Below are positions 1 through 64,000 of a DNA stretch of 64,000 nt, in pieces. A program made the translations under genes and the position numbers. The stretch is from the sequence record MN850584.1, one strand, 5' to 3'. How positions within the stretch are numbered: position 1 is the first letter of the stretch; every line of letters begins with the position of its first letter. This DNA is from Escherichia phage arall. The notes beneath the pieces are model-generated. The model did no database searches. It was not told where the DNA came from and was given only the letters and a program-made list of their open reading frames with translations.

Positions 1-89
1 TCGTTGTGTTTAGTGATGATCCAGAAGATTCTTTCCGTATTGTTCTGGAACCAACTATCACCAATGGTGCAACTTTGGCAAGTGTGTTT
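1..89 (+). CDS. 3' end of upstream gene (partial, frame 3; ...VVFSDDPEDSFRIVLEPTITNGATLASVF*)
   Basis: Open frame running into window start, TAA at 87-89, followed by rho-independent terminator at 111-133. Confidence 0.4.
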
Positions 90-110
90 TAAGTAAGCCA
101 GCAAATAAAA

Positions 111-133
111 ACCCGCTTCGGCGGGTTTTCTTG
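111..133 (+). terminator. Rho-independent terminator (ACCCGC-TTCG-GCGGGT + TTTCTT)
   Basis: GC stem with tetraloop followed by T-run; identical copy at 25028-25049. Confidence 0.75.
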
Positions 134-166
134 CATTAATGCCAGATTTAATAAGAGGAGTAGTAG

Positions 167-1360
167 ATGGCAGCACCAAAATCATGGGAACAATATAAAG
201 AAGAGTGTCAACCTATTGCGAATAATAAAGGGATTGAGATCCTAGGATATGTTGAACCGTTTATAGGTTGTGATACGAAAATGATTCTACGCTGTAGGCA
301 GGAACATGAATGGAAGACTTGTAGTATTAGTAATTTCAAGCACGGTAACAGTTGTCCTATCTGTTCTGGTAAGAAGCCGTTAACATGGGAAACAGAATTG
401 CCGATCTTGGAAGAGATAGCACAGAAGAAGGGGTATCAGGTGTTAGGGTACGTTGGAGAATGGAAAGGGAATAAAACAAAACTTGATTTGTTGTGCCATT
501 GTGGGAATAGATGGCAAAGTACAGCAATTCATCAATTTAAAGGCGGTCGAGGTTGTCCACAATGTAGGGGGGAGAATACAAGGAAGGCACTAACAATGTC
601 CGACGATCAACATATTGCAGATTTCTTTTCTACAGGGAAATTTAAGGAAGGCACTATCTTCACTAACACAGGAACACGGAGTAAAGGATGCAGGCATAGT
701 ATCTGGATGGTTGAATGTCCTGTTTGCTCTCATGATGAATATGTTCAAGCAGGTGTTTGTGATGGTAAATTTTACTCTGAAGGAAATAACCTTAAACGAG
801 GGTGCATTCCGTGTCGTTGTGGGAACTATCGGTATACAGAAGACCAGATCACCTATAGGGTAAAAAAGGAAGTAGAAGGGCAAGGGTATGTCTGGGTAGG
901 TTGGATCGGTAAACCGTCTAGAAGTCACGGTAAGTTTAAATATCTTTGTCTTGTGCATGGGGAACAGACAGGGAGGGCTAATAACTTATTAAGCCTCGGT
1001 CAAGGTTGTCCACAGTGTGCTGGTCATAATCAACAGCAATTATATATTAATATTGTTAAAGATAATGATATTATAGTGGCTCTTAAGTTTGGTATAGCTA
1101 AAGATAGTGATAGGCGATTAAATAGTCAAAATAGTTGTAATATGTTTTTTATGGAGCGTATTTGTTTATATGATTTTAGCACAGTGAAACAATGTAAGGC
1201 TGCTGAAAGAGCTATAAAGAAAAAATTAAAAACTGGTATTTTAACGGAAAGAGAGTTGAAAGACGGTTATACAGAAACAGTAAGTGTTTCTGATTTGGAA
1301 AATCTTCAAGAAATTATTACACAACATGGTGGCAAATTAGTATATAATAAGGAGATGTAA
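167..1360 (+). CDS. Cys-rich repeat protein with C-terminal T5orf172/GIY-YIG-like domain (putative homing-endonuclease-like)
   Basis: RBS AGGAG upstream; three ~55-aa modules each ending GCPQC/SCPIC with upstream CxC/CH pairs; C-terminal LYINIV...KFGIAKD...RRL pattern resembles T5orf172/MUG113 fold; motif recall only. Confidence 0.55.
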   Translation: MAAPKSWEQYKEECQPIANNKGIEILGYVEPFIGCDTKMILRCRQEHEWKTCSISNFKHGNSCPICSGKKPLTWETELPILEEIAQKKGYQVLGYVGEWKGNKTKLDLLCHCGNRWQSTAIHQFKGGRGCPQCRGENTRKALTMSDDQHIADFFSTGKFKEGTIFTNTGTRSKGCRHSIWMVECPVCSHDEYVQAGVCDGKFYSEGNNLKRGCIPCRCGNYRYTEDQITYRVKKEVEGQGYVWVGWIGKPSRSHGKFKYLCLVHGEQTGRANNLLSLGQGCPQCAGHNQQQLYINIVKDNDIIVALKFGIAKDSDRRLNSQNSCNMFFMERICLYDFSTVKQCKAAERAIKKKLKTGILTERELKDGYTETVSVSDLENLQEIITQHGGKLVYNKEM

Positions 1361-1912
1361 ATGCGGATTACTGATAAGTATGTGTTCTTCTTTTCGGCAA
1401 AAGATGAATTTAGCAACTGGTATCTATCATCTTTTATTGAACCTTTAGCTCCCAAGTATAATAATTCTATCACAAGTTCTGTCGAATTTACTTGTGTGGA
1501 ACAATATATGATGTGGAGAAAAGCATGTTTGTTTTATGATTACAATATTGCATCTTCTATTTTAACCGGAGATCTAAGATATACAGGAGAAAAAGAACAA
1601 GCATATTATAAGCGACTAGGTAGATTAGTTAAAGATTATGATGAAGACACCTGGACTTCTTTACGGGAGAAGATTGTCAAACGTGGTTTGTATCTTAAAT
1701 ACACACAAAATGAAGATCTCAAAAATAAACTTATTGCTTACGCAGATAAGGAGTTCGTAGAGGCAAGCCCTTATGATTCTATTTATGGTATCAAAATGGG
1801 GATGTGGGATCGGGACGTGGAAAATAAGGATTGTTGGAAAGGACAAAATCTTTTAGGAAAATGGCATACAGACCTTGCTGTTTATCTAAAAACACAATCT
1901 GATATTTCCTGA
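1361..1912 (+). CDS. NADAR (YbiA/DUF1768)-family protein, putative ADP-ribose-processing hydrolase
   Basis: Start overlaps previous stop (TAAATG); N-terminal FFFSAKDEFSNW and internal EQYMMWRKA, ASPYDSIYGIKMG, GQNLLGKWH match NADAR/YbiA conserved blocks. Confidence 0.7.
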   Translation: MRITDKYVFFFSAKDEFSNWYLSSFIEPLAPKYNNSITSSVEFTCVEQYMMWRKACLFYDYNIASSILTGDLRYTGEKEQAYYKRLGRLVKDYDEDTWTSLREKIVKRGLYLKYTQNEDLKNKLIAYADKEFVEASPYDSIYGIKMGMWDRDVENKDCWKGQNLLGKWHTDLAVYLKTQSDIS

Positions 1913-2130
1913 TATTTTGAAAATTTTTATTTTTATAAAAAGGGGTGTGGTTTCATGTACGGAAATCCACCCTCTGAATAATATATCCAGAGTAAATATT
2001 ATTCTGTACTCTGTTAATAAAGTATTTAATTTGTTTGTTGGACTATGGTATCTGATCTTTAAAAGGTATACTATCTCTTAACTACTACTTATAACAGAAC
2101 AGTAAAATCATTTTTATAAAAAGGATAAAA

Positions 2131-2327
2131 TTATTTAAAGTTTTTACAGATTTTTGGATACAAATTTTGAAAATGAAAAGTTCAAGTTTGGTCAAAATTA
2201 TTTAAAGTTTTTGTACGTATTTCTATCCAGATTTTGAAAATGAAAACTTCAATTTTTTAAAAATTCCCCAGTTTATTTAAAGTTTTTTTGCCTTTTTCCG
2301 TAGAAAAATCAAAAATGAAAAGTTCAA
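2131..2327. repeat. Three direct repeats (~55 bp units: TTATTTAAAGTTTTT...TTTTGAAAATGAAAAGTTCAA)
   Basis: Units start at 2131, 2208 and 2273; each ends with TTGAA-N9-TTCAA inverted motif. Confidence 0.8.
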
Positions 2328-2352
2328 TTTCGTGTTTTTATGGGTGTGCGGA

Positions 2353-2409
2353 TGATAATCATTCTCACTAAGAGAATGAGAATCATTAGCAAATGAGAAT
2401 TTTTCTCAT
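2353..2409. promoter_or_regulatory. Cluster of GATAAT/GAGAAT palindromes (TGATAATCATTCTC; GAGAATGAGAATCATT; ATGAGAA-TTT-TTCTCAT)
   Basis: Perfect 7-3-7 inverted repeat at 2393-2409 plus overlapping dyads; same TGATAATCATTCT motif recurs at 12237, 12295, 13148. Confidence 0.6.
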
Positions 2410-2672
2410 TTAGAGAATAACGCGCAGGGGTGGTGTTTGTCTCGCGCTCCCGTGTCCCCTCGCCATACAATAAGAATAGCATAACCAACAACAAAAGCAA
2501 GCGATTATTTTTATCTTTACATTTCTTTACAAATTTATTTTAGACGAGCTACCGGCGATCAACCTTCCAACCAGTGCCCCCTGGTATGTTAGCCCCGCCT
2601 TTACGCCGTGGGGGTGGCGTTTCCTCTTCTGTATGTAAAACAGTATAAGCCCGATCCCTGGGCTTGTCAAGA

Positions 2673-2939
2673 TTATTTTTTGTTTTCTTGCCAGGATAGG
2701 ACACCTAACCAAAAATACATGTCGCCCCGCGCCCCTGGCGGGATCTTGCTTTCCCCGCCGCCACTGCAAGCCCATAGATAACCATTTACGAACGTATCAA
2801 AGTGATCTATCTCTTCCACCTTATGATTGCCCAGGTTGAGAACGGTTTCAACCTTTAAGCCCGTTGCGCTTGCTACCTGGTGCACCGTGCCGCCTTGCCA
2901 GCCCAATGAGTGCATGAGGTGTAAAGTAGTATTTGTCAT
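2673..2939 (-). CDS. Hypothetical protein in GC-rich island
   Basis: 88-aa ORF (MTNTTLHLMHSLGWQGGTVHQV...) with upstream minus-strand promoter-like TTGCTA-17-TATTAT and AAAGGG RBS; local GC clearly higher than flanks. Confidence 0.4.
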   Translation of the reverse strand: MTNTTLHLMHSLGWQGGTVHQVASATGLKVETVLNLGNHKVEEIDHFDTFVNGYLWACSGGGESKIPPGARGDMYFWLGVLSWQENKK

Positions 2940-2985
2940 GGTATCGCCCTTTCTTTGATGTGCGCCCTGGTTGGCGCGGTAGAAA

Positions 2986-3015
2986 GATAATAGCCCTTTC
3001 CTTTATAGATAGCAA
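2986..3015 (-). promoter_or_regulatory. Sigma70-like promoter (TTGCTA-17-TATTAT) for 2673..2939
   Basis: Consensus-like hexamers on minus strand, divergent from + strand promoter at 3056. Confidence 0.4.
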
Positions 3016-3055
3016 GCAAAAAAAAAGAAATGAAAAAAAGATTAAAAAAAAGGGG

Positions 3056-3084
3056 TTGACGTTCCTCACCTGGTAGCGTATTAT
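3056..3084 (+). promoter_or_regulatory. Sigma70-like promoter (TTGACG-17-TATTAT)
   Basis: Hexamers with 17-nt spacer; divergent partner of minus promoter. Confidence 0.45.
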
Positions 3085-3211
3085 TCATCTTGTCGAGGGG
3101 GGCGAGGCACAACGACAATAAACAAAAGGAGGGCGCAATGTAGGACGGGCAAAGGTGAGGATCTCCATAATCCACCGTCACAATAACATTACTTATAAAA
3201 GGTTGATAACG

Positions 3212-3307
3212 ATGATCAAGAAAGAAAACAGCTTGACGGTTGGAACGATTAACGCTATCATTCTAGCCGTTCCATTTTGGGTTGTAGTAGCGGTTATTAT
3301 CTTTTAA
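3212..3307 (+). CDS. Small hydrophobic peptide (31 aa, MIKKENSLTVGTINAIILAVPFWVVVAVIIF)
   Basis: ATG with AAAGG upstream, single predicted TM helix. Confidence 0.3.
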   Translation: MIKKENSLTVGTINAIILAVPFWVVVAVIIF

Positions 3308-3315
3308 AAATATTC

Positions 3316-3371
3316 TTGACAACGTTTTTTAATCTGATAAGATGTATCACATAGGGCGGCAATAGTGCCGC
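3316..3371 (+). promoter_or_regulatory. Early promoter cassette: TTGACA-16-TAAGAT + 5' hairpin GCGGCA-ATAG-TGCCGC
   Basis: Conserved module CAC-ATAGGGCGG-hairpin then AACAGAAGAGA leader and ATG at 3396. Confidence 0.7.
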
Positions 3372-3395
3372 TCATAACAGAAGAGAGAAATAATC

Positions 3396-3668
3396 ATGGC
3401 ATCATATAGCGCATCAATGATCGTAATGGGTATCACTGGTAAACCTATGCGCGGTGGCGGATCTTTCGCTAACATCAATATTGATGGGCGTTTATCCCTG
3501 GATGCAGCGATCACCGTGGCACGGGAAACATTTAAAAAAGAATGTAATTTCAATAAACAAGATTATCTCGGTTTCGCTATTGAAAAAACCGCGCGCTTTG
3601 TTGATTATAAAAGCCCGAAAATGGTTGATACTACACTAAAAGCGCAAGATGTAGCATTTTTGCTTTAA
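3396..3668 (+). CDS. Hypothetical early protein (90 aa)
   Basis: ORF directly downstream of promoter-hairpin cassette with A/G-rich RBS. Confidence 0.6.
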   Translation: MASYSASMIVMGITGKPMRGGGSFANINIDGRLSLDAAITVARETFKKECNFNKQDYLGFAIEKTARFVDYKSPKMVDTTLKAQDVAFLL

Positions 3669-3671
3669 GGC

Positions 3672-3732
3672 TTGACACTGAAAAATAATTTGGTAATATA
3701 TACTACATAGGGCGGGGAAATGGTTTCCCGCC
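3672..3732 (+). promoter_or_regulatory. Early promoter cassette: TTGACA-16-TAATAT + hairpin GCGGGGAAA-TGG-TTTCCCGC
   Basis: Same module as 3316. Confidence 0.7.
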
Positions 3733-3754
3733 AAATCAAAGAAAGGGTAACACA

Positions 3755-4117
3755 ATGAGCAAGCAAATCAATACTATCATGTTAAACCTGGTATCTTTCC
3801 GCGACGACGTGAAAAATCTTCCACGTGATGCAGTGGATGCACGTATCGAAAGCTATCGCTCACAGATCGCAACGCTACCGCTAAAACGTGATCAACATGC
3901 CGCTAATATGATGCTTAATGCTATGCTTAAAAAGATGATTCAATGTGATCTTACCCTGGCTTATGAATATGCTGGCGATCTCTTTGTAACATATAGCAAG
4001 CCCGTACCAGGTATGAGCACAACCGAAGAATTGCATGCCTTAAATCTGCGACAAGATGCATGGGATAACATGCGCCGTGTTATGGTATGGGTAGAAAGCG
4101 GTAAAATTTACGAATAA
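3755..4117 (+). CDS. Hypothetical early protein (120 aa)
   Basis: ORF after cassette, RBS AAGGG. Confidence 0.6.
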   Translation: MSKQINTIMLNLVSFRDDVKNLPRDAVDARIESYRSQIATLPLKRDQHAANMMLNAMLKKMIQCDLTLAYEYAGDLFVTYSKPVPGMSTTEELHALNLRQDAWDNMRRVMVWVESGKIYE

Positions 4118-4123
4118 AAACGG

Positions 4124-4176
4124 TTGACATTGCACTAAAACCTGATAAGCTATCTTAAAGCGGGAATAGTTCCCGC
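4124..4176 (+). promoter_or_regulatory. Early promoter cassette: TTGACA-16-TAAGCT + hairpin GCGGGAA-TAG-TTCCCGC
   Basis: Module variant with compensatory stem. Confidence 0.65.
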
Positions 4177-4195
4177 TTACATAGGATAAAACTTT

Positions 4196-4342
4196 ATGAA
4201 ACAATATGTAATGAGTATTCACACCAAAAACGGCGCTACTGTTACGACTCCGGCACGGTTTGCACTTGTAAACCGTTGCAAGAGACTAAAACGAGAGCTA
4301 AAAAACAACCGTGCAACGGGCTTTAAACGCTGGGGAGGATAA
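4196..4342 (+). CDS. Small basic protein (48 aa)
   Basis: ATG 20 nt after hairpin; stop precedes GGAGG RBS of next ORF. Confidence 0.45.
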   Translation: MKQYVMSIHTKNGATVTTPARFALVNRCKRLKRELKNNRATGFKRWGG

Positions 4343-4344
4343 TC

Positions 4345-4605
4345 TTGTTTTTTCTAAAAGTTTTTGATAATGTGATCGCTTTTGAACATGCTGCAACGTT
4401 CAACCTGGCGAGATACGCTATCAGGTTTAAAGATAATGTTTATCCCCGTGCTGGTGGCGGTTACACTATCTTTAATCATCGTAACGCTCAATTAACGGAT
4501 ATAACGAATCCAGATCCTGGAGTGTATCGCATAGGTTGGCTACCGTCAAAAGACGCGGCAAGCATGTTTAAGGTATGTAAACTACTAACAGAAGAGGCAA
4601 ATTAG
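4345..4605 (+). CDS. Hypothetical protein (86 aa), probable TTG start
   Basis: GGAGGA 6 nt upstream of TTG at 4345; no in-frame ATG near RBS. Confidence 0.5.
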   Translation: MFFLKVFDNVIAFEHAATFNLARYAIRFKDNVYPRAGGGYTIFNHRNAQLTDITNPDPGVYRIGWLPSKDAASMFKVCKLLTEEAN

Positions 4606-4606
4606 C

Positions 4607-5161
4607 ATGGGGCGTGAGTATGTGATCCAGTCCTGGGTAAAGCATGACGCTAATGATCCGCGCATAATACCAGATGACATGATCGATCACATGGTAGGGT
4701 ATAGCGGGGAGCAGATAGGAAATCGAGCGGCAAAGAGCAACGGCAACACAAAGGCGCGATCCGTTCGCCCTGGTTGGCTGGCAAATGGTAACGCTGACAT
4801 TACAAGCGCCGCAGATCCAAGCGATGACGCTAAAAATAATCCCTTATACAGCATTGATCCGGCTTTTAAGGTGTTAGAAGAATATCCCGCTAAATTAGCC
4901 GCACTAGATAAAGCATACGAAGAAAAACGGGTGGCATGGACTGTATACAACACCGCTAAAATGGTGCTAGATGCAAAATTGATTAAAGCCCAGGAGAAGA
5001 TCAATAAACTTGTTACCATAGCGCAAGAGGAAGACCAGGACGACCAGGAGGAAGAGGAAGAAATCATGCCTATCCTGGAAGAGGAAGAGATCCAGCCATA
5101 CATGCCGACGGAAGAGGAAAAAAGACAAGCCTTAAAAAATTACGAAAATTGTATTGTGTAA
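4607..5161 (+). CDS. Hypothetical protein with strongly acidic C-terminal tail (EDQDDQEEEEEIMPILEEEEIQ)
   Basis: Start overlaps previous stop (TAGCATG); 184 aa. Confidence 0.6.
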   Translation: MGREYVIQSWVKHDANDPRIIPDDMIDHMVGYSGEQIGNRAAKSNGNTKARSVRPGWLANGNADITSAADPSDDAKNNPLYSIDPAFKVLEEYPAKLAALDKAYEEKRVAWTVYNTAKMVLDAKLIKAQEKINKLVTIAQEEDQDDQEEEEEIMPILEEEEIQPYMPTEEEKRQALKNYENCIV

Positions 5162-5164
5162 GGC

Positions 5165-5220
5165 TTGACATATGCAAACAAGCCCCGTAATATGTACCAC
5201 ATAAAGCGGGGCAACGCCCC
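5165..5220 (+). promoter_or_regulatory. Early promoter cassette: TTGACA-17-TAATAT + hairpin GGGGC-AAC-GCCCC
   Basis: Module variant. Confidence 0.6.
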
Positions 5221-5242
5221 ATAAGGTGAAATAAAAAATCAC

Positions 5243-5270
5243 TTGACACCTGAAATCAGTAAGCTATAAT
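5243..5270 (+). promoter_or_regulatory. Sigma70 consensus promoter TTGACA-16-TATAAT (no hairpin)
   Basis: Near-perfect hexamers upstream of 5308. Confidence 0.7.
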
Positions 5271-5307
5271 GCTTATATAAATTAAAGCGTTACTAAGGAA
5301 TAAAATC

Positions 5308-5673
5308 ATGGCTAAAAATATCAATGTTTCTGCTTATGCTACCCTGGCTAACACTGCTAAAATTGAACTATCCAGCATTGAAGCGGTACATATTAGCGCC
5401 CGTCGCTGGTTTCAAAAGTCTTATGGTAATACTTATTTCTCTTTGATGGTTGACGTTGAGATCGGCGGTAAATTGGTCGAAGTGGTTAACGTTCCGTTTC
5501 AATATGGTTATGGTGATCATTTTGATACCGTCGCCCTGGAAGAGTTTAGCAAGGTTATCAACCTGGAAGGTAAAGACTTTTCAAATTATGCTTACCTTTC
5601 CCGTTTTTGCCGTGACAATGGGATCGCTGTATACAGTCATGCAAGCGATGTTAAACGTAAAAAAGATTTATAA
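5308..5673 (+). CDS. Hypothetical early protein (121 aa)
   Basis: RBS AAGGAATAAAATC-ATG; downstream of tandem promoters. Confidence 0.6.
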   Translation: MAKNINVSAYATLANTAKIELSSIEAVHISARRWFQKSYGNTYFSLMVDVEIGGKLVEVVNVPFQYGYGDHFDTVALEEFSKVINLEGKDFSNYAYLSRFCRDNGIAVYSHASDVKRKKDL

Positions 5674-5679
5674 AAAGCA

Positions 5680-5737
5680 TTGACAGCACGAATAAAAAGC
5701 ATATAATACTTATATCGAGAGCGGGAATAGTTCCCGC
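5680..5737 (+). promoter_or_regulatory. Early promoter cassette: TTGACA-16-TATAAT + hairpin GCGGGAA-TAG-TTCCCGC
   Basis: Module. Confidence 0.7.
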
Positions 5738-5761
5738 CTCACTGAAAAAGAGATTAACATC

Positions 5762-6001
5762 ATGGCTAAATCTAAAATGTACAACGGTCACAAAAATAAA
5801 ACTCATTGGAATGTAAGCCTTTGGATCAACAACGATGAAGGTTTTTATAATCTTGCGCGTGAATTTATCGCAGCTAACACCAATAAGAATGACGCAGCGC
5901 GTGATATGATGTTATTTCTTGAAAGTATGGATCAAGATAAAACGCCAGACGGATTCAAGTTCAGTAAAACCGCGATCCGTGCCGCTATGGTTGGAATGTA
6001 A
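5762..6001 (+). CDS. Hypothetical early protein (79 aa)
   Basis: ORF after cassette. Confidence 0.6.
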   Translation: MAKSKMYNGHKNKTHWNVSLWINNDEGFYNLAREFIAANTNKNDAARDMMLFLESMDQDKTPDGFKFSKTAIRAAMVGM

Positions 6002-6096
6002 AGGAGACATAAAAATGAAACATCGTTCGACCTATCTCACAAAACGTTTTAGCTTAGATCATAAATTGGGCTACTACGGAAGAAATAGAAAATAAT

Positions 6097-6155
6097 TTGA
6101 CAACGTTTTAAATTAGTGTAAGATATATCACATAAGGCGGGAAATGGTTTCCCGC
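6097..6155 (+). promoter_or_regulatory. Early promoter cassette: TTGACA-16-TAAGAT + hairpin GCGGGAAA-TGG-TTTCCCGC
   Basis: Module. Confidence 0.7.
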
Positions 6156-6178
6156 CAAATCAAAGAAAGGTTATAATT

Positions 6179-6406
6179 ATGGCTATCGTTATTGTTCGCG
6201 TATCCGGTACGGTTGGAAGCTCCCAGGTAGTAGCAGTTATCACAGAGAAGAAAGGGGATGATCTTCACTCTTCCTTGAATAGCTGGGCGGTCGCTAATTT
6301 TGGTCAGTGGTCGAGCGTCGAGTATATCGAATCCTACCAGGTGCCAACGATTAGCCTGACCGATCTCAACGTTGATCGTCTGTTATGCCTGGATGAATTA
6401 ATCTGA
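6179..6406 (+). CDS. Hypothetical early protein (75 aa)
   Basis: ORF after cassette. Confidence 0.6.
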   Translation: MAIVIVRVSGTVGSSQVVAVITEKKGDDLHSSLNSWAVANFGQWSSVEYIESYQVPTISLTDLNVDRLLCLDELI

Positions 6407-6415
6407 AAAAGATTG

Positions 6416-6471
6416 TTGACACGGGAAAGAAAAAGAGTAAACTGTATTACATAGGGCGGCAATAGTGCCGC
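6416..6471 (+). promoter_or_regulatory. Early promoter cassette: TTGACA-16-TAAACT + hairpin GCGGCA-ATAG-TGCCGC
   Basis: Near-identical to cassette at 3316. Confidence 0.7.
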
Positions 6472-6496
6472 TCATAACAGAAGAGAGATTATCACG

Positions 6497-6712
6497 ATGG
6501 CTAATATCCGCACACTGTTAAAAAATGCAAAGCAAGTTTTATTTTCAGATGACGAATATTTTAATAAAGATATCACAGGCGTGAAAAATCTTAAAGATGT
6601 GAAAGATGTGATAGGTATTCGCGGATCTTTACGTAAAGGTGACACATACGGTAACAAGGTGCAATATAAGTTAGATCAGTTTTATGATTTTACTTTGACA
6701 ATTATTTCATAA
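6497..6712 (+). CDS. Hypothetical early protein (71 aa)
   Basis: ORF after cassette. Confidence 0.6.
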   Translation: MANIRTLLKNAKQVLFSDDEYFNKDITGVKNLKDVKDVIGIRGSLRKGDTYGNKVQYKLDQFYDFTLTIIS

Positions 6713-6718
6713 AACCGC

Positions 6719-6779
6719 TTGCAATCTTAATAAAATAAAGTAAACTAAATTCATCAAGGCGGTGGAATAGCCCACCGCC
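6719..6779 (+). promoter_or_regulatory. Early promoter cassette: TTGCAA-16-TAAACT + hairpin GGCGGTGG-AATAGC-CCACCGCC
   Basis: Module with different stem sequence (covariation). Confidence 0.6.
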
Positions 6780-6803
6780 TAACAAAGAGAAGAGGAAAAT
6801 ATC

Positions 6804-6974
6804 ATGATCACTTTCGCCACCCGTGAAGCCGCTCGCAACGTTGCACGTAAAGTTAACGCCGCCAACCTGGGCGCTACGCTTAAAGCCCCGGTGAAAGATG
6901 AATCAGGTAAATGGATCTTCCCTGGTCTGCGTCACGCTGATAAGCTGGGAACGTTAACGCTAAAAAATAAATAA
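6804..6974 (+). CDS. Small protein (56 aa, MITFATREAARNVARKVNAAN...)
   Basis: ATG 25 nt after hairpin with AGAGGAAAAT RBS; below ORF-track size cut-off. Confidence 0.5.
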   Translation: MITFATREAARNVARKVNAANLGATLKAPVKDESGKWIFPGLRHADKLGTLTLKNK

Positions 6975-6981
6975 GATCCGC

Positions 6982-7039
6982 TTGACAGTAGCATCATTTA
7001 TAAGTAAAGTAACAACAACGGCGGGAAATGGTTTCCCGC
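6982..7039 (+). promoter_or_regulatory. Early promoter cassette: TTGACA-17-TAAAGT + hairpin GCGGGAAA-TGG-TTTCCCGC
   Basis: Module. Confidence 0.7.
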
Positions 7040-7060
7040 CATCAATAAAGAGATAAAATC

Positions 7061-7420
7061 ATGAAATCAGTAAAAGCAATTAAAACCTACATTGTGTCGG
7101 CTATTTCTTTTGAAGGTACTACAACAGAAAAAGAAAAGATCACCGAACTGATGCGCCGTTTTAACTCTGAATACTGGTATCCCGATAATCAAAAACGTTA
7201 CAATTATAACGTGATCAAGGCGATAGCCTCATGGTTACAAGGTTTACCGTCAGACATTAACATCGCCTTTGATTATAACGAGATTGATCATTTATTAATT
7301 GAATGGAAGTACATAAAAGAAACAAGCAAAGAAACAACCGTTACCCGTGAGCGGGAAAATTATTGGTTATATATTGCAAGCATGATCGTAATCCTGGCAA
7401 AACAGCATAACGTGGCGTAA
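7061..7420 (+). CDS. Hypothetical early protein (119 aa)
   Basis: ORF after cassette. Confidence 0.6.
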   Translation: MKSVKAIKTYIVSAISFEGTTTEKEKITELMRRFNSEYWYPDNQKRYNYNVIKAIASWLQGLPSDINIAFDYNEIDHLLIEWKYIKETSKETTVTRERENYWLYIASMIVILAKQHNVA

Positions 7421-7435
7421 TTAAGAGGAAGAAAC

Positions 7436-7573
7436 ATGAACGCATCACAGCAGATCGAAAAATTCAACCGCAGCAAGGCGCGTAAAGATTGGAACGAAGA
7501 GATCACCAAAAAAGGCGACAAGCGGAACAAAACAAAGAGAGATCGCAGCACAAAAAGATACTGGAACGAATAA
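7436..7573 (+). CDS. Small lysine/arginine-rich protein (45 aa)
   Basis: AAGAGGAAGAAAC-ATG; ends just before terminator. Confidence 0.45.
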   Translation: MNASQQIEKFNRSKARKDWNEEITKKGDKRNKTKRDRSTKRYWNE

Positions 7574-7580
7574 CAAAAAA

Positions 7581-7603
7581 GGGCGCAATAAGCGCCCTTT
7601 TAG
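7581..7603 (+). terminator. Rho-independent terminator (GGGCGC-AATAA-GCGCCC + TTTT)
   Basis: GC stem + T-run. Confidence 0.7.
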
Positions 7604-7692
7604 CTTATATAGAGGCTTGTTACCCATAGGCAATGGTAACGCCAGGATAAGCCTATAAATCAACGTTAAACGGCTTTACAGGAGCTTTAAAA

Positions 7693-7875
7693 ATGAAATT
7701 AGACGAAATAAGCAAGGCACTAGCCCAGGGGCAAAGGTTATGCGCCCGATATCGTGATCAATATGGCTTCATAACTAGCGGCGTGATCCTGGGGATTGAA
7801 GGCAATAAGATTTTTATTGACACGTTGAAAAACGTTGTATATAGTGACAATATAATCTCAATAAAACATATATGA
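7693..7875 (+). CDS. Hypothetical protein (60 aa)
   Basis: ORF with RBS AGGAG. Confidence 0.5.
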   Translation: MKLDEISKALAQGQRLCARYRDQYGFITSGVILGIEGNKIFIDTLKNVVYSDNIISIKHI

Positions 7876-7883
7876 GGCAAGAA

Positions 7884-8285
7884 ATGAAAAAATTATTGAT
7901 CGCTGGTTTAATCTCTTTTGGCATGGTTGGAACATCTAGCGCGGCGATATCCTCCACAGTAGCAGAATTAAGCGCCGTTGATGCAATGGAAAACGTCATG
8001 CTTATTAATAATGCGATCCCCGATGAAATCATGGAGGATTCACACATGATCGCTTATGGTGCTGTTACACAACTAACGGCAAAAATAGATAAATCTATTG
8101 TTAACGGCTTAAATGAAGATGTGCCATGTGAAATTATTACCAGTGTGCTGACTACTCAAAATTTTACGCCGTGGTTAAAAAGTATTCAAAAAGTACACAG
8201 TACAGCCGCAGATCGTAGCAATGAAAAACTAGTGTCAGCACTTGCAACGTATACCCTAGCAAAATGCACCGAGATAAAAGATTGA
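7884..8285 (+). CDS. Secreted/periplasmic hypothetical protein (signal peptide MKKLLIAGLISFGMVGTSSA)
   Basis: Start moved to MKKLL (RBS GAGGCAAGAA); classic n-h-c signal peptide with AxA. Confidence 0.55.
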   Translation: MKKLLIAGLISFGMVGTSSAAISSTVAELSAVDAMENVMLINNAIPDEIMEDSHMIAYGAVTQLTAKIDKSIVNGLNEDVPCEIITSVLTTQNFTPWLKSIQKVHSTAADRSNEKLVSALATYTLAKCTEIKD

Positions 8286-8311
8286 CAACATAGAAAGCAC
8301 GTTATAAGATA
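8283..8311 (+). promoter_or_regulatory. Sigma70-like promoter TTGACA-17-TAAGAT
   Basis: Hexamers upstream of 8333. Confidence 0.5.
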
Positions 8312-8332
8312 CACACAACAAAGGAGAACTAC

Positions 8333-8635
8333 ATGAACGGCATAGCTAAAACGTTTTTTCTTTTTTCTGGTGTAAATGATCCATCAATAAAAGTCGATAG
8401 TGTAAAAGAAAACAATACTATCACCGCTAAATTGTTTCAAGATGAAACAAATAACGTGCTAATCATTAATCTTAAAGAAATAACGAAAGGTTATTATACT
8501 ATTGCTTACCATGCGATCTATCATGCGGGTACTAGTGAGGAAGTGCAAACAAGCAACAACGAAAGCGCGGCGCTACCTGGTGATCTGGTGCTGGGCGTTA
8601 TCAGTTTAATTGTCAATGATTTTTTTAAGGAGTAA
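8333..8635 (+). CDS. Hypothetical protein (100 aa), possible N-terminal signal sequence
   Basis: RBS AAGGAGAACTAC-ATG. Confidence 0.55.
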   Translation: MNGIAKTFFLFSGVNDPSIKVDSVKENNTITAKLFQDETNNVLIINLKEITKGYYTIAYHAIYHAGTSEEVQTSNNESAALPGDLVLGVISLIVNDFFKE

Positions 8636-8639
8636 AACC

Positions 8640-8735
8640 ATGCCCTATTTACATTTATTTTTCGGTATCTTATTGACAGGATCTTTTTTCTTCTGTATGC
8701 TTGTTTCTATTGTAAACCACGTTTTAAGACATTAA
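8640..8735 (+). CDS. Small membrane peptide (31 aa)
   Basis: RBS AAGGAG 8 nt upstream; one hydrophobic helix. Confidence 0.35.
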   Translation: MPYLHLFFGILLTGSFFFCMLVSIVNHVLRH

Positions 8736-8744
8736 GGAAACAGC

Positions 8745-8864
8745 ATGAAAATTATTCCCGTACAGTATAGCGTAATAAATCCAGCATATGAGGAAGGAAG
8801 GAAAACAAGCATGGCTTTATGTTGTATTGCTACTATAGCCATGTTGTTATATATTGTGTTTTAA
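8745..8864 (+). CDS. Small membrane peptide (39 aa)
   Basis: RBS AAGGAAACAGC-ATG; C-terminal hydrophobic segment. Confidence 0.35.
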   Translation: MKIIPVQYSVINPAYEEGRKTSMALCCIATIAMLLYIVF

Positions 8865-8893
8865 TAGGTTTTATAGTTGTACGCTTTAAAGGC

Positions 8894-8921
8894 TTGACAA
8901 TTTTTTGTTATGCTTTAAAAT
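8894..8921 (+). promoter_or_regulatory. Sigma70-like promoter TTGACA-16-TAAAAT
   Basis: Hexamers upstream of 8965. Confidence 0.5.
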
Positions 8922-8964
8922 ATATCTTGAAAACGGCAAAGGCCGCAAACAAAAGGGTAAAATT

Positions 8965-9288
8965 ATGAAATCTGTGATCGGTGTTTATTTGGATAACTCT
9001 GATTTTTTCTATCATCGCGCTCGTTTCCTTGATGCGATTGAAATGATAGAATCAGGCTTTAAAGAGTATCGCCTTGCACATGATGACCTAGAAGCATTAC
9101 AGGGCAATAGTGTTTTTACATTGCAAGCGAAAGCACTATGCAAAAGCCGGATCGACATTGCGAGCAAAAAGATAGAACGCGGCATGTCCTGGTTACGCAC
9201 CGCAGAAATCAACATGGGGCAATGGTACGGCGAAAACTTAGAAAATAAACGCACTTTTGTAAATGTAGAAAATCTTAAAGATTATTGA
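8965..9288 (+). CDS. Hypothetical protein (107 aa)
   Basis: Start set at MKSVIG with RBS AAAGGGTAAAATT. Confidence 0.55.
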   Translation: MKSVIGVYLDNSDFFYHRARFLDAIEMIESGFKEYRLAHDDLEALQGNSVFTLQAKALCKSRIDIASKKIERGMSWLRTAEINMGQWYGENLENKRTFVNVENLKDY

Positions 9289-9350
9289 TTGACAGCACAC
9301 CTAACAGATAGTATATTGTATCTCATAGAGCGGGGAAATGGTTTCCCCGC
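9289..9350 (+). promoter_or_regulatory. Early promoter cassette: TTGACA-17-TATATT + hairpin GCGGGGAAA-TGG-TTTCCCCGC
   Basis: Module. Confidence 0.7.
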
Positions 9351-9370
9351 CTTAACAGAAGAGATAAGCT

Positions 9371-9655
9371 ATGAAGATCACAAAAGCACTTTCCAACTAT
9401 GCAGCACGTCGCGGATTATGTTTAACCGTTGAAAATTTAGGGAAAGAAGATTTTTTGTGCTTTTGGGAGCTTGAGAATGATAATGAGTGGATCTTCTCTT
9501 ATTCTATCTGCGAAGATCAAAACGGTTGTTTATTAACCTGGCGCGGTAATATCTATCTACCGGAAGAAATCAAAGAAGAATTACCAGGCACGATCATGAC
9601 TGAGAAACAGCTTAAGGAAGTGATCAATTTTGTAGGGCAAAACATTAAAAAATAA
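9371..9655 (+). CDS. Hypothetical early protein (94 aa)
   Basis: ORF after cassette. Confidence 0.6.
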   Translation: MKITKALSNYAARRGLCLTVENLGKEDFLCFWELENDNEWIFSYSICEDQNGCLLTWRGNIYLPEEIKEELPGTIMTEKQLKEVINFVGQNIKK

Positions 9656-9656
9656 T

Positions 9657-9716
9657 TTGACACTAGGCAAACAACGTAGTAAAGTTTATCACATAGGGCG
9701 GGAAATGGTTTCCCGC
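9657..9716 (+). promoter_or_regulatory. Early promoter cassette: TTGACA-17-TAAAGT + hairpin GCGGGAAA-TGG-TTTCCCGC
   Basis: Module. Confidence 0.7.
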
Positions 9717-9739
9717 TCACAACAGAAGAGAAACAAATC

Positions 9740-9910
9740 ATGATCCCAACTATGTTTTATGTATCGCGCAAAGGTCACAATATTTTTTGGTCTGAAGATT
9801 TAAATGAAGCCATGACGTTTGCCCGTGATCGTGTTGCTATCGGTGGCGTTAACATTACTGTAACCGATGAAAACGGCATTGAATACTATAACGGCGACGA
9901 TGAAGAGTAA
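9740..9910 (+). CDS. Small protein (56 aa)
   Basis: ATG 24 nt after hairpin, RBS AGAGAAACAAATC. Confidence 0.5.
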   Translation: MIPTMFYVSRKGHNIFWSEDLNEAMTFARDRVAIGGVNITVTDENGIEYYNGDDEE

Positions 9911-9918
9911 TTAATGAG

Positions 9919-9939
9919 GCGGGGGGAGTATTCCCCGCC
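9919..9939 (+). promoter_or_regulatory. Conserved 5'-leader hairpin (GGCGGGG-GGAGTAT-TCCCCGCC) without clear -35
   Basis: Same flanking context (…GTCAATAAAGAGG…ATG) as other cassettes. Confidence 0.45.
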
Positions 9940-9958
9940 GTCAATAAAGAGGTAAATC

Positions 9959-10228
9959 ATGAAAATATCATTGGACGTTGCAATCAAGGCCATCGAATCC
10001 GGTTACACCCTGGTAAAAGATGATAAGGCTAAAATAGTGCATCATGTTAACAAGGAAACAGGCGAAAGCATGATCACATATAAAGCCGCCTACTTTCTCC
10101 AATCAGTAGCAGATCCGCGCGTACAACGCCAGGTTACAGCGGCTATTGCTAAAAAATTATGTGCTTTACAGGGCACAAGTTTTAACGAGATCGCCCCGTG
10201 TTTTGACTGGTCGAGCTTGAAAAAATAG
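9959..10228 (+). CDS. Hypothetical early protein (89 aa)
   Basis: ORF after hairpin. Confidence 0.6.
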   Translation: MKISLDVAIKAIESGYTLVKDDKAKIVHHVNKETGESMITYKAAYFLQSVADPRVQRQVTAAIAKKLCALQGTSFNEIAPCFDWSSLKK

Positions 10229-10229
10229 T

Positions 10230-10290
10230 TTGATAATATGCTGTTATCTGGTAAAGTGTACGACATAGGGCGAGGCAATAAGGCAACGCC
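10230..10290 (+). promoter_or_regulatory. Early promoter cassette: TTGATA-16-TAAAGT + hairpin GGGCG-N14-CGCCC
   Basis: Module variant. Confidence 0.5.
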
Positions 10291-10310
10291 CATTAATGAG
10301 GGGTAGAATC

Positions 10311-10415
10311 ATGTTAGAGAAAATTTTCACGGTTGTAATAGTGGGCCTGGCGTTATCGGTTGGATTGGTTGCAACTATGGCTAACATGATCCTATCTTCC
10401 CACGGTATCGGCTAA
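10311..10415 (+). CDS. Small membrane peptide (34 aa)
   Basis: RBS GAGGGGTAGAATC-ATG; hydrophobic. Confidence 0.35.
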   Translation: MLEKIFTVVIVGLALSVGLVATMANMILSSHGIG

Positions 10416-10429
10416 AAGAGAAACACAAC

Positions 10430-10594
10430 ATGAAAACAGAAATCATTATTGAAATCATCAACGGTTATAAAGAAGCCTTTATTTTTGCCGAACCAGCGAC
10501 GGATAACAATGGGGAATATATTGAGAATCTAGACGATTATGATTTTTCTCCTAGCGCCCTGAAATATACACTACTAACACCGCCAACCGTTTAA
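10430..10594 (+). CDS. Small acidic protein (54 aa)
   Basis: RBS AAGAGAAACACAAC-ATG. Confidence 0.4.
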   Translation: MKTEIIIEIINGYKEAFIFAEPATDNNGEYIENLDDYDFSPSALKYTLLTPPTV

Positions 10595-10672
10595 CTGATG
10601 CAGCTAAATTAATGCCATCGGTGCATGCTTACATTGGTGAAGATAATTTGATTTATATTGAATAAAAAGTAT

Positions 10673-10729
10673 TGACACCGATCCCCAATATGTTATTATT
10701 TACCACGTAAGCGGGAAATGGTTTCCCGC
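10673..10729 (+). promoter_or_regulatory. Early promoter cassette: TTGACA-16-TATTAT + hairpin GCGGGAAA-TGG-TTTCCCGC
   Basis: Module. Confidence 0.7.
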
Positions 10730-10753
10730 TAGGTAATCAAAAAGGTAAATACT

Positions 10754-11143
10754 ATGCGCAACCTGGTTTCTGTTTCTAACGTTGAAAAATTCCAATCTTT
10801 ACATGGTATCGTTAACAACGTGGCGCCTTTTTTAGTAAACGGCTTGATTGCAAAGATGAAAAATAAACATCATGCGGCATGGTCTGCTTACTGCTTTGAT
10901 AATGATGAAAAAGCGGCTGAAATGATGTTAAATATGCTGTTAGACAGTGTAGAATCATCTTTACCGGAAAACATCGCAGAAGAGATCACCTATCGTTATA
11001 ATATGGCGATCACTTACCAGGAGGTTGCGCAATTCAATATGATGGACGATGACGAACAACAGGATCAGGAAATGTTTTGGGAGTATGCAGATCGTAAATC
11101 GGCTTTTGATGAAAAGTTAGCGATGTATTATAACGAATATTAA
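10754..11143 (+). CDS. Hypothetical early protein (129 aa), acidic
   Basis: ORF after cassette. Confidence 0.6.
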   Translation: MRNLVSVSNVEKFQSLHGIVNNVAPFLVNGLIAKMKNKHHAAWSAYCFDNDEKAAEMMLNMLLDSVESSLPENIAEEITYRYNMAITYQEVAQFNMMDDDEQQDQEMFWEYADRKSAFDEKLAMYYNEY

Positions 11144-11159
11144 TACACGGTAAAAGAAA

Positions 11160-11184
11160 GGGGCGCACTAAGCGCCCTTTTTTG
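11160..11184 (+). terminator. Rho-independent terminator (GGGCGC-ACTAA-GCGCCC + TTTTTT)
   Basis: GC stem + T-run. Confidence 0.8.
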
Positions 11185-11528
11185 TATTCTTTTTTCACAA
11201 TGGAAGCGACACGTAAAGAATAGGCGTAAAGGTGGCGTAAAACCATCTAAAACCGACTGTAACCGCTTAAACAAGGTAGGAATGATTAATCACCTTACCA
11301 GGATGAAAAAGCTGTTATAAAGCTATCTAGGGCGTTTAAAGCACATAGGAAATAATTTGCTTTTTATCTTGCCTTTTATCCTGCTTTTGATTATTATTAT
11401 GGAACGGGCGGCACCTGGGGACAGGGGAAGATAATCACCGGAAGATCCCGCTATATATTAATAGCTAATACCTATTAAACAACAAAACATCAAAGGTATA
11501 AACTATCAAATCTTTACAATTCTACCTA

Positions 11529-11557
11529 TTGACACCGGATCACGCTTACACTATTAT
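11529..11557 (+). promoter_or_regulatory. Sigma70 promoter TTGACA-17-TATTAT
   Basis: Consensus hexamers; the ORF-track TTG 'start' at 11529 is the -35 element. Confidence 0.65.
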
Positions 11558-11603
11558 TTATCACGTAGGGCAAATCATTTTAAACGGTAAACGAGGAATC
11601 ACC

Positions 11604-11987
11604 ATGAGCAATATCATCAACCTGGCAGCGACTGTAAACGGTAAAGATTTTAACGGCGCTGTAGATCGTGATCCTATGTGGTGCTTATCAGTGTTTAAAG
11701 GCGATCTGGTTGAAGTTAGAACAACCGAAGGTTATAGCGACGATTATAAATGCGAGATCCATTTACATAACTGGTACACGGGTAAAACTTATGCGCTGAA
11801 TCATGCGTTTATCGGGAAAATTGAATATCGCGAGATGATCGACGAAGAAACCGGGCAAGATTTTAGCGAAAACGTTTATATTCGTTCAGAAACATTAGCC
11901 GAACGTTTGATCGAGAAAATGAAAGCAAAAAATAAAATTAATTTAACTCATTGGATTGATATAACAAACGATCCAGCTTATCAGTAA
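11604..11987 (+). CDS. Hypothetical protein (127 aa)
   Basis: ATG with RBS ACGAGGAATCACC; in frame with ORF-track entry. Confidence 0.6.
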   Translation: MSNIINLAATVNGKDFNGAVDRDPMWCLSVFKGDLVEVRTTEGYSDDYKCEIHLHNWYTGKTYALNHAFIGKIEYREMIDEETGQDFSENVYIRSETLAERLIEKMKAKNKINLTHWIDITNDPAYQ

Positions 11988-12003
11988 ATAACATTCCATA
12001 CAA

Positions 12004-12029
12004 GGGCGCACAAAGCGCCCTTTCTTTTT
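12004..12029 (+). terminator. Rho-independent terminator (GGGCGC-ACAAA-GCGCCC + TTTCTTTTT)
   Basis: GC stem + T-run. Confidence 0.8.
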
Positions 12030-12117
12030 ACCTCAATAAAGATGATAGCTTTTACCTATCAAAAACGTTCACCGAAAAAAGTGAATAGATCGCGGTATCG
12101 AGCTAATCAAGGAGCAG

Positions 12118-12258
12118 ATGAATAACCATACCATGAAGATCATAAGGCGCTTACAACGTGTTTTAGACCGCTTATTTTTAATTTCTTCATGCAACTATCT
12201 GGCAAAAACAGCCTTTTTCTTGTCTTTCCTCTTAAATGATAATCATTCTTATTTATAG
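12118..12258 (+). CDS. Possible small ORF (46 aa)
   Basis: Good RBS AAGGAGCAG-ATG but lies in otherwise non-coding AT-rich region. Confidence 0.3.
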   Translation: MNNHTMKIIRRLQRVLDRLFLISSCNYLAKTAFFLSFLLNDNHSYL

Positions 12259-12698
12259 CTGATTATTTATGCAATAAACTGCATAATTCAATAATGATAA
12301 TCATTCTTAACTTATGACCATCTAACCTATAAAATAATAAGTTATCTAACTAAATTAAAACTAATTATCTTACTTTTATTTATAACTTACTGTTACTATC
12401 TCATTGATAACCTTATATTAAACAACAATAACTAATATAAATCATTACTAAGCTAACTATAATCTATCTAACCCTTAAAACTACAACTATAATCTATCGA
12501 ATTGTTGCACAAAGTAACTATTAAATTGTTAGTAACATTGCTAAATAATTAATATCCTATCTATTTATGATCTAATCTTTACCTTCCTATTTATTACCTA
12601 ACTAATCATTTCATACAGTAATCATTGCATACAGTAACTATGACAAGAAATATAATTCGCAAGCGTATCATTAGCAGCCTATGCCGGACACATAGGCG

Positions 12699-12845
12699 GC
12701 TAATATTAACGCAACTACACACCCCACATAATAACCATCGGTGATGGTTATTATTTGTGTTTATGTAGCTTGCAACAATTGCAAGCGCAACAATATACAT
12801 GGTATATTGTATTCCCTTACATTGTTGCGGTGCGTTAATATTAGC
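12699..12845. repeat. Nested inverted-repeat complex
   Basis: Outer 15-bp IR GCTAATATTAACGCA (12699-12713) / TGCGTTAATATTAGC (12831-12845); inner perfect palindromes ATAACCATC-GGT-GATGGTTAT (12731-12751), CTTGCAA-CAA-TTGCAAG (12769-12785), CAATATAC-ATG-GTATATTG (12791-12809), IR CGCAACAAT/ATTGTTGCG. Confidence 0.85.
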
Positions 12846-13147
12846 TAATGTTTAGAACATTGGCTATAATATAAGCTGCATATAATAAGCTATACAATAA
12901 TAAACATGGTGAATAATGACCCTGATGATCATAATGCGCCACCCTCCAGGGGGCGCTATGTGTACACAAAAAATCTTTCTTGTCAAGAAAATATTAACAC
13001 TATTGCGCAAAATTATTTACAACTGAATAGATGATTTTTCATACTATTGCCCCTATAACATACCTCATTTGTTGAGCCTACTTTCTTAAAAGCGCAATAA
13101 ATCAGAATTATCTTGATTTTTAGGGCGTTTTATAGTATAGAAAATAT

Positions 13148-13166
13148 GCAAATGATAATCATTATC
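13148..13166. promoter_or_regulatory. Fur-box-like 19-mer GCAAATGATAATCATTATC
   Basis: 17/19 match to recalled E. coli Fur consensus GATAATGATAATCATTATC. Confidence 0.4.
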
Positions 13167-13332
13167 AGCTATCTTCCACGGGTGGCACTATTTCACGCCA
13201 GATCATTTCATTTGGCAAGGTGTATATAGATGTTTAGACTTGCCAAGCCATTGATTTACTTAGAATTTATCTGTTTTGTTGTGAGTAGTACCTTTCTTGC
13301 TTAGAAAATAATCAAAAGTCTTATAAGTCATT

Positions 13333-13365
13333 GAATGATAATGCAAATGATAATTATTCTCATTG
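13333..13365. promoter_or_regulatory. GATAAT-repeat element (GAATGATAATGCAAATGATAATTATTCTCATTG)
   Basis: Two GATAAT hexamers plus ATTCTCATT half-site shared with 2353-2409 cluster. Confidence 0.4.
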
Positions 13366-13809
13366 ATATTTGAGGGGGACGGTCGGCAGAAATCGGGGGG
13401 CGCTGAAAATCGCGTTAAGCACCTCTCGCAAGCGAGCAGTGTTTTGCGGCAAGTTATTGATATTATTGACTTTACGCTTATGAAAAGGGGGTGTGTCGAA
13501 ATAAATCGGGTATACCGGAAAATTTTTGTGGCATAGATATTTATTTGTCTATATTATGTACAAAGGGGTGTATTAAAAATAATAGGTATATATAGAATAA
13601 TTGATAGGGAAATCCTATACTAAATCCTTCATTAATGATGTTCCTATGTTGCTGTTCTTGTAACAGATGAAAAGACGCTATATGATGTGTGGCATGAGAC
13701 GTAAATTTATAAGATGCAAATAATGCTTGCATTGAATAGAAATGTCTATACACTGTGTTTCATAAGATATGCAATATCGCGCATAACAAACTACTAATGA
13801 GAGGTGTAA

Positions 13810-14127
13810 ATGAGAACCTTAGCTTTGTATATTGATCCTCACTCCATTCGAGAAATGCGAGATGTACAACAGGATTACGAATTCTACCCAGAAATTTGTG
13901 AACGCTATGAAACTATTCTTAGTTCTGTAGAAGATCCAGATACTAGTGAAACAGGTGCTTCCCACTTACTGTGGATGTTGAATGAAATTCAGGATGTGTG
14001 TAATGGTATGTCTGAAACCAAACACCATCGTTGGCTAGGCTATATTCAGGGTGTTATGGTTATGAAAAACCTTATTACAGTGAACGATGAACGTAATGCT
14101 ACACGCCCCGTCTTTAATGGAGCATAA
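13810..14127 (+). CDS. Hypothetical protein (105 aa)
   Basis: First ORF of co-directional array; RBS GAGG. Confidence 0.55.
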   Translation: MRTLALYIDPHSIREMRDVQQDYEFYPEICERYETILSSVEDPDTSETGASHLLWMLNEIQDVCNGMSETKHHRWLGYIQGVMVMKNLITVNDERNATRPVFNGA

Positions 14128-14128
14128 C

Positions 14129-14344
14129 ATGAAAAGCATTCAGGTGTGTATTGAAAATAATTGTGGTTATCTGGGATTGACACACGTTGCTTTCCCTCTT
14201 ATGTTAGATGCCGATATCGCTTACAGCGGAGTTGCTTATGTGTCATTCAAGACAATGAGCCAAGTACCTGGCTGGAAGTGGGGAGTAGTTGATGTTGTTG
14301 AAGGAGAAGATTATGTTTTCCTTCCACACGAATATACTGTTTAA
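14129..14344 (+). CDS. Hypothetical protein (71 aa)
   Basis: Start at MKSIQ with RBS GGAG; ORF-track upstream start overlaps previous gene. Confidence 0.5.
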   Translation: MKSIQVCIENNCGYLGLTHVAFPLMLDADIAYSGVAYVSFKTMSQVPGWKWGVVDVVEGEDYVFLPHEYTV

Positions 14345-14359
14345 AGAGAGGAAAAGAAG

Positions 14360-14530
14360 ATGGATAAACAAACTACTGTGTACTTAGTAACAAAGAATAC
14401 CCCAGGCTGGAGCCAATGCAGCACTGTCCCTTACAAGATCTGTGCAACACTAGCACAACGTGCAGAAGCAGAAGTGAATGCCATGCAATACAGCTATGGT
14501 GAGATCATTCCTTTTACTCTTGAACAATAA
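14360..14530 (+). CDS. Small protein (56 aa)
   Basis: RBS GAGAGGAAAAGAAG-ATG. Confidence 0.45.
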   Translation: MDKQTTVYLVTKNTPGWSQCSTVPYKICATLAQRAEAEVNAMQYSYGEIIPFTLEQ

Positions 14531-14541
14531 GGAGTTGTGTA

Positions 14542-14994
14542 ATGTTTGAAATTGGTAAAGTGTATCGTTTTAAGAACGCATCTTATATCCGTAAGTTTGC
14601 TAATGTGTCTGAGTGCAATAGCAGGATTGCTTCTTTCTTAGGTGATTCCTATTTTCGTGTATTAGATGTGGATGACTGGTATGGTGTCACTGCTTTGCAA
14701 TCCTTAGCAGGAGAACAAGAAATTATCGCTCAAAATGAAGGAGACTTTCTTCAGTGTTACACGTTACTTGCAAAAAGTGAGTTTGAGTATTTTGTAGAAG
14801 TCTTAGAGGAAGCACCAAAAAGTAAACACGAAGAGAAATACCTGCTTGTAGTGGATGGAGTTCCGATCATGGAAACCATCTCCCGTGAGGAAGTTGAAAA
14901 AGAGGCAAAACGTTACAAGCTGGATCGTACACAGAGTGTAGTTGAAGTCTATTCTCTTGTTGGTGTTGCAGATATTAATGTGACCATTGTATAA
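14542..14994 (+). CDS. Hypothetical protein (150 aa)
   Basis: RBS AAGGAG. Confidence 0.6.
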   Translation: MFEIGKVYRFKNASYIRKFANVSECNSRIASFLGDSYFRVLDVDDWYGVTALQSLAGEQEIIAQNEGDFLQCYTLLAKSEFEYFVEVLEEAPKSKHEEKYLLVVDGVPIMETISREEVEKEAKRYKLDRTQSVVEVYSLVGVADINVTIV

Positions 14995-14997
14995 TAT

Positions 14998-15210
14998 ATG
15001 TGTAATGACAGATACATTCTTCGTGTATCTGATAAGTCTCCTATGTTTGACTGGCGGGGCTGGTGGCTACTAGCTCCGATGCAAGGTCTGACAGACGTGG
15101 AAAAGGAGGCTTATGTGTATACAAAAGAAGAGATAGAAGATAACCTTTATTTGACAGATAACATTAAGAATGGTATCTTTGAGTGTAAATTGAAAGGAGA
15201 GGAAGAATGA
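14998..15210 (+). CDS. Hypothetical protein (70 aa)
   Basis: Tightly packed. Confidence 0.5.
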   Translation: MCNDRYILRVSDKSPMFDWRGWWLLAPMQGLTDVEKEAYVYTKEEIEDNLYLTDNIKNGIFECKLKGEEE

Positions 15211-15506
15211 CTATTACAGAAAAACTGCGCTGTATTGCAAAGCAAAGTGGAGAAGGTTTATGGTTTCCTATTGAGGAAATTATTCAGGACTGTTATGATC
15301 AGGCTAAGACTGGCAAATACTCCAAAGCATTTAAACCATCTGTTTTCGGTTTGGATGATTATCCAAAAAATAAACAAGCAAAGAAACGCCAAGTTGATTT
15401 GATTGATCTTGCTATGGAAGCACTACGAGAGCGTGGACTTAGTAAGGTGTATGCTTTAAACACCAAAGAGGGTTTTGTAGATTCAGTGATCGTAGATTGG
15501 CATTAA
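15207..15506 (+). CDS. Hypothetical protein (99 aa)
   Basis: Start overlaps stop (ATGA). Confidence 0.55.
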   Translation: MTITEKLRCIAKQSGEGLWFPIEEIIQDCYDQAKTGKYSKAFKPSVFGLDDYPKNKQAKKRQVDLIDLAMEALRERGLSKVYALNTKEGFVDSVIVDWH

Positions 15507-15515
15507 GGAGAAACC

Positions 15516-15884
15516 ATGCAAGAGAATAGTAAAGTGTGTAGCATGAAAAGCAGCCCCTATTTGCTACAATTTTATGAGTGGTGGTTAGAACAAGAAGATA
15601 CAAACTTTAGCAAAAAGCATTATGGTCTTTGCACGTGTCTTGTAGACTTTTTGTACAATATTGCTTGGATAAAAGATGTTGAGAATGTATCAAAGCTCCA
15701 ATCCTCTGTACGAGAGGAAATGAAGGAACAATTTAAGAAAGCGGGTTTGAACCATTTACATCCGTTTAATACGGATTTCTCGCACTACTTTACGGAAACA
15801 GAACTAGGCATTGCACACCTTAATAAAGAACGTGTACAATGGGTGATTGATCGTATTCGTGATATGGAGGAATACAATGGTTAA
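15516..15884 (+). CDS. Hypothetical protein, paralog family A (LLQFY...HPFN...HLNKERVQWV)
   Basis: RBS AAGGAG; shares blocks with 16794..17378. Confidence 0.6.
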   Translation: MQENSKVCSMKSSPYLLQFYEWWLEQEDTNFSKKHYGLCTCLVDFLYNIAWIKDVENVSKLQSSVREEMKEQFKKAGLNHLHPFNTDFSHYFTETELGIAHLNKERVQWVIDRIRDMEEYNG

Positions 15885-16086
15885 GTTTAAAACTTTCTGT
15901 GCAATCACTGTTTGTCTTATTCTTGCATACGTGTTATTCTCTAGTATCATTCGTTTAGGTGAGTATATGGCAAGAGAAGCTCGTGAAAGTGAAGCTAAAA
16001 AAGAACAGTGCATCGTGTTAAAGCACCAAAGGGATGCTGAAAAATTTCTTGAACAGGATTGTGGGCGCTATGTGAATTATAATTAG
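15877..16086 (+). CDS. Small membrane-anchored protein, paralog family B (…KEQCIVLKHQRDAEKFLEQDC)
   Basis: Start at MVKFKTF overlapping previous stop; similar to 20875..21099. Confidence 0.55.
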   Translation: MVKFKTFCAITVCLILAYVLFSSIIRLGEYMAREARESEAKKEQCIVLKHQRDAEKFLEQDCGRYVNYN

Positions 16087-16095
16087 GAGGGAAGT

Positions 16096-16344
16096 ATGTT
16101 AGATATTTTTACCTTTGATCGTGTTGGTACACCGATTACCGAAGAAGAACGTACCAAAATTGAACAAGAATTGGATGCTTTACGTGCGTCTCTTACAGAC
16201 ACAGCCTCACTACAACGTGAAGCTGCACATCTCACAGAGATCACTGGTATTCAGTGGAGCACGGAGTGGGTTGTAATTACAATTGAAGCGGATATTTGGG
16301 GACATGAAGAGACGCTACGTACCGGAGTAGTAACGGTTTGGTGA
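16096..16344 (+). CDS. Hypothetical protein (82 aa)
   Basis: RBS AGGAGGGAAGT. Confidence 0.55.
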   Translation: MLDIFTFDRVGTPITEEERTKIEQELDALRASLTDTASLQREAAHLTEITGIQWSTEWVVITIEADIWGHEETLRTGVVTVW

Positions 16345-16390
16345 TAGATGTTATTCTTTTGTGTTTCTTGATATATAAATAGGAGGGTTT

Positions 16391-16615
16391 ATGGTAAAAC
16401 GTCTGGAATGGGATGCGTGTACTGCTCACGCTTGCCACTGTGATATTGTTGAAGATCCTAATGGAGAGATGGTGTATTATGAAGATTACGAAGCATTGCA
16501 CAATGCTGTGATTGCTTTACTGGATGATATTAGCTCACGCTATCCAGGACAACAATTCACGTGTCCACATATCCAACTATTAGCCGAACTTACGGAGTAT
16601 CCAAGTGTTCCATAA
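16391..16615 (+). CDS. Hypothetical Cys-containing protein, paralog family C (CDIVxDPxGxxV..DY)
   Basis: RBS AGGAGGG; similar to 21760..22023. Confidence 0.55.
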   Translation: MVKRLEWDACTAHACHCDIVEDPNGEMVYYEDYEALHNAVIALLDDISSRYPGQQFTCPHIQLLAELTEYPSVP

Positions 16616-16616
16616 T

Positions 16617-16784
16617 ATGGGTGTCCCTGAACAACTGCTCTTTATTGTAGGATTAGTAGGCTTATTGGCGGCTGGCGCTAAAGCCGCTTCTCACACGCAT
16701 CACATAATGTTAAGATTTCTGTTCCTACTCCCTTCTATCCTTGTATTATTAGTCATATTGATTGATAACATTTTTCACAATTAA
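16617..16784 (+). CDS. Small membrane protein (55 aa)
   Basis: Start 1 nt after previous stop; two hydrophobic segments. Confidence 0.45.
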   Translation: MGVPEQLLFIVGLVGLLAAGAKAASHTHHIMLRFLFLLPSILVLLVILIDNIFHN

Positions 16785-16793
16785 GGAGAGGTT

Positions 16794-17378
16794 ATGAATA
16801 AAATTATACCAAGCAGTTATGAATTATTGCAGTTTTATGTATATTACTTAGACTGGGTTAATAGATCGAATGTTAAAGACAATGCGATGTTTAGTAAAAA
16901 CATCTGTTTAACAGAAAGTATCTTCCGTTATTGGCACACAGGTAGAAAGTGTACACACAGTGAAGCTATGCGCATTGTAGGAGAATATCTGGAGCAATTG
17001 CAAAAAGCAGAGCTACCTGTCCTTCACCCATTCAATGAATCTAAAGAAGAATTAGAACAAGAGTGTAGAGAAGGTAAGTGCCATTTGAATGAAAAACGTA
17101 TCGAATGGGTGAGGCAACGTTTAGCCGATGCAGGAAAGCCTCCTAGTGACTCTGACTATACGTGGTATGATGTAGAGGGTTTAGTTCAAGGTTTTGAGGC
17201 TTGTGCTATAGATAATACCAACTTTGCCAAAGTTTTATGTGAGGCTTATGATCTGGCAGATAAAATCCGAAATCACGGATGGAAACAAGAGCATAAAGAA
17301 TCATATGAACGCCTTGACAAGATTTTCAAACAGATCTATTCTAACCACAAGAAGATGTTCCAAATGGAGGATGTGTAA
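16794..17378 (+). CDS. Hypothetical protein, paralog family A (194 aa)
   Basis: RBS AAGGAGAGG; LLQFY/HPFN/HLNEKRIEWV blocks. Confidence 0.6.
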   Translation: MNKIIPSSYELLQFYVYYLDWVNRSNVKDNAMFSKNICLTESIFRYWHTGRKCTHSEAMRIVGEYLEQLQKAELPVLHPFNESKEELEQECREGKCHLNEKRIEWVRQRLADAGKPPSDSDYTWYDVEGLVQGFEACAIDNTNFAKVLCEAYDLADKIRNHGWKQEHKESYERLDKIFKQIYSNHKKMFQMEDV

Positions 17379-18064
17379 TGAAAGAGATTATGTTTGAAGG
17401 GCATTGTTACGAAGTTCCAGACAATGCAAATTTCATGGCTCGTGATATCACTGGAGATGTGTTCTGGTTTGAAGATGAACCTATGTTTTCTTCGAACAAA
17501 CACTGGTTTTCACAACAATCTTCTTCGGAAAATATGACTTTTGGCTACGTAGAGCCTAAAGTGCGCTGCAAAGCAGCTTCTTCTTTGGTAAAAATTTCCC
17601 AAGATGATCAAGAAAATACTCAAGATGTTGTTAGTGCGCTACTGAAGTACATTGCAGAACTTGAGAAGAAAATTAAAGAAGCAGAAACTAAGGTGAAAGC
17701 ACGATCAGCAATCATCGAAGCCATGTCTGAACGTATTTTAGAACTAGAAGATTTGTGTGGAGAGGCTTATCAAGTGGTTGGTGCGCTGGCTTGTGAAGCA
17801 CAAATGTTTGAAACTTCAGAACAAGTTTCACATATGTTAGATAATTTGAGTGAATGTAAAATGATTCATGATGATGTATTGCCATTTTGTTGCAATGTTA
17901 ACAAAACAGAGCAAACACAAGATTCAGAAACAGTTTATGTTCCGCTAATGTGTGTTCCAGATCATCTAAAAGGTGTATTCTCTTGTAAATGGTCGCTGTT
18001 GAGCGTTACTAATTGTGGTGAAAACTATTCTGCCAACATTGAATTGCTAAAACACGTTAAATAA
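17378..18064 (+). CDS. Hypothetical protein with central coiled-coil (228 aa)
   Basis: Overlapping stop/start; heptad-like segment LLKYIAELEKKIKEAETKVKA. Confidence 0.6.
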   Translation: MKEIMFEGHCYEVPDNANFMARDITGDVFWFEDEPMFSSNKHWFSQQSSSENMTFGYVEPKVRCKAASSLVKISQDDQENTQDVVSALLKYIAELEKKIKEAETKVKARSAIIEAMSERILELEDLCGEAYQVVGALACEAQMFETSEQVSHMLDNLSECKMIHDDVLPFCCNVNKTEQTQDSETVYVPLMCVPDHLKGVFSCKWSLLSVTNCGENYSANIELLKHVK

Positions 18065-18074
18065 GGAGAGTAAT

Positions 18075-18479
18075 ATGTGGTCTGTTAAAATCAAATATAA
18101 TGCGCAGTATTATGGTGGAAAGCCTTACGAAGTTGTTATTTGTGACTGTATCTCTAAAGAAGTTGCACAGCTTTGTGGCGCTGGTGTTAGTGAAGCTATG
18201 AACAAAATGCATAACTCTACTGTGCGTTACCTGGATCAAGATATTCCAGAAGATGTAAATGACTATGCTTACGAAATTATTTACAGTGAAGGTAAAAAGC
18301 TCTCTATTGAAGATGCACTTAAAGCACTACCTGCTATGTGCAACCCGACACCAGAAGCAGTTAAAGAGATTTTACCAGAATCCAACCCCGATGAATATGC
18401 CTCTATGGTTGCTTCAGATATGTGGAATCTCTGTCGAGAAACTATGATTAAAAATCTGGTGGAAATGGCGCATGAGTAA
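18075..18479 (+). CDS. Hypothetical protein (134 aa)
   Basis: RBS AAGGAGAG. Confidence 0.6.
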   Translation: MWSVKIKYNAQYYGGKPYEVVICDCISKEVAQLCGAGVSEAMNKMHNSTVRYLDQDIPEDVNDYAYEIIYSEGKKLSIEDALKALPAMCNPTPEAVKEILPESNPDEYASMVASDMWNLCRETMIKNLVEMAHE

Positions 18480-18690
18480 AACGCACTTTATACATCCGTT
18501 TGATCCAAAGAACAAGGCGGTTATACACCGCCGTTGGACTGAAACGCGCATTACAAAATGTCCTGTGCCAGCAGCACAGGAATATAACAAAACATATAAA
18601 GCAGAATTTGTGGAGTACACCTTTGTAAATAACAAAGGGAAGGAGGTTTATGTTCCAGAATACTGCCTTTGGATAAAATGGGAGGAATAA
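18472..18690 (+). CDS. Hypothetical protein (72 aa)
   Basis: Overlaps previous gene by 8 nt. Confidence 0.5.
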   Translation: MSKTHFIHPFDPKNKAVIHRRWTETRITKCPVPAAQEYNKTYKAEFVEYTFVNNKGKEVYVPEYCLWIKWEE

Positions 18691-18857
18691 TGCAAACATT
18701 TTTTATCGACAAGTTTAATAAAAATATGAACACGTGGATGGCAACATTCACTATGCAATTTGCGTCATTTAAAGAGGCTCAAGAATGGTGCGATCAGCAC
18801 AAGGATTTTGATTTTTACTATCAAATTAATACAAATCTTTCTCCAGAGGATAAATAA
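18690..18857 (+). CDS. Hypothetical protein (55 aa)
   Basis: Start at MQTFF, RBS GGGAGGAATA, TAATG overlap. Confidence 0.5.
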   Translation: MQTFFIDKFNKNMNTWMATFTMQFASFKEAQEWCDQHKDFDFYYQINTNLSPEDK

Positions 18858-18858
18858 T

Positions 18859-19203
18859 ATGTTGGCTGATATTGAAATCCTTATGTACCGCCAAGGTATG
18901 ATCAAAATGTGGCTGGATTCTTTTAGCAACATATACTGCACAGTGCGATCAGCAGAGGAGCGTAAAACGCTTATTTTATCTGCTATTGTTGATAAACAAC
19001 GTTTCTTCAAAGAAGTTTTGCAAACAGGCTTCTCCGATGCAGGAGTAGAGATTGCAACTCTTAGTCTTGGGGTGCTGTCTTACTTGGAATCCGTTGTTTT
19101 ATATGTCTTCTCTTTAGAAGAACACTTGCAATTTGAAGCATTAAAACTTATCTTAGACGCTGCAATTGACATAGAACAAAATCGAATTGATTCTTTTGAA
19201 TAA
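18859..19203 (+). CDS. Hypothetical protein (114 aa)
   Basis: Start at MLADIE (ORF-track upstream extension lacks RBS). Confidence 0.5.
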   Translation: MLADIEILMYRQGMIKMWLDSFSNIYCTVRSAEERKTLILSAIVDKQRFFKEVLQTGFSDAGVEIATLSLGVLSYLESVVLYVFSLEEHLQFEALKLILDAAIDIEQNRIDSFE

Positions 19204-19219
19204 AAATAAGGAGAAAACC

Positions 19220-19678
19220 ATGCAAGAGGTTAAACATTATCCACATGGTCGTAGTTTTGTAGCTGTATGGCATGTTCCTGCTCGTAATGAACTGTTTTGT
19301 GCATCTTTTCATTACAAAGATGGACAATATTTCACCTATGACGAGACGATGGATGATTTTATCCCAGAGTGCGATCATGGGTATACACCAATGTTCTTTA
19401 AACGTATGAAAGCTCGTTTCTTCGTTACAGATGTTGATGGTGAACCTACTTGGCACATCGAAGAAGATTGGCAAGATTCTGTGGATATTAAAGAAGCCCC
19501 AGAATGGGCTACACTACTGGTACACGTGAAAACCCCTACCCTTGACATTATGGCGTGGGTTAATCATGATGATACCCATTACCAATACATAAACAGTAGC
19601 ACAGAGATTTCTGGTGAGATTATTGGTCGTTGGAAGCCTACGAATCAGGTTGCTATTGTCGGATATAAGACAGTATAA
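19220..19678 (+). CDS. Hypothetical protein (152 aa)
   Basis: Start at MQEVKH with RBS AAGGAGAAAACC. Confidence 0.6.
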   Translation: MQEVKHYPHGRSFVAVWHVPARNELFCASFHYKDGQYFTYDETMDDFIPECDHGYTPMFFKRMKARFFVTDVDGEPTWHIEEDWQDSVDIKEAPEWATLLVHVKTPTLDIMAWVNHDDTHYQYINSSTEISGEIIGRWKPTNQVAIVGYKTV

Positions 19679-19679
19679 T

Positions 19680-19874
19680 ATGAAAAGTAGCGTAGATTGG
19701 GATGATTTATCCGCTTTTGAAAAATGGTTCTTAGGTAGTGGTTGTTATGCAGATGGGGATCTCGAAAGAGATCCTTCTGGAAACTACATTATGCCATTAA
19801 CCCAAGGTTTTTATGAGTGCTGGTGCGCAGCACAAAACAACGTACTGAATAAGGAGACAACACAATGCAATTAA
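19680..19874 (+). CDS. Hypothetical protein (64 aa)
   Basis: Start at MKSSVDW right after previous stop. Confidence 0.5.
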   Translation: MKSSVDWDDLSAFEKWFLGSGCYADGDLERDPSGNYIMPLTQGFYECWCAAQNNVLNKETTQCN

Positions 19875-20104
19875 ACATCGGACAACCAATTTTTGATGCA
19901 GATACTGGTCAATATGCAGTGATTGTTGCTCGTATGAGCGGTGATGACTTTATTGTTTCAGAACTACTGGAATCAGATCCGCAACTGCGTGTGGTTTGTG
20001 ACCTATATCTTCGAGACGAAAGTGATCGCATTGCACTGAAAGAAGATGGTATGCTTTACTACACCTGGACTAGAGATCCTGGTGTAAAGGAGGTAGAGGT
20101 ATAA
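19865..20104 (+). CDS. Hypothetical protein (79 aa)
   Basis: RBS AAGGAGACAACAC. Confidence 0.55.
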   Translation: MQLNIGQPIFDADTGQYAVIVARMSGDDFIVSELLESDPQLRVVCDLYLRDESDRIALKEDGMLYYTWTRDPGVKEVEV

Positions 20105-20403
20105 TGGTAAGGAATAGGGGTTTACATAAAAGAAGACACCTTACTTACTGGCATCGCAAAGTACATGAACCTGTATCAAAGAAAGAATGGCAATACCTTC
20201 CTTATGGAAAGGAGCGAAGGAAGTATTTGTTAGCTCATTTAAGGGTACATGGTTCGCTTCCTGTTAACAGTAAGTGGCAATTGCAAACAGCTTATGACGA
20301 AGATATGAAATATCTGTTAAAGAGAGGCATTATTTGCCTTGTTAAGATAGGACGATGGAAATCTCGTCAATCTTATATCGTACTTAAACAGGAGAAACGA
20401 TGA
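20104..20403 (+). CDS. Basic hypothetical protein (99 aa), possibly nucleic-acid binding
   Basis: RBS AAGGAGGTAGAGG; K/R-rich. Confidence 0.55.
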   Translation: MVRNRGLHKRRHLTYWHRKVHEPVSKKEWQYLPYGKERRKYLLAHLRVHGSLPVNSKWQLQTAYDEDMKYLLKRGIICLVKIGRWKSRQSYIVLKQEKR

Positions 20404-20651
20404 ATATCAAAGATGTTGTAGCATACGTAGAAGATGAAGTTAAAAACCATACAAGTTTACTGAAAGTAATGGTTGTGGTTAAAGATGGTATTGGACAAGT
20501 AAACGTACAACATGTCTTATCTGACACTGTATATAATGTGTTTGAATGTAAAGAAACACCTCATGGAGTACGTGTGGTTTATATTGATAACAATTTCAAA
20601 GAATGTGTGAGACATACCTTAGAAAATGAACTAAGGATCACAATCTTATGA
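20400..20651 (+). CDS. Hypothetical protein (83 aa)
   Basis: ATGA overlap. Confidence 0.55.
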   Translation: MNIKDVVAYVEDEVKNHTSLLKVMVVVKDGIGQVNVQHVLSDTVYNVFECKETPHGVRVVYIDNNFKECVRHTLENELRITIL

Positions 20652-20821
20652 GTTATTATGTTGTACCTTATGCCAATAAGTGGAGAGTAAGAGAAACTTG
20701 TTTTCTGTTCTCCTGGTGGGCTACATTCGGAGATGGCTGTGGAAATGATACAGGGAAGCCTGTAGAGTATGACACAAAAGAAGAATGTGAACAGTGGATA
20801 AAATTAACACAAAGATGTTGA
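20648..20821 (+). CDS. Small Cys/Trp-containing protein (57 aa)
   Basis: ATGA overlap with previous gene. Confidence 0.4.
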   Translation: MSYYVVPYANKWRVRETCFLFSWWATFGDGCGNDTGKPVEYDTKEECEQWIKLTQRC

Positions 20822-20846
20822 CACGATCTTAACTTCTTGTTAGTAT
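20818..20846 (+). promoter_or_regulatory. Sigma70-like promoter TTGACA-17-TAGTAT (internal to array)
   Basis: Hexamers upstream of 20875. Confidence 0.5.
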
Positions 20847-20874
20847 CAATGTGTACTAACGATAAGGAGGGTTT

Positions 20875-21099
20875 ATGAAGTCTGTAAACAAGTTGCAACA
20901 ATTTTTGTTATCAACAGCAATCTTTTTGCTTTTGTTAATTGGTATTCTGTATGGTGCATCTAACTTATACAATCTACATAATGATGTAGAACAGAATAAA
21001 GAGAAGTGCATCATTCTAAAACACAAGAAACAAGCAGAAGATTTCTTAAAGAATAAGTGTTACAACTACATTGATTATGAGGAGACAAACAATGATTAA
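20875..21099 (+). CDS. Small membrane-anchored protein, paralog family B
   Basis: RBS AAGGAGGG; N-terminal TM; KEKCIILKHKKQAEDFLKNKC block. Confidence 0.55.
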   Translation: MKSVNKLQQFLLSTAIFLLLLIGILYGASNLYNLHNDVEQNKEKCIILKHKKQAEDFLKNKCYNYIDYEETNND

Positions 21100-21334
21100 A
21101 GAATTAGGTATGCGAGTATACAGTGAGTGGACTCCAAGCAATGGCCCAGGAGTTGTTGCAGCTAAATGTATCAATGGTCGTATTGAGTACCTGGAAGGGT
21201 ATGAAGATAATGAAGAATTAGTAGATTATGCTAAATCTTTTATTGAAGATGATACAGACTTTATTGTATTATATGATACAGGAGAGTTAGAGTATGGATA
21301 TGATGGAGATGGGGATATCTTTGAACTTCAATAA
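21092..21334 (+). CDS. Acidic hypothetical protein (80 aa)
   Basis: Start at MIKELG with RBS GAGGAG. Confidence 0.5.
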   Translation: MIKELGMRVYSEWTPSNGPGVVAAKCINGRIEYLEGYEDNEELVDYAKSFIEDDTDFIVLYDTGELEYGYDGDGDIFELQ

Positions 21335-21541
21335 GAGTAGTAAGTAAGGTATAAAGAGTATATAGTTAGTTATAGAGTTAGTAACATTACATATACTCTT
21401 TCCATGTATAACATGGAATATTCTCTACCTCGCTATCGCTCGGTATATAAGATTAGGGTAGCATGTTTTTTACGAAAAGTAAAACTGTTTATACCGATTG
21501 ATAGCAGGTTTTTAATAGATTCTATCTGTGAGGAGTAGAAA

Positions 21542-21760
21542 GTGTACAAATTATATAAAGGAAAAGATAAGTTTACGGGTAATACATCTGGTTTCTATGT
21601 AACACCACGCGGCGTTGCCGTATTTGATTGGATTCCTGGTACTCCAGATCGTGAAATGATCTCTCTTGTAAAACTGTCGGAACAAGAGTACACTTACGGT
21701 GACATTACAACATTCTATTCTCGTGCAGAAAATCCAAAACTGATTGCGGAGTGGGAATAA
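21542..21760 (+). CDS. Hypothetical protein (72 aa), GTG start
   Basis: RBS GAGGAG 8 nt upstream of GTG. Confidence 0.5.
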   Translation: MYKLYKGKDKFTGNTSGFYVTPRGVAVFDWIPGTPDREMISLVKLSEQEYTYGDITTFYSRAENPKLIAEWE

Positions 21761-22023
21761 TGGTTACACGATATGATTTAGAGGTGTACAGCCAAGGTGC
21801 TGCTGGTCAATGTGATATTGTACCAGATCCAGAAGGAGACTATGTTCTTCTTGCTGATTACAACAAGCTAGAAGAAAGACTTCTGGCTGTGTATGCTAAA
21901 GAGAACAAAACAATCTGTCCTTATTGCAATGGAATGGGTTGGGTGGTTGCAGATGTTGGACAAATGTATGAGTGTGTACCTTGTAAAACCACAGGCTTTA
22001 TTGAAAAGGATACTGACAAATGA
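21760..22023 (+). CDS. Cys-rich hypothetical protein, paralog family C (CPYCNG...CVPC)
   Basis: TAATG overlap; CxxC pairs suggest Zn binding. Confidence 0.55.
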   Translation: MVTRYDLEVYSQGAAGQCDIVPDPEGDYVLLADYNKLEERLLAVYAKENKTICPYCNGMGWVVADVGQMYECVPCKTTGFIEKDTDK

Positions 22024-22268
22024 CTGTAGCAGATAAAATGAGAGAACTGGCAGAAAACGCAGAACTTAACAAAGCAAAGGAGAGTTTACAAAACATCTAC
22101 GCGTATATTGAAAGAGCAGCTAAAGATGGAGACAGAGAAGCCGCTATATACACGCTTTATCCAACTTTTGTAAAAGTTAGTTTGGATGCTGAAGGTTTTT
22201 CAACTTTTATTGATACAGAAACATCTCATTACGATGAAAACTTTACTCGAATAGTTATTCGATGGTAA
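22020..22268 (+). CDS. Hypothetical protein (82 aa)
   Basis: ATGA overlap. Confidence 0.55.
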   Translation: MTVADKMRELAENAELNKAKESLQNIYAYIERAAKDGDREAAIYTLYPTFVKVSLDAEGFSTFIDTETSHYDENFTRIVIRW

Positions 22269-22373
22269 ATTTCTGATATTTATGCGCCCTGGCTACCTGG
22301 GCGTAATAAATTCAGCTTATATTTGATCCGCGCCTTCGGCGCTTAGGCAAAGCCACGCCACATAGGAGAGTTT

Positions 22374-22784
22374 ATGTTCAAATGGTTAAAAGAGTTTCTA
22401 ACATCTTTGGCAGAACCTAAGCAAGATGTTATTAAAAGCTCTATCACAGGAAAACCGCTTGTTATAGTTACAGGCGTCTTTGGTCATGGGTTTTCTCTTA
22501 AACAAACAGACATAGGTTTACAGGGATGTTTGATTAGTTTTAGAATCACTCAATTAGGAGATAATAGACAAACAATCTTAGACCTTTTCAATGGGGAGTT
22601 TGATGATTATTTATCTAAGAGTGGTAAAGAACGTCTGATCGAACATATAAAACACCGCTATGAGCATGGTGGTTACTACTTAGATACAAAACGTAATGCA
22701 CAAGGTGATCTTGACATAGTTCGTATAGCGTGGGATAATGAATTTAAAACTAAACTTGGTAAACTTCTGGAGGAGTTGTGGTAA
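22374..22784 (+). CDS. Hypothetical protein (136 aa)
   Basis: RBS AGGAGAG. Confidence 0.55.
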   Translation: MFKWLKEFLTSLAEPKQDVIKSSITGKPLVIVTGVFGHGFSLKQTDIGLQGCLISFRITQLGDNRQTILDLFNGEFDDYLSKSGKERLIEHIKHRYEHGGYYLDTKRNAQGDLDIVRIAWDNEFKTKLGKLLEELW

Positions 22785-22960
22785 ATATTAAAACAGGTGA
22801 TATTGTACGTCTTGCCAGTGAAGAAATGTTAATGACTGTAATGGTATCTACCTATGATACTTGCGAAGTGGTATGGTTTGATGTTAATGAACAACTACAG
22901 AAAGCTACATTTGATAAACGTATGCTTCGTAAAGTTGAAGAAGTGAAGGAGGAAGAATAA
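22778..22960 (+). CDS. Hypothetical protein (60 aa)
   Basis: Overlaps previous gene. Confidence 0.5.
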   Translation: MVNIKTGDIVRLASEEMLMTVMVSTYDTCEVVWFDVNEQLQKATFDKRMLRKVEEVKEEE

Positions 22961-22961
22961 T

Positions 22962-23174
22962 ATGACAATGTTGCTTCGTATGTTTGTGTTTCTTATGTTC
23001 TGGATTATCGTTGGTAACGGTATTGTGTTTTTGATTTTTCCTGAAGTAATGACAGGTAATGAAAATAAGGCAGTGCCTTACATTATGCTTATCGGTTACG
23101 GTATTGGTACACTCGGATTACTGTTTGCTGACTGGTTAGTCAATACTTTGTTCTCTAAGTACAGGAACAACTAA
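22962..23174 (+). CDS. Membrane protein (70 aa, two TM segments)
   Basis: RBS AGGAGGAAGAATAAT. Confidence 0.55.
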   Translation: MTMLLRMFVFLMFWIIVGNGIVFLIFPEVMTGNENKAVPYIMLIGYGIGTLGLLFADWLVNTLFSKYRNN

Positions 23175-23175
23175 T

Positions 23176-23448
23176 ATGTCGGAAAAATTACCTAATGTTT
23201 TCTTTTGTTTTGTAGATTGTGTTACACAAGAAATTATAGTTGACGAAGAAGGTATGTTTACTTATTTTGCATCTGAAGAAGAGGCAAAACTGTCAGCTAT
23301 GAAATGTATAAGCCAATTGTCAGTACCTGCTGTCAACAGGTTCGGTATTGCACAGGTGTATAAAACAGTAACAGAGTTTACACCAGATCGAAAACTAACT
23401 TTTCTTAACGTTCACTTTGTTTGTAAGTTTAGTGAACTACGACATTAA
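23176..23448 (+). CDS. Hypothetical protein (90 aa)
   Basis: Start 2 nt after previous stop. Confidence 0.5.
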   Translation: MSEKLPNVFFCFVDCVTQEIIVDEEGMFTYFASEEEAKLSAMKCISQLSVPAVNRFGIAQVYKTVTEFTPDRKLTFLNVHFVCKFSELRH

Positions 23449-23461
23449 ATCAGGAGTGAAA

Positions 23462-24061
23462 ATGAAAGAATATTGGAGTGGTGAGAAGGGCTTACTAAAG
23501 CCAGGAATGCTTTTGCGAGTAAAGAACATGTTGATCACACAGGATTACATAATGCCTAATCCTGGGGCATTAGTAGAATTCCTTACTGCACGAGATCAAC
23601 CTGGGGTTGGTGAAATGTGGATTGTAACGTGGATATCTCTTGATGGTAAGTTGCGCGTTGCTCCTATCGACCCAAAACATTTGGAATCTCCTTACGCCAG
23701 CATTGATTCTCGGATCATAGATTTGGCTAGAGTTTATAAGGCTAGGACTGGTGTAGAATTAGATGTAGAAATTTTAAATCAATGTATTGACTTCTTACCT
23801 GAAAAAGTGCATAATGCACAACAAGAAGATAGCGGTTTAGAAGTTATTCTTCTGAATGATGGGATGTTCTCTGGTTTGGCATCTGTAGATTTTCCAATAA
23901 CATTAAGATTGTTACCTGGGGAATACGTACTGGATGAAACAACTATTGCTATATCCTCTAAAATTTTAGAACTCATTCCAGGTGCAAGGTGTGTTGGTGA
24001 TACCTCTTCCTTGCTGTTTACTCTGAATGAAGAAGCCATTATAGTTAAAAAGGAGAAGTAA
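23462..24061 (+). CDS. Hypothetical protein (199 aa)
   Basis: Start at MKEYW with RBS CAGGAGTGAAA. Confidence 0.6.
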   Translation: MKEYWSGEKGLLKPGMLLRVKNMLITQDYIMPNPGALVEFLTARDQPGVGEMWIVTWISLDGKLRVAPIDPKHLESPYASIDSRIIDLARVYKARTGVELDVEILNQCIDFLPEKVHNAQQEDSGLEVILLNDGMFSGLASVDFPITLRLLPGEYVLDETTIAISSKILELIPGARCVGDTSSLLFTLNEEAIIVKKEK

Positions 24062-24166
24062 ATGATGACGTTTATTGTTGGTGTTGTTGTTGGTTATTTT
24101 GGTCACAAGTACCAGGATGTTATCATCGCTAAAGTTGACGAAGTAATCGAAAAATTTAAACACTAA
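24062..24166 (+). CDS. Small membrane peptide (34 aa)
   Basis: TAAATG overlap; hydrophobic N-terminus. Confidence 0.35.
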   Translation: MMTFIVGVVVGYFGHKYQDVIIAKVDEVIEKFKH

Positions 24167-24217
24167 TTTTCTAAAAGGCTGTACTATTGTGCAGCCTATC
24201 TTTCAAAGGAGAGTAAA

Positions 24218-24391
24218 ATGTTCAAAGATACCAATTATAAATGTGTACATTGTGGTAAATCTTTTGGTGATCACCAAGCTAAAACATTCAATTGTCCACG
24301 AAAAGGGCGAGGTAGCTTTAAAGGTTTTAATCCATCCCACGTTTATTCTCCCAACTACGAGAAACCAGAAGAAGAAAAATTTGTAATCTGA
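24218..24391 (+). CDS. Small zinc-ribbon protein (57 aa; CVHCG...CPRKG)
   Basis: RBS AAGGAGAG; two CxxC-like pairs. Confidence 0.5.
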   Translation: MFKDTNYKCVHCGKSFGDHQAKTFNCPRKGRGSFKGFNPSHVYSPNYEKPEEEKFVI

Positions 24392-24400
24392 GGAGGCAAT

Positions 24401-24688
24401 ATGGAACTAGTACAAGAAGTTTATGAAAAACTAAAAGAAGAGAATCTTGATTGGCCTGAACATGCTCTTATTGTCGTCAAAGATACTAATGGTGAAATAA
24501 AATTCTCAAGTGTAAGTGAAGACGATGTTGTTTTAAGTCCTACAGGATATTATATGAGAGGTGTTACGTGCCTATTCAACACCAAAGTGTATCCTGAAGT
24601 TAAACTTAGTTACGGTGAACCTGATCATCCAGAAATCGTTACACGTAATGAATATGAAAATTATTATTTTGCTCGTGAAAGCAAATAA
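24401..24688 (+). CDS. Hypothetical protein (95 aa)
   Basis: RBS GAGGAGG. Confidence 0.6.
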   Translation: MELVQEVYEKLKEENLDWPEHALIVVKDTNGEIKFSSVSEDDVVLSPTGYYMRGVTCLFNTKVYPEVKLSYGEPDHPEIVTRNEYENYYFARESK

Positions 24689-24696
24689 GGAAAGCT

Positions 24697-25020
24697 ATGC
24701 AAAAAATAAACACTGGTTCTCGTCCTAAACAGAAGCAAACAAAAGCAAGGGTATCTTATGTTGACAACTCTTGTTATAATTTCAAAAATGTTAAAGAAGT
24801 TATCATTGATGAAAAAGAAGGTTTGATTCACATTTCATCTGAACGTTTGAAAGGTAGTGTTACTCTTCGTGAGAATGTATCTATACCTATGAAAGTTGTG
24901 GCTACACTCTGTGTTGATAAACCAGATGTTGTTAACTACTATGTGTTCCGTGATAGTTGTATTTCATTACATAATAAGATTTTTAAATCTTCGCACGTTA
25001 AAACAAAACACATTGTATAA
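24697..25020 (+). CDS. Hypothetical protein (107 aa)
   Basis: RBS AAGGAAAGCT. Confidence 0.6.
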   Translation: MQKINTGSRPKQKQTKARVSYVDNSCYNFKNVKEVIIDEKEGLIHISSERLKGSVTLRENVSIPMKVVATLCVDKPDVVNYYVFRDSCISLHNKIFKSSHVKTKHIV

Positions 25021-25027
25021 CACATAA

Positions 25028-25049
25028 ACCCGCTTCGGCGGGTTTTCTT
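25028..25049 (+). terminator. Rho-independent terminator, identical to 111-133
   Basis: ACCCGC-TTCG-GCGGGT + TTTCTTG. Confidence 0.75.
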
Positions 25050-25094
25050 GTATGTGTGTTTTTATTTGTCTTAGCATAAACAATAGGAGGTATT

Positions 25095-25316
25095 ATGTCT
25101 GTAGTTGTAGAAGGTAGTATTGGTTTCTTAGTAGATAACCCTCACCCTTTCGTGGTTAAGGTTCATATTCAAGAAAAGGTAAGCAACAATACGTGGTTGT
25201 GCTTGTTAGATAGTAAGATACACTCTTATACAGAGGTTTATCTTCACACTTGGCAAATTGGTACGATAACAGCAGAGGATGAATTGATAATTGAACTATA
25301 TGAACGAGATCTGTAG
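25095..25316 (+). CDS. Hypothetical protein (73 aa)
   Basis: RBS AGGAGGT. Confidence 0.55.
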   Translation: MSVVVEGSIGFLVDNPHPFVVKVHIQEKVSNNTWLCLLDSKIHSYTEVYLHTWQIGTITAEDELIIELYERDL

Positions 25317-25396
25317 ATGACTTTATTAGAGAGTATCGTAGTGTTAATCATCTTTATCATTGTTGTCATAGGATATTTTACAGAAGACTAAAATAA

Positions 25397-25429
25397 AGCC
25401 CCTAGAATCGCTTCTAGGGGCTTTTGTTT
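25397..25429. terminator. Bidirectional terminator hairpin (11-bp stem AGCCCCTAGAA/TTCTAGGGGCT) at convergence of + and - blocks
   Basis: Long perfect stem, T-runs on both sides. Confidence 0.7.
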
Positions 25430-25491
25430 GCATTAGATAGGGAAACGTATTACTAAAATAAAAAGTGCGTTAGAATGCGTTACAGGAGGTT

Positions 25492-25749
25492 TTAAGAATG
25501 CATAAAATCTTCTTCAGGGCAGGTTGAGAGATAAGAGATGCACGTTGGGACAACAACAACATTATCTTTAAGGTTTGCAACCAAGCCTTTTGTGATTCCA
25601 GCCACTGCCCCGTTAATATCTGCTTGACGGATACCAAAACCTTGTTGTGCGGATAGATAACAAAATCCCTCACCTTTCTGTTGATTATTATTGAAGTAAT
25701 AAACGTAGTGCATCATAAAATGGTCTTTAACGATTTGTTCTGTGGTCAT
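25492..25749 (-). CDS. Hypothetical protein (85 aa)
   Basis: RBS AGGAGA; last gene of minus block. Confidence 0.5.
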   Translation of the reverse strand: MTTEQIVKDHFMMHYVYYFNNNQQKGEGFCYLSAQQGFGIRQADINGAVAGITKGLVANLKDNVVVVPTCISYLSTCPEEDFMHS

Positions 25750-25760
25750 AATATTCTCCT

Positions 25761-25785
25761 ATAAGAAAAGGGGCTTTCGCCCCTT
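25761..25785 (-). terminator. Hairpin AAAGGGGC-TTTC-GCCCCTT, one of three identical copies
   Basis: GC stem with flanking T/A runs; same 20-mer at 37056 and 50147. Confidence 0.6.
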
Positions 25786-25792
25786 GGTCAAG

Positions 25793-26605
25793 TTACTTAG
25801 TCAAATGATCTTCTATCATTTTTATGAAAGCAGGATTGCTAAAAGCATCTGCTGCCTTTTCTCTGTAAACAAAGACTCCTCTATCTTCGTAAAGAAGAGT
25901 TTCTTCGTAATTAATTCCTGGGTTAACAACAATCATTTTTGTACCCATATTAAGTGCAGGGAATAATTCCCAATTAAAATTGATAACTTGGTTTGAACAT
26001 CCTACTACAACAACCAAATCTTGCATGGTCAAAGTATCAAACAAGTGAGCCATATCTGCATACAAAGGTGCAGCCTCACCAAAAAATACAACATTAGGCT
26101 TCACCCAGTTATAATCATCTATGTTTATACTATTGTAACCAATATCTACCAGTGTTTTGTAATCTCCAGGATGCATACGGTAAACTACTTCAGGAAGATA
26201 CCCGTGCACGTGAATAACAGAATCCCTGTCCACACCTGCTCGCTCTAGTAGATCATCAACGTTTGTTGTCAAGTTTACTACTTGGTTAGGATATTCCTTA
26301 AACCACTTTGCTATTTGAATATGTGCAGCATTAGGTTGTACATCTTTAAGCTCAACACGTCTTTTGTTATAAAATTCGTGTGTTTTGGCATACAAGTCCA
26401 TACCGTTCTCGTCTACACCACCGACCACTGGAAGATCTGGAGATGTTCTCACACGATAACCTGCTTGGAAAGCTCCAATATCGCAGACCTCTTCTAAGTC
26501 ATATTCTTCCCATAAGGCACGACCACTATCTGTGTCTGTTCGGAACGTTCGAATCCCACTGTCTGCACTTAAACCTGCGCCACTAACAAAAATTACTCTT
26601 CGCAT
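25793..26605 (-). CDS. Sir2 (sirtuin)-family protein, Zn-ribbon-less
   Basis: GAGLSADSGIRTFR (sirtuin GAGxSxxSGIPxFR), TTNVDDL (TQNID), HVHG catalytic His, VVFFGE; no Cys4 Zn module; RBS AAGAGGA. Confidence 0.8.
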   Translation of the reverse strand: MRRVIFVSGAGLSADSGIRTFRTDTDSGRALWEEYDLEEVCDIGAFQAGYRVRTSPDLPVVGGVDENGMDLYAKTHEFYNKRRVELKDVQPNAAHIQIAKWFKEYPNQVVNLTTNVDDLLERAGVDRDSVIHVHGYLPEVVYRMHPGDYKTLVDIGYNSINIDDYNWVKPNVVFFGEAAPLYADMAHLFDTLTMQDLVVVVGCSNQVINFNWELFPALNMGTKMIVVNPGINYEETLLYEDRGVFVYREKAADAFSNPAFIKMIEDHLTK

Positions 26606-26616
26606 TCAATATCCTC

Positions 26617-27162
26617 TTAGTAATCATCATCCCAAGAAGATGCGTCGTAACGCTCTTCCTCTTCGAAATCCCAATTAATTTCTACTCCAAAATCTAAAAA
26701 CAATTTAACAATGTTTTCTGTAGAGTAGTATTTATCATAAGCATTAGCTAGTTCCCAATACTTGTCACTCAATTTTTTATATTTAGGATCATTATAGTCA
26801 TAATCTACTTTATAACCATAATCATACATCTCTTGTTTAGCTTTAAGCATAGCTTCTGGTGTAAGAAGATTAGGGAACGGACGATTTCTTTCTTTTAACT
26901 TAGAAGCAATCCAGTTTGCAACATTCGCCACTTCACCATCTCGATTATCACCTAAACAACTTGCATAATCTCCATCTTCGTAAGTGCCTAAATCCCCACA
27001 GACCACATGTACAATACTTGAATACGATCCACACGTTTCACAATCTGAAAAAGTGTCTACTGTTGTAATATCAATAGATAAAACTGGTAAAGCCATAGCT
27101 TCTTTCACACAAGCCTCCTCATATAATAACATATCATCAAAACCCATATATCCTCCACACAA
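26617..27162 (-). CDS. Highly acidic, Tyr/Asp-rich hypothetical protein (181 aa)
   Basis: ORF in operon; composition only. Confidence 0.55.
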   Translation of the reverse strand: MCGGYMGFDDMLLYEEACVKEAMALPVLSIDITTVDTFSDCETCGSYSSIVHVVCGDLGTYEDGDYASCLGDNRDGEVANVANWIASKLKERNRPFPNLLTPEAMLKAKQEMYDYGYKVDYDYNDPKYKKLSDKYWELANAYDKYYSTENIVKLFLDFGVEINWDFEEEERYDASSWDDDY

Positions 27163-27164
27163 AT

Positions 27165-27185
27165 AAAGCCCCTGATTGGGGCTTT
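27165..27185 (-). terminator. Intergenic hairpin AAAGCCCC-TGATT-GGGGCTTT (weak terminator/attenuator)
   Basis: 8-bp GC stem; poor T-run. Confidence 0.4.
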
Positions 27186-27201
27186 GGTTAAGTTTTATGG
27201 A

Positions 27202-27813
27202 TTATACCAGACTTTTAAGGTACTTGTCAAGGGCTTCTTGATCACCTTGACAAACATAGCAACGGAAGTCTTGAGCAGAAGGTTCTTTGTCCTCGTCCCA
27301 ATCCCAATAAACAGTACCTTTATAACGTGAACCTGGGAACTCGAAATATGCCACATGAGTAATATGGTGTGGGCCACCCCAAAATTCTGTAAAAGTAAAT
27401 TGAGGATACGCTGCTTTAACTGTATTCTCAAACCAAGTTTTACGATCTAATGCTTCGTTTATAAAATAAGCATGGCGTTCCATTTCATCCCAATCTTTCC
27501 AAACGCATTTTTCATCCAGAGAAAAAACAAAATCTTCACTGTTAAAATCGTCTGTATCTGATTCCAAAATATCATAATCATGTGCACTAGGTATCCACCA
27601 TCCAGCTTCTAATAGTGCTTTTGCAGGTACAAAACCTTTTTCAGCATATTGATCAAATTCTTTTACTCTACGTACAGTGCAGTATTCATCTTCACCACCA
27701 ATGTCCAGCAGACAAGCACCTTTGCGTCTTGCTGCAAGACCATGTGTATCAAAAACTACAACACTACCTTCACCATCTTCACGATCTACTTGATATGCAA
27801 CTTTTTGAGTCAT
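27202..27813 (-). CDS. Hypothetical protein (203 aa)
   Basis: ORF with ATG; no recognised motifs. Confidence 0.55.
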   Translation of the reverse strand: MTQKVAYQVDREDGEGSVVVFDTHGLAARRKGACLLDIGGEDEYCTVRRVKEFDQYAEKGFVPAKALLEAGWWIPSAHDYDILESDTDDFNSEDFVFSLDEKCVWKDWDEMERHAYFINEALDRKTWFENTVKAAYPQFTFTEFWGGPHHITHVAYFEFPGSRYKGTVYWDWDEDKEPSAQDFRCYVCQGDQEALDKYLKSLV

Positions 27814-27814
27814 A

Positions 27815-27952
27815 TTACCCCCAATGTATATGGGAAATTAACCAAAAGATAAATTCCCAAAAACACCAACCAAGAAAAGTTAATGGAATTATAAAAGCTA
27901 TCAGAGCAGTCTTCCAGCCTTTCCACAATGTTTCCACTATTCCTCCATACAT
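27815..27952 (-). CDS. Possible small membrane protein (45 aa) filling Dcm-27813 gap
   Basis: Hydrophobic ORF exactly spanning intergenic gap; weak RBS. Confidence 0.3.
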   Translation of the reverse strand: MYGGIVETLWKGWKTALIAFIIPLTFLGWCFWEFIFWLISHIHWG

Positions 27953-28926
27953 TTAAGAATATGTGCAATGACAGGTATAGTCCAACCGTTGCCTAACATC
28001 TTATATGCTTGTGTGTTACTACTCACTTTAAAGTAATCATCTGGAACACCTTGTAAGCGGCAACACTCTTTAACCGTTAACTTTCTGTAATGTACGCCTT
28101 CACTCAATTTTTCAAAGGCATCTAGATATCTTCCAGGTGGAATGTAAGCTAATAGTACGTCTTTCGGCACAGTCGTGAGGCAACGAGTTTTTTCACTGTC
28201 CTGAACTTCCAAACAATGTACCAAACGATCAGTTTTAGATGTACTACGTTTGCCATTCTCATTAATTCTACGCCCATATATTGCTGCCGGATAAAAAACC
28301 AGTTGTCTGCGACTCTTTTCAAAATACTGTTCTATATTACCACCTTTGGCATAATTTGCATCTATGCAATAAGCCTTATCTCTGTCTACAATACTATCAT
28401 CTTCAATAATATCTTGCAACACTTCATTGGTAATCTCCCAGGGTTTTATTTCCCAGTTGCACCAGTATAAACGTTGTCTATTCTGTGCCGTGAAATCTGC
28501 GGAGTTAATGAATACGGGATCAACACCTAAGTAACTTGTGATCACGTTTTCCCACTCCACTTTCATCTTAACGTTTTCAAGCATGAACTTAACATTAGGA
28601 TTAAACTTTTTAATATGTTCAAGAATTTCAACATATTCGAAGAATAGCTTAGATCGCGGATCTTGAAAGTTCAAACCCTTACCAGAAGAAGAGAAGCCTT
28701 GACACGGACTACCACCTAACAAAAGATCAATTTCTCCCCACGGGATATCCCATTCTCTCCATTTTGTAACATCACCTAACTGAATAATATCTGGAAAATT
28801 TGCTTGGCTTTCAGCTATGGCAAATTTGTCTAATTCTGAAGCATAATATGTATCTACTTCAATACCTGCACTTTTTAGCGCAAGCATTCCTCCTGACATA
28901 CCATCAAAAAGACTTAAAACTTTCAT
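27937..28926 (-). CDS. DNA (cytosine-5)-methyltransferase
   Basis: Motif I LFDGMSGG, motif IV GSPCQGFS, motif VI ENV, C-terminal NGWTIPV-like block. Confidence 0.85.
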   Translation of the reverse strand: MKVLSLFDGMSGGMLALKSAGIEVDTYYASELDKFAIAESQANFPDIIQLGDVTKWREWDIPWGEIDLLLGGSPCQGFSSSGKGLNFQDPRSKLFFEYVEILEHIKKFNPNVKFMLENVKMKVEWENVITSYLGVDPVFINSADFTAQNRQRLYWCNWEIKPWEITNEVLQDIIEDDSIVDRDKAYCIDANYAKGGNIEQYFEKSRRQLVFYPAAIYGRRINENGKRSTSKTDRLVHCLEVQDSEKTRCLTTVPKDVLLAYIPPGRYLDAFEKLSEGVHYRKLTVKECCRLQGVPDDYFKVSSNTQAYKMLGNGWTIPVIAHILKCMEE

Positions 28927-28928
28927 TA

Positions 28929-29339
28929 TTACTTCTTCTCCTTAACACTAGCTGGTAATTCTGCCTTGAGGCAGAAGTTTAAACGGTAAGCCTCATTCTC
29001 ATTTAAAAGTACAGATTCACACGATAACCAGAACAAGAGATCCTCAATACCAGGGCTGTTAAGCCAACAGTGCAGAAGAGAATGTTGTTCTATATCAATG
29101 TAATTTAGTAACAAGGCTTGTAAGGCGTAACTAGTTCCTGTCGTTTTTGCTTTTTCAAGGATGATATTGTGTTTACTAACAACTTTCTTCTTAAGACCAA
29201 ACCATTTATTAACAACAACAGTCTCTTCTTGTAGTTGTTTTCTTATTTTCTCACATTCTTTAACTACAATCTGCATCTTATCCACTGCTGATTGAAGTTG
29301 TTCTTTTGTTGGGTTTACAAAATAGTCACTATAGTACAT
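28929..29339 (-). CDS. Hypothetical protein (136 aa)
   Basis: ORF in operon. Confidence 0.55.
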   Translation of the reverse strand: MYYSDYFVNPTKEQLQSAVDKMQIVVKECEKIRKQLQEETVVVNKWFGLKKKVVSKHNIILEKAKTTGTSYALQALLLNYIDIEQHSLLHCWLNSPGIEDLLFWLSCESVLLNENEAYRLNFCLKAELPASVKEKK

Positions 29340-29396
29340 GCTAATCTTCTCCTCTTCTGTTTTTCTGTAGTTTATTCGAAAAAACTGGTGTTGTCA

Positions 29397-29424
29397 ACAA
29401 AAAACCCGCCGAAGCGGGTTTATA
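29397..29424 (-). terminator. Terminator hairpin AACCCGC-CGAA-GCGGGTT with T-run on minus strand, followed by TTGACA
   Basis: Variant of 111-133 family; internal terminator/promoter junction in minus block. Confidence 0.6.
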
Positions 29425-29682
29425 TTATTCTACAGGAACTTCTTCACCAAGAGAAACTTCTAAACGGAATGCTTTACTTTCAATACACTCACTACCTTTT
29501 AGAAAATCAAATTGCACTATAGACTGACTTAATAGGATAGATAGAATCACATCACAATCTTCACTAGGAGCTAGATGTTTGTATTCTTCCTTCAAGGTAA
29601 CATCATAAAAACATAAATCCCCTACTCCTAGTTCATCCCATCCTTCCCACGCATCTACAAAGTTAAACTCTAAACCTTTCAT
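29425..29682 (-). CDS. Hypothetical protein (85 aa)
   Basis: ORF. Confidence 0.5.
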   Translation of the reverse strand: MKGLEFNFVDAWEGWDELGVGDLCFYDVTLKEEYKHLAPSEDCDVILSILLSQSIVQFDFLKGSECIESKAFRLEVSLGEEVPVE

Positions 29683-30203
29683 ACAACCTCCTCGTAGTTG
29701 TTATTGTGTTTTACTGTCTCAACATACAATAAAGATTCCATCTGTAATACATTACCAGAAATAATAAACCCGTAAGCCATTTCAGATGTGTCTATATCAT
29801 ATGCCCCGTCTTCCGGTTTAGCAAAGTGTAAAACTATTTCATCTGGGTTTTCTTCATCCCATAGTTTAGAAATTTTCCGAACCAGAATGTTAGCTAAAAT
29901 AGTTGACATTCGGGATAAAGCTGTATCCTCGTATCTTTTAAAACCTAACCAATAGAGGTTAAGAATTTCTACTTCTTCTTGTGTTAAGTTTTTGTCTAAA
30001 GTAATCAGATCTGTAGGATACATCGTTTTTGTTGAACCTACTGTTACAAAACCTGGAGTGTTATGAAAAACAATCTTAACTTTATCACGTATAAAGTTTA
30101 AACCTTGTGCCTCAACTATATATTGTATTGTAGGTACAATATCGTTTGTTACATCAATAAAACTATCTTTAATGACGCTTATATTATTTCTGGACAAGAC
30201 CAT
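29679..30203 (-). CDS. Hypothetical protein (174 aa)
   Basis: ORF, overlapping stop/start. Confidence 0.55.
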   Translation of the reverse strand: MVLSRNNISVIKDSFIDVTNDIVPTIQYIVEAQGLNFIRDKVKIVFHNTPGFVTVGSTKTMYPTDLITLDKNLTQEEVEILNLYWLGFKRYEDTALSRMSTILANILVRKISKLWDEENPDEIVLHFAKPEDGAYDIDTSEMAYGFIISGNVLQMESLLYVETVKHNNNYEEVV

Positions 30204-30762
30204 TCTCCTCTAAAATAGGCTTAATAAATTCGAAAATTTGTTTTTTACTTTTATCTCGAATATTAAAACAAGGAACATTAAACTTTTTAGCCAACATCCA
30301 AGCTGTTCTTGTACCACCTAAAGGATCTCCATTTTTATCTGTATTTGCACAAGCTAAAAGAAAACAAGATGGTTTTGGATTCTCAAGATCTCTTCCAAGA
30401 ACTTGGTGGATATTTCTTTGATGTAATTTTTTAGCACCTTGAGATAATCTGTCCCAAGCTGGATGCAATTCTTTTGCATATTGCAAGGTTAGAGCATAGT
30501 TTACACTATCTGGTCTGTCAAGAACAATAACCTCTCCCTCTATTTCATTACCTTTAAACGAGAGCCAAGGGATGTATATTTCTTTCTTTGTATTGTTCCC
30601 ACTATCATATACCCCGCATTCAAATGCGGAATCTGCACCTTCTGCTTTACCAGATCGCAAAATGAACCATGTAGATAACCATTTTGCAACAGATACCATA
30701 GTATCCCATTCTTCGTCTGTAATATCTCTGCTACCAACACCTGTGTAGAATAAATCGCTCAT
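30184..30762 (-). CDS. DprA/Smf-like Rossmann-fold (SLOG-superfamily) protein
   Basis: Start at MSDLFY (RBS AAGGAG); TGVGSR ... SGKAEGAD pattern typical of DprA/LOG/SLOG nucleotide-binding folds; motif recall only. Confidence 0.4.
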   Translation of the reverse strand: MSDLFYTGVGSRDITDEEWDTMVSVAKWLSTWFILRSGKAEGADSAFECGVYDSGNNTKKEIYIPWLSFKGNEIEGEVIVLDRPDSVNYALTLQYAKELHPAWDRLSQGAKKLHQRNIHQVLGRDLENPKPSCFLLACANTDKNGDPLGGTRTAWMLAKKFNVPCFNIRDKSKKQIFEFIKPILEENGLVQK

Positions 30763-30772
30763 GGTTTTCTCC

Positions 30773-31093
30773 TTAACAAGTAATATTGGGAGTAACAATT
30801 GGATTAACAATTGGAGTAATAGGGTACGTAAACCAAGGGCTTCCAATTTCCCAAGGATAATAAGGTCTACGAGGATCGTATGGAGGAGTTACTTCAGGCT
30901 TTTTCCAAATCTCCGCTAATTGTTTCTTCCATTTATCCCTTGCTGTCTCATTATCTTCATCCAACTGTTCATCATTATCTTTTATTTCTGGTTTTGGAAA
31001 TAAAAGCTCTTTGACTAATTCAACATCTTCCGTCTCAATAGTAGTTTCTTTCGTAAGTTCTCCTACTGTTTCTTTAATTGTGATTTTATACAT
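30773..31093 (-). CDS. Pro/Glu-rich hypothetical protein (106 aa)
   Basis: ORF. Confidence 0.5.
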   Translation of the reverse strand: MYKITIKETVGELTKETTIETEDVELVKELLFPKPEIKDNDEQLDEDNETARDKWKKQLAEIWKKPEVTPPYDPRRPYYPWEIGSPWFTYPITPIVNPIVTPNITC

Positions 31094-31839
31094 TAGTCCT
31101 CCTCTAAAGTAGAATAAAATTGTAACGTATTTGAATCATCAAAATATGCAAAGGTTAAATTACCATTGAAGCAAGATCCTGTGTCCATATATACCCTATT
31201 ACTGCTAATCACAGGTTTAGGAACATAAGAATGCCCGTGAAATACATAATCTACTCCTGAAACCCTAGGAAGAAGAATCCCTTCAAGTGCGCAATCTATC
31301 ATATCACGATCCCACATTAAAGATTCTGTGAATTGAGAAACTTGCTCTTTATTCATATTCAAACAAAATGGCAAAACTTCTGTCACTGGTAAATGTTCCA
31401 AAACTGAAGGATACCCACCGTGAATAAAGCCTAGTTTCATATTACGATAATTGACAACAAGTACAACAGGTAAATCTTCTAGCATCAAAGCAAGAGCAGT
31501 TGCACCCTCTTCTCCACACTCGTCTAGAACTGTATGGCCTCCGTTCTGAAACCAACATTCGTAATATCGTCTATCACCTTCTAACAACCCTTTAATCATC
31601 ATATCTTCATGATTTCCACGAATACCATAACGATTTAGCTTTCTGGTGAATTCAACAACACAACGAAAATTCTGCTTGCCGCGATCTGTAAGATCTCCTA
31701 AAGATACAACAACATCTTGATCTCGGATACCTAAAGTATTAACACCTTTCTGGTACAAATCAAAGCAACCATGTAAATCACCAATAATAAACAGGTCTTG
31801 ATCATCTTTTACACTAATTTCTTGATATACTAACATCAA
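31093..31839 (-). CDS. Calcineurin-like metallophosphatase (Ser/Thr protein phosphatase family)
   Basis: GDLHG, GDLTDRG, GNHE motifs. Confidence 0.8.
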   Translation of the reverse strand: MMLVYQEISVKDDQDLFIIGDLHGCFDLYQKGVNTLGIRDQDVVVSLGDLTDRGKQNFRCVVEFTRKLNRYGIRGNHEDMMIKGLLEGDRRYYECWFQNGGHTVLDECGEEGATALALMLEDLPVVLVVNYRNMKLGFIHGGYPSVLEHLPVTEVLPFCLNMNKEQVSQFTESLMWDRDMIDCALEGILLPRVSGVDYVFHGHSYVPKPVISSNRVYMDTGSCFNGNLTFAYFDDSNTLQFYSTLEED

Positions 31840-32162
31840 CTCTCCTCAAAATCCATAAGTATAAAGATATTAACTTTACCTTCTATATTATGTTCTACAA
31901 CAAGATCTGCAAATTCTTTGTAGGCTTTTTCTTCTATTTGTTCAATGTGAGACGCTACATCTTTGTATATAGCGTCACCATCTACTTTAACAAGGAGGAA
32001 TAGAGATCTTACTTCAATCTCTTTATTTTTACGGGGTAGAAAATCGACGGCTTCTTGTATACGCCAGCCGAGATACCCTGGAGTCCTTTGAATATCCTCC
32101 AAATGACTTTCTAAGATTTCCCTTCCTTTGTCTATTAAAGCCTGTTCTGTCGTTATTTTCAT
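31836..32162 (-). CDS. Hypothetical protein (108 aa)
   Basis: ORF. Confidence 0.5.
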   Translation of the reverse strand: MKITTEQALIDKGREILESHLEDIQRTPGYLGWRIQEAVDFLPRKNKEIEVRSLFLLVKVDGDAIYKDVASHIEQIEEKAYKEFADLVVEHNIEGKVNIFILMDFEES

Positions 32163-32172
32163 CCCCTTCTCC

Positions 32173-32745
32173 TTAATGTGTTAATGAAACTGCGTAGCTA
32201 AACACAGGTTCAGATATTACATCGGCTACAGTAATAAAAACGTCTTCGTCTTGAGTTGTTTCTACACGACATACAGTTACACCATTCACCACGAATTCAA
32301 CGCAATGTGGAATATCTTCACAAACGAAGGTAGTGTAAGTAACACCCAAAGCATCATACAAAGATTTAACAGTGTTTGCAAGTGCCGCAGTTTCTTCTTT
32401 TTCTGAGACAATGAATGCTGTAACAACAAGATTGTTTGCATAGTTTAGACTGTCCTCTATAGCCAATGATTTACAAGGTAGTAATGCAAAATATTTACCT
32501 GGTTTAATCAGACCTGCTTCCCATTGATTCAAAATTGCCTGGGATGGTTTAGTAATATAAAACAGATTTTCACTTGGGTTATCAATATTACTTCTGGCGA
32601 TACAACGTGAAGGATTATTATTATCAAATACATGATCAAAATCTACACAAACAGGTAAACTGAAAGGTGTGAATTTTTTACCTAATAATCCTATGGCTGA
32701 TAATATGTTTGCTGTGCTTATCTTCCCGTTAAAAGCTAAACGCAT
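32173..32745 (-). CDS. Hypothetical protein (190 aa)
   Basis: ORF. Confidence 0.55.
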   Translation of the reverse strand: MRLAFNGKISTANILSAIGLLGKKFTPFSLPVCVDFDHVFDNNNPSRCIARSNIDNPSENLFYITKPSQAILNQWEAGLIKPGKYFALLPCKSLAIEDSLNYANNLVVTAFIVSEKEETAALANTVKSLYDALGVTYTTFVCEDIPHCVEFVVNGVTVCRVETTQDEDVFITVADVISEPVFSYAVSLTH

Positions 32746-32756
32746 ATTTAACTCCT

Positions 32757-32960
32757 TTAACTAGCAACCGTAACTTCCGAACTTTCTTCTTTCGTACTGT
32801 CTACGATATGCCTGGTGGCAATATACGAGACTTGCCAGTTACCATCTGGTGTAGTCTCAATAAGTACCCTATCTACTTCGAGAAAATGCAAAAATTCAAC
32901 CATCGCTCGCTTCGATAGGAATTGTTTTTTAACAGTCTCCTCAAAAGATTGAACTGCCAT
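32757..32960 (-). CDS. Hypothetical protein (67 aa)
   Basis: ORF. Confidence 0.45.
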   Translation of the reverse strand: MAVQSFEETVKKQFLSKRAMVEFLHFLEVDRVLIETTPDGNWQVSYIATRHIVDSTKEESSEVTVAS

Positions 32961-32969
32961 GTTTCCTCC

Positions 32970-33632
32970 TTATTTAATATTCAATTTTGCACAAAGACGT
33001 TGTACCGCTTTGGCATCGAACAAACTCCCACGAATAGTTCTCTTTCCTGATTCATTCAGATGTTTTGCAATCGTCATATATGGCGTTTTACAAGCTCTGT
33101 ATGCAACTAAAGAATCTTTTAAAGAAAGCGCAAACTCTTTTGAGCGTTTTGCTTCTTCCGTTTTCGTATAATCTGTTCTTTTGTATTTAGGGTTTGCTGC
33201 ACCAAGAAGCGTTCCCTTCGCTTTTGCTACTTTAAGGCTCTTCTTAACACGATCAGATATTGCACGAGCCTCTTCTTCTGCCAGAACTGCTAAAATATTT
33301 ATTATCATATTTTCAGCGGAGGGCATAGTTGCTATTCGTACATTAATCATCTCTAACAAGGTTGCAACAGAAGCTGTGTTACGTCCAAGACGGTCAACCT
33401 TAGCAACAACAAGTGTAGCACCTGTTTCTTTGCAAAGATTAACAGCTTTTACAAGCTCTCTACGTTGCTTCCAATCGCCTTTACCCGAATAAAACTCTGC
33501 AAAGCTACCTACAATAGTATAATTTTCTTGTGAATCCAGGAAGCGTTGGATATCTGCTTCCTGTGATTCTATACCATACTGGTTGCCTTGTTGTTTCTTC
33601 TTAGAAAGTCGATGATACAGTACAAACTTCAT
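32970..33632 (-). CDS. Serine recombinase (resolvase/invertase family) with C-terminal HTH
   Basis: YHRLSKKKQ (catalytic Ser region), VAKVDRLGRN hallmark, ~220 aa. Confidence 0.8.
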   Translation of the reverse strand: MKFVLYHRLSKKKQQGNQYGIESQEADIQRFLDSQENYTIVGSFAEFYSGKGDWKQRRELVKAVNLCKETGATLVVAKVDRLGRNTASVATLLEMINVRIATMPSAENMIINILAVLAEEEARAISDRVKKSLKVAKAKGTLLGAANPKYKRTDYTKTEEAKRSKEFALSLKDSLVAYRACKTPYMTIAKHLNESGKRTIRGSLFDAKAVQRLCAKLNIK

Positions 33633-33689
33633 AATACCCTCCTGTTCTGTTACAGGAAGTATGCACTACCTTAACGTTAAAGTCAACAG

Positions 33690-33905
33690 TTAAGTAGTGG
33701 TAATATCATCTTCTTGAATATCAGGATCAACTTCTGCAAAGATAGCTTCTACAGGAATTTCTTCACCTGCTATTCTAGAAAGAAGCACTGAACCAATAGC
33801 TTTTGCGTGTTCTTCGGATTCCGCATAAACATTAGTCCCTGTGTCTTTTTTCTTAGTTTCGTTAAAATATACCAGATAGTAATTGTATGCCATTATTCTT
33901 CCCAA
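33690..33905 (-). CDS. Hypothetical protein (71 aa)
   Basis: ORF. Confidence 0.5.
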   Translation of the reverse strand: MGRIMAYNYYLVYFNETKKKDTGTNVYAESEEHAKAIGSVLLSRIAGEEIPVEAIFAEVDPDIQEDDITTT

Positions 33906-34144
33906 TCGTTGTTACGAGCATTTTCAAGAACCTTGACAACTTCTGCATACTCTACAGCTAAACCAGCACACACTTCAGCTTGTTTTGCAATTGCTTGTTT
34001 AAAGAACATAGCGATTGCAACACTCTGTGTTGTGTGAATGTTATCTGCTTTAGTTGATACGTGAAGATCAAAATCTTCTTCATCAAAGGTGAGTTCCATA
34101 GTAACAATAAATTTCTCGGTCATAAAAATGCTCCTCTTAAACAA
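33893..34144 (-). CDS. Hypothetical protein (83 aa)
   Basis: ORF. Confidence 0.5.
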   Translation of the reverse strand: MFKRSIFMTEKFIVTMELTFDEEDFDLHVSTKADNIHTTQSVAIAMFFKQAIAKQAEVCAGLAVEYAEVVKVLENARNNDWEE

Positions 34145-34646
34145 AATAGAAAGGTTGAGTTAAACCCAGCCTGTTTTTTGGGTCGTAGACGTACCAAGCA
34201 TATGCTGTCTTATCAGTACCACCTGCAACAAAAGATGGTCGTTCAGAAAGAACAATCAAATTTGTTGGTGGATTCTGTTTATGGAATTCCCTTCGTTTAA
34301 TAGACTCTAGGAAACCAAGACGCAACAAGTATATGCAAACGTCTGCTTCTTTTAAGCTCTTTTGCAAGAACTCAAGTGCAAGTTTGAATGGGGGATTTGT
34401 GATTATAATATCCGGCTTAGTATACCATTCATGGTTAAAATAATCTTTCCCTTCTTCTAACTCACAATATTCTGATCCTTCTGGAAAATGTTGATAAATT
34501 GCAGCAGCAGCGCCTTTACACGGTTCTGCAAAAATAAAACCTTCTTCTTTAAGGTTATTAAAATCTATTACACTAAATAATGCATTTATACATTTTTGTG
34601 GAGTAGGATAGTAATCAGTTGGTGGACGATCATACTTATTTGCCAC
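34137..34646 (-). CDS. Putative N6-adenine (amino-) DNA methyltransferase, small
   Basis: IIITNPPF (motif IV NPPF) preceded by AEPCKGAAA (AdoMet-binding-like). Confidence 0.6.
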   Translation of the reverse strand: MANKYDRPPTDYYPTPQKCINALFSVIDFNNLKEEGFIFAEPCKGAAAAIYQHFPEGSEYCELEEGKDYFNHEWYTKPDIIITNPPFKLALEFLQKSLKEADVCIYLLRLGFLESIKRREFHKQNPPTNLIVLSERPSFVAGGTDKTAYAWYVYDPKNRLGLTQPFYFV

Positions 34647-35064
34647 TACTTAAAATCTCCTCTTTTGTGATTTCAGGGTCTTCTTCAAAAACCATAATAT
34701 CTCTTAAGAACGTTAATTCTTCCATAGATACTGGTATTGTATCTTCTTCTGTTTTTCGTTTACATAAATCGTCAAGAAAGTTTTTAAAGTTTTCTGACAA
34801 ATCGTAAAATTTCAACAGTTGATAATCACAGGAGGAGATCCTATCTAGTTCTAACATTCTTTCTAAGATATTTTCTGTGTTGCCATACAGCACACGAACT
34901 TCTCCGAAAGGGTTGACTGAATATTGTGAAGTTCTGAACCATCCCTTTTTAGATACAGTGTAACGCTGTTCTGCTAAACTTTCAATAAAATTTTTAGCTC
35001 TTTTACAGTTTTGTTCTAAAGAGTAGTAGGCTTTTTCTACAAAGGTTACAGGTACTGGTAACAT
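34636..35064 (-). CDS. Hypothetical protein (142 aa)
   Basis: ORF. Confidence 0.5.
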   Translation of the reverse strand: MLPVPVTFVEKAYYSLEQNCKRAKNFIESLAEQRYTVSKKGWFRTSQYSVNPFGEVRVLYGNTENILERMLELDRISSCDYQLLKFYDLSENFKNFLDDLCKRKTEEDTIPVSMEELTFLRDIMVFEEDPEITKEEILSSGK

Positions 35065-35105
35065 ATCTCCTCCTAATAAACCCCCTTGAGGGGGTTTGTG
35101 TTAGA

Positions 35106-35759
35106 TTAATTATCAGAGGATACTTTATCAAGTTTTTCAGAGACTGTCAATACTTTTTCTTGTGATTCTTTCATTTCTGCTAAAATACTTTCAGCTTCAT
35201 CACTATCAGGATCACCAGTCAACAGCATACTAATTAGTTGCTCCTTGCTGAAGTTCAGAATATCTTCCGCTGTTAGTTCCAGTTGTTCTTCGATCTCTTC
35301 AATAAAAGTTTCACCACCGGAAAAAGCATCTCGTAGTTTTGCAACTTCCATCGCTTCTTCTGGAGTTGCCCCTGCATCTAAAGCTGCTAAAGCAAAATCT
35401 GCCCCACTACCAACAGCATAATAATCTTCAGTTAAAGGATATGCTCGCGTTGGATTATTACCCTCGTGCATATAAATTTTACCGTCTGGGTGAACAACCA
35501 ATGCCACAAACTCTTCATCTTCTTTATCAGGATCTGACTGGATCACCAAACCTGGGATTGTCTCTTGTGCTGCTTGGCATTGTAAGTTTTGTTCGAACCA
35601 AGAAAAGAAAGTCAGGATAGAAGACAGACGTCCTGCACCACCAACAAGGTAATCCCCAATTTTACGCACTTTCTTGAAATTTAAAGTGTCTACACGACTA
35701 CCTACTGTTACTTTACCATCAGATAGAATTTTGTTATGTGTTGCAATAATTGTTGTCAT
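35106..35759 (-). CDS. HslV-like N-terminal-nucleophile (proteasome beta-type) peptidase
   Basis: MTTII (Thr right after Met), SDGKVTVG, KKVRKI, GGAGRLSSILTFFSWFE, AVGSGADFALAA match recalled HslV blocks; acidic C-terminal extension. Confidence 0.7.
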   Translation of the reverse strand: MTTIIATHNKILSDGKVTVGSRVDTLNFKKVRKIGDYLVGGAGRLSSILTFFSWFEQNLQCQAAQETIPGLVIQSDPDKEDEEFVALVVHPDGKIYMHEGNNPTRAYPLTEDYYAVGSGADFALAALDAGATPEEAMEVAKLRDAFSGGETFIEEIEEQLELTAEDILNFSKEQLISMLLTGDPDSDEAESILAEMKESQEKVLTVSEKLDKVSSDN

Positions 35760-36250
35760 TGTACTTCCTCCTGTAGTGTTTTAAGGACTGCTTTACCACC
35801 GCTTACATATTTACGGAGGTAATCAATAGCTCTTAGTGTTTCTTTATCCACAAGAATTTTATTAGTTCTTGTCAATGGATGATTCAGTAAGTCACTGCAA
35901 TTTCTTACTAACATAGATTTCTTGTGAAAGATACTGCTAAGAAAAAGAAGTTTAGAATCTTCTTCATCAATCAGGAGTAATTCTGAATTAGACCCAGCTA
36001 CATTTATTATACACTCAAACAAGCCTTCTTGACTATCAGATAATTCCTGGTAATATTTAGTTAGCCAATCCTCTCCTTTTAACCAACTAAAAAACATCTG
36101 AACTTTTTGCAAAGTTGTCATGTTCTCTAAACGAAGAGATATTTCTTTTTCAATCTTGTCAATATAAATCTGTCTAAACTCATTCGGCTTAACTAAGCCA
36201 GCTTGATAGCATTCATCAATACCATTGCGATCAATCTCAATTAGCGTCAT
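35756..36250 (-). CDS. Hypothetical protein (164 aa)
   Basis: ORF; not HslU-like. Confidence 0.55.
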   Translation of the reverse strand: MTLIEIDRNGIDECYQAGLVKPNEFRQIYIDKIEKEISLRLENMTTLQKVQMFFSWLKGEDWLTKYYQELSDSQEGLFECIINVAGSNSELLLIDEEDSKLLFLSSIFHKKSMLVRNCSDLLNHPLTRTNKILVDKETLRAIDYLRKYVSGGKAVLKTLQEEVQ

Positions 36251-36286
36251 TTAACCTCCATAATAGGCATCCTTGCCTTGTAATTA

Positions 36287-37039
36287 TTAATATACTTCCG
36301 TGATGAACTGAGACAAACGGGAACGTTGGTTATCAGCAGTTGTCATTTCAACATAACCAATAAAATCTACAATAGCTTCCCTTTCTCCTTCTTCGTTAAT
36401 AGGAACAACACGATCTAACAAATCACCTAACCCGTTAGCTCTTCGTTTAATTGCATATGTTTGATTAACATCGCCCATAATGACAATACGTGTATTAAGA
36501 CCTGCTCGCTCAAGGAGAAGTTTTACTGTATTTGGTGACATAAGTTGAACTTCATCAATAAGAATAATACTGTTATCCCACGTAGCACCTAGTGCATAGT
36601 TTGGAATATTAAGTTCAATTTTGCCACTTGCAATATCGTTTTCCAATTTATTTGCAGTCATAAACTGTTGGAAAATTCTTTTAGTTGATTCGTAGTGTGC
36701 TGCTAGTTTATCAGTCTTATCTCCAGATAAGAAACCAATTTGATCATCACCTACTTCTGTCGGGTTTTTAAGGAAAATCAACTTTCTGAAATCACCAGCT
36801 TTAAGCATTTGCAATGCTTTCCATAGTGCTGTTGTCGTTTTTCCTGTTCCTGCTGGGGCATTAACAATGGTTAAATCATTCCAAACCATGCTTCTTACAA
36901 TAGCTTCTTGATTCCCAACAGGGGTAAATTCATCAAGACGGTAATCATCATTTCCTACTGCTTTAGCCGCATAACGACTGGCACGTTTGTCATCATTGGC
37001 TGCTGATTGACGACGAGCCTTTGCGGTTTTATTTCCCAT
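36287..37039 (-). CDS. phoH: PhoH-like ATPase
   Basis: Walker A VNAPAGTGKTT, Walker B ILIDEVQ, typical PhoH size. Confidence 0.85.
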   Translation of the reverse strand: MGNKTAKARRQSAANDDKRASRYAAKAVGNDDYRLDEFTPVGNQEAIVRSMVWNDLTIVNAPAGTGKTTTALWKALQMLKAGDFRKLIFLKNPTEVGDDQIGFLSGDKTDKLAAHYESTKRIFQQFMTANKLENDIASGKIELNIPNYALGATWDNSIILIDEVQLMSPNTVKLLLERAGLNTRIVIMGDVNQTYAIKRRANGLGDLLDRVVPINEEGEREAIVDFIGYVEMTTADNQRSRLSQFITEVY

Positions 37040-37055
37040 GTTTGCACTCCTTATA

Positions 37056-37078
37056 AAAGGGGCTTTCGCCCCTTTGTT
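37056..37078. terminator. Hairpin AAAGGGGC-TTTC-GCCCCTTT (copy 2 of 3), bidirectional-type
   Basis: Between lysozyme stop and phoH start. Confidence 0.6.
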
Positions 37079-37578
37079 TAGTTATAAGCGTCTAATGTTC
37101 CAGTTTTAAGTACCTGAATTACACGCTCTGCGCGATTAGGCGTTTGGCGATACCATTTACTTTTACGTAAATTTATAGAGGCTTGAGTATAATATGAATT
37201 ACTCACTAAAGTCAAGCTATTTTTGAAAGATTCTGCACCTTTCAATCCCATTTGAAATACCATATTGATAATAGCCATTTTACGATTAGGACTTACTTTA
37301 TCGTAAATAGGAGATAATATGGTACTTGAATGGATTTGTTGTATCGCTTTCTTTACGTCACTTTCAAAGATTCTTCTAGCTTCCGCTTCAGTAATAACTC
37401 CATTGGTTTTTCTACCTACTAAGTTATCAAGAATGCGTATAGCTTCTGCTTTATCTTTGCGTTTTGTCAGAAGGTGTCCAATACCAACTGTCCAATACCC
37501 TTCGGTATCAGGATATACAGTTAGCTTTAGTCCTTCATCAAAACGTAACATATCAAACACATCAACTACTTTAGCCAT
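37078..37578 (-). CDS. T4-type lysozyme (GH24 endolysin)
   Basis: DMLRFDEGLKLTVYPDTEGYWTVGIGHLLTK...WYRQTPNRAERV closely parallels recalled T4 gpe. Confidence 0.9.
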   Translation of the reverse strand: MAKVVDVFDMLRFDEGLKLTVYPDTEGYWTVGIGHLLTKRKDKAEAIRILDNLVGRKTNGVITEAEARRIFESDVKKAIQQIHSSTILSPIYDKVSPNRKMAIINMVFQMGLKGAESFKNSLTLVSNSYYTQASINLRKSKWYRQTPNRAERVIQVLKTGTLDAYN

Positions 37579-37590
37579 GTTTTCCTTATA

Positions 37591-37734
37591 TCAGTCGCCC
37601 TCCCCATGATCTAGCTCTTGAAACAGTAGGTGTTCAGGAGACATTTCACGTTTAGGCTTCGTCTTTTTAGTTTGGGACTTAAGCTCTGTTGCCAAAGCAC
37701 GAGAAAAGATCTTACGTTTCTGTTTACCTTTCAT
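37591..37734 (-). CDS. Possible small lysine-rich protein (47 aa)
   Basis: ORF in gap between glutaredoxin and lysozyme. Confidence 0.3.
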   Translation of the reverse strand: MKGKQKRKIFSRALATELKSQTKKTKPKREMSPEHLLFQELDHGEGD

Positions 37735-37738
37735 ATTG

Positions 37739-38005
37739 TTACTCCGCAATCTGAGCCATGAATTCACGTAGTTCAGAAAAACCTCCTACGTGGGTTAGCT
37801 GTTCACCATCTTCCACAAAAATCTGAGGAAATGTGCGTGGTAGAACACCTGTTTTCTCTAAAACCAGATTCTGAATCTGATCTAAAGAATAGTCTTCATC
37901 TAAGGTAAGATATTTAAAATCCTGTTCACGCTGTTCTAGTAGAATCTTAGCGTTAGTGCAGAAAGGACAATTTGGTTTACCGTAGATAATAAAATTCATT
38001 TTCAC
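37739..38005 (-). CDS. Glutaredoxin-like protein (CPFC active site)
   Basis: IIYGKPNCPFCTNAK, ~88 aa thioredoxin fold size. Confidence 0.8.
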   Translation of the reverse strand: MKMNFIIYGKPNCPFCTNAKILLEQREQDFKYLTLDEDYSLDQIQNLVLEKTGVLPRTFPQIFVEDGEQLTHVGGFSELREFMAQIAE

Positions 38006-38832
38006 TCCTTGTTTAAAAGTATAGTTAAAGTTCTTACAATACCGCTATCAACACTTCGCGGATTTAAAGTAGGATCTGTTTTTAAATAAGATGTTGCTGG
38101 TCTGACTGCTTTGGAATTATAGGTTGAAGCAGATACAGGATTAACTGTAACAGATAAATCTATAACAAGAAATATCTTTCGTGCAAAATCATACCAAGAA
38201 ATATAATCTGCACCTGCATAGTGTACAACTTTACTATTTACACCATCTTTTACAAGTTTAAAAATTGTTTCTGCAAGATCAGGTGCATAAGTAGGACATG
38301 ACAAATGATCACATACTACATTAAATTCTTTTTGACCACCGTTGTAGCGTTCCAACATAGTTTTCAAAAAGTTATGTCCAAATTCACTATAAACAGAAGC
38401 TGTTCTGATAATAAGTGCTGTAGGACAAACTGTTTGTACTAAAGTTTCACCTAATTGTTTACTGTAACCGTAGGTGTTCAAGGGGTTTGTTTTACTATCT
38501 TCTGTGCCAGCAACATGCCCATCAAAAACATAGTCTGTTGAAATATGTACAAACTGTATCAGTAAATCATTACATGCTTTGGCAATGTTTGTTGCACCGT
38601 ATGCATTAACATTTATACAGGTGTTAACATCTTCTTCAGCTTTATCTACTGCCGTGTAAGCCGCACAATTCACAACAACATCAGGCACGTGCTGTACAAG
38701 ACTATTCATAACATCTTTAAAGTTGGTAATGTCTATATCACTTGCTTCAATCAAAATAACATCTTCGGGCGCAACTTTTGCCAAAGACTGTCCTAATTGA
38801 CCTTTTGAACCAAAGATTAAAAATTTTGTCAA
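38002..38832 (-). CDS. rmlD: dTDP-4-dehydrorhamnose reductase
   Basis: N-terminal GxxGQLG Rossmann, HISTDYVFDG, YGYSK. Confidence 0.85.
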   Translation of the reverse strand: MTKFLIFGSKGQLGQSLAKVAPEDVILIEASDIDITNFKDVMNSLVQHVPDVVVNCAAYTAVDKAEEDVNTCINVNAYGATNIAKACNDLLIQFVHISTDYVFDGHVAGTEDSKTNPLNTYGYSKQLGETLVQTVCPTALIIRTASVYSEFGHNFLKTMLERYNGGQKEFNVVCDHLSCPTYAPDLAETIFKLVKDGVNSKVVHYAGADYISWYDFARKIFLVIDLSVTVNPVSASTYNSKAVRPATSYLKTDPTLNPRSVDSGIVRTLTILLNKE

Positions 38833-39383
38833 AATATGATCTCCTTTAGTGTTTTGGCTTGCTGATCTTTTTGTGACAAGATAGGTTTAAAATTAATATC
38901 ATTAAAGATTAAATCAAAACCCCAATCAATATTGATATCTGGATCATTCCACGCAAGACTACACTCTGAAGTCGGATCGTAATATTCTGTACATTTATAT
39001 TCAAAATCAGCAATGTCACTAATCACAACAAAGCCATGAGCGAAACCAGGAGGAATCCAAAATTGTGTTTTATTCTTTTCAGATAAGAGAACACCTACCC
39101 ATTCTCCAAATGTTGGACTACCAACCCTAATATCTACAGCAACATCATAAACTTCACCACGAACACAACGTACTAACTTCCCTTGTGGGTTTTTCTTTTG
39201 AAAATGAAGCCCACGTAGAACTCCTCGAATAGAACGTGAATGGTTATCTTGGACAAAGTTTTGTTTACCTATGTATTGATCATATAAAGCCTGATTAAAA
39301 CTTTCTAAGAAAAAACCACGTTCATCTCCGTAAACGTCAGGTTGAATGATCAACAAATCTTCGATTTTTGTTGCTTGAATCAT
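38829..39383 (-). CDS. rmlC: dTDP-4-dehydrorhamnose 3,5-epimerase
   Basis: GDERGFFLESF and cupin-like blocks, 184 aa. Confidence 0.85.
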   Translation of the reverse strand: MIQATKIEDLLIIQPDVYGDERGFFLESFNQALYDQYIGKQNFVQDNHSRSIRGVLRGLHFQKKNPQGKLVRCVRGEVYDVAVDIRVGSPTFGEWVGVLLSEKNKTQFWIPPGFAHGFVVISDIADFEYKCTEYYDPTSECSLAWNDPDINIDWGFDLIFNDINFKPILSQKDQQAKTLKEIIF

Positions 39384-39395
39384 TTAATTTCCCCT

Positions 39396-40265
39396 TTATT
39401 TTAATTTAAGTAAATACTTACCGTAGTCTGTTTTACTTAAAACCTCTCCAGAACTTTTTACAGAGTCTAAAGTAATCCATTCATTTTTAAAAGCAATCTC
39501 TTCCAGGCATGCAACCTTCATACCTTGTTGCTTTTCTATTGCATGAACAAATTGAGATGCTTCCATAAGACTTTCATGTGTTCCTGTATCCAGCCAAGTG
39601 AAACCTCTTCCTAGTTTACAGACACGTAAAGCCTTTTCTTTCCAGTACATCTCATTTATATCTGTAATCTCTAACTCCCCTCTAGCAGAAGGTTTAACGC
39701 TTTTAGCTTTCTGTACAACAGAATTATCGTAAAAGTACAAGCCTGTGATTGCATAGTTGCTTTTTGGTGCTTTTGGTTTTTCTTCAATACTCACCACTGT
39801 ACCTTCAGAATCAAACTCAACAACACCAAATCTTTCAGGATCATTTACGTGATACCCAAAAATATTAGCTCCACCATTCTTTTCAATATGTTCTTTAGCA
39901 GAATCTAAAATGCTACCAAAACTCTGACCAAAGAATAAATTATCACCTAGCACAAGTGCTACAGAATCTTCACCAATAAAGTTCTCACCAATAATAAACG
40001 CTTCTGCTAAACCTCTTGGGCTATCCTGTATTGCATACTGTAAGGAAATACCAAAAGAAGAACCATCACCTAGAAGATTTACAAAATTAATTTGATCTTC
40101 TGGTGTTGTAATTATTAGTATTTCCCTAATTCCAGAAAGCATTAGGACAGAGAGTGGATAATAAATCATAGGCTTATCATAAATTGGTAATAGTTGTTTA
40201 CTAACCCCTTTAGTAACTGGGTAAAGTCTTGTTCCACTACCACCTGCTAAGATAATACCTTTCAT
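39396..40265 (-). CDS. rmlA: Glucose-1-phosphate thymidylyltransferase
   Basis: [52 protein letters not shown] near-identical to recalled RmlA N-terminus. Confidence 0.92.
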
Positions 40266-40273
40266 ACTCCTCC

Positions 40274-41263
40274 TTAAACTTTATTTTCCCACCACTCTTT
40301 GTTATCTACATACCAATCAATGGTTGAATAAAGTTTTTCTTCAAATGTGCCTTTAGCTTTCCACCCTAATTCCTTTTCAATCTTATAAGGATTCACTTCG
40401 TATCTTAAATCATGTCCAGGTCTATCTGTAACCATTTCAATGAGGCTACAAGCATCTGTTTCAGATGGATACACCGCATCCATATAATCACAAATCATAT
40501 AGATTACATCAATATTAGTTCTAGGGTTTCTGCTCCCAATATTATATGTTTCTCCAGATTTGCCTTTAGTTACTACTAGGTGTAATGCTTCTGCGTGATC
40601 GTCAACGTATAACCAATCTCTTACTTGAAGACCATTGCCATAAACAGGGATTGGTTTATGCATCAAGATATTTGTTATCGTTTTAGGTATTAGTTTTTCT
40701 GGATGATGATATGCTCCAAAATTATTTGAACAATTTGTTATAACTGTCGGAATACCATAAGTACGATGCCATGCTCTTACCAAATGATCGCTTGCAGCTT
40801 TAGATGCAGCATATGGACTACTTGGTTTATAAGGATTCTGTTCTGTAAACGGATAATCCCCTTCTTCCATATCACCATACACTTCATCTGTTGAAATATG
40901 ATGGAACATTTTAAGATTTGATTTATCTCCCATTAAACGAACAGCTTCTAGAAGATTAAATGTTCCAACAATATTTGAATTTATAAAAACACTCGGTGAT
41001 GCTATTGAATTATCTACGTGACTCTCTGCTGCAAGATGCATTATATAATCTGGATTAACATCTGCCACAATCTTAGCAGTTAACTGCGCATTTGTCAAGT
41101 CAACACGACAAAACTTTACATTAGGTGTTTCTGATAAATTTCTAGGGTCTGAAGCGTAACCCCATTTATCTATAACGTAAATATCATTCTTAGTATTTTT
41201 AGCCAGGAAACGAACTACTGCACTTCCAATAAAGCCTAAACCACCTGTTACTAAGTATTTCAT
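40274..41263 (-). CDS. rmlB: dTDP-glucose 4,6-dehydratase
   Basis: [60 protein letters not shown]. Confidence 0.92.
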
Positions 41264-41457
41264 TTAGTCTCCTTCCAATTATTCCCTTCAGTAAAAATAA
41301 TACCTTCATAAAACAACCATCTGGAACCTTTTTCAACAGGAACAGGAATCTCTTCTTCAGTAAAGTTATAAACCTCTCTAGCATCTTCTAAAAGTGATGC
41401 AAATGTTTTTGGACTTACTGTTACGCGAGGAGCATTGATCAGTTGATCTAGCATCAT
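41260..41457 (-). CDS. Hypothetical protein (65 aa)
   Basis: Start at MMLDQ with RBS GGAGGA; stop overlaps rmlB start. Confidence 0.45.
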   Translation of the reverse strand: MMLDQLINAPRVTVSPKTFASLLEDAREVYNFTEEEIPVPVEKGSRWLFYEGIIFTEGNNWKETK

Positions 41458-41470
41458 TCTACTATCCTCC

Positions 41471-41797
41471 TTACCAAACGTGTTGAGAAATAATAGTTTC
41501 CGTTTCAATGTTATATTTTTCAAGAAGTTGTGCGTAGGCTTCTTTTGCATTCTTATTTAGTTGCTCAAGATCTACAGCTATACTTCCTTCGCCACCTTCT
41601 AAATAAATGCCATATATGCAATAAGATTCATCAGCATCATAGAAAGGAGAGATACGGCTTAAATCAAGACCTTCTTGTAAGAACCAATTAAAATCTCCAT
41701 CAAATTCTTCTTCAATTCTAGGATCTTCTCCTACAGCCTCTTCCCATTTATTAAAAGGTGCACCCTGTAACATACGCCATGCAATATCAACCCCCAC
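41471..41797 (-). CDS. Hypothetical protein (108 aa)
   Basis: ORF. Confidence 0.5.
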   Translation of the reverse strand: MGVDIAWRMLQGAPFNKWEEAVGEDPRIEEEFDGDFNWFLQEGLDLSRISPFYDADESYCIYGIYLEGGEGSIAVDLEQLNKNAKEAYAQLLEKYNIETETIISQHVW

Positions 41798-41933
41798 TAT
41801 CTTCCTCCTCTTCTTTTTCTTCTGTATGAACGAAACCTAAGCCGTTACAATTCCAACAAGGAATAAATTGTTCCATACTAACAATAAAATTCCCAGTGCC
41901 GCCGCAGATAGGACAAATACTTACATCGTCCAT
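41787..41933 (-). CDS. Possible small zinc-ribbon protein (48 aa; CPICGG...CWNCNG)
   Basis: Two CxxC pairs; fills gap, no strong RBS. Confidence 0.3.
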   Translation of the reverse strand: MDDVSICPICGGTGNFIVSMEQFIPCWNCNGLGFVHTEEKEEEEDSGG

Positions 41934-41935
41934 TA

Positions 41936-42118
41936 TTAAAGCTCCTCAATCTTTTCTAACATCTGTTTTAACTCATTCTCTGTTAACAGAATTTCTGTGA
42001 TACCATCATAAGTTTCTACCATCAGAGTAAAACATTTCTCTCCATCTGAACATACAAAAGCACCACCTTCATCTTCTGTTAAGTCAGAATTAATATCTAC
42101 ATCAACAAAATCAATCAT
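41936..42118 (-). CDS. Hypothetical acidic protein (60 aa)
   Basis: ATG with RBS AAGGAG. Confidence 0.45.
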   Translation of the reverse strand: MIDFVDVDINSDLTEDEGGAFVCSDGEKCFTLMVETYDGITEILLTENELKQMLEKIEEL

Positions 42119-42329
42119 CTTTTTCTCCTTTGATAATTTCAAACTTGGCTACACCATTAACTATAATATGACCGCAAGACAGAACTCCTAGCCAATGATC
42201 ACCATTCTTTTTTAAACGTTTACCGTAAACATCACAGAAACCATTCTGTAATTCGGAAGCCTCGTAAGAGGCTCCCTTTTCGAAAACGTCTTTGAAGTCA
42301 GAAATTAATCCAACACAAAGTAGTTTCAT
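42111..42329 (-). CDS. Hypothetical protein (72 aa)
   Basis: ORF. Confidence 0.5.
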   Translation of the reverse strand: MKLLCVGLISDFKDVFEKGASYEASELQNGFCDVYGKRLKKNGDHWLGVLSCGHIIVNGVAKFEIIKGEKDD

Positions 42330-43414
42330 TAAAAGTCTAACTCCTCGTCATCACTTACATCTTTATTTGCTGAATTCAGTTTGTAAGCTGTAATTTGGAT
42401 CTCTTGTGCTGCTGCTTGAATTTGATCTGGATTTAACCAAACATCCATCCAAGGCAGTGGACTTTTCTTCGGTGCACGGAATTTGTGTTTCATTTTCAGT
42501 CTGCGATAGATAGGCGCGGCATTGAAGTAAACCCAAAGTTTGAACAACTCTGCGTTACCACCAACGATAACCCTTCCTTCACTAAACAGATAGTCACACC
42601 AATCTTCCTCTTGTCCAACTACCGTATCAAGAATTTCTGTCAGAACGTCGATATTGTCTTCGTATACTTTTCTCCAAACAGGATCTTTCAGCAGTGCATC
42701 AATAATAGCATAATCCATTTTAACGTGCAATAGTTCATCCAACATAATTTTTTGAATGAGTTTAGCTGCACCTACAAACAATTGCTGCTCTGCTAAGGCA
42801 AATGTTGCAGCAAAAGAGGAGATGAACTGAATACCTTCCAGACCGATAAGTGCAATCATTCCTTTCAGGATCAGTAGACGAAGGTTATCATCCTTCTCAA
42901 TCAGACCTAGAGCATATTTATGTCCTGCCTCTGCCAGATCACTCATTATCTCTTCAACTATACCCATCCTCTGGAAGATTCTTTCATTCTCCATGATCTG
43001 ATCGATAACTTCATTCGGATTAGGGATACACTGACGAATAATTTCAGAATATGTCAAAGCGTGTAAAACTTCCATTTCTGATTGCTTCATCATCATTGCA
43101 CATGCTTCGTTGTTGCTTAAAAATGGTGCAAACAAAGTGATGATTGATTTAGCAAGTGAATCATTTTCCCATTGGAAAGATAGGTTTTTGATCATAACAT
43201 CATAGTTGCTTTTAGAACAAGCTACGAAATCTTTTCGTGTCTGATCTAAGTTTACTTCGTTTTCATCCCAATCTTGCTGTTTTTGTAGTTTGTACAGACG
43301 ATGCATTTCTGGGTATGTTACGTTAATAGAATCAAAAATACCTAACTGTTCTCCCAAAAATACAGGGTAGAAACCTTCTTTGTAAGTGTCGTTGTATAAA
43401 TTAATTGCTGCCAT
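42329..43414 (-). CDS. nrdB: Ribonucleotide reductase class Ia beta subunit
   Basis: Ferritin-like di-iron blocks and size as in NrdB. Confidence 0.88.
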   Translation of the reverse strand: MAAINLYNDTYKEGFYPVFLGEQLGIFDSINVTYPEMHRLYKLQKQQDWDENEVNLDQTRKDFVACSKSNYDVMIKNLSFQWENDSLAKSIITLFAPFLSNNEACAMMMKQSEMEVLHALTYSEIIRQCIPNPNEVIDQIMENERIFQRMGIVEEIMSDLAEAGHKYALGLIEKDDNLRLLILKGMIALIGLEGIQFISSFAATFALAEQQLFVGAAKLIQKIMLDELLHVKMDYAIIDALLKDPVWRKVYEDNIDVLTEILDTVVGQEEDWCDYLFSEGRVIVGGNAELFKLWVYFNAAPIYRRLKMKHKFRAPKKSPLPWMDVWLNPDQIQAAAQEIQITAYKLNSANKDVSDDEELDF

Positions 43415-43736
43415 TTAAATCCTCCACAATATCACACATTGCTTTTATTGTATCAATGTGTTCTCTCTCCATACCATTCTCTATGTAAGCCTTCTCTAAT
43501 GCGTTCCATACACTCTTTGTGAGTAGTACAGTAACTTCTCCCTCATATCTTGCCCTGGTTAAAGCATACCAGGTAGCTATGGGATCATTGGAAGCCCATA
43601 TTTCAACACTGGAAAATTGAAAACCTGCAATATAATGACAACACCAATCGAATGTAAAATCTTTACTCTCTACCAGTGTATAATTTCCCCAGCGTCTTTG
43701 TGGTGTTGCCCCAGGTAATACAACTAATGTAGGCAT
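43401..43736 (-). CDS. Hypothetical protein between nrdA and nrdB (111 aa)
   Basis: ORF. Confidence 0.5.
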   Translation of the reverse strand: MPTLVVLPGATPQRRWGNYTLVESKDFTFDWCCHYIAGFQFSSVEIWASNDPIATWYALTRARYEGEVTVLLTKSVWNALEKAYIENGMEREHIDTIKAMCDIVEDLNGSN

Positions 43737-43745
43737 ATTCCTCCT

Positions 43746-43769
43746 TAAGAAAGGGGGACAAAGCCCCCT
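43746..43769 (-). terminator. Hairpin AGGGGG-N6-CCCCCT + TTTCTT after nrdA
   Basis: GC stem, T-run on minus strand. Confidence 0.55.
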
Positions 43770-43776
43770 AGTTTCA

Positions 43777-46041
43777 TTACATTTTACAGGCGCTACACCC
43801 CTCGTCTTCAGAATCTTCTTGAGCGAGTGAGGATGCCGATTTTGTTCTGCTATTTAGATAGTACAAAGACTTACCACCAAGTTTTGCAAACTGAAGAATA
43901 TATTGCATTTCTGATTTAATGGATAAACGACCACCTTCCATCTTAGAATAGTCAATCCACTTATCACATGATGCACCTTGATCTAAGAATTTAGTCAACA
44001 GTCCATATGCTTCAGCCATATCTTTATCTGGTGTATCCCAAGCCGATTGGTAAATATCTTTTAGTTTATCGTAGTCTGGCACAATAAACAGAACATTACC
44101 CTTTTGGCTTTGTTTATAAACTATAGTATCACGTACAGGATACACAGAGTTAGTCGTATTACTTACAAGACTACTGGACTCATTCGGAGCAATAGCTGCT
44201 AATACACTATTTCGGATACCACCTTGTGCAATTATATCTTGTCGTAAACCTTCCCAATCCATTTTAAGTTTAAAATTGCCAATATCGTCTACAGCTTTAG
44301 CGTAGGTATCAATAGGCAACCATCCTTCAGGCCATTTGGTTTTATGCATCCATTCTGCATTACCTTTCTCTTTTGCCAAACGAAGAGAAGCTCTTGCTAA
44401 CCAATAATAATGTCTTTCTGCTAATTCGTGAATTAGTTTTTTGCCGTAAGGATCTGAATAAGTAACAAAATTACTTGCCAGATAATGTGCAAGGTTTGTA
44501 ATACCTACACCGATAGACCTACGTGCTTTAGCAGTGATTTCGTTATGTTTAAACGGATACTTCATTGTTTCAATAACATTATCAATAGTCAGAACGGTAT
44601 AATATGCAACATCTTCATATTCTTCTGGTGTAACACGACCAGCTACAATAGAAGACAGGAAGCATAATGCCAATTCTTGATCTTCTGTATTCTCACCTGT
44701 GAAAAGATCAGTCATATTGTGAAATGCTTTCGTAGGTAAGAAAATTTCTTGGCACAAGTTTGACTGGTAAATAACATCCTTAAACGGAGTATGCTTATTA
44801 GCATTATCCGCAAAGAACATATAAATACGTCCTGTCTCTGCTCTTTGTGTAATAATTTCTGCCAGAAGATCTCGTGCTTTTACAAACTTCTTCTTAATTC
44901 GTTTGCGACTAACTTTTTCATATACTTCTTCAAACTCTTCCTCGCTTTTATAAAGCGCCTCATAGAGTTCTGGTGCTTCGTCATAACTGACTAGCATCCA
45001 ATCTTTACCTTTTGCTGCACGGCGCAGGAAAGCATTGTTTACTACAATAGAGTAATCAAGTTTATCTACTCGTTTTTCACTAACAGTAGTTGGATTTTTC
45101 AAACGTACCAGATCTTCAAAATCAGGTTCTAGTATTGTAAACGTTACTGTTGCACTTCCACCACGACTTGCTTGTTTTGATGCTCCAACACTTGTCTCCA
45201 TCCATTTCAGATATGGTAAAAGACCACCGTGAACGATACGGTTGTTCTTAACACCTTGTCCTGTGGCACGGGTTTGAAGGTTAACACCAATACCTGCATT
45301 ATTCAATGTATATTCATGCGCAAGATAGTTAGCAATTGCTAAAGATTCTGCTGTATCGTCTGCTCTAAACAGACAACAAGAAGCACTACCTTTAATCTTA
45401 GTACGCAAAGTTGTTAAATAAGGCGATGGTAAATTAATCTTAAGATCACTTACGTAGGTATATAGACGTTTAATGTCTTCTACTCTGCGATCTTTTGGTT
45501 GAATTTCCATTACCTTCATTGCTACACCAATGAATAAAAACTGTGGTGATTCAAAAACAACATCATTGATCGCATCTTTCACAAGATACTTATCAACCAT
45601 CTGGCGCAGTACGGAATAACCATAAGTTAGGTTTTTATCGTGATTGACAATTTTACCAATCTCAATAATTTCTTCTTCTGTATAATCCATTTTTCCCCAA
45701 TAGCCTTTACTTACAGACATATTGTAGAAATCCAGGAGGGAGGGGATATTGTGATATCCCCCATGAGCCTGTTTATAAATCATACCAAGAAGTAACCGAC
45801 CTGCCATATCACTATATGCCTGATCTTTCTTATCAATACATGCTGCTATCATAGCTTTATGTAAATCACGAGTAGGCACACCGTCGTAACAACGTTTAAC
45901 AGCTTCGAGTTCAATTTCAGACCAATTTAATTTACCAGCAGCAAACTCTGACCATTTACGAAGTTTTTCTGGATTAAATTCTTCTTTCTTGCCGTTTGTT
46001 TTTGTTACATAACGGATAGATTTGCTTAGATACTGAGTCAC
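43777..46041 (-). CDS. nrdA: Ribonucleotide reductase class Ia alpha subunit
   Basis: N-terminal ATP-cone-like region; SNLCQEIFLPT, C-terminal EGCSACKM tail; co-linear with recalled E. coli NrdA. Confidence 0.93.
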   Translation of the reverse strand: MTQYLSKSIRYVTKTNGKKEEFNPEKLRKWSEFAAGKLNWSEIELEAVKRCYDGVPTRDLHKAMIAACIDKKDQAYSDMAGRLLLGMIYKQAHGGYHNIPSLLDFYNMSVSKGYWGKMDYTEEEIIEIGKIVNHDKNLTYGYSVLRQMVDKYLVKDAINDVVFESPQFLFIGVAMKVMEIQPKDRRVEDIKRLYTYVSDLKINLPSPYLTTLRTKIKGSASCCLFRADDTAESLAIANYLAHEYTLNNAGIGVNLQTRATGQGVKNNRIVHGGLLPYLKWMETSVGASKQASRGGSATVTFTILEPDFEDLVRLKNPTTVSEKRVDKLDYSIVVNNAFLRRAAKGKDWMLVSYDEAPELYEALYKSEEEFEEVYEKVSRKRIKKKFVKARDLLAEIITQRAETGRIYMFFADNANKHTPFKDVIYQSNLCQEIFLPTKAFHNMTDLFTGENTEDQELALCFLSSIVAGRVTPEEYEDVAYYTVLTIDNVIETMKYPFKHNEITAKARRSIGVGITNLAHYLASNFVTYSDPYGKKLIHELAERHYYWLARASLRLAKEKGNAEWMHKTKWPEGWLPIDTYAKAVDDIGNFKLKMDWEGLRQDIIAQGGIRNSVLAAIAPNESSSLVSNTTNSVYPVRDTIVYKQSQKGNVLFIVPDYDKLKDIYQSAWDTPDKDMAEAYGLLTKFLDQGASCDKWIDYSKMEGGRLSIKSEMQYILQFAKLGGKSLYYLNSRTKSASSLAQEDSEDEGCSACKM

Positions 46042-46052
46042 TTCCTCTCCTA

Positions 46053-46313
46053 TTAATTATGCATATTTAGAACATCTACATCATAACCGCCACGCATCTC
46101 ATTATATAAGCCATTTGCGTATAGAAAACCTTCAAAATGATCTATACCTTCAAAACCTTTTGCCTTTGCTTTGCGGTCTGCTTCTTGTCTTTTTGGGGAT
46201 AATCTTTTAGATGTATCAAGGATAACTGTTACATTGCAACCTAATGTTTCATCAAAATAGACTTCAATTTCACAGCCTTCATATTTATTACTTTCTGTCA
46301 TTTGGCCTCTCAA
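46053..46313 (-). CDS. Hypothetical protein (86 aa)
   Basis: ORF. Confidence 0.5.
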   Translation of the reverse strand: MRGQMTESNKYEGCEIEVYFDETLGCNVTVILDTSKRLSPKRQEADRKAKAKGFEGIDHFEGFLYANGLYNEMRGGYDVDVLNMHN

Positions 46314-46724
46314 TTAGAATTCAGAATCATCATCTCGTGATGGATCATGTTCATTTCCGAAGTCTTCCATTTTGATATGAGAGCTACCCCAACCTGTAAA
46401 ATCTTCTTCTCCAAAGTGCAAAATATCTACACCTTGATAGATTCGCTTATATTTATAGTCTTGTCGAACTGGGAAAGTATACAATGTAGTATTTGCAAAC
46501 ACCACACGTCGATTGTTGTTACTACGAATATTAACACCACGTTCTACTGTATAATGTCCATCGGTAGACATACCAAGCATTACTAATGCTGCTCGCAATG
46601 TAGTGTTATGATACTCGTGAGGAATTTTTCCTCCGTGTTTTTTAGCCATTTCTTTCCAGATCGGTGTAGCCTTAATGGTAGACATACTTACGGTCGCCCA
46701 AACGGTTGTATTAATTAGTGACAT
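46314..46724 (-). CDS. Hypothetical protein (136 aa)
   Basis: ORF. Confidence 0.5.
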   Translation of the reverse strand: MSLINTTVWATVSMSTIKATPIWKEMAKKHGGKIPHEYHNTTLRAALVMLGMSTDGHYTVERGVNIRSNNNRRVVFANTTLYTFPVRQDYKYKRIYQGVDILHFGEEDFTGWGSSHIKMEDFGNEHDPSRDDDSEF

Positions 46725-46822
46725 AAATTCTCCTTCTCTCTTTTTAAGGAGAGCTACGCTCTCCTAACGTTAGCCTATACTACACGAATCTCAATTAAAA
46801 GTCAACTATAATTTTAAGTTGA

Positions 46823-47794
46823 TCACCATTTTGTATGGTTAGTCAAAAGTTGACGATGTTGAATCCAAGCGCAGAAGTTTCCACTCCACAAACGATGTTT
46901 ACGATCCATATGTGTAATACCTTCTTCCCAAGAAGTAGGGAACGGAGGAATATTAATACCACCTTTCTGTTGTTTTAATCCTGACAAATCCATTTCTTTC
47001 ATTGGCGTTGCCTGGTGTTCAAACGGAGATGCATGTACCTTTTGTCCAGACAGCAAACGAGAATAGATATCCAATGCTTTATCTTTAGTATCATTCAACT
47101 TACGATAACTTACCTGAGCGCAACAAGAAGCTGAAATAGCTTTTGCTTCCTCTTCTGTCAACATTTTCTCGTTGGAGAAGGTTTCACCCAAGAAATAACG
47201 GATCATACCAGTTTCTGGATCTCGATCACGATTAACGTAAGGTGTATGCCATTCCCCTGGGAAAAGAAGATATGGTTCAGAAGATTCATACAGTTTTTTA
47301 ATTTCTTTAGCAAGAGCCTCAATAGTAGGATCTGCATCAGCATCTACACGCAACCACAAGAAGTTTTCTAGCTCTGTAGTGGTTACTACAGTCTTCATAC
47401 GCTGGAATGGTTCTAGTAGGCGGTTTGCAACCTGTTTATGATAACCAGCAAGGGCAAACTCTTCTGCAAAACGTGCAGCACTTAGTGCAGCCAAGTCCCA
47501 CCATTCTTTTGCAGTGTAACCTGCATCAATCAGGGCATCGTGATCTGTGCCTTTATCTTGCATACCTGGTTGGTTAGCACCAAAACGATAAGGACGTGCT
47601 GGAGATTGCCGTACCATTTCAATTAGAGTTTTAACAGGGATAGCTCGACTTGATGCAGCATTACGAGAAAACAAACGATGCGTCATCAATTCAGAGTGAA
47701 TGATTCGAGGATATTCAAGTTCAAAGGTAACAATATCCTTACCTTCAGATGTTTGAGAGTGTGCAATAATTTTTGCTGAAATAGAATCTGTCAT
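46823..47794 (-). CDS. thyX: Flavin-dependent thymidylate synthase
   Basis: ThyX signature region MTHRLFSRNAASSRAIP (RHRxxxxxS). Confidence 0.82.
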   Translation of the reverse strand: MTDSISAKIIAHSQTSEGKDIVTFELEYPRIIHSELMTHRLFSRNAASSRAIPVKTLIEMVRQSPARPYRFGANQPGMQDKGTDHDALIDAGYTAKEWWDLAALSAARFAEEFALAGYHKQVANRLLEPFQRMKTVVTTTELENFLWLRVDADADPTIEALAKEIKKLYESSEPYLLFPGEWHTPYVNRDRDPETGMIRYFLGETFSNEKMLTEEEAKAISASCCAQVSYRKLNDTKDKALDIYSRLLSGQKVHASPFEHQATPMKEMDLSGLKQQKGGINIPPFPTSWEEGITHMDRKHRLWSGNFCAWIQHRQLLTNHTKW

Positions 47795-47803
47795 TATTTC
47801 TCC

Positions 47804-48394
47804 TTAAGGTAGTAAAATACTTTCAATTTCTTCCCACTGATTATCTAAACCAGTGATAATTACATTAGGAAGTTTCTTTAACTCTTCCAAGTACGGATCT
47901 TCATAAATAGTGTTGAAATATATTTTCAACGTTTCATCTGGGAATAGGACAAGATTTTCAGCCCTATCATCAATAGTTACGTCGCAAGGCAATAAGTATT
48001 TTTCTTTTGTTGCGAAAAAACCATTACCAGATGTTCTACTAAAATCCACTTTATCTAAAGATCGTGTTACGTGTCTATATTTAGAACTAAGGTGTCCACC
48101 CTTAGTGTGGCTTGCTATAGATATATTAGCTCCATTTGCAATTATACGATGAACAACATCTGTACTATTAGGTACTACTCCCATAGTATCATATAGATGT
48201 TGGTTATCCCAAAAAGAGTAAGGATCTACACCAAATTGCTTTTTAAAATCAGGAAAATATTTCGTAATATCATAATGCACAGTCTTTTGTGTCTTATCAA
48301 ACTTGATATTAGATCTACTTACCGCATTTAACCAACTCAACCATTCTATATCGGCAGGAGCTATTACTAAATCCCAATCACATACTAGACGCAT
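47804..48394 (-). CDS. Putative HAD-family 5'(3')-deoxyribonucleotidase
   Basis: Start at MRLVCDWDLV (HAD motif I DxD near N-terminus, RBS AGGAG); C-terminal TIDDRAEN; motif recall only. Confidence 0.45.
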   Translation of the reverse strand: MRLVCDWDLVIAPADIEWLSWLNAVSRSNIKFDKTQKTVHYDITKYFPDFKKQFGVDPYSFWDNQHLYDTMGVVPNSTDVVHRIIANGANISIASHTKGGHLSSKYRHVTRSLDKVDFSRTSGNGFFATKEKYLLPCDVTIDDRAENLVLFPDETLKIYFNTIYEDPYLEELKKLPNVIITGLDNQWEEIESILLP

Positions 48395-48941
48395 TATTTC
48401 TCCTGTTATAACATTTTCTACACATTGTTTCGTAAATGTCTTCTCCTCCAATAACAATCTGTTCTTTAGAGTCGATAAGTCTAGCATTGAAAATAGCTTT
48501 TCTTCCACATTTACAAATGCTTTTCAATTCTGTAATTGAATCTGCTATGGCTAATAACCGTTCAGAACCTTCAAACAATTCTGTAGCAAAATCTGTTTTA
48601 AGTCCATAGCAGAATACAGGAATATCGTAATTATCTACCACATCTCCAAGAATGTCAACCATATCTTTAGTTAGGAATTGTGATTCGTCCACAAATACTG
48701 CATCTACTGGATTTTCTTTAAGCTGTGTATAAATTTCCAGCATATCTTCTTTTGTTTTAACTGGTTTTGCTTCCTCTTTAATACCTATCCTAGAAGCAAT
48801 AGCACAACCAGATCTGGTATCTAAAGCTGAAGTTAAAAGAAGAACTTTCATATTTCTTTCTTTATAGTTCCAAGCTGTTTGTAGCAGATGTGTGCTTTTA
48901 CCACTGTTCATTGGACTATATCGGAAATAAAGTTTAGCCAT
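48378..48941 (-). CDS. tdk: Thymidine kinase
   Basis: P-loop SPMNSGKST, C-terminal Zn-ribbon CKCGRKA; typical Tdk size. Confidence 0.85.
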   Translation of the reverse strand: MAKLYFRYSPMNSGKSTHLLQTAWNYKERNMKVLLLTSALDTRSGCAIASRIGIKEEAKPVKTKEDMLEIYTQLKENPVDAVFVDESQFLTKDMVDILGDVVDNYDIPVFCYGLKTDFATELFEGSERLLAIADSITELKSICKCGRKAIFNARLIDSKEQIVIGGEDIYETMCRKCYNRRNNASSM

Positions 48942-48983
48942 ATTTTCTCCTCTAACGCTCCCATTTGTGGGAGCGATAATACT

Positions 48984-49562
48984 TTATTTTTTCTCTTCGT
49001 CAAGAAGAATTTTTACTATTTGTTTTCTTCGCTTACTTACTGTACTTTCTGGTGAAATTCCGCGCTTCGTTAGCCAATTTTTATCCTTTTTAGACTGGCA
49101 TAAAGCTATCGCTTCTTTCTCCGCTTTTGCTTCCCTGAATGTCATATCGTGCTTGTCAGCATAAGCCAGGATAGCGTTACACTGCTTACAAACTACACGC
49201 AGGTCGTCTTCTGTTACGTACAATAGGCGTGAAACAAAACTTGGGATATCTTCATAACAGGTTAATGTACCTGCTGCATTAATATGGTCTACTTGAAAGT
49301 CTTTCATACCTCCTGTATGTCCACACAATTCACATTTACAATTCCAAACCTGTTTCGGTTTGCCTGTTTTCTTATCTAAAACTATATTTCCATCTTTATC
49401 CAACCTATCCGCTTTAAATCGTACAGATTGGATCTTTTTTATCTTATTCGGGTGTCTCACCCATGCTTTCCTTAAGCAACCCCTTAAATATGTATAAAAG
49501 GCTGCTTGAGTTTTCCAAGGTGTTCCATCTCCCCAAATAACTTTAGGTTCTTTATTTTCCAA
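48984..49562 (-). CDS. HNH endonuclease
   Basis: CELCGH...QVDHINAAG...CKQCN HNH motif. Confidence 0.7.
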   Translation of the reverse strand: MENKEPKVIWGDGTPWKTQAAFYTYLRGCLRKAWVRHPNKIKKIQSVRFKADRLDKDGNIVLDKKTGKPKQVWNCKCELCGHTGGMKDFQVDHINAAGTLTCYEDIPSFVSRLLYVTEDDLRVVCKQCNAILAYADKHDMTFREAKAEKEAIALCQSKKDKNWLTKRGISPESTVSKRRKQIVKILLDEEKK

Positions 49563-49746
49563 TAGTGCTCACCTTTTTAGCTACATAATCTCCAGGTGGA
49601 ATGTTATATTTAAAGAAAAGCATACGGTCTAAACCAGCTTTACACATGTTTTCTGGGATTGTGATTGTATATAGGAGTTTATCTCCACGTTTATTGTATA
49701 TTTTATATACTTCACCCTCTCCGTATTGTTTACCGTGAGAAGCCAT
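49552..49746 (-). CDS. Hypothetical protein (64 aa)
   Basis: ORF. Confidence 0.45.
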   Translation of the reverse strand: MASHGKQYGEGEVYKIYNKRGDKLLYTITIPENMCKAGLDRMLFFKYNIPPGDYVAKKVSTIGK

Positions 49747-50131
49747 CTACGCTCTCCTTCAATGTTTCAATAGCATCTGCTGCTTCAATATACTTACCTT
49801 TGTACATTGCTTTTAAAGCCTTACGAACAAGATCATCGTCTGTGTATAAATCAATTAGCTGATTAGCTAACTCAATTTTTACAGGATTTTTTAAGTTAGG
49901 GTAGGCTTCATACAACATATTGTAATACTTATCACTTAATTCTTTTTCAATATGAATAACGTGAATCGCTTTGTTTAGGTTGATCACACGATCACCTTTG
50001 TTTCGACAAGCATACTTAGCTAACTTAGTGAAACAAGGAGTTGCACCAATTAGATATGCAAGTTCCAAAGGTTGCATACGCATACGTTTGTAGTGATCAC
50101 CATCAATTTGAATATCCAGTGCTGTAGTCAT
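49730..50131 (-). CDS. Hypothetical protein (133 aa)
   Basis: ORF. Confidence 0.5.
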   Translation of the reverse strand: MTTALDIQIDGDHYKRMRMQPLELAYLIGATPCFTKLAKYACRNKGDRVINLNKAIHVIHIEKELSDKYYNMLYEAYPNLKNPVKIELANQLIDLYTDDDLVRKALKAMYKGKYIEAADAIETLKESVDGFSR

Positions 50132-50146
50132 AAATCCTCCAAAAAT

Positions 50147-50170
50147 AAAGGGGCTTTCGCCCCTTTTTAT
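50147..50170. terminator. Hairpin AAAGGGGC-TTTC-GCCCCTTTTT (copy 3 of 3), bidirectional-type
   Basis: GC stem flanked by T/A runs on both strands. Confidence 0.6.
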
Positions 50171-51132
50171 TAAATTCCAATAACAGTGTTTACACGCTTC
50201 TCTTTGCTACGCAAATTAACACGTCCACGAGACAGGCTATTACATGATGTGCATCTTAGCACTTGGAATGTACTAACCGCTGTTGTGTAAACCTTACCAG
50301 GAACAACTTCAAGGTGCTCTTTACCGCAACGAGGACAACGAAGTTTTTCATCGTCATAGAATGCAGATACGTTAGGATGTTGTGGAATCCATGCACGAAG
50401 TTTGATGTAAAGATCTCTAAGAGAAACAACATCACCATCATTGTATGTTTGCATACGGAAGAAGGCATGTCTATCTCCTTCACAACATGCTTTCCACAAA
50501 GGAAAACCTTCATTATCAAGTTTAAAGTTTTCTGTATCAAAATACAAACACATTTCTTTAAGCGCATTAGAAGGTAGTGCAAACTGCTTCTTAGCTGCCT
50601 TGAGTGTATCAATTACAACATAATGTGATGGTGGCTCCATACCGTGAAAAGCAAAACGTTGGTTAATATAAGCCTTATCAAACTTAATACCATTGTGCGC
50701 GATCACAATATCTGCATCGTCAAGTAAGTGCCAGAGATCTTGACATAATTCCCAATCATCTGTATGATCTATGTCAAACAAAGGGTAATTGCTAAGGTTC
50801 TTACCTTCTACTTCCCCTGTTTCTAAATCAGCAGATGAATAGGAAAGCAAGTAACCTCGACGAATAACTTGTTCAGGTGCAATAAAGGCTTTGAAACGTG
50901 AGAAGCTATACACAATCTCCGGTGCTGTCTCTACGTCAATAATTTTAATTACTGGCCCACCTTTATCTTGCGGAGCACCGCGATGTGGTGAATTTACACG
51001 AGCTAAGTAATCATTTACTGTGCTCTTCTTAGTAGAACTTCCCAACACCTCTTGTGCAATCTTACGCGAAGAATAACCTTGTGCTTTCATAGATACAATC
51101 AAGGCTTTCTGTTCGTCTGTTAATTTACTCAA
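50170..51132 (-). CDS. DEDD-type 3'-5' exonuclease with N-terminal HTH and C-terminal Zn-ribbon
   Basis: IIDVETAP (Exo I), IAHNGIKFD (Exo II), CPRCG...CTSCN. Confidence 0.6.
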   Translation of the reverse strand: MSKLTDEQKALIVSMKAQGYSSRKIAQEVLGSSTKKSTVNDYLARVNSPHRGAPQDKGGPVIKIIDVETAPEIVYSFSRFKAFIAPEQVIRRGYLLSYSSADLETGEVEGKNLSNYPLFDIDHTDDWELCQDLWHLLDDADIVIAHNGIKFDKAYINQRFAFHGMEPPSHYVVIDTLKAAKKQFALPSNALKEMCLYFDTENFKLDNEGFPLWKACCEGDRHAFFRMQTYNDGDVVSLRDLYIKLRAWIPQHPNVSAFYDDEKLRCPRCGKEHLEVVPGKVYTTAVSTFQVLRCTSCNSLSRGRVNLRSKEKRVNTVIGI

Positions 51133-52163
51133 TGTTCCTCCTGCTCTGAAATATATGCTTGTAGCATACTTTCAAAAGTTGTTTCATCATTCGCCCAACG
51201 TTTCATATATACCAACTGAAAAATTGTCTCTATCCATTCGTCAGTTGTCATCTCTACTTCTTCACCATCCCAAGAAGTAAATTTAACGCCATCTGGGAAC
51301 CATTCATAATACTGATCTTTAACTGTCTGAAAAAGTTCAGCCTGTGTTTTACATTTGGAAATAAGATTAAAGCAAGTAATATCTCCAAACTTAACATCGA
51401 AATCTTGGTAAGGTCGAATACTATCTGTCTTATCGCCCATTAGCATTTGATAAGCTAACCAGTAACTACCCCAACCCTTAACTTCTTTTTTCTTACCTTT
51501 TTCTACGATCCAGATATCACCAATAGATTCATCAATCAGAATAACACAAGGATTTTTATAAACACCATCCTCTTTATAAAAGTTAAAGAGTAAACTTGGT
51601 GTGTGTAAGCTATCTTTGTCGATAGATGCTACAATATGAGAAAACTTACCAGTTTCCTTGTAGGCTTTATACCCTGCATATCCATAGATTTCTAAAGCAT
51701 CATCTGCCTCAATACCAGTAACAACGTCACCGTTATGTTTTTCAACTAGATAATCTTTAGTATCTGATAATTGGATTGGTCTTAAATCTGATCGCTCTGA
51801 TTTATATTCTTTTGGCATTTTGAAAGAATGCCGGAAGGTTTTTCCTACCCCGATGACACCGCAATACTTTTGAAGTTTTAGGTGATCCACCATCTGGGTT
51901 ATTTTTGTCTTTGCAGCTTGAAACGTAAAAGAAATATTCTCTGGGACTATTTGAACATCTTTTATTTCAAAATCTTCTTTGGAGAACAACTTCTTACCAG
52001 CAGCTTCGCGTTGCGCGTTAAGTGCTCCTAACCATCCTCCAATATTTTTTGAAGATTTACCCCAAAAATCTGTTCTTGTTTCAAACTCTTTTACATTACC
52101 GGAAGCCTTGTGTACAGCGTGGATTTTTCTTTGTTCTAAAGCTGAAGACGCTTGGAACGCCAC
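51129..52163 (-). CDS. FEN-type 5'-3' exonuclease/flap endonuclease
   Basis: GIEADDALEIYGY (GxEADD), LMGDKTDSIRP (H3TH-like). Confidence 0.65.
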   Translation of the reverse strand: MAFQASSALEQRKIHAVHKASGNVKEFETRTDFWGKSSKNIGGWLGALNAQREAAGKKLFSKEDFEIKDVQIVPENISFTFQAAKTKITQMVDHLKLQKYCGVIGVGKTFRHSFKMPKEYKSERSDLRPIQLSDTKDYLVEKHNGDVVTGIEADDALEIYGYAGYKAYKETGKFSHIVASIDKDSLHTPSLLFNFYKEDGVYKNPCVILIDESIGDIWIVEKGKKKEVKGWGSYWLAYQMLMGDKTDSIRPYQDFDVKFGDITCFNLISKCKTQAELFQTVKDQYYEWFPDGVKFTSWDGEEVEMTTDEWIETIFQLVYMKRWANDETTFESMLQAYISEQEEH

Positions 52164-52255
52164 TTGATCGTAGTCTATTGCAAGAATTGTGTTCTCGTCA
52201 ACATATTTGTGCAGGTCTTCCGGTTGGATTAAAATGTAACCGCTAATATTACCTC

Positions 52256-52468
52256 CTATTCATCATCTGAACTCTCTGTTGAGAATGTTCGTGTGTAGGG
52301 ACACTGACGACTTGCAGAAACCTCTATAACCTTGTCGTACATACCGTTAGAGTAAAAACAGTATTTTGTACTTCCAGAAACTTGTTCTCCAGAATTAATT
52401 AAAGTTATTTGACCAGCATAAGAATAAGAACTGATTACTAAAAGTAAACCGACAAGAAGTTTTTTCAT
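52256..52468 (-). CDS. Small secreted protein (signal peptide MKKLLVGLLLVISSYSYA)
   Basis: n-h-c signal peptide, 70 aa. Confidence 0.55.
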   Translation of the reverse strand: MKKLLVGLLLVISSYSYAGQITLINSGEQVSGSTKYCFYSNGMYDKVIEVSASRQCPYTRTFSTESSDDE

Positions 52469-52543
52469 TGGTGTGTCTCCTTAAAAGCCCACCTAACTAA
52501 GTAGGTAGGCATATTAACACATATTAAATTAGTAAGTCAAGTA

Positions 52544-53428
52544 TTATTTTTGAATAGTTGACTTAATAAGGTCTTGCATAATACCACGGATTTCATTAAA
52601 GCACAGAAGGACAGATGCTTCAAAAGATCCTTCTTCATCGTTAAAGTATTTAGGGAATTTAATACCACTCAACTTAAATTCTTTATCAACAATAAAGTTA
52701 ACGAAACCGTCATATTCCAGGCCAATGGCAACAACGTGCTTACCATCTTCCATAAGTTCTACTGCACGAGATTCATAAAGGGATTCTTTACTCCATACAA
52801 CCACACCTTCAGAATCTTCAAGTTTAATATAATTACCAAGGGTCAGTCGTTCAGCCTCATGTTCTTCTAAGATGGTATCAAAACCTTTAATAATGGCTTC
52901 TTCGTGTACACTAAACGGCAGAACTGGGAAAGTACCCAACACCTCACGAAGAAACACAGCAATATCTTCACTAATTTTCTTAGTACCATTAAGAACGTAG
53001 GTAATACTGTTCTCAGTGTCTACAACAACATAGTTATAGAAATCATCTGCCTCTGTTTCTGGGAGCAGAGAAAACACGATATCAGCCTCAATTGCTTTTT
53101 TACTTTCTTTATCCAAGAAGAATTCTTTAGTAGGATTTGCAGCAATAAACTCTTGTTCCATCTCTTGGAGTTTTTCATTAAGAATGCGTTTAACTTTTTT
53201 CTTGTTAACTTTCTTAACAGATTGCCCTACTTTAATAACCTCTAAACCAGAGAACACTTTTACATAGGAACCATCATCTTCAAAACGAACAAGACCAATG
53301 GTATGTGCTTGTTGACCCTGTGCCACAACAAAATCCAGCGGTTTGTCTGTTACTGTGTTCAGTGCGGAAATAGACAGACCATCACCAGAAATCAGGGTTA
53401 CGCAAGATTTGAAATTTTTAGCAAACAT
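52544..53428 (-). CDS. RdgC-like recombination-associated protein
   Basis: LGTFPVLPFS vs recalled RdgC LGSLPVVPLS, SLLP block, C-terminal similarity; ~300 aa. Confidence 0.5.
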   Translation of the reverse strand: MFAKNFKSCVTLISGDGLSISALNTVTDKPLDFVVAQGQQAHTIGLVRFEDDGSYVKVFSGLEVIKVGQSVKKVNKKKVKRILNEKLQEMEQEFIAANPTKEFFLDKESKKAIEADIVFSLLPETEADDFYNYVVVDTENSITYVLNGTKKISEDIAVFLREVLGTFPVLPFSVHEEAIIKGFDTILEEHEAERLTLGNYIKLEDSEGVVVWSKESLYESRAVELMEDGKHVVAIGLEYDGFVNFIVDKEFKLSGIKFPKYFNDEEGSFEASVLLCFNEIRGIMQDLIKSTIQK

Positions 53429-53438
53429 AGTTTTCTCC

Positions 53439-53717
53439 TCAAATAATAACTACAAAATATTTTACACCATCATATTCGACAATATGATCAGGATATTTAA
53501 ATCCTTTATAAGATTTACCAAACAGACTAACAGCCTCATTAGCTTTGTTTTGCGGATTACTCAGCCACTGTTCTTCTGTGTAAAACTTAAACTCTGTTCT
53601 CTTACCTTCTTTTTCTAAACCAACAATTTCCTGTGTGATATCTTCAATACCTGCATTCTTCAAGGATTTGATTACCTGACGCAAACCGTGTTTAAAGATA
53701 TCTTCTGCTGTTAACAT
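53439..53717 (-). CDS. Hypothetical protein (92 aa)
   Basis: ORF. Confidence 0.5.
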   Translation of the reverse strand: MLTAEDIFKHGLRQVIKSLKNAGIEDITQEIVGLEKEGKRTEFKFYTEEQWLSNPQNKANEAVSLFGKSYKGFKYPDHIVEYDGVKYFVVII

Positions 53718-53730
53718 AATACCTCCAATA

Positions 53731-53754
53731 AGCCCCCGAAGGGGCTTTATTTCT
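53731..53754. terminator. Hairpin AGCCCC-CGAA-GGGGCT + TTATTTCTT
   Basis: GC stem; T-run is on + strand though flanking genes are on -. Confidence 0.45.
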
Positions 53755-54476
53755 TAAGCAATGATTGCTGCGATATTAGGTTTAACAAAGGTAGATGGTT
53801 TCATAATTTTACCTTTGTCATCAAAGAATACGTACACCTTTTGAACTTCGTTATATACAGCATGTACCCCAGTATAAGAACCTTCTGCACGATCTTTGCT
53901 TCGCATCTCGATAGCATCGCACTCTTTTTCAAGAGCTTCAATAATATCCTTAGTTTCCCAAATAGCCAGGAGTTGCTTCTTGGTAGGATACTTGGACTCA
54001 TTGCTATTCAACACTTCACGCATAACCTTCTTCTCGTTATAAACAGAACGCACCAAAGTATCTCGTGCCATACGGGTAAGTGTAAGAGACATTAAGGCAA
54101 ATTGCAAGTCATTTTCTACCATTTTATCAAATTCAATGATAACATCGTAAATGTTTTCTGCCAGAACATCTCCTGTCGGCATTTCCAGAGCTTTATCAAC
54201 ACCTTCTTTACCAAAGAACATAAATGCCAGGTAGGATGCTACCACAAAAATATCTGCTGCTGCATCAAGTAATTCAACGTGATCATTTTCCTGTGCTGCT
54301 GCTTGAAACTCTTTAAGTTCTTCTCGTACAAAAGAAAGTTGAGCTTCAAACATCTCTTGAGTAAATTCTGGAGTTACTCCACCGCGTGCCTTAGCATTCC
54401 AAGCAACAATTTGATCGGCAGCTTTGATAAAGAAGCTATTGTCCACTTTTACTTGTTTGAAAAAATTCTCGATCAT
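53754..54476 (-). CDS. Hypothetical protein, possibly all-alpha NTP pyrophosphohydrolase (MazG-like)
   Basis: Spaced acidic residues in helices (ELKEF...ELLDAAADI); weak. Confidence 0.3.
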   Translation of the reverse strand: MIENFFKQVKVDNSFFIKAADQIVAWNAKARGGVTPEFTQEMFEAQLSFVREELKEFQAAAQENDHVELLDAAADIFVVASYLAFMFFGKEGVDKALEMPTGDVLAENIYDVIIEFDKMVENDLQFALMSLTLTRMARDTLVRSVYNEKKVMREVLNSNESKYPTKKQLLAIWETKDIIEALEKECDAIEMRSKDRAEGSYTGVHAVYNEVQKVYVFFDDKGKIMKPSTFVKPNIAAIIA

Positions 54477-54485
54477 TGTTTCTCC

Positions 54486-54665
54486 TTATTTAAAATATTG
54501 TTCTAACAAAACACTAATGCGAACTACCGATTCGCCCATATACGCCCCAGCACAGAGGAAAACAACAAATCTACAAAAATTGCAGTACCATTTGTCCACT
54601 GGAAACGAGGCTAACATTATAATTGCAATAGCAATTAACATCATAAGAACTGTTACTAATACCAT
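54486..54665 (-). CDS. Small membrane protein (59 aa)
   Basis: RBS AAGAGG, two hydrophobic segments; fills 200-bp gap. Confidence 0.5.
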   Translation of the reverse strand: MVLVTVLMMLIAIAIIMLASFPVDKWYCNFCRFVVFLCAGAYMGESVVRISVLLEQYFK

Positions 54666-54673
54666 ATTACCTC

Positions 54674-55789
54674 TTACTCTGCTGGTTCCCAAGTACCTGG
54701 AATCATCTTACGTAAACGGACACCTGTTGGTTTCGTAGGTATTCCACCATCGGAAAACTCTTCATACTCAATCTCAACAAATTTACCAATTAACATTTCA
54801 GCATTTTCTGCTTTACGATAGTTAATAGTTTCGTCTGAATCCTTACGCATCAGGAATTCGACTACTTTACCATTTTCCATCTCTCCTGTCAATACCCCGT
54901 CACCATTTTTATCACGCTTTGCACTTACCACTTTAACTTCAAGCGTCTGGCGTGGTTTACGTTTAATAACATCATAAGAACGTTTATCAAATTCGTAAAC
55001 ACCTTTTGCATTACGATACACCACACCTTCCGCTTTCTCACGTAGAGCTTTTGCATAGAAAGCATCAAACTGTTCTTGGTTTTCAATGTACTCTGTATGT
55101 ACTACACAAATAAGTTCATCTAAACCTTTGTCTTCAACAACTTCTTTTAGAGCAGCCAAAACTTGAACCCTCTTCTCAAATGGTACAGATGCCACAGGAA
55201 CATCATATACATAGTATTTAAGAAGTGGTGTGTTAGCATTATGCTTTTTCCACGCACTATTAATTTGTTGAAGGCTAAGAACACCCAAGCCAGCAAAAAC
55301 TTCACCGTCAAGAGGATGACCAACTACTTCTTTAATAAAGGTTGGAATTTCTTCCCAGTGAGGTGGAAGTTTATATACCTCCCCAGCTTTAGATAAACAT
55401 TCACCTTGCATGTTAATCATTGAACGTAGACCATTCAATTTATATTGTGCATAACCTGGGAACAAAACACGGTCAGCATAATCTTTATAATCCTGACATT
55501 TCATGGGTGTGGAAGGAACATGGTTTTCAGCTTCCTCTTTTGTTTTATAGTACCCATTCTTAAGTTGCTTTGTCCATTTGGCAAGAGCTTCTATTTCAGC
55601 TTGTTCTTCTGCTGTTGTTTCATTTGAGCGACCAATATTTTTAGGTTCTGCCGTATAAGATTTGCTAGTGATCTTTCCACCTAATTGACCATGAGCAACA
55701 GTTACAACACTACCTTCGGTATAGACTGACCACTGTCTAATTTTACCTGTAGAAGTTTTACCATATAATGTAGGATTAGTTTGTTTCAT
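54674..55789 (-). CDS. ATP-dependent DNA ligase-like nucleotidyltransferase
   Basis: Start at MKQTNP (RBS GGAGG); KLNGLR (motif I variant), LDGEVF (III), EGVVYR (IV), VIKRK (V), C-terminal OB-like region. Confidence 0.6.
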   Translation of the reverse strand: MKQTNPTLYGKTSTGKIRQWSVYTEGSVVTVAHGQLGGKITSKSYTAEPKNIGRSNETTAEEQAEIEALAKWTKQLKNGYYKTKEEAENHVPSTPMKCQDYKDYADRVLFPGYAQYKLNGLRSMINMQGECLSKAGEVYKLPPHWEEIPTFIKEVVGHPLDGEVFAGLGVLSLQQINSAWKKHNANTPLLKYYVYDVPVASVPFEKRVQVLAALKEVVEDKGLDELICVVHTEYIENQEQFDAFYAKALREKAEGVVYRNAKGVYEFDKRSYDVIKRKPRQTLEVKVVSAKRDKNGDGVLTGEMENGKVVEFLMRKDSDETINYRKAENAEMLIGKFVEIEYEEFSDGGIPTKPTGVRLRKMIPGTWEPAE

Positions 55790-55979
55790 CTTTAACCTCC
55801 AGTTGCGAAAGAACCCATTTAGCCATTTCAATTTCACCGTGTAGTCTGCCTAGTTCATAGGCATCATCAATATTACCACCAGTGTAATCATCCACCATAA
55901 AGTAAGGATCTTCACTACTGTTAGGCGCGTTTGCAATTCTCGTTAGTTCTTCAATAAATGTCATAGTTAACCTTACCAA
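55776..55979 (-). CDS. Hypothetical protein (67 aa)
   Basis: ORF. Confidence 0.5.
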   Translation of the reverse strand: MVRLTMTFIEELTRIANAPNSSEDPYFMVDDYTGGNIDDAYELGRLHGEIEMAKWVLSQLEVKDETN

Positions 55980-56197
55980 TTATACACAAGAGTTTGAATT
56001 TGTTCCATCAAATCTTCAAGATCTGTATCAACATATTCAGAAGATGTTGCCATAAAGTATGTAATCATTGTGAACCCTTCCGAAGAAAGGGCATCAAGGA
56101 TATCATTAAACATATCTTCCATTTCAGTATTCTCACCAAATGAGAATAACATTTGTTGATCTTCGCTTACACCTTTAACATAGATAGCTGTACTCAT
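55973..56197 (-). CDS. Hypothetical acidic protein (74 aa)
   Basis: ORF. Confidence 0.5.
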   Translation of the reverse strand: MSTAIYVKGVSEDQQMLFSFGENTEMEDMFNDILDALSSEGFTMITYFMATSSEYVDTDLEDLMEQIQTLVYNW

Positions 56198-56200
56198 ATA

Positions 56201-56521
56201 TTAATCCTTAAGACGTTCATTTAAATCTGCAATAACATCACCTAAATCTTCACATTCCAGCGTTAACTCTGAAACTTGTCCACTCAAATAAGAAACTTCT
56301 TCGTTTAGATCTGAAATAATGTTTTCTAATGAATCTACTTGGTCATCATATGCACGTTTTGTTTCTTCAAGTTCTTCCGTAAGATCATTAATCAAACGGA
56401 GCAAAGATAAGATATAGCCGTCTCCTGTCTCGTTCCTCCACTCACTTCCATAGCGATAAATAATAATTTTACCATCATCGACTACTGTAAAATACTTACC
56501 TTTACCAGAATAAATTTCCAT
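56201..56521 (-). CDS. Coiled-coil hypothetical protein (106 aa)
   Basis: ORF. Confidence 0.5.
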   Translation of the reverse strand: MEIYSGKGKYFTVVDDGKIIIYRYGSEWRNETGDGYILSLLRLINDLTEELEETKRAYDDQVDSLENIISDLNEEVSYLSGQVSELTLECEDLGDVIADLNERLKD

Positions 56522-56530
56522 AAATTCTCC

Positions 56531-56935
56531 TTATTGTAGCTTAAGTGAACTGCGAAGACGTTTCTCTTGCTGATCACGAATATGTTGTGGAACCTCATGA
56601 ATTGAGTCGTTACCGTGCCTATTTTCAACAACTAAAGAGATAACTTGATAACCAAACTCTTCAGCAAGAGTTAAATAAGGTTTAAGTTCTTTCTCTGTGG
56701 TTGAAGTGTTAGAGACAATAATCTTTTTAATATTAGATGCCATAGCATCACGAACAATACTCTGACACCATGCGTGGGCTTTACCTACATTTTCTGGCTT
56801 CCAATCGTAAACACCCCTTTCTGTGTAATGGTATTGATCTGCCTCACAGATAGGCCAATAACCTTCAGAAATAATTTCTGCTACTGTAGATTTACCTGCA
56901 CCTGAAACACCACGTAAAATGATAAGTTGTTTCAT
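56531..56935 (-). CDS. P-loop polynucleotide kinase (Pnk kinase-domain-like)
   Basis: IILRGVSGAGKST (Walker A), IIVSNT; parallels recalled T4 Pnk kinase domain. Confidence 0.65.
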   Translation of the reverse strand: MKQLIILRGVSGAGKSTVAEIISEGYWPICEADQYHYTERGVYDWKPENVGKAHAWCQSIVRDAMASNIKKIIVSNTSTTEKELKPYLTLAEEFGYQVISLVVENRHGNDSIHEVPQHIRDQQEKRLRSSLKLQ

Positions 56936-57868
56936 TTAGCCTCCAAAGAAGTTTTCTATTTCTTTACGTCGCTCTTGTGGAGCTAGAGCAGCCCATTGAA
57001 CCTTCGTAAAATTATTTCGAAGCCATTCTATCAAAGTATAATATTCTTCGTCAACAATTTGTTTAGCATTATTTGGGTTGTCCCAAATCATATCCCACTT
57101 CTTATTACCACCACGCATAAGGAACTTCTTAGCAAGATAGTATGGTGACTTAATTTTTAAGAGTAAGTTAAACGGGTAGTTTGTTTCACGAACAACAAAG
57201 CCTTCGTGTCTACAATGTTTAGACATTTCAACAACATCTGAAAATTTAATCATCGGATAAACTTCAGGACGTTTAAATTTTGTAATAGATGCAATCCCAT
57301 CAAGAACACCTTCAGGTAACATGAAACTTGTCCCATCAAGATTTTGAATTCTTGCTCCAATTAAGTATGCGCCTGGTTCTTCTTCGACAATATGTGGATC
57401 AGAAGGATCACAGATTTCAAAAAGGAAAGTTGCTTTTGCACTTTCTGTCCACTTAATGAAATACTCTATGTCATCACACTCGGAAACAATACGGTTCTTG
57501 GCAATAGTTGCAAAGTCTGACTCTAGGCTCCCTGTTGTTGATACAACAAGTTTCCCTTTGTACACACCTACAGATGCCATAAAACCGTTTACTTTACGGA
57601 CAGCATCTACAAATTCATCTCCTGGAAGATCTGTACCATTCTCAAAACGATTAAAGATTTTAGTAAAAGGCCAAATAACAATATTATCTTCTGAGTCAAC
57701 AACCAACCCACGACAATCTAAAAGTCGTTTGTCAACGTTCCACAAGTTATCCCAGAATACATTGTTTTTGTATTTAAGTACAGCAAGACCAGCATACTCT
57801 CCAGATTTAACTTCTTTTTTATGCACTAAACCTTTTGCAATCAGGTCATCACAATTGAACTTAGCCAC
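56936..57868 (-). CDS. RNA ligase-like nucleotidyltransferase (GTG start)
   Basis: RKVNGFMA (motif I KxNG), HEGFVVRE (motif IV), LLLKIKSPYY (motif V); RBS AAGGAG. Confidence 0.55.
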   Translation of the reverse strand: MAKFNCDDLIAKGLVHKKEVKSGEYAGLAVLKYKNNVFWDNLWNVDKRLLDCRGLVVDSEDNIVIWPFTKIFNRFENGTDLPGDEFVDAVRKVNGFMASVGVYKGKLVVSTTGSLESDFATIAKNRIVSECDDIEYFIKWTESAKATFLFEICDPSDPHIVEEEPGAYLIGARIQNLDGTSFMLPEGVLDGIASITKFKRPEVYPMIKFSDVVEMSKHCRHEGFVVRETNYPFNLLLKIKSPYYLAKKFLMRGGNKKWDMIWDNPNNAKQIVDEEYYTLIEWLRNNFTKVQWAALAPQERRKEIENFFGG

Positions 57869-57869
57869 C

Positions 57870-58421
57870 TTAATCTCCTTTGATTATCTTATGATGGTCT
57901 ACAACAATAATATCACGCTTATCCATAATAGAGATGATTTCGTCAAAATGCAAGATTTTCCCGTGTGCATCCCAACCAACATCCAACATTTTCCCATACA
58001 AATGATCAGGGAATGATCCGTGAGAGTGTCCGTGTAGCATGATTGATCCATGCCCTTGTTTATTCCAGGCAGCCATAGGGTAATGACTTAAGACGAAGAA
58101 CAATTTCTGATATTTCACTTCGTCATAATACACAACTTCTCCATACTCTGCAAGCACTTTTCTGTGTTTACTGTAATCATGGTTCCCAACACAGTAAGTA
58201 ATATCCCCTTGGAGACGGGAAGCAATCTTACGGGTATCTTCTTCAGTCCCGAAACAGAAGTCCCCAAGATGGTACATCTTTACTCCTGGTGTTGTGGCAC
58301 ATTTATTCCATGCTTCGATCAGTGCTTCTGTCATATGCTCCATATCTTCCCACGGGCGATATTCAGGAGCAAACTCTCGGATACGTTTGTGCATAAAATG
58401 CAAATCACTTGTAATAAACAT
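57870..58421 (-). CDS. Calcineurin-like metallophosphoesterase (putative RNA 3'-end healing phosphatase)
   Basis: DLHFMH, GDFCFG, GNHD, HGHSHG motifs. Confidence 0.75.
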   Translation of the reverse strand: MFITSDLHFMHKRIREFAPEYRPWEDMEHMTEALIEAWNKCATTPGVKMYHLGDFCFGTEEDTRKIASRLQGDITYCVGNHDYSKHRKVLAEYGEVVYYDEVKYQKLFFVLSHYPMAAWNKQGHGSIMLHGHSHGSFPDHLYGKMLDVGWDAHGKILHFDEIISIMDKRDIIVVDHHKIIKGD

Positions 58422-58783
58422 TAGTATAATCCCTCGCTGAATAGTTCACTGTTGTGACCATTTCTTTCGTAGTTAATTTGTTTGGCGTTATCTGCAATGA
58501 CATAAGCATCTTTGCGACTCCACCAGTTATAATACTGATCAATAAACCCTTGATTATCAGGTAAGCAAAACAGTTTATCGATCAATCCTGCATCTTTTAA
58601 AACATTAAGTTGTGCAGATAGTACAGGATTTGCATGCCTAACACAAGGAATAATTAACTCTTCACCATTGTTAAGAATATACTTGTTCGCAGCGCAGACT
58701 ATAACACGTTGAGCATAGTGATCCTCACCAATCCAAGTGAGAGGTTGGTAACAAATATCATGTTGATTAGTAGCGCACATCAA
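58421..58783 (-). CDS. Hypothetical protein (120 aa)
   Basis: ORF. Confidence 0.5.
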   Translation of the reverse strand: MMCATNQHDICYQPLTWIGEDHYAQRVIVCAANKYILNNGEELIIPCVRHANPVLSAQLNVLKDAGLIDKLFCLPDNQGFIDQYYNWWSRKDAYVIADNAKQINYERNGHNSELFSEGLY

Positions 58784-58938
58784 TTTTCTCCATACTCTTT
58801 TAGTCTATCAGCTAAAAAACTGTAATCAGGAAGTAAAAGATCATTACTCGTATCGCTCCAATTTTCTTCCTCTCTATAGATAAAATGCCCTTCATCCTCT
58901 TCTTGCTCTGACCAGACTGAGTAATGCATAACACCTAC

Positions 58939-59313
58939 TTAATAGTTAACACGTTTAATTTCAACACCATAGGATGCAATAAAATTTTCCTTAGCTAACA
59001 TATATTTACCAGCAGCAGAAGGATTTGATGTATGAACATAGATAGTTTTAAGAGCATCCCATTCACCTGCGTACAACATACATTCTACGTCTAAGAACGC
59101 ATGATATCCTTCTTGATCTTCTCCAAGATCATTATCGAAGTGTATCTCTGAAATATTATTGAAATTATCTTCATCTGAAACAAAAGATGACCAATCCCCA
59201 AAAGATTTTAACCAAATGGCATCCTCATAACCATAATCTTTAGGATCTCTTAAATCGTCTAACCAAAGAATTTTAGCCACTATCAACCCCCTTCCTGTTT
59301 CTCTTCTTTCCAA
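58939..59313 (-). CDS. Hypothetical protein (124 aa)
   Basis: ORF. Confidence 0.5.
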   Translation of the reverse strand: MERRETGRGLIVAKILWLDDLRDPKDYGYEDAIWLKSFGDWSSFVSDEDNFNNISEIHFDNDLGEDQEGYHAFLDVECMLYAGEWDALKTIYVHTSNPSAAGKYMLAKENFIASYGVEIKRVNY

Positions 59314-59474
59314 GTTTTACCTTTATCTACCAATTGCTTAGAAACAGCAAATCTTTCTCCATTGACATAAAACAGATAAAGAATAAAGGATTTTCCTATA
59401 GTTACAGTATCTACTACTTCTGCACGCTTTACACCTTGCATGTATTTGGCTTTACCTGAATAAATAAGGAACAT
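59283..59474 (-). CDS. Hypothetical protein (63 aa)
   Basis: ORF. Confidence 0.45.
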   Translation of the reverse strand: MFLIYSGKAKYMQGVKRAEVVDTVTIGKSFILYLFYVNGERFAVSKQLVDKGKTWKEEKQEGG

Positions 59475-59752
59475 TATTTATTCCTTTTGTTGTTGATCAC
59501 ATCTAAAGCTGTGTAAGGTTTGTTTGTACCACTGTATTCAAGAATAATTGGTGCATGTTCATAGACAAACTCAAAAGTACCATACACAGAATCTGCAACT
59601 GAAATAAGCATTTCAGTGCCTTCATCGTTCTTAATTAATGAAAACCTTGCCCCTGGTTTATTGAGCACTTCATATTTCTTACCTACTGTCAGCAAACCTG
59701 AATACCATTCATTTTGCACAACAGACAAACACTTCAGGTAGGTTTTTCTCAT
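59474..59752 (-). CDS. Hypothetical protein (92 aa)
   Basis: ORF. Confidence 0.5.
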   Translation of the reverse strand: MRKTYLKCLSVVQNEWYSGLLTVGKKYEVLNKPGARFSLIKNDEGTEMLISVADSVYGTFEFVYEHAPIILEYSGTNKPYTALDVINNKRNK

Positions 59753-60090
59753 TTCTTTTTGCTCCTTCTTTTAGGCTTCTCATATAAACCTAACACAGCC
59801 GACTCTTTTGCACAAATAGGAACTGATTTCATTCCTCGTTTTTTAGCTTCTGGTAGATTCAAAACCCACCAGCCAAACCAATACAATTCATCTTCTGTGA
59901 AAGGATCTGCCATAGGATCTGCTTCACGTTCTTCAAATTTAGCAAGAGCTTCTTCTATCTTTTCTATTGGAGTATCAAAGACAAAAGCCTCTGTGTCAAA
60001 TTTTTGTTTCTTAGGAGCGGCCTTTGCCGCCCCATCTTTAGATGCGTGCTTTGTTACGGATCGCTTCTTCGGTGTTTTCGCCATCAACAA
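59749..60090 (-). CDS. Hypothetical protein with basic termini (113 aa)
   Basis: ORF. Confidence 0.5.
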   Translation of the reverse strand: MLMAKTPKKRSVTKHASKDGAAKAAPKKQKFDTEAFVFDTPIEKIEEALAKFEEREADPMADPFTEDELYWFGWWVLNLPEAKKRGMKSVPICAKESAVLGLYEKPKRRSKKK

Positions 60091-60277
60091 CCTCCATACG
60101 GTGTAAGAAATCTTGCTGGAATCGCCAATACTGTTGACCAGTCCTTACATCTTCGTAGATCACAACAGGATCAAATACTTTAGATACACCCGCTGGTTTA
60201 GGAAAGCCAACTACACGATATAAACCACCTTTGCTAATACAAGAATATGTTACATCAGTTAAAATTTCTTTTTTCAT
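60038..60277 (-). CDS. Hypothetical protein (79 aa)
   Basis: ORF. Confidence 0.5.
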   Translation of the reverse strand: MKKEILTDVTYSCISKGGLYRVVGFPKPAGVSKVFDPVVIYEDVRTGQQYWRFQQDFLHRMEVVDGENTEEAIRNKARI

Positions 60278-60471
60278 TTTTTAATAAACTCCAAAACAGG
60301 TACGTGATCAGCAGTCAAAGTTACACAATTGTAACTTACCTTTTCAACTTCAGAGAATGCTTCAACCCAAAGTAAGAAATTCTCTTTAGCTTCTTCATAA
60401 TTCAATGTTGACTTAACAACATGGAACTCACCAAGAATTACTCTATAGATTGTTTGCATAGTTTGATTCAT
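60274..60471 (-). CDS. Hypothetical protein (65 aa)
   Basis: ORF. Confidence 0.5.
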   Translation of the reverse strand: MNQTMQTIYRVILGEFHVVKSTLNYEEAKENFLLWVEAFSEVEKVSYNCVTLTADHVPVLEFIKK

Positions 60472-60537
60472 TTATTTTTCCTTTGTTTAGAATGTGTTAA
60501 ACAATCGCAAATGCTTGTGACGCACTTTGTGATCCCA

Positions 60538-60906
60538 CTAATTAACGTCAGCACTATGATTGTTGAGAGTATAGGATACTCCATCGCCCAAGTCAACATG
60601 AATCTCAACTCCTAACTGTCTTTCTAATGGTAAACGTTTTGAGAATTGATAATTACAAAGTTTGCAATCTAAGTCAAGCAACTCATGTTTGCTTAAGCCT
60701 GGAATGATAACTTTGCTTCCCACTGTCCACTCAATACCTTCAAAGTTATCTCTTCTTTTCAAAATGTCAAGTAAGAAGATGATTTGTTGCCATTCCGTAG
60801 ACAAGTCTTCTTCATAGAACGCAGAACAAAAAGTTTTATCATCGTAGAAAGCATACATTATGCTTCCATCTATTGTTTCACTTCTAACGTAGCGTGTGAC
60901 CCTCAT
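60538..60906 (-). CDS. Hypothetical protein, first gene of minus-strand block (122 aa)
   Basis: RBS AGGAGGGAAT; upstream divergent promoter region. Confidence 0.55.
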   Translation of the reverse strand: MRVTRYVRSETIDGSIMYAFYDDKTFCSAFYEEDLSTEWQQIIFLLDILKRRDNFEGIEWTVGSKVIIPGLSKHELLDLDCKLCNYQFSKRLPLERQLGVEIHVDLGDGVSYTLNNHSADVN

Positions 60907-61247
60907 TATTCCCTCCTATACGGCTCTGTAACGAGCTAATGGCCTTTAAGATATGCAATCACCTTACCTCACAGTAAAACTCGTTACAATCGTTTTTAGG
61001 AGGTTTAGGTTGTACTTAAAAATAATCTAAAAAGGTGTTGACAAACGCAAAAAAGTATGCTACCCTAACCCCCGAAAAACGCCGAGCGCAGCGAGGGGGT
61101 GTTATCTAATCTTGTGATACATGATCTAACAGACAACTGAGTAGTCTACATATAGCACTATGTTATGTCTATAATACTAACATACATGCTCTATACTAAC
61201 AATAGATTCTTTATTAATTTTATTATTAATTAAATAATAAATATCTA

Positions 61248-61276
61248 TTGACTTTAGATCTATCTGTATGTAGAGT
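61248..61276 (+). promoter_or_regulatory. Sigma70-like promoter TTGACT-17-TAGAGT
   Basis: Hexamers 40 nt upstream of 61316, RBS AAGGAG. Confidence 0.55.
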
Positions 61277-61315
61277 AGAAAACATAAAGTCCGAACTCAA
61301 CTAAGGAGATAAACA

Positions 61316-62209
61316 ATGAAAGTTAGTATTCTACATGGTGTTGACTGTTATGTTACTGATGTAGACGTTAAAGTCTTTACATTCTCTGGTGGAGAACAAC
61401 ATGTTCAACTAGATACGAATCTATCAGGTTTCAATCATGCTACAGACAGAATCTTACTCTCTTTAGAAGTAAGATCTGCTAAAGACTTGATGACTTTGGT
61501 TATGACTAAGAATGCATTGGACAATATGCTATATCATAAACCATATTGTGTTGATTTGCTCATGTTGTATGTGCCATATGCACGACAAGACAGAGTGTGT
61601 GAACCTGGGGAAGCATTCGGAGTTAAAGCATTTGCTTCTATAATTAATTCATTAAATTTCTCACGTGTTATCGTTGCTGATCCACATAGTGATGTTACTC
61701 CAGCGGTGTTTGACAGACTCTGTGTAATACCTCAAGAAGAGATTGCTTACGAAACTTTAAAGTGGAAGTTACGTATGGAGAATTTTGCTCTTGTTAGTCC
61801 TGATGGTGGTGCTCTTAAGAAAATATTTAAATTATCTAAGAAAATGTCTTTAGATGTGTTCTGTGCAGAGAAGGTTAGAGATACTGCAACAGGTGCTATT
61901 GTTCGTACAGACATTTCTGTACAGGATTTCAATAAGCGTAACCTGATGATCGTAGATGATATCTGTGACGGCGGTAGAACTTTTATTGAATTGGCTAAAG
62001 TGCTACGTGCTCGTAACGCAGGTAAGATTGAGTTATATGTTACACACGGTATCTTTTCTAAAGGTCTTAAAGAGTTAAGTGAGCACTTTGACTGCATTCA
62101 TTCTCTTAATGTGTGGGAAGATAACATCCAAGAAGATTCCGGTGTTCTTGTTAAGAATCAGTCAGATTTGCAACAACAAATTGTATCTCCATACGTGTGG
62201 AATTTTTAA
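61316..62209 (+). CDS. Ribose-phosphate pyrophosphokinase (Prs)-family protein; candidate ADP-ribose pyrophosphokinase of NARP1-type pathway
   Basis: VPYARQDRV, ADPHS, VSPDGGA, MIVDDICDGGRTFIEL...YVTHGIFSKG parallel recalled Prs; adjacent to NAMPT-like gene. Confidence 0.8.
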   Translation: MKVSILHGVDCYVTDVDVKVFTFSGGEQHVQLDTNLSGFNHATDRILLSLEVRSAKDLMTLVMTKNALDNMLYHKPYCVDLLMLYVPYARQDRVCEPGEAFGVKAFASIINSLNFSRVIVADPHSDVTPAVFDRLCVIPQEEIAYETLKWKLRMENFALVSPDGGALKKIFKLSKKMSLDVFCAEKVRDTATGAIVRTDISVQDFNKRNLMIVDDICDGGRTFIELAKVLRARNAGKIELYVTHGIFSKGLKELSEHFDCIHSLNVWEDNIQEDSGVLVKNQSDLQQQIVSPYVWNF

Positions 62210-62219
62210 ATAATAAGTG

Positions 62220-62254
62220 TTGACAATAGGGAGTATGCTTAGTAAGATACTCCC
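62220..62254 (+). promoter_or_regulatory. Sigma70-like promoter TTGACA-17-TAAGAT overlapped by palindrome GGGAGTAT-N10-ATACTCCC
   Basis: 8-bp inverted repeat spans spacer and -10. Confidence 0.55.
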
Positions 62255-62280
62255 ACACTAACAAACAAGGAGACATAACT

Positions 62281-64000
62281 ATGAATATTTTTGCACCTTT
62301 TGCTACTGATTGGTATAAACCTGGTCACAAGCAGATGTACAACCAAAATACAAAACTCATTTTCTCTAATTTAACTCCTCGTAATGATAAAAACTTTGCA
62401 CACTATGCAGATCGTGAAGCACGTGGTGTAATTGTTTTAGGTATTCGTCGAGCAGTTACTGATGCTCTTGTAACTATGTGGGATAGCTTCTTTAAAATGT
62501 CTCGTAGTGCAGCAGTAAATAAGTTTTATCGTATGTCTAAAAATGCATTAGGTGCTTCTTCTCCTTCTGCTGAATGTTGGGGAGAATTGCACGATTTAGG
62601 TTATCTTCCGCTGGAAGTTCGATCTCTGCCAGAAGGTGTTTTGTGTCCTATTGGTGTTCCTGTGTTTACTGTGCATAATACTTTAGAAAAATTCTTTTGG
62701 TTAACTAACTATGTGGAAACACTATTGTCAGATGAAACTTGGAAGACAATGACTAATGCTACAGCAGCTTTTCAGTATAAGCGTATTGCTATGGCATATG
62801 CGATGGCAACGTGTGATAATATTGATCACGTTAACTTCCAGTGTCATGATTTTAGCCTACGTGGTTTAAGTAATATTGAAGATGGTTATAAGAGTGGTAT
62901 CGCTCATTTGGCATCGTTCACAGGCACAGATAATATTCTGGCTATTGAAACTGTGCATGATTATTATGGTATTGATTATGATCAGTTTGTTGCAGGTTCT
63001 ATTCCGGCAACAGAACATTCAGTAGCAACGACTAACATTGGAGCTATTGTTGAAGATCTGAAGAAACATTTCCCACATCTTAAAGATGATGTTGATGGGC
63101 TTCGTTATGTAGCAGAGAAAGAGTTTCTTCGCCGCTATATTGAAGAAATTGTTCCAGAAGGTTTTTGTTCATATGTAGCAGATTCTTATGATTACTGGGC
63201 TGTCTTGACTCGCATTCTGGTAGAATTGAAAGAGTCCATTATGTCACGAAATGGTCGTCTTGTTATTCGTCCAGATTCAGGAGATCCGGTTAAAGTTGTT
63301 GCAGGATACAATGTTGAATCTTTTGCTAACTATGAAGACCTTTTAAATAATGGTATTGCTACAGCCACTGAAGTAGTTCATTTGGCTGATGTTAATAAGT
63401 ATTACAATGTTCTTCAGGATTGCAGTGTTGCTGATTGTATTGATGAAACTTATGAGATTCCTTATTGTGAAGCAGTAGGTTCTATTCAAATCCTTTGGGA
63501 AGTGTTTGGTGGTACTATCAACCGAAAAGGCTACAAGGTTCTTGATCAGCACATCGGTATGATTTATGGTGATTCTATTACTGTTGAACGAGAACACGAG
63601 ATCTTACGCCGACTGAAGAAGAAAGGTTTTGCAGCTTCCAATATTGTATTTGGTGTTGGTAGTTATACTTATCAGTTCAATACACGAGATACTTTTGGTT
63701 TTGCTGTTAAAGCAACAGGTAGTATCATCGGTGAACACGAAATTTTGGTAAGTAAGGAGCCTAAAACTGATCCTGGTAAACGCTCTGCAAAAGGTTTTAT
63801 TAAGGTTGTTAAGGATACAAATGGTAAACTTTCTCTTGTGGATAATCTTTCTTTTAAAGATATTCAAGATGAAGACAATGAGTTAAAAGTTATCTTCAGG
63901 GATGGTACGGTTATTACACCACAAGTAGAAGGACGTGATGAAACATTTACTGATATCCGCAACCGTGTTGATGTAGAGGTTCTTCGTACTATGGGAACCA
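62281..64000 (+). CDS. Nicotinamide phosphoribosyltransferase (NAMPT/NadV)-family protein, 3'-truncated by window; candidate nicotinamide ADP-ribose transferase
   Basis: TDWYKPGH (TDSYK), CHDFSLRG, GTDN, VIRPDSGDP, GMIYGDSIT, FGVGS. Confidence 0.8.
   Translation, partial: MNIFAPFATDWYKPGHKQMYNQNTKLIFSNLTPRNDKNFAHYADREARGVIVLGIRRAVTDALVTMWDSFFKMSRSAAVNKFYRMSKNALGASSPSAECWGELHDLGYLPLEVRSLPEGVLCPIGVPVFTVHNTLEKFFWLTNYVETLLSDETWKTMTNATAAFQYKRIAMAYAMATCDNIDHVNFQCHDFSLRGLSNIEDGYKSGIAHLASFTGTDNILAIETVHDYYGIDYDQFVAGSIPATEHSVATTNIGAIVEDLKKHFPHLKDDVDGLRYVAEKEFLRRYIEEIVPEGFCSYVADSYDYWAVLTRILVELKESIMSRNGRLVIRPDSGDPVKVVAGYNVESFANYEDLLNNGIATATEVVHLADVNKYYNVLQDCSVADCIDETYEIPYCEAVGSIQILWEVFGGTINRKGYKVLDQHIGMIYGDSITVEREHEILRRLKKKGFAASNIVFGVGSYTYQFNTRDTFGFAVKATGSIIGEHEILVSKEPKTDPGKRSAKGFIKVVKDTNGKLSLVDNLSFKDIQDEDNELKVIFRDGTVITPQVEGRDETFTDIRNRVDVEVLRTMGT

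Follow-up and report, generated by a model that had tools for sequence, protein, structure and literature searches.

The window, by which we mean the whole 64,000-nucleotide stretch analysed here (Escherichia phage arall, MN850584.1), is a genome segment of a phi92-like E. coli myovirus (Justusliebigvirus) with 99.6% identity to phage inny, and carries several separate genes for NAD+ or ADP-ribose handling. The four such loci named in the initial annotation (NADAR, Sir2, SLOG and the NARP1 pair) are all present, and the component assignments, on which that annotation had made its proposal of a coordinated toolkit contingent, all hold under profile or fold validation. The loci are spread over both strands at distances of 4 to 60 kb, with terminator-like hairpins between them, and would fall into at least four transcription units, promoter and terminator calls being consensus matches only. 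The relevant features are as follows:

1361–1912, plus strand: NADAR-domain protein, orthologue of AdfN(Bas60), by Pfam and identity to bas60_0111
25793–26605, minus strand: Sir2, CobB-like class III sirtuin without a Cys4 zinc module, by Pfam, PDB and AlphaFold/Foldseek
26617–27147, minus strand: 176-aa protein, between a sigma-70-like promoter and Sir2
29402–29421, minus strand: terminator-like hairpin AAACCCGCTTCGGCGGGTTT followed by a T-run, with a promoter-like site
30184–30762, minus strand: stand-alone SLOG/DprA-like Rossmannoid protein, 192 aa, by PHROG 768, AlphaFold and Foldseek
53754–54476, minus strand: MazG-like nucleotide pyrophosphohydrolase (Pfam PRA-PH, E = 3.2e-7)
56531–56935, minus strand: PNK-like P-loop kinase (Pfam AAA_33, E = 5e-10)
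56936–57868, minus strand: Rnl1-like RNA ligase (Pfam RNA_lig_T4_1, E = 4.5e-14)
57870–58421, minus strand: calcineurin-like phosphoesterase (Pfam Metallophos_2, E = 4.8e-4)
58939–59313, minus strand: cREC (cyclic-phosphate-processing receiver) domain protein (Pfam PF20274)
61316–62209, plus strand: Adps, ADP-ribose pyrophosphokinase, NARP1 step 1, by PRPP-synthetase fold and listing in Osterman et al.
62281–64000, plus strand: Namat, nicotinamide ADP-ribose transferase, NARP1 step 2, by PDB match and as 'Adps-associated' in Osterman et al.

The Namat gene is truncated by the window end about four codons short of its stop. Its best PDB match is SpbetaL1 Namat (9w5x, 5e-118), with human NAMPT at 1e-48, and where the selectivity-clamp helix of SpbetaL1 has the aromatic pair F392/Y396, the window protein has Y/F (motif GSYTYQFNTRD). 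Adps is about 40% identical to the ICP1 enzyme, whose structure has been solved. Of 80 Adps-seeded loci, 78 have Namat no more than 10 kb away, and the Adps and 'Adps-associated' Namat proteins of phi92, inny and EmilieFrey appear in Tables S1/S2 of Osterman et al. The window pair thus shares with NARP1 (Osterman et al. 2024) the arrangement of two co-directional genes, PRPP-synthetase-like and NAMPT-like, together with the clamp aromatics, whereas activity has been demonstrated for the Bas63, SpbetaL1, ICP1 and Fado homologues, the tested enzymes being only about 40% identical to those of the window. By analogy, Adps and Namat would rebuild NAD+ out of ADP-ribose, nicotinamide and ATP, and would let the phage survive the host NADase defences SIR2-HerA, DSR, type I Thoeris and SEFIR. 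Within the window, the operon has neither a Macro (Adpp) nor a RyR (RyDEP) accessory gene inside or adjoining it, unlike the extended operons NARP1-AP (Adps-Adpp-Namat) and RyDEP-NARP1. The equivalent slots are held by NADAR and SLOG relatives in other phages, but here NADAR lies 60 kb and SLOG 31 kb from the pair, and either protein as a supplier of ADP-ribose to NARP1 would be hypothetical.

At the other end of the window, the NADAR protein matches Pfam PF08719 (E = 2.5e-36; 125.8 bits, cut-off 35.1), and its catalytic residues E47, K54 and E134 align with E43, K50 and E125 of the P. nicotianae NADAR structure 8bau. It is identical in 182 of 183 residues to bas60_0111 of phage PaulScherrer and shares genus and genomic position with AdfN(Bas60), the orphan NADAR antitoxin of Johannesman et al. 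(2025), from which it shows essentially no difference; AdfN(Bas60) is the protein that was assayed, whereas the window copy is known from its sequence. As the NADAR proteins of Bas60, Bas61 and Bas62 neutralise DarT1 (PMC11825919), the window protein is, as judged from this near-identity, a predicted DNA guanine-ADP-ribosyl glycohydrolase countering DarTG1, which would strip ADP-ribose from the guanines of phage DNA and so cancel the toxin. The initial annotation had recognised no canonical ADP-ribosyltransferase in the window, a statement that stands as far as sequence profiles go: when the ORFs left without annotation (two sets, of 72 and 49) were scanned with Pfam, the matches listed, which reach E ~0.036 and ~0.008, respectively, included no ART, RES, Macro, Nudix, TIR or RyR family.

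The sirtuin matches PF02146 (E = 1.3e-22; 81 bits, cut-off 24), its best PDB sequence match is E. coli CobB (1s5p, 1.5e-18), and its AlphaFold model (pLDDT 90.9) retrieves CobB, Af-Sir2 and SIRT5 as top Foldseek matches, while a PADLOC search gave no defence-type SIR2 match. With CobB and other class III sirtuins it shares the Rossmann core, NAD-binding motifs, catalytic histidine and FGE loop (TM-score 0.71–0.84), and the GAGxSxxSG, TTNVD, HxHG and FGE motifs are invariant throughout its family; in contrast to CobB and its class, the Cys4 zinc-binding module is absent across that family, and a variable-length insertion follows residue 50. Sir2 presumably consumes NAD+, and would most likely spend it on some macromolecular substrate. 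Upstream, a 12/12 sigma-70-like promoter (27230–27201) and a hairpin (27185–27165) precede the 176-aa gene and then Sir2, which is followed at its 3' side by a terminator-like hairpin (25785–25768), so that the two genes are apparently co-transcribed as a two-gene unit. The 176-aa protein, which gave no Pfam and no PDB match, is found only adjoining Sir2, in Stephanstirmvirinae-like contigs.

The cREC, RNA ligase, kinase and phosphoesterase cassette (56.5–59.3 kb) and the MazG-like gene had been missed in the initial annotation. The cREC protein matches its family with E = 3.9e-13 (50.3 bits, cut-off 27), and such domains are predicted to resolve RNA 2',3'-cyclic phosphate or ADP-ribose 1'',2''-cyclic phosphate (Iyer et al., PMC9503650), a study that also places the MazG family in the sirtuin-linked RNA-repair neighbourhood. 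The three RNA-repair genes (56531–58421) are contiguous with Sir2 in Vequintavirus and 4MG-like phages; indeed, in Vequintavirus and 4MG/Ro1-like phages Sir2 stands in an operon with the RNA ligase, adjoining the kinase and cREC. We therefore favour, from these gene neighbourhoods in relatives, a reading in which Sir2 would remove RNA 2'-phosphates together with the three RNA-repair enzymes and cREC, an RNA-repair role that is itself a published prediction (Iyer et al. 2022, PMC9503650). Justusliebigvirus departs from the published neighbourhood, with about 30 kb between Sir2 and the RNA ligase/cREC cassette, and Sir2 paired instead with the 176-aa protein. Its own early-type promoter at this distance from the RNA ligase, its nearness in sequence and fold to the bona fide deacylases CobB, Af-Sir2 and SIRT5, the invariance of the acyl-lysine FGE loop and catalytic histidine, and the presence in T5-like phages of Sir2 without nearby RNA-repair genes would all suit a CobB mimic, that is, a host-takeover enzyme that deacylates or ADP-ribosylates E. 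coli proteins rather than serving in RNA repair. We regard such a mimic as possible but unlikely, given the loss of the zinc module that classical deacylases require, its presence, in several lineages, in one operon with RNA ligase, kinase and cREC, and the RNA-repair contexts in which Iyer et al. set the viral sirtuin clade.

The hairpin at 29402–29421 and the TTGACA-17-TAAACT element that follows it (29397–29369) would part the SLOG transcription unit from those of Dcm and Sir2. The SLOG reading frame as listed (30184–30846) opens with TTG, and the start annotated in EmilieFrey gives the 192-aa protein. The window copy falls below Pfam thresholds and has no match of its own, but its relatives match DprA (PF02481) weakly in 33 of 49 cases and SLOG cluster4 in 3 of 49, and the protein matches PHROG 768 with E = 2e-60. 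The fold call is confident: the AlphaFold model has a pLDDT of 96.6 and retrieves DprA (4ljl, 1.6e-6) as well as Moco-carrier protein (MCP), ShosA, LOG and the ThsA SLOG domain. The Rossmannoid SLOG fold with its GxR, SGxAxGxD and GGT elements is common to DprA, ShosA, ThsA-SLOG and the window protein, whose family has GSR, RSGxAxGxD, HxRNxxQ and GGT as invariant motifs, whereas the window protein is single-domain, without SAM, winged-helix or effector domains. Candidate roles for SLOG are the binding or processing of a nucleotide or ADP-ribose derivative and the binding of single-stranded DNA. Its fold, together with invariant residues of the pocket and the recurrent place of relatives behind NARP1-Macro operons, suggests that it would probably bind or cleave a nucleotide or ADP-ribose-derived small molecule. 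The link to NAD/ADP-ribose chemistry derives from superfamily membership and could be wrong, since the nearest structural relatives are the DNA-binding DprA and ShosA. A recombination or repair mediator of DprA/ShosA type, unrelated to ADP-ribose, would accord with top Foldseek matches to DprA of H. pylori and S. pneumoniae and to ShosA, with DprA as the sole Pfam family matched by many relatives, with the binding of single-stranded DNA by both ShosA and DprA, and with the surroundings of the gene, as PhoH is the commonest SLOG neighbour and methyltransferase and recombinase genes flank it in the window. We nevertheless find this mediator role doubtful: TM-scores to DprA are just 0.5–0.6, DprA and ShosA have SAM and C-terminal domains that the window protein lacks, PADLOC gives no ShosA match, the invariant polar residues H114, R116, N117, Q120 and D44 suggest a small-molecule pocket, and the gene repeatedly stands behind Namat-Macro.

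Across 50,697 phage records, Adps occurs in 3.1%, NADAR in 1.4%, Sir2 in 1.9% and SLOG in 2.5% (raw frequencies, without phylogenetic correction), and their linkage depends on the scale considered. Over ±10 kb, most of these linkages do not exceed linkage to DNA ligase or PhoH: RNA-repair genes lie by Adps in 9–11 of 58 lineages and DNA ligase in 11, and SLOG neighbours Adps in 6 of 34 lineages and DNA ligase in 7. Such parity, and the steep climb of NADAR, NadV, Nudix and cREC frequencies with genome size (Iyer et al., PMC9503650), would fit a mere by-product of size, in which large myoviruses amass accessory genes of nucleotide metabolism in a single non-structural region, so that several NAD-related domains co-occur close together without functional link. 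At operon scale, however, the NADAR-Namat, SLOG-Namat and Sir2-RNA ligase/kinase pairs equal or exceed all controls tested, and anti-defence roles are proven for two modules, so that we consider a mere size effect rather improbable. Indeed, in 19–25 of 80 NADAR-seeded loci NADAR is inserted into the Adps-Namat pair or adjoins it, the order being Adps-NADAR-Namat or another but the genes always co-directional, against at most one for control genes; SLOG follows Namat on the same strand at less than 3 kb, with a Macro domain between, at 10 loci representing 5 of 34 SLOG lineages; and 4MG/Ro1-like phages carry a 14-kb island of Namat, Adps, phosphoesterase, RNA ligase, cREC, kinase, Sir2 and NADAR.

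These operons, and the precedent of Adpp (Macro) and RyDEP as 'feeder' enzymes, lend some plausibility to the coordinated, interdependent toolkit of the initial annotation, in which Sir2 and host enzymes would make ADP-ribose derivatives, NADAR, SLOG and cREC would turn these into plain ADP-ribose and NARP1 would return NAD+, but we judge it quite improbable, given the dispersal of the genes over 60 kb in separate units, the retention of NADAR, Sir2, SLOG and cREC in the whole genome of the sister-genus phage ESCO5, where Adps and Namat are absent, a 149-kb IMG/VR relative with SLOG, Sir2 and NARP1 without a close NADAR, the absence of SLOG within 10 kb in any of the best 80 Adps loci, the sufficiency of a DNA-directed function for NADAR of this genus (PMC11825919), and the different host defences, NAD+ depletion and DNA ADP-ribosylation, that the two characterised modules counter. 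What stands of that proposal are its valid components, two of them with published NAD/ADP-ribose anti-defence functions, and the joining of the same families in other phages.

The observation itself is correct but mostly known: NARP1, AdfN-type NADAR and the general concept are already published, the viral NAD+-ADP-ribose theme having been described in 2022 by Iyer, Burroughs, Anantharaman and Aravind (PMC9503650), whose network comprises the same set (NADAR, SLOG, sirtuin, cREC, NadV-like, MazG, RNA ligase, kinase and calcineurin-like phosphoesterase) with the same predicted counter-defence against ADP-ribose-based immunity. The toolkit reading is only partly supported. The components behave as independently gained and lost modules with a common chemical theme rather than as one regulated system, and we propose that several independent modules acting on NAD+ or its ADP-ribose products quite probably offer the best overall explanation. 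For NARP1 and NADAR, this explanation draws, by analogy, on experiments published for homologues (~40% identity) or for near-identical proteins; for Sir2 and SLOG it is suggested by fold and gene context. The modules would be transcribed separately, and gained and lost separately, but would have their chemistry in common and probably answer one selective pressure, that of host NAD-based immunity.

The four NAD+/ADP-ribose loci recognized in the initial annotation, NADAR, Sir2, SLOG/DprA-like and the two-gene NARP1 pair (Adps and Namat), are all real, NADAR and Sir2 by Pfam, SLOG by fold and the NARP1 pair by homology. None of these assignments failed when put to profile validation, SLOG being carried by its homologues and fold, without a Pfam match of its own. 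The four loci probably share a common chemistry and selective pressure, yet they are independent modules, spaced 4 to 60 kb apart on both strands in at least four units. The window is organized as follows:

1–25.4 kb, plus strand: block of small early-type genes
25.5–61 kb, minus strand: long block of genes for nucleotide metabolism, replication and repair
from 61.3 kb, plus strand: second plus-strand block, here its start only, which reaches a tRNA array in relatives

Escherichia phage inny is 99.6% identical to a 10-kb probe from the window, at least 80% of which is covered in 50 records. The well-annotated relative EmilieFrey (BASEL Bas61) belongs to Justusliebigvirus (Stephanstirmvirinae), phi92-like myoviruses of ~147 kb. 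GC-rich hairpins punctuate the minus-strand block (25026–25045, 29402–29421, 25395–25424 and 27165–27185), the same hairpin, AAACCCGC-TTCG-GCGGGTTT, is found at two sites in the window, and a bidirectional hairpin with a 13-bp stem lies where plus and minus blocks converge. The phage middle region carries a complete dTDP-rhamnose pathway (RmlA/B/C/D-like by the EmilieFrey annotation; 38002–41263, minus strand), adjoining glutaredoxin and endolysin genes. The same minus-strand block encodes a proteasome/HslV-like peptidase (35106–35759, minus strand; Pfam Proteasome, E=1.7e-5) and an RdgC-like protein (52544–53428, minus strand; Pfam E=2.3e-19); host RdgC is reported to be pulled down by ShosA. 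A ~1.8-kb stretch at 11987–13810 holds very short ORFs only; no Rfam family was found there or elsewhere in the window, and a search of the gene-poor 12–13.8 kb stretch for tandem repeats gave nothing notable.

The NADAR domain (1361–1912) reaches 125.8 bits where Pfam requires 35.1, and its E47, K54 and E134 align with E43, K50 and E125 of 8bau (P. nicotianae), so that the catalytic Glu, Lys and Glu that define membership together with the gathering score are all kept. The protein differs from its Bas60 counterpart at a single position (182/183 residues identical). This NADAR, AdfN(Bas60), is common to Bas60, Bas61 and Bas62; it rescued three phages on DarTG1 and, in E. coli, neutralised DarT1 (Johannesman et al., PMC11825919); from that published activity, at such identity, the window copy is predicted to counter DarTG1. 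Immediately upstream, a 397-aa ORF (167–1360, plus strand) with four CapR-homology repeats (Pfam E=1.1e-38) and weak DUF4379 zinc-finger and T5orf172 (GIY-YIG-like) matches ends one base before the NADAR start codon. It shows just 81% identity in two same-genus IMG/VR contigs, and its position is taken by a 467-aa gene in PaulScherrer; one possibility is a mobile or homing-type element that moves together with NADAR.

At the other end of the window, Adps (61316–62209) matches Pfam Pribosyltran and Pribosyl_synth and, in the PDB, PRPP synthetases at 6e-15. Its PRPP-synthetase-like fold is marked by the catalytic DDxxDxG motif, here DDICDGG, which together with the flexible-loop lysine K186 is invariant across eight Adps homologues. 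At 297 aa it is shorter than the ~315 aa of bacterial PRPS, and PRPS sequence alignments stop near residue 250–270, observations that bear on a possible loss of the C-terminal alpha11–alpha12 module of canonical PRPS. Namat starts 72 nt 3' of Adps and is thus its neighbour. Adps belongs to the phage Adps clade: phi92, inny and EmilieFrey are listed with a Namat neighbour of Adps in Table S1 of Osterman et al., their Namat being classed as 'Adps-associated' in the supplementary tables. The NAMPT-like Namat (62281 to the window end, where about four codons are lost) matches the solved SpbetaL1 Namat 9w5x at 5e-118 and human NAMPT at 1e-48, and the selectivity-clamp helix aromatics F392/Y396 are Y/F in the window protein, which places it nearer to Namat than NAMPT. 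Adps pyrophosphorylates ADPR and Namat joins ADPR-PP to nicotinamide, restoring NAD+ and defeating SIR2-HerA, DSR, type I Thoeris and SEFIR (Osterman et al.); ADPR rather than ribose-5-phosphate has been shown to be the Adps substrate for the SpbetaL1 and ICP1 homologues. NARP1 operons also recruit ADPR-yielding enzymes, Adpp for ADPR-1''P and RyDEP for 2'/3'cADPR.

The Sir2 protein (25793–26605, minus strand) reaches 81 bits against a Pfam cut-off of 24, and the NAD-binding GAGxSxxSG, the N/D pair and the catalytic His that define SIR2 are invariant in 30–32 family members, as is the FGE loop across the phage family. By sequence and fold it is closest to CobB, Af-Sir2 and SIRT5. It lacks the Cys4 zinc-binding small domain of a classical CobB-type protein-deacylase sirtuin: where it aligns with the CobB zinc module, it has no cysteines. 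A captured defence NADase of the ThsA, DSR or SIR2-HerA kind was rejected, since a PADLOC search returned PDC-S65 at 0.0066 as its sole match and all of the top 50 Foldseek matches are deacylase-type sirtuins (50/50). A 176-aa ORF of unassigned function precedes Sir2; by consensus matches, a 12/12 sigma-70-like promoter stands in front of the two genes and terminator-like hairpins lie at both sides. The promoter at 27230–27201 is followed by a hairpin within ~15 nt, an unusual promoter-then-terminator order. The genes at 26617–27147 and 32173–32745, both 'putative aminoacyl-tRNA synthetase' in BASEL, share no mutual similarity that would make them paralogues, and neither has Pfam or PDB support as a recognisable enzyme.

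The SLOG ORF, whose start at 30762 in the EmilieFrey annotation gives 192 aa (PHROG 768), lies in a separate unit from Sir2, upstream of the hairpin at 29421–29402. The window copy has no Pfam match of its own; among 49 homologues, however, 33 match Pfam DprA weakly and three match SLOG cluster4. An AlphaFold model (pLDDT 96.6) retrieves DprA, the Moco-carrier protein (MCP), ShosA, LOG, ThsA-SLOG and YpsA in Foldseek, and the motifs GSR, RSGxAxGxD, HxRNxxQ and GGT are invariant. The fold assignment holds because of these homologue and model matches, and the protein displays the Rossmannoid fold, the glycine-rich loop after strand 1 and the SGxAxGxD-type motif of the superfamily, by analogy with which it may be linked to NAD/ADPR chemistry. 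Of two narrower identities, an orphan ShosA-like antitoxin was rejected as unsupported, the resemblance being confined to the fold, with no PADLOC match at E<=0.01. The protein also falls outside DprA itself, which combines Pfam DNA_processg_A with SAM and C-terminal DNA-binding domains, being of 192 aa and a single domain, without a Pfam match and with a PDB profile match to DprA of only 0.076.

In SLOG-seeded IMG/VR loci, a PhoH-like ATPase is the commonest immediate neighbour, 0.6–0.8 kb upstream (contig loci L028, L039, L040, L052–L055, L060, L063 and L067 among them), and occurs within 10 kb in 36 of 78 loci and 11 of 34 lineages; the PhoH gene of the window (36287–37039) is 5.5 kb away from SLOG. 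Several Pseudomonas-phage-like contigs with an Adps-Namat-Macro-SLOG order carry a conserved ~50-aa ORF (…YRDAVEYKPGHWLAPGSEA.ELYKAKK…) directly upstream of SLOG:

L035, 9530–9679: ~50-aa ORF upstream of SLOG
L046, 9828–9998: the same
L069, 9487–9687: the same
L075, 9531–9683: the same

Its place is occupied in locus L049 by a DUF7831 protein (Pfam E=1.4e-27).

Three further features, absent from the initial annotation, belong to the same theme:

58939–59313: cREC protein (cyclic-phosphate-processing receiver domain), 50.3 bits, above the gathering cut-off of 27 (E=3.9e-13)
56531–58421: calcineurin-like phosphoesterase, Rnl1-type RNA ligase and PNK-like kinase, beside cREC
53754–54476: MazG-like pyrophosphohydrolase

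The cREC/RNA-repair cassette lies on the strand opposite NARP1, with ~2 kb between its end and that gene pair. A set of cREC, RNA ligase, kinase, phosphoesterase and MazG has been tied to a viral sirtuin clade and to ADPR cyclic-phosphate processing (Iyer et al. 2022, PMC9503650). Pfam scans of 121 unannotated ORFs, with ~40 ORFs scanned singly, yielded among the matches listed no ART, RES, DarT or Alt-like domain and no Macro, Nudix, TIR or RyR domain. On the Pfam matches listed, a hidden Macro, Nudix, RyR or ART gene among the unannotated ORFs is therefore discounted, and the earlier remark that the window holds no canonical ADP-ribosyltransferase stands at the sequence level only.

Comparison with relatives bears on whether these genes travel as one. 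ESCO5, of the sister genus Phapecoctavirus, is syntenic with the window and shares NADAR (59% identity), Sir2 (65%), SLOG (66%), cREC (40%) and the RNA-repair genes (86–94%). Adps and Namat are found nowhere across its 149 kb, and the site syntenic with NARP1 holds two tiny ORFs only, followed by the tRNA array; NARP1 is therefore a ~2.8-kb cassette gained or lost on its own. A 149-kb IMG/VR relative has SLOG, Sir2 and Adps, with no close NADAR seen, and among 50,697 phage records the host and lineage distributions of NADAR, Sir2, SLOG and Adps differ. The coordinated toolkit proposed in the initial annotation thus finds partial support: chemistry and selective pressure are probably shared, whereas the independence and dispersal of the modules and the absence of NARP1 from ESCO5 count against coordination. 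As a separate observation, the 40 to 66% identity of cREC, NADAR, Sir2 and SLOG between ESCO5 and the window contrasts with 72–94% for replication and nucleotide-metabolism proteins, a divergence consistent with more rapid evolution of counter-defence genes or with replacement of their alleles. The Dcm-like methyltransferase and the thymidine kinase are also missing from ESCO5.

To place these genes in other phages, IMG/VR searches were seeded with each family and ±10 kb was examined around each match. In 4MG/Ro1-like phages, a single 14-kb island unites Namat, Adps, phosphoesterase, RNA ligase, cREC, kinase, Sir2 and NADAR. NADAR-seeded loci contain Adps in 21 and Namat in 25 of 80 cases, co-directional throughout and often with NADAR between both; no SLOG was found near Adps among the best 80 Adps loci, an HMM search included. 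Linkage of RNA repair or SLOG to NARP1 within ±10 kb was downgraded as evidence of coupling, because control genes (DNA ligase, PhoH or RNR) turn up just as often as theme partners in the Adps-, SLOG- and Sir2-seeded sets. We retained only a narrower test, which required co-directional genes at most 3 kb apart and brought out three associations. By this test NADAR and Namat are paired in 19 loci from three lineages, with controls at one or fewer. SLOG and Namat pair in 10 loci and 5 of 34 lineages; no control exceeds this by lineage (at best four for a NinI-like phosphatase and three for PhoH), although by loci PhoH, NinI and RNR-beta, at 12–14, do. Sir2 is paired with RNA ligase, kinase, phosphoesterase and cREC in 2 to 4 of 14 lineages, about as many as with the control DNA ligase (five). 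The SLOG-Namat loci hold a Macro-domain gene between the two (Pfam E=1.9e-7) and thus correspond to the published NARP1-AP arrangement, to which SLOG is appended.

Much of this content is already known, namely NARP1, AdfN-type NADAR and the overall network idea: Iyer et al. 2022 (PMC9503650) outlined an NAD+-ADPr network of viruses, with Macro, NADAR, SLOG and Nudix found together more often than by chance. They also pointed to NADAR in the vicinity of NadV-type genes and to RNA-repair neighbourhoods that include a sirtuin clade. Our literature search found no paper tying NADAR to NARP1 as an ADPR-yielding enzyme, so that the NARP1 operons in which NADAR, or SLOG behind Macro, is repeatedly embedded offer a modest lead. 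This lead concerns other phages, the genes being unlinked in the window. The recurrence makes NADAR and SLOG candidate next feeders after Adpp and RyDEP, and we put forward, as a speculative and rather unlikely model, NARP1 as a hub that is intact but dispersed in Justusliebigvirus. NADAR and stand-alone SLOG would extend the published feeders, Macro (Adpp) and RyR (RyDEP), by supplying Adps and Namat with plain ADPR made from N-glycosidic or otherwise modified ADPR species; candidate substrates include ADPR-guanine, N1- or N7-cyclic ADPR and further products of TIR or ART enzymes. The zinc-less sirtuin, cREC and phosphoesterase would perform an NAD+-consuming RNA-repair step, the ADPR cyclic-phosphate by-product of which NARP1 would recycle.

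NAD+ stands at the centre of the conflict between bacteria and phages, and an E. coli phage genus of therapeutic type (phi92, BASEL Bas60–62) stacks several independent NAD/ADPR countermeasures. Such stacking helps predict which defences can be evaded, NADase systems via NARP1 and DarTG1 via NADAR, and the zinc-less sirtuin and stand-alone SLOG, both widespread phage proteins, offer testable leads on function.

What the first reader, a model, noticed from the sequence alone, without database searches (positions are those of the whole stretch)
2131..2409. Three spaced direct repeats followed by dense GAGAAT palindromes
Three units of about 55 bp, each ending in a TTGAA-N9-TTCAA dyad, sit at roughly 70-bp spacing. 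They are followed by overlapping inverted repeats, including a perfect ATGAGAA-TTT-TTCTCAT. The arrangement is iteron-like and non-coding, lying between the NADAR gene and the GC-rich island.
Basis: seen in the sequence. Interest (0 to 1): 0.5.

Follow-up and report, generated by a model that had tools for sequence, protein, structure and literature searches.

The report
Phage iteron-like repeats beside Fur boxes
A non-coding control region kept across the whole rV5/phi92 group of virulent phages holds three evenly spaced repeats followed by a row of binding sites for Fur, the host's iron sensor, which suggests these phages read the host's iron status at what may be their replication origin.

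Summary
Three 63-nt direct repeats lie at 2127-2331, spaced 67 and 75 bp apart, and are far beyond chance. Three overlapping 21-bp palindromes follow at 2350-2411.

The window is a phi92-like coliphage (Justusliebigvirus). The same layout occurs in 16 phages from at least 10 genera of Stephanstirmvirinae and Vequintavirinae:
- always three repeats, with R1 to R3 about 142 bp apart;
- then 1-5 palindromes, often exactly 29 bp apart;
- then a conserved GC-rich element.

The repeat sequence differs between the two subfamilies. The palindrome does not: its consensus is AAATGAgAATCATTcTCATTT, which is the enterobacterial Fur box. A matrix built only from the phage sites picks out the classical Fur operators in E. 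coli (fepA-fes, fepD-entS, fepB-entC, ryhB, feoA).

Two conserved sigma-70-type promoters on the minus strand point into the Fur array and the AT-rich repeats.

Best reading (inferred): a Fur-gated, iteron-type assembly site, most likely a transcription-coupled replication origin or its control region. The physical genome ends lie about 11 kb away. No publication on this was found.

The parts
1900..1917 (+). Two copies of TGATATTT (1900-1907, 1910-1917) at the NADAR stop codon. This is the first motif of the conserved non-coding region.
   Evidence: Read. Two to four copies of TGATATTT follow the last upstream gene in all 16 related loci read. Function unknown.
1942..1974 (-). Imperfect GC-rich hairpin. 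On the minus strand it is followed by a run of T, so it looks like a terminator for leftward transcription.
   Evidence: strand folding: minus strand -15 kcal/mol with a UUUUU tail, z=-1.7. The plus strand has no U tail. Similar hairpins occur in Tr1, KP13-26 and 05F01. It did not meet the criteria of the simple terminator scan.
2127..2189 (+). Direct repeat R1 (box A TTATTTAAAGTTTTT at 2131-2145; box B GAAAATGAAAAGTTCAAGTTT).
   Evidence: family D1 (reference copy). Orthologous R1 found in 15 other phages.
2194..2256 (+). Direct repeat R2.
   Evidence: D1: 83% identical to R1, 67 bp after it. statistics.
2269..2331 (+). Direct repeat R3.
   Evidence: D1: 71% identical to R1, 75 bp after R2.. 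The first palindrome centre lies 87 bp after the R3 start in 5 of 7 Stephanstirmvirinae.
2350..2370 (.). Fur-box-like palindrome 1 (GGATGATAATCATTCTCACTA).
   Evidence: Zero mismatches to TGAKAATNATTMTCA. 15/19 to GATAATGATAATCATTATC. 21.7 bits with the phage matrix.
2374..2394 (.). Fur-box-like palindrome 2 (GAATGAGAATCATTAGCAAAT).
   Evidence: 16/19 to the 19-bp Fur consensus. Sites of at least 16/19: 3 in the window against 0.03 expected. 18.4 bits.
2391..2411 (.). Fur-box-like palindrome 3 (AAATGAGAATTTTTCTCATTT). It is the copy present in every relative, at a fixed distance from the conserved core.
   Evidence: 25.3 bits. The last palindrome lies 137-141 bp (148 bp here) before the CTACCGGCGAT core in 14 of 16 phages (134 bp in ABPH49, 189 bp in Av-05).
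2408..2470 (.). Conserved junction and GC-rich block 1 (TTTAGAGAATAACGCGCAGG...GGTGTTTGTCTC...CGCCA).
   Evidence: Alignment A1 of 15 phages. In Vequintavirinae the last palindrome sits in the spacer of TTGAAT-18-CAGAAT on the plus strand. That -35 element is degenerate in this window.
2473..2500 (-). P_L, a weak sigma-70-type promoter-like site reading leftwards into the Fur array. By hand it reads TTGCTT-16-TATTCT; one search's automatic scan of this interval scored a different best site in the window (TTGTTG-16-TATTGT).
   Evidence: The position is conserved in all 15 aligned phages: 7/12 here and 8-10/12 in most others, with the TTG of the -35 and A2/T6 of the -10 kept. Transcription has not been shown.
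2545..2632 (.). Highly conserved core (GAGCTACCGGCGATCAACCTTCC, a hairpin, then GTTAGCCCCGCC...GGTGGCG and a T-rich tail). Candidate non-coding RNA; strand unresolved.
   Evidence: About 84% identical across Vequintavirinae and present in an Aeromonas Plateaulakevirus (L017). Covarying hairpin and G-U-compatible changes on the plus strand. No Rfam family.
2642..2670 (-). P_as, a strong sigma-70-type promoter-like site on the minus strand (TTGACA-17-TATACT) with a GC hairpin in its spacer. It reads leftwards through the core towards the Fur array and the repeats.
   Evidence: 11/12. 9-12/12 in all 15 phages. Also present in phages that lack the neighbouring small ORF.
2673..2939 (-). 88-aa ORF (phi92 gp224 homologue) inside the GC-rich island. 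It has a conserved N-terminal LGWQGGTVHQVA..TGL motif and an unknown function, and is not universal.
   Evidence: PHROG 19316, unknown function. No Pfam family. Absent from CR3, the Erwinia phages and ABPH49, which keep the repeats and palindromes.

Best explanation
Positions 2127-2411 are the centre of a roughly 1-kb cis-acting control region shared by all rV5/phi92-like virulent phages. It has two parts of different kind.

(1) Three A/T-rich 63-nt direct repeats with fixed geometry (R1 to R3 about 142 bp). Their sequence has diverged between subfamilies while their number and spacing were kept. This is the behaviour of sites for a lineage-specific, probably phage-encoded, DNA-binding protein, that is, iteron-type sites.

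(2) Directly next to them, an array of operators for the host iron sensor Fur. Their sequence has stayed at the enterobacterial Fur-box consensus in every lineage.

Two conserved sigma-70-type promoters on the minus strand (P_as, P_L) fire towards the Fur array and then into the 21%-GC repeats. A terminator-like hairpin closes the unit before the NADAR gene.

Proposed mechanism (inferred, not shown): the repeats assemble a phage nucleoprotein complex on easily melted DNA, most likely the replication origin. Leftward transcription activates or primes it, as at the T7 primary origin, T4 oriF/oriG or ColE1. Fe2+-Fur bound cooperatively to the array, between the promoters and the repeats, gates that transcription. 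In Vequintavirinae it would also gate an opposing promoter. Origin use, or expression of the adjacent non-coding RNA, would then follow the host's iron status.

Shown by sequence: the repeats, their conservation, the Fur-box identity of the palindromes, and the conserved promoter-like sites.
Inferred: Fur occupancy, transcription, and origin function.
For: Repeats
- Beyond chance and unique in the window.
- Exactly three copies in 15 of the 16 phages from at least 10 genera (the middle copy is degenerate in Klebsiella 05F01), with R1-R3 of 138-145 bp in 14 of 16.
- Boxes A and B are conserved while the interior varies.
- The lowest GC of the region, 21%, falls on the repeats.

Palindromes
- Consensus AAATGAGAATCATTCTCATTT from 33 sites.
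- 15/19 and 16/19 matches to the published Fur box GATAATGATAATCATTATC (consensus from PMC3788343).
- The phage-derived matrix ranks fepB-entC (twice), fepA-fes and fepD-entS as the top four hits in one E. coli 50-kb region, after which scores drop from 10.8 to 4.7 bits.
- In a second region it ranks the ryhB promoter first (23.6 bits), a second site upstream of ryhB next, and the feoA upstream region third.
- Only 7 strong sites occur in 64 kb, all in non-coding DNA.
- No Fur-family gene was found in any phage of these subfamilies.
- The palindrome sequence is constant across lineages in which the neighbouring repeats have diverged.
- Spacing is regular: 16 of 27 intervals are exactly 29 bp.

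Transcription context
- P_as scores 9-12/12 and P_L 7-10/12 in 15 of 15 phages.
- There is a minus-strand hairpin followed by a T-run.

Other
- The region is not the genome end. The 342-bp terminal repeat of BME3 (PMC12210895) maps to window 13063-13416.
- The rV5 authors marked a 'non-coding' box in their genome map (its position relative to this region was not checked here) and could not locate an origin by skew (PMC3606486).
Against: - No initiator (Rep-like) gene lies next to the repeats. The neighbours are a NADAR gene, a CapR/T5orf172 endonuclease-like gene and an optional 88-aa ORF.
- There are no DnaA boxes or IHF core sites.
- At 63 nt with about 70-bp spacing, the units are much longer and fewer than classical 17-22-bp iterons.
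- GC skew does not switch here, and skew follows transcription in rV5.
- The palindromes are mostly TGAGAAT rather than TGATAAT, carry conserved AAA/TTT flanks, and are spaced by 29 bp rather than by multiples of 6 bp. A different dimeric protein is therefore not excluded.
- In this window no good promoter overlaps the Fur boxes, whereas classical Fur repression acts at the -35/-10.
- These phages grow well in iron-replete media, so Fur binding cannot be a simple block to replication.
- No transcript, binding or replication data exist for this region.
Confidence: 0.4

Rival explanations
1. Purely transcriptional control region with no origin. Fur represses a rightward promoter that overlaps the last palindrome, and/or blocks the leftward P_as/P_L transcripts. 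This would make the adjacent conserved GC-rich RNA an iron-regulated phage non-coding RNA, comparable with host RyhB. The three bent A/T-rich repeats would then be upstream activator or architectural sites for that switch.
For: - In all nine Vequintavirinae read, the last palindrome lies exactly in the 18-bp spacer of TTGAAT...CAGAAT on the plus strand. That is the classical geometry of Fur repression.
- The distance from the last palindrome to the conserved core is fixed.
- The core has a covarying hairpin and a plus-strand stem with a U-rich tail and G-U-compatible substitutions.
- The E. coli ryhB operator is almost identical to the phage palindrome.
- P_as and the putative rightward promoter face each other, as in interference switches.
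Against: - In Stephanstirmvirinae, including this window, the -35 of that plus-strand promoter is degenerate, and no plus-strand promoter was found by the scan.
- RNAalifold support is weak: -13 to -15 kcal/mol with few compensatory pairs.
- This reading does not explain why exactly three long repeats with fixed geometry are kept for over 140 bp.
- Rfam has no match.
Confidence: 0.3
2. The palindromes are operators for a phage-encoded dimeric regulator, and the resemblance to the Fur box is convergence or mimicry. The repeats and palindromes would together form a phage-autonomous switch.
For: - The 21-bp palindrome has conserved AAA/TTT flanks, a preference for G at position 7, and a 29-bp periodicity that is unusual for Fur arrays.
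- The same palindrome recurs in two other non-coding regions of the phage (12234, 12292, 13150, 13345), as phage operators often do.
- A small ORF with a helix-turn-helix-like motif (my reading of the sequence) lies in the region.
Against: - That ORF is missing from CR3, the Erwinia phages and ABPH49, which keep the palindromes.
- A phage-specific operator would be expected to drift with its protein, as the repeats did. Instead it stays on the host consensus in phages of Escherichia, Salmonella, Klebsiella, Cronobacter, Pectobacterium and Erwinia.
- The phage matrix retrieves genuine Fur operators as top hits in E. coli.
- No Fur-family gene is present in these phages.
Confidence: 0.12
3. Fur decoy. 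The Fur boxes act in trans. As phage DNA amplifies, its 7-11 strong Fur sites per genome titrate Fur and de-repress host iron uptake to feed phage iron enzymes. Their position next to the repeats would be incidental.
For: - Multicopy DNA carrying a Fur box does titrate Fur in E. coli; this is the basis of the FURTA assay (PMC3788343).
- The sites are clustered in all three large non-coding regions rather than at one promoter.
- The number of boxes varies (1-5 at this locus; a 52-bp deletion removes two of them in this window relative to phi92).
Against: - One box is held at a fixed distance from the conserved core, and another at a fixed distance from R3, across genera. This argues for a local, cis role.
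- Several Vequintavirinae have a single box at this locus, which is a poor decoy.
Confidence: 0.08
4. Genome-end function: a packaging (pac) site, a terminal-repeat boundary, or a T5-like injection stop signal about 11 kb from the end that enters first.
For: - T5 has a repeat- and palindrome-rich non-coding stretch with host-factor boxes near the end of its first-step-transfer DNA (my own recollection, not checked here).
- This locus lies about 11 kb from the mapped end, and the DNA in between is a block of small early genes.
Against: - The physical ends and the 342-bp terminal repeat reported for the close relative BME3 map to window 13063-13416, not to this locus.
- Stepwise injection is not known for these contractile-tailed phages.
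- The early genes between the locus and the end are transcribed towards the end.
Confidence: 0.04

Closest known systems
Fur operators of Enterobacteria (Fur box GATAATGATAATCATTATC; extended arrays such as the aerobactin, ent/fep and ryhB operators)
   Same: - Same core sequence: TGAkAATnATTmTCA with 0-1 mismatch, and 15-16 of 19 matches to the consensus.
- Several adjacent or overlapping sites, as in long Fur operators.
- A matrix built from the phage sites finds the fep/ent, ryhB and feoA operators.
   Different: - The sites are located in a virulent phage genome, not upstream of an iron-uptake gene.
- G is preferred over T at position 7.
- Centre-to-centre spacing is often exactly 29 bp.
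- In this window the sites do not overlap a recognisable -35/-10.
- Binding by Fur is untested.
Iteron-type replication origins (lambda ori, P1 oriR, pSC101, R6K; satellite PLE ori bound by RepA, PMC7145576)
   Same: - Unique cluster of same-orientation direct repeats in a large non-coding, AT-rich region.
- The repeat sequence is lineage-specific while the arrangement is conserved.
- Host-factor sites lie alongside.
   Different: - Only three units, each 63 nt and about 70 bp apart, against 17-22-bp units about two helical turns apart.
- No adjacent initiator gene.
- No DnaA or IHF sites.
- Origin activity has not been shown.
Transcription-activated or transcription-primed origins (T7 primary origin with tandem promoters plus an AT-rich stretch; T4 oriF/oriG promoter plus unwinding element; ColE1 RNA II/RNA I). 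Cited from general knowledge.
   Same: Two tandem conserved promoters point into an easily melted AT-rich segment a few hundred bp downstream. Antisense transcription across the 5' part is possible.
   Different: - The promoters here are host sigma-70 type.
- A host metalloregulator array sits between the promoters and the AT-rich DNA.
- No R-loop or primer evidence exists.
Host global-regulator sites in virulent phage genomes (CtrA boxes in phages of Alphaproteobacteria, 'lytic deferment', PMC9437464, abstract seen; Fur box upstream of sitABCD in lambdoid prophages, PMC6969025)
   Same: The phage DNA carries consensus sites for a host regulator that reports cell state, which would allow the phage to time its development.
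   Different: - Different regulator and signal (iron).
- The Fur example in the literature concerns a cargo operon of temperate phages, not a core control region of a virulent phage.

Membership tests
Fur box (Fur operator) | Match to the 19-bp consensus GATAATGATAATCATTATC, read as the inverted repeat TGATAATnATTATCA | tested here: met
   15/19 at 2348 and 16/19 at 2372. Zero or one mismatch to TGAKAATNATTMTCA at 2353, 2377 and 2394 (12 matches in the window against 2.5 expected).
Fur box (Fur operator) | The motif is interchangeable with genuine Fur operators, so a model of one finds the other | tested here: met
   The matrix from 33 phage sites ranks fepB-entC, fepA-fes and fepD-entS as the top four of 50 kb. 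In another 50 kb the top three are ryhB (23.6 bits), a second site upstream of ryhB and the feoA upstream region.
Fur box (Fur operator) | The operator overlaps the -35/-10 of the regulated promoter | tested here: inconclusive
   In nine Vequintavirinae the last box fills the spacer of TTGAAT-18-CAGAAT. In this window no plus-strand promoter is found, and the boxes lie 55-115 bp downstream of the minus-strand P_L.
Fur box (Fur operator) | Metal-dependent binding by Fur (EMSA or footprint, FURTA, ChIP) | not testable with these tools
   Needs experiments.
Iteron-type replication origin | Cluster of direct repeats in one orientation at regular spacing, unique in the replicon | tested here: met
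   Three copies, spaced 67 and 75 bp. Box A occurs only here in 64 kb. Three copies are conserved in 15 of 16 phages (the middle one is degenerate in 05F01). The rest of the genome was not scanned.
Iteron-type replication origin | Repeat length about 17-22 bp, spaced about two helical turns apart | tested here: not met
   The units are 63 nt and about 70 bp apart, with two conserved boxes 47 bp apart.
Iteron-type replication origin | Cognate initiator gene adjacent to or overlapping the iterons | tested here: not met
   The neighbours are CapR/T5orf172, NADAR and an 88-aa ORF with no family. In Vequintavirinae the neighbour is a ~280-aa protein with no family.
Iteron-type replication origin | AT-rich unwinding element and host-factor sites (DnaA, IHF) | tested here: inconclusive
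   AT-rich: yes, 21% GC over 2101-2300. There are no conserved DnaA or IHF core sites; Fur boxes are present instead.
Iteron-type replication origin | Replication initiates here | not testable with these tools
   Needs marker-frequency sequencing, 2-D gels or a deletion. GC skew is uninformative (PMC3606486).
Terminal repeat / pac site / injection-stop region | Coincides with or abuts the physical genome ends | tested here: not met
   Positions 1-353 of BME3, which reportedly has a 342-bp direct terminal repeat, align to window 13416-13063. That is 11 kb from the finding.
Known RNA family (Rfam) | Covariance-model match | tested here: not met
   There is no relevant match over 1800-3500 at E<=1. 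The only hit is a chance-level match at 3344-3390, outside the finding.

The most novel reading that the evidence does not exclude
A whole group of therapeutically used virulent phages (rV5-, PVP-SE1-, phi92- and phAPEC8-like) wires the host iron sensor Fur into a core control region. Fe-Fur would gate transcription into a three-iteron origin, and/or the expression of a deeply conserved phage non-coding RNA, so that lytic development is tuned to host iron status. A side effect would be that the amplifying phage DNA titrates Fur.
Probability: 0.35. Interest if true: 0.8.

Novelty: new variant of a known kind. Interest (0 to 1): 0.62.

Why it matters
rV5/phi92-like phages are broad-host-range candidates for phage therapy and biocontrol, yet neither their origin of replication nor the function of their large non-coding regions is known. 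The rV5 paper only draws a 'non-coding' box, and some GenBank records only tag a 'repeat_region'.

If the Fur sites are functional, these virulent phages sense iron, a nutrient that the infected animal host deliberately withholds. Their replication or gene expression, and hence their efficacy, would then depend on iron availability and on the fur genotype of the target strain.

The finding also provides concrete tools:
- a defined candidate origin and candidate iterons for engineering;
- a testable case of a host global regulator being used by a strictly lytic phage;
- a conserved candidate non-coding RNA next to it.

Tried and rejected
- **Rfam** on 1800-3500 found nothing relevant.
- **BLAST** of the whole intergenic region against plasmids and 5,426 E. 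coli genomes gave no match, so it is not a borrowed plasmid origin or host segment. BLAST of the phi92 palindrome array against E. coli genomes was too short to be informative.
- **DnaA boxes and IHF core sites:** none are conserved. GATC clusters occur in the repeats of most Vequintavirinae but not in Erwinia phages or Stephanstirmvirinae, so Dam/SeqA control is not general.
- **Repeats as promoters:** there is no sigma-70 match on either strand. Box A contains TAAAGTTT, which I recall as the -35 element of sigma-28 promoters, but the -10 GCCGATAA is neither present nor conserved, so this was rejected.
- **Coding potential:** the ORFs are short, broken by indels and not conserved.
- **gp224 as the binding protein:** rejected as a general answer because it is absent from several phages that keep the sites. 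It has no PDB or Pfam relatives.
- **Upstream proteins:** the Stephanstirmvirinae AAA ATPase and the Vequintavirinae ~280-aa protein are unrelated to each other and gave no informative family match: only generic AAA/P-loop matches for the ATPase, none for the ~280-aa protein.
- **Phage-encoded Fur:** none found.
- **Pairing of the conserved RNA with host RyhB:** unconstrained duplex energies were no better than shuffles, so the test was uninformative.
- **RNA structure of the GC-rich element:** only weak consensus folds. The plus strand is slightly favoured by G-U patterns, but a strong conserved promoter is on the minus strand, so this is unresolved.
- **Literature:** searches for Fur boxes, origins or transcriptomes in these phages returned nothing pertinent. 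The phi92 paper is not held.

Full report
**What the window is.** BLAST of 1900-2700 against phage genomes gives 237 records. The best are Escherichia phages Eryne, JLBYU50 and muut (96-97%), then phi92 and other Justusliebigvirus (about 92%). The window is therefore a phi92-like virulent myovirus of the subfamily Stephanstirmvirinae. Upstream of the finding lie a CapR/T5orf172 endonuclease-like gene (167-1360) and a NADAR gene (1361-1912). Downstream lie a GC-rich stretch with an 88-aa minus-strand ORF (phi92 gp224) and then a long series of small plus-strand genes, each with a consensus sigma-70 promoter.

**Checking the observation.** Three 63-nt direct repeats lie at 2127-2189, 2194-2256 and 2269-2331, spaced 67 and 75 bp apart. 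Pairwise matches are 52, 45 and 45 of 63. The best pair in 200 dinucleotide-preserving shuffles never exceeded 39. The dyad TTGAA-N9-TTCAA exists in copies 1 and 2 only. The perfect ATGAGAATTTTTCTCAT is at 2393-2409. It belongs to three overlapping 21-bp palindromes centred at 2360, 2384 and 2401.

**Conservation.** I read the homologous region in 15 other phages:
- Stephanstirmvirinae: phi92, Citrobacter Tr1, Klebsiella phi1_175008, KP13-26 and 05F01, and the Phapecoctavirus tuntematon.
- Vequintavirinae: PVP-SE1, 4MG, KB57, CR3, phiTE, ABPH49, two Erwinia Henunaviruses and Av-05.

All have the same order of elements:
1. two to four copies of TGATATTT after the last gene;
2. a variable spacer;
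3. exactly three direct repeats (the middle one is degenerate in 05F01);
4. one to five palindromes;
5. a conserved junction (TTTGCAGAATgaCGGGCAGG);
6. a GC-rich conserved element of about 250 nt;
7. a minus-strand TTGACA promoter-like site;
8. the early promoters.

The R1-to-R3 distance is 138-145 bp in 14 of 16 phages. Within Stephanstirmvirinae, box A (TTATTTAAAGTTTTT) and an A-tract box B 47 bp downstream are conserved, while the interior of each unit varies. In Vequintavirinae the unit reads GGTnCTCGATCGnTTTTTCnAAATCGAnAnCGTATTTTTTC...GAAAAAATTTTT. That is a different sequence with the same number and geometry. Some GenBank records (alia, inny, muut, tuntematon) tag these stretches only as 'repeat_region'. 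The rV5 paper shows a 'non-coding' box and reports that skew analysis did not reveal an origin.

**The palindromes are Fur boxes.** Thirty-three palindromes from 11 phages give the consensus AAATGAGAATCATTCTCATTT. Its core is the inverted-repeat reading of the Fur box. The window sites match the published 19-bp Fur box GATAATGATAATCATTATC (PMC3788343) at 15/19 and 16/19. Sites with at least 16/19 number 3 in the window, against 0.03 expected.

As a test that does not depend on my reading, I scanned two 50-kb pieces of E. coli MG1655 with the phage-derived matrix:
- In 595-645 kb the four best hits fall in the fepB-entC (twice), fepA-fes and fepD-entS intergenic regions. The next score then drops from 10.8 to 4.7 bits.
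- In 3535-3585 kb the best hit by far (23.6 bits) is the ryhB promoter. The second hit also lies upstream of ryhB and the third upstream of feoA.

That these are the classical Fur-controlled promoters is established knowledge.

Three further points support a host factor:
- No phage of either subfamily encodes a Fur-family protein (tblastn).
- The palindrome sequence is the same in phages of Escherichia, Salmonella, Klebsiella, Cronobacter, Pectobacterium and Erwinia, although the adjacent repeats have diverged beyond alignment.
- The only ORF in the region (gp224) is missing from several phages that keep the palindromes.

Some features are not typical of Fur operators. G is preferred at position 7, the AAA/TTT flanks are conserved, and the centre-to-centre spacing is exactly 29 bp in 16 of 27 intervals. 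Binding has not been tested.

The window has 3 boxes where phi92 and most relatives have 5. The difference is a 52-bp deletion between two GATAATCATTCTCA copies.

**Transcriptional context.** On the minus strand a strong promoter-like site (TTGACA-17-TATACT, 2670 to 2642) scores 11/12 here and 9-12/12 in all 15 aligned phages. A second site (2500 to 2473) scores 7/12 here and 8-10/12 in most others, with the TTG of the -35 and A2/T6 of the -10 invariant. Both point leftwards through the GC-rich element into the Fur array and then the repeats. A hairpin followed by a T-run on the minus strand lies at 1942-1974. In Vequintavirinae the last Fur box fills the 18-bp spacer of a plus-strand TTGAAT...CAGAAT; that -35 is degenerate in this window. 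None of this transcription has been demonstrated, and I found no transcriptome for this phage group.

**What it is not.**
- It is not the genome end. BME3, a close relative, is reported to have 342-bp direct terminal repeats, and its first 353 bases align to window 13416-13063.
- It has no similarity to plasmids or E. coli chromosomes.
- It has no Rfam family.
- It has no DnaA or IHF sites.
- It has no adjacent initiator gene.

**Interpretation.** The repeats behave like iterons. They are unique, arranged in order, lineage-specific in sequence, fixed in geometry, and placed on the most AT-rich DNA of the region (21% GC). The palindromes behave like host Fur operators. Their fixed positions point to a local, cis role: 87 bp after the R3 start in five of seven Stephanstirmvirinae, and 137-141 bp (148 bp here) before the conserved core in 14 of 16 phages.

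The arrangement is tandem promoters, then a Fur array, then an AT-rich iteron block, then a terminator. It most resembles transcription-activated origins, with Fur as a gate. I rate this at 0.4. A purely transcriptional switch for the neighbouring conserved RNA is the main rival (0.3). Lesser rivals are a phage-encoded ligand for the palindromes (0.12), a Fur decoy (0.08) and an end-related function (0.04).

**Novelty.** Fur boxes and iterons are both known kinds of element. Their combination as a conserved core control region of virulent phages was not found in the searchable literature. The only Fur box reported in phages in those searches is upstream of the sitABCD cargo operon of lambdoid prophages. 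I class the finding as a new variant of known kinds, with interest 0.62.

Noticed in passing
window 2545-2632 (with 2408-2545 upstream): A ~90-nt non-coding core (GAGCTACCGGCGATCnACCTTCC, a covarying hairpin, then GTTAGCCCCGCC..GGTGGCG and a T-rich tail). It is about 84% identical across Vequintavirinae and Stephanstirmvirinae and is present even in an Aeromonas Plateaulakevirus (L017 1530-1600). It is a candidate conserved phage non-coding RNA with no Rfam family. The strand is unresolved: the plus-strand fold has G-U-compatible changes, but the strong conserved promoter is on the minus strand. The minus-strand RNA would carry an invariant Shine-Dalgarno-like AAGGUnGAUC.
   Followed up: partly
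window 11990-13800: A second large non-coding region (1.8 kb) carries four more strong Fur-box matches (12234, 12292, 13150, 13345); 13153-13167 is a perfect TGATAATCATTATCA. Window 13063-13416 aligns to the first 353 bases of phage BME3, which reportedly has a 342-bp direct terminal repeat. The physical genome ends, with two Fur boxes in the repeat, therefore probably lie here.
   Followed up: partly
window 12300-12660: A 361-nt stretch with only 5.3% G on the plus strand (A 40%, T 37%, C 18%). It contains short repeats such as AACTATAATCTATC, and no ORF. Function unknown.
   Followed up: no
window 3316-10700 (e.g. 3316-3375, 3672-3735, 6097-6160, 9289-9350): At least a dozen early promoters (TTGACA-16/17-TAnnnT) are each followed, right at the predicted 5' end of the transcript, by a near-identical GC-rich stem-loop (ATAGGGCGGGAAATGGTTTCCCGCC, about -15 kcal/mol). 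These are repeated promoter-plus-stem-loop cassettes, reminiscent of the 'PeSL' cassettes described for T4-type phages (PMC2839356; only its abstract was seen in a search list).
   Followed up: partly
window 2363-2364, compared with L003 (phi92) 3270-3321: This phage, like Eryne, JLBYU50 and muut, lacks 52 bp present in phi92 and most Justusliebigvirus. The deletion lies between two GATAATCATTCTCA copies and removes two of five Fur-box palindromes, giving a natural 3-box versus 5-box polymorphism.
   Followed up: yes
window 167-1360: The 397-aa ORF upstream of NADAR has four CapR-homology zinc-ribbon repeats and a T5orf172 domain (PHROG 'endonuclease'). It is probably a mobile homing-endonuclease-like gene. 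Its length and presence vary among relatives (alia 1398 nt, inny 1173 nt, BME3 990 nt).
   Followed up: partly
L006 2680-2715; L010 2010-2110; L011 1950-2085; L015 1075-1190; L016 970-1090: A further short motif, TTATCTCAAA, occurs 2-3 times between the upstream gene and repeat R1 in tuntematon and in most Vequintavirinae. In this window it is degenerate (ACTATCTCTTAAC near 2071). It may be a fourth class of protein-binding site in the control region.
   Followed up: no
window 2673-2939 (minus strand): The 88-aa gp224 homologue has a conserved N-terminal segment, LGWQGGTVHQVAxxTGLxVxxVLxL, that looks like a helix-turn-helix. It has no Pfam or PDB relatives and is present in only some lineages.
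   Followed up: partly
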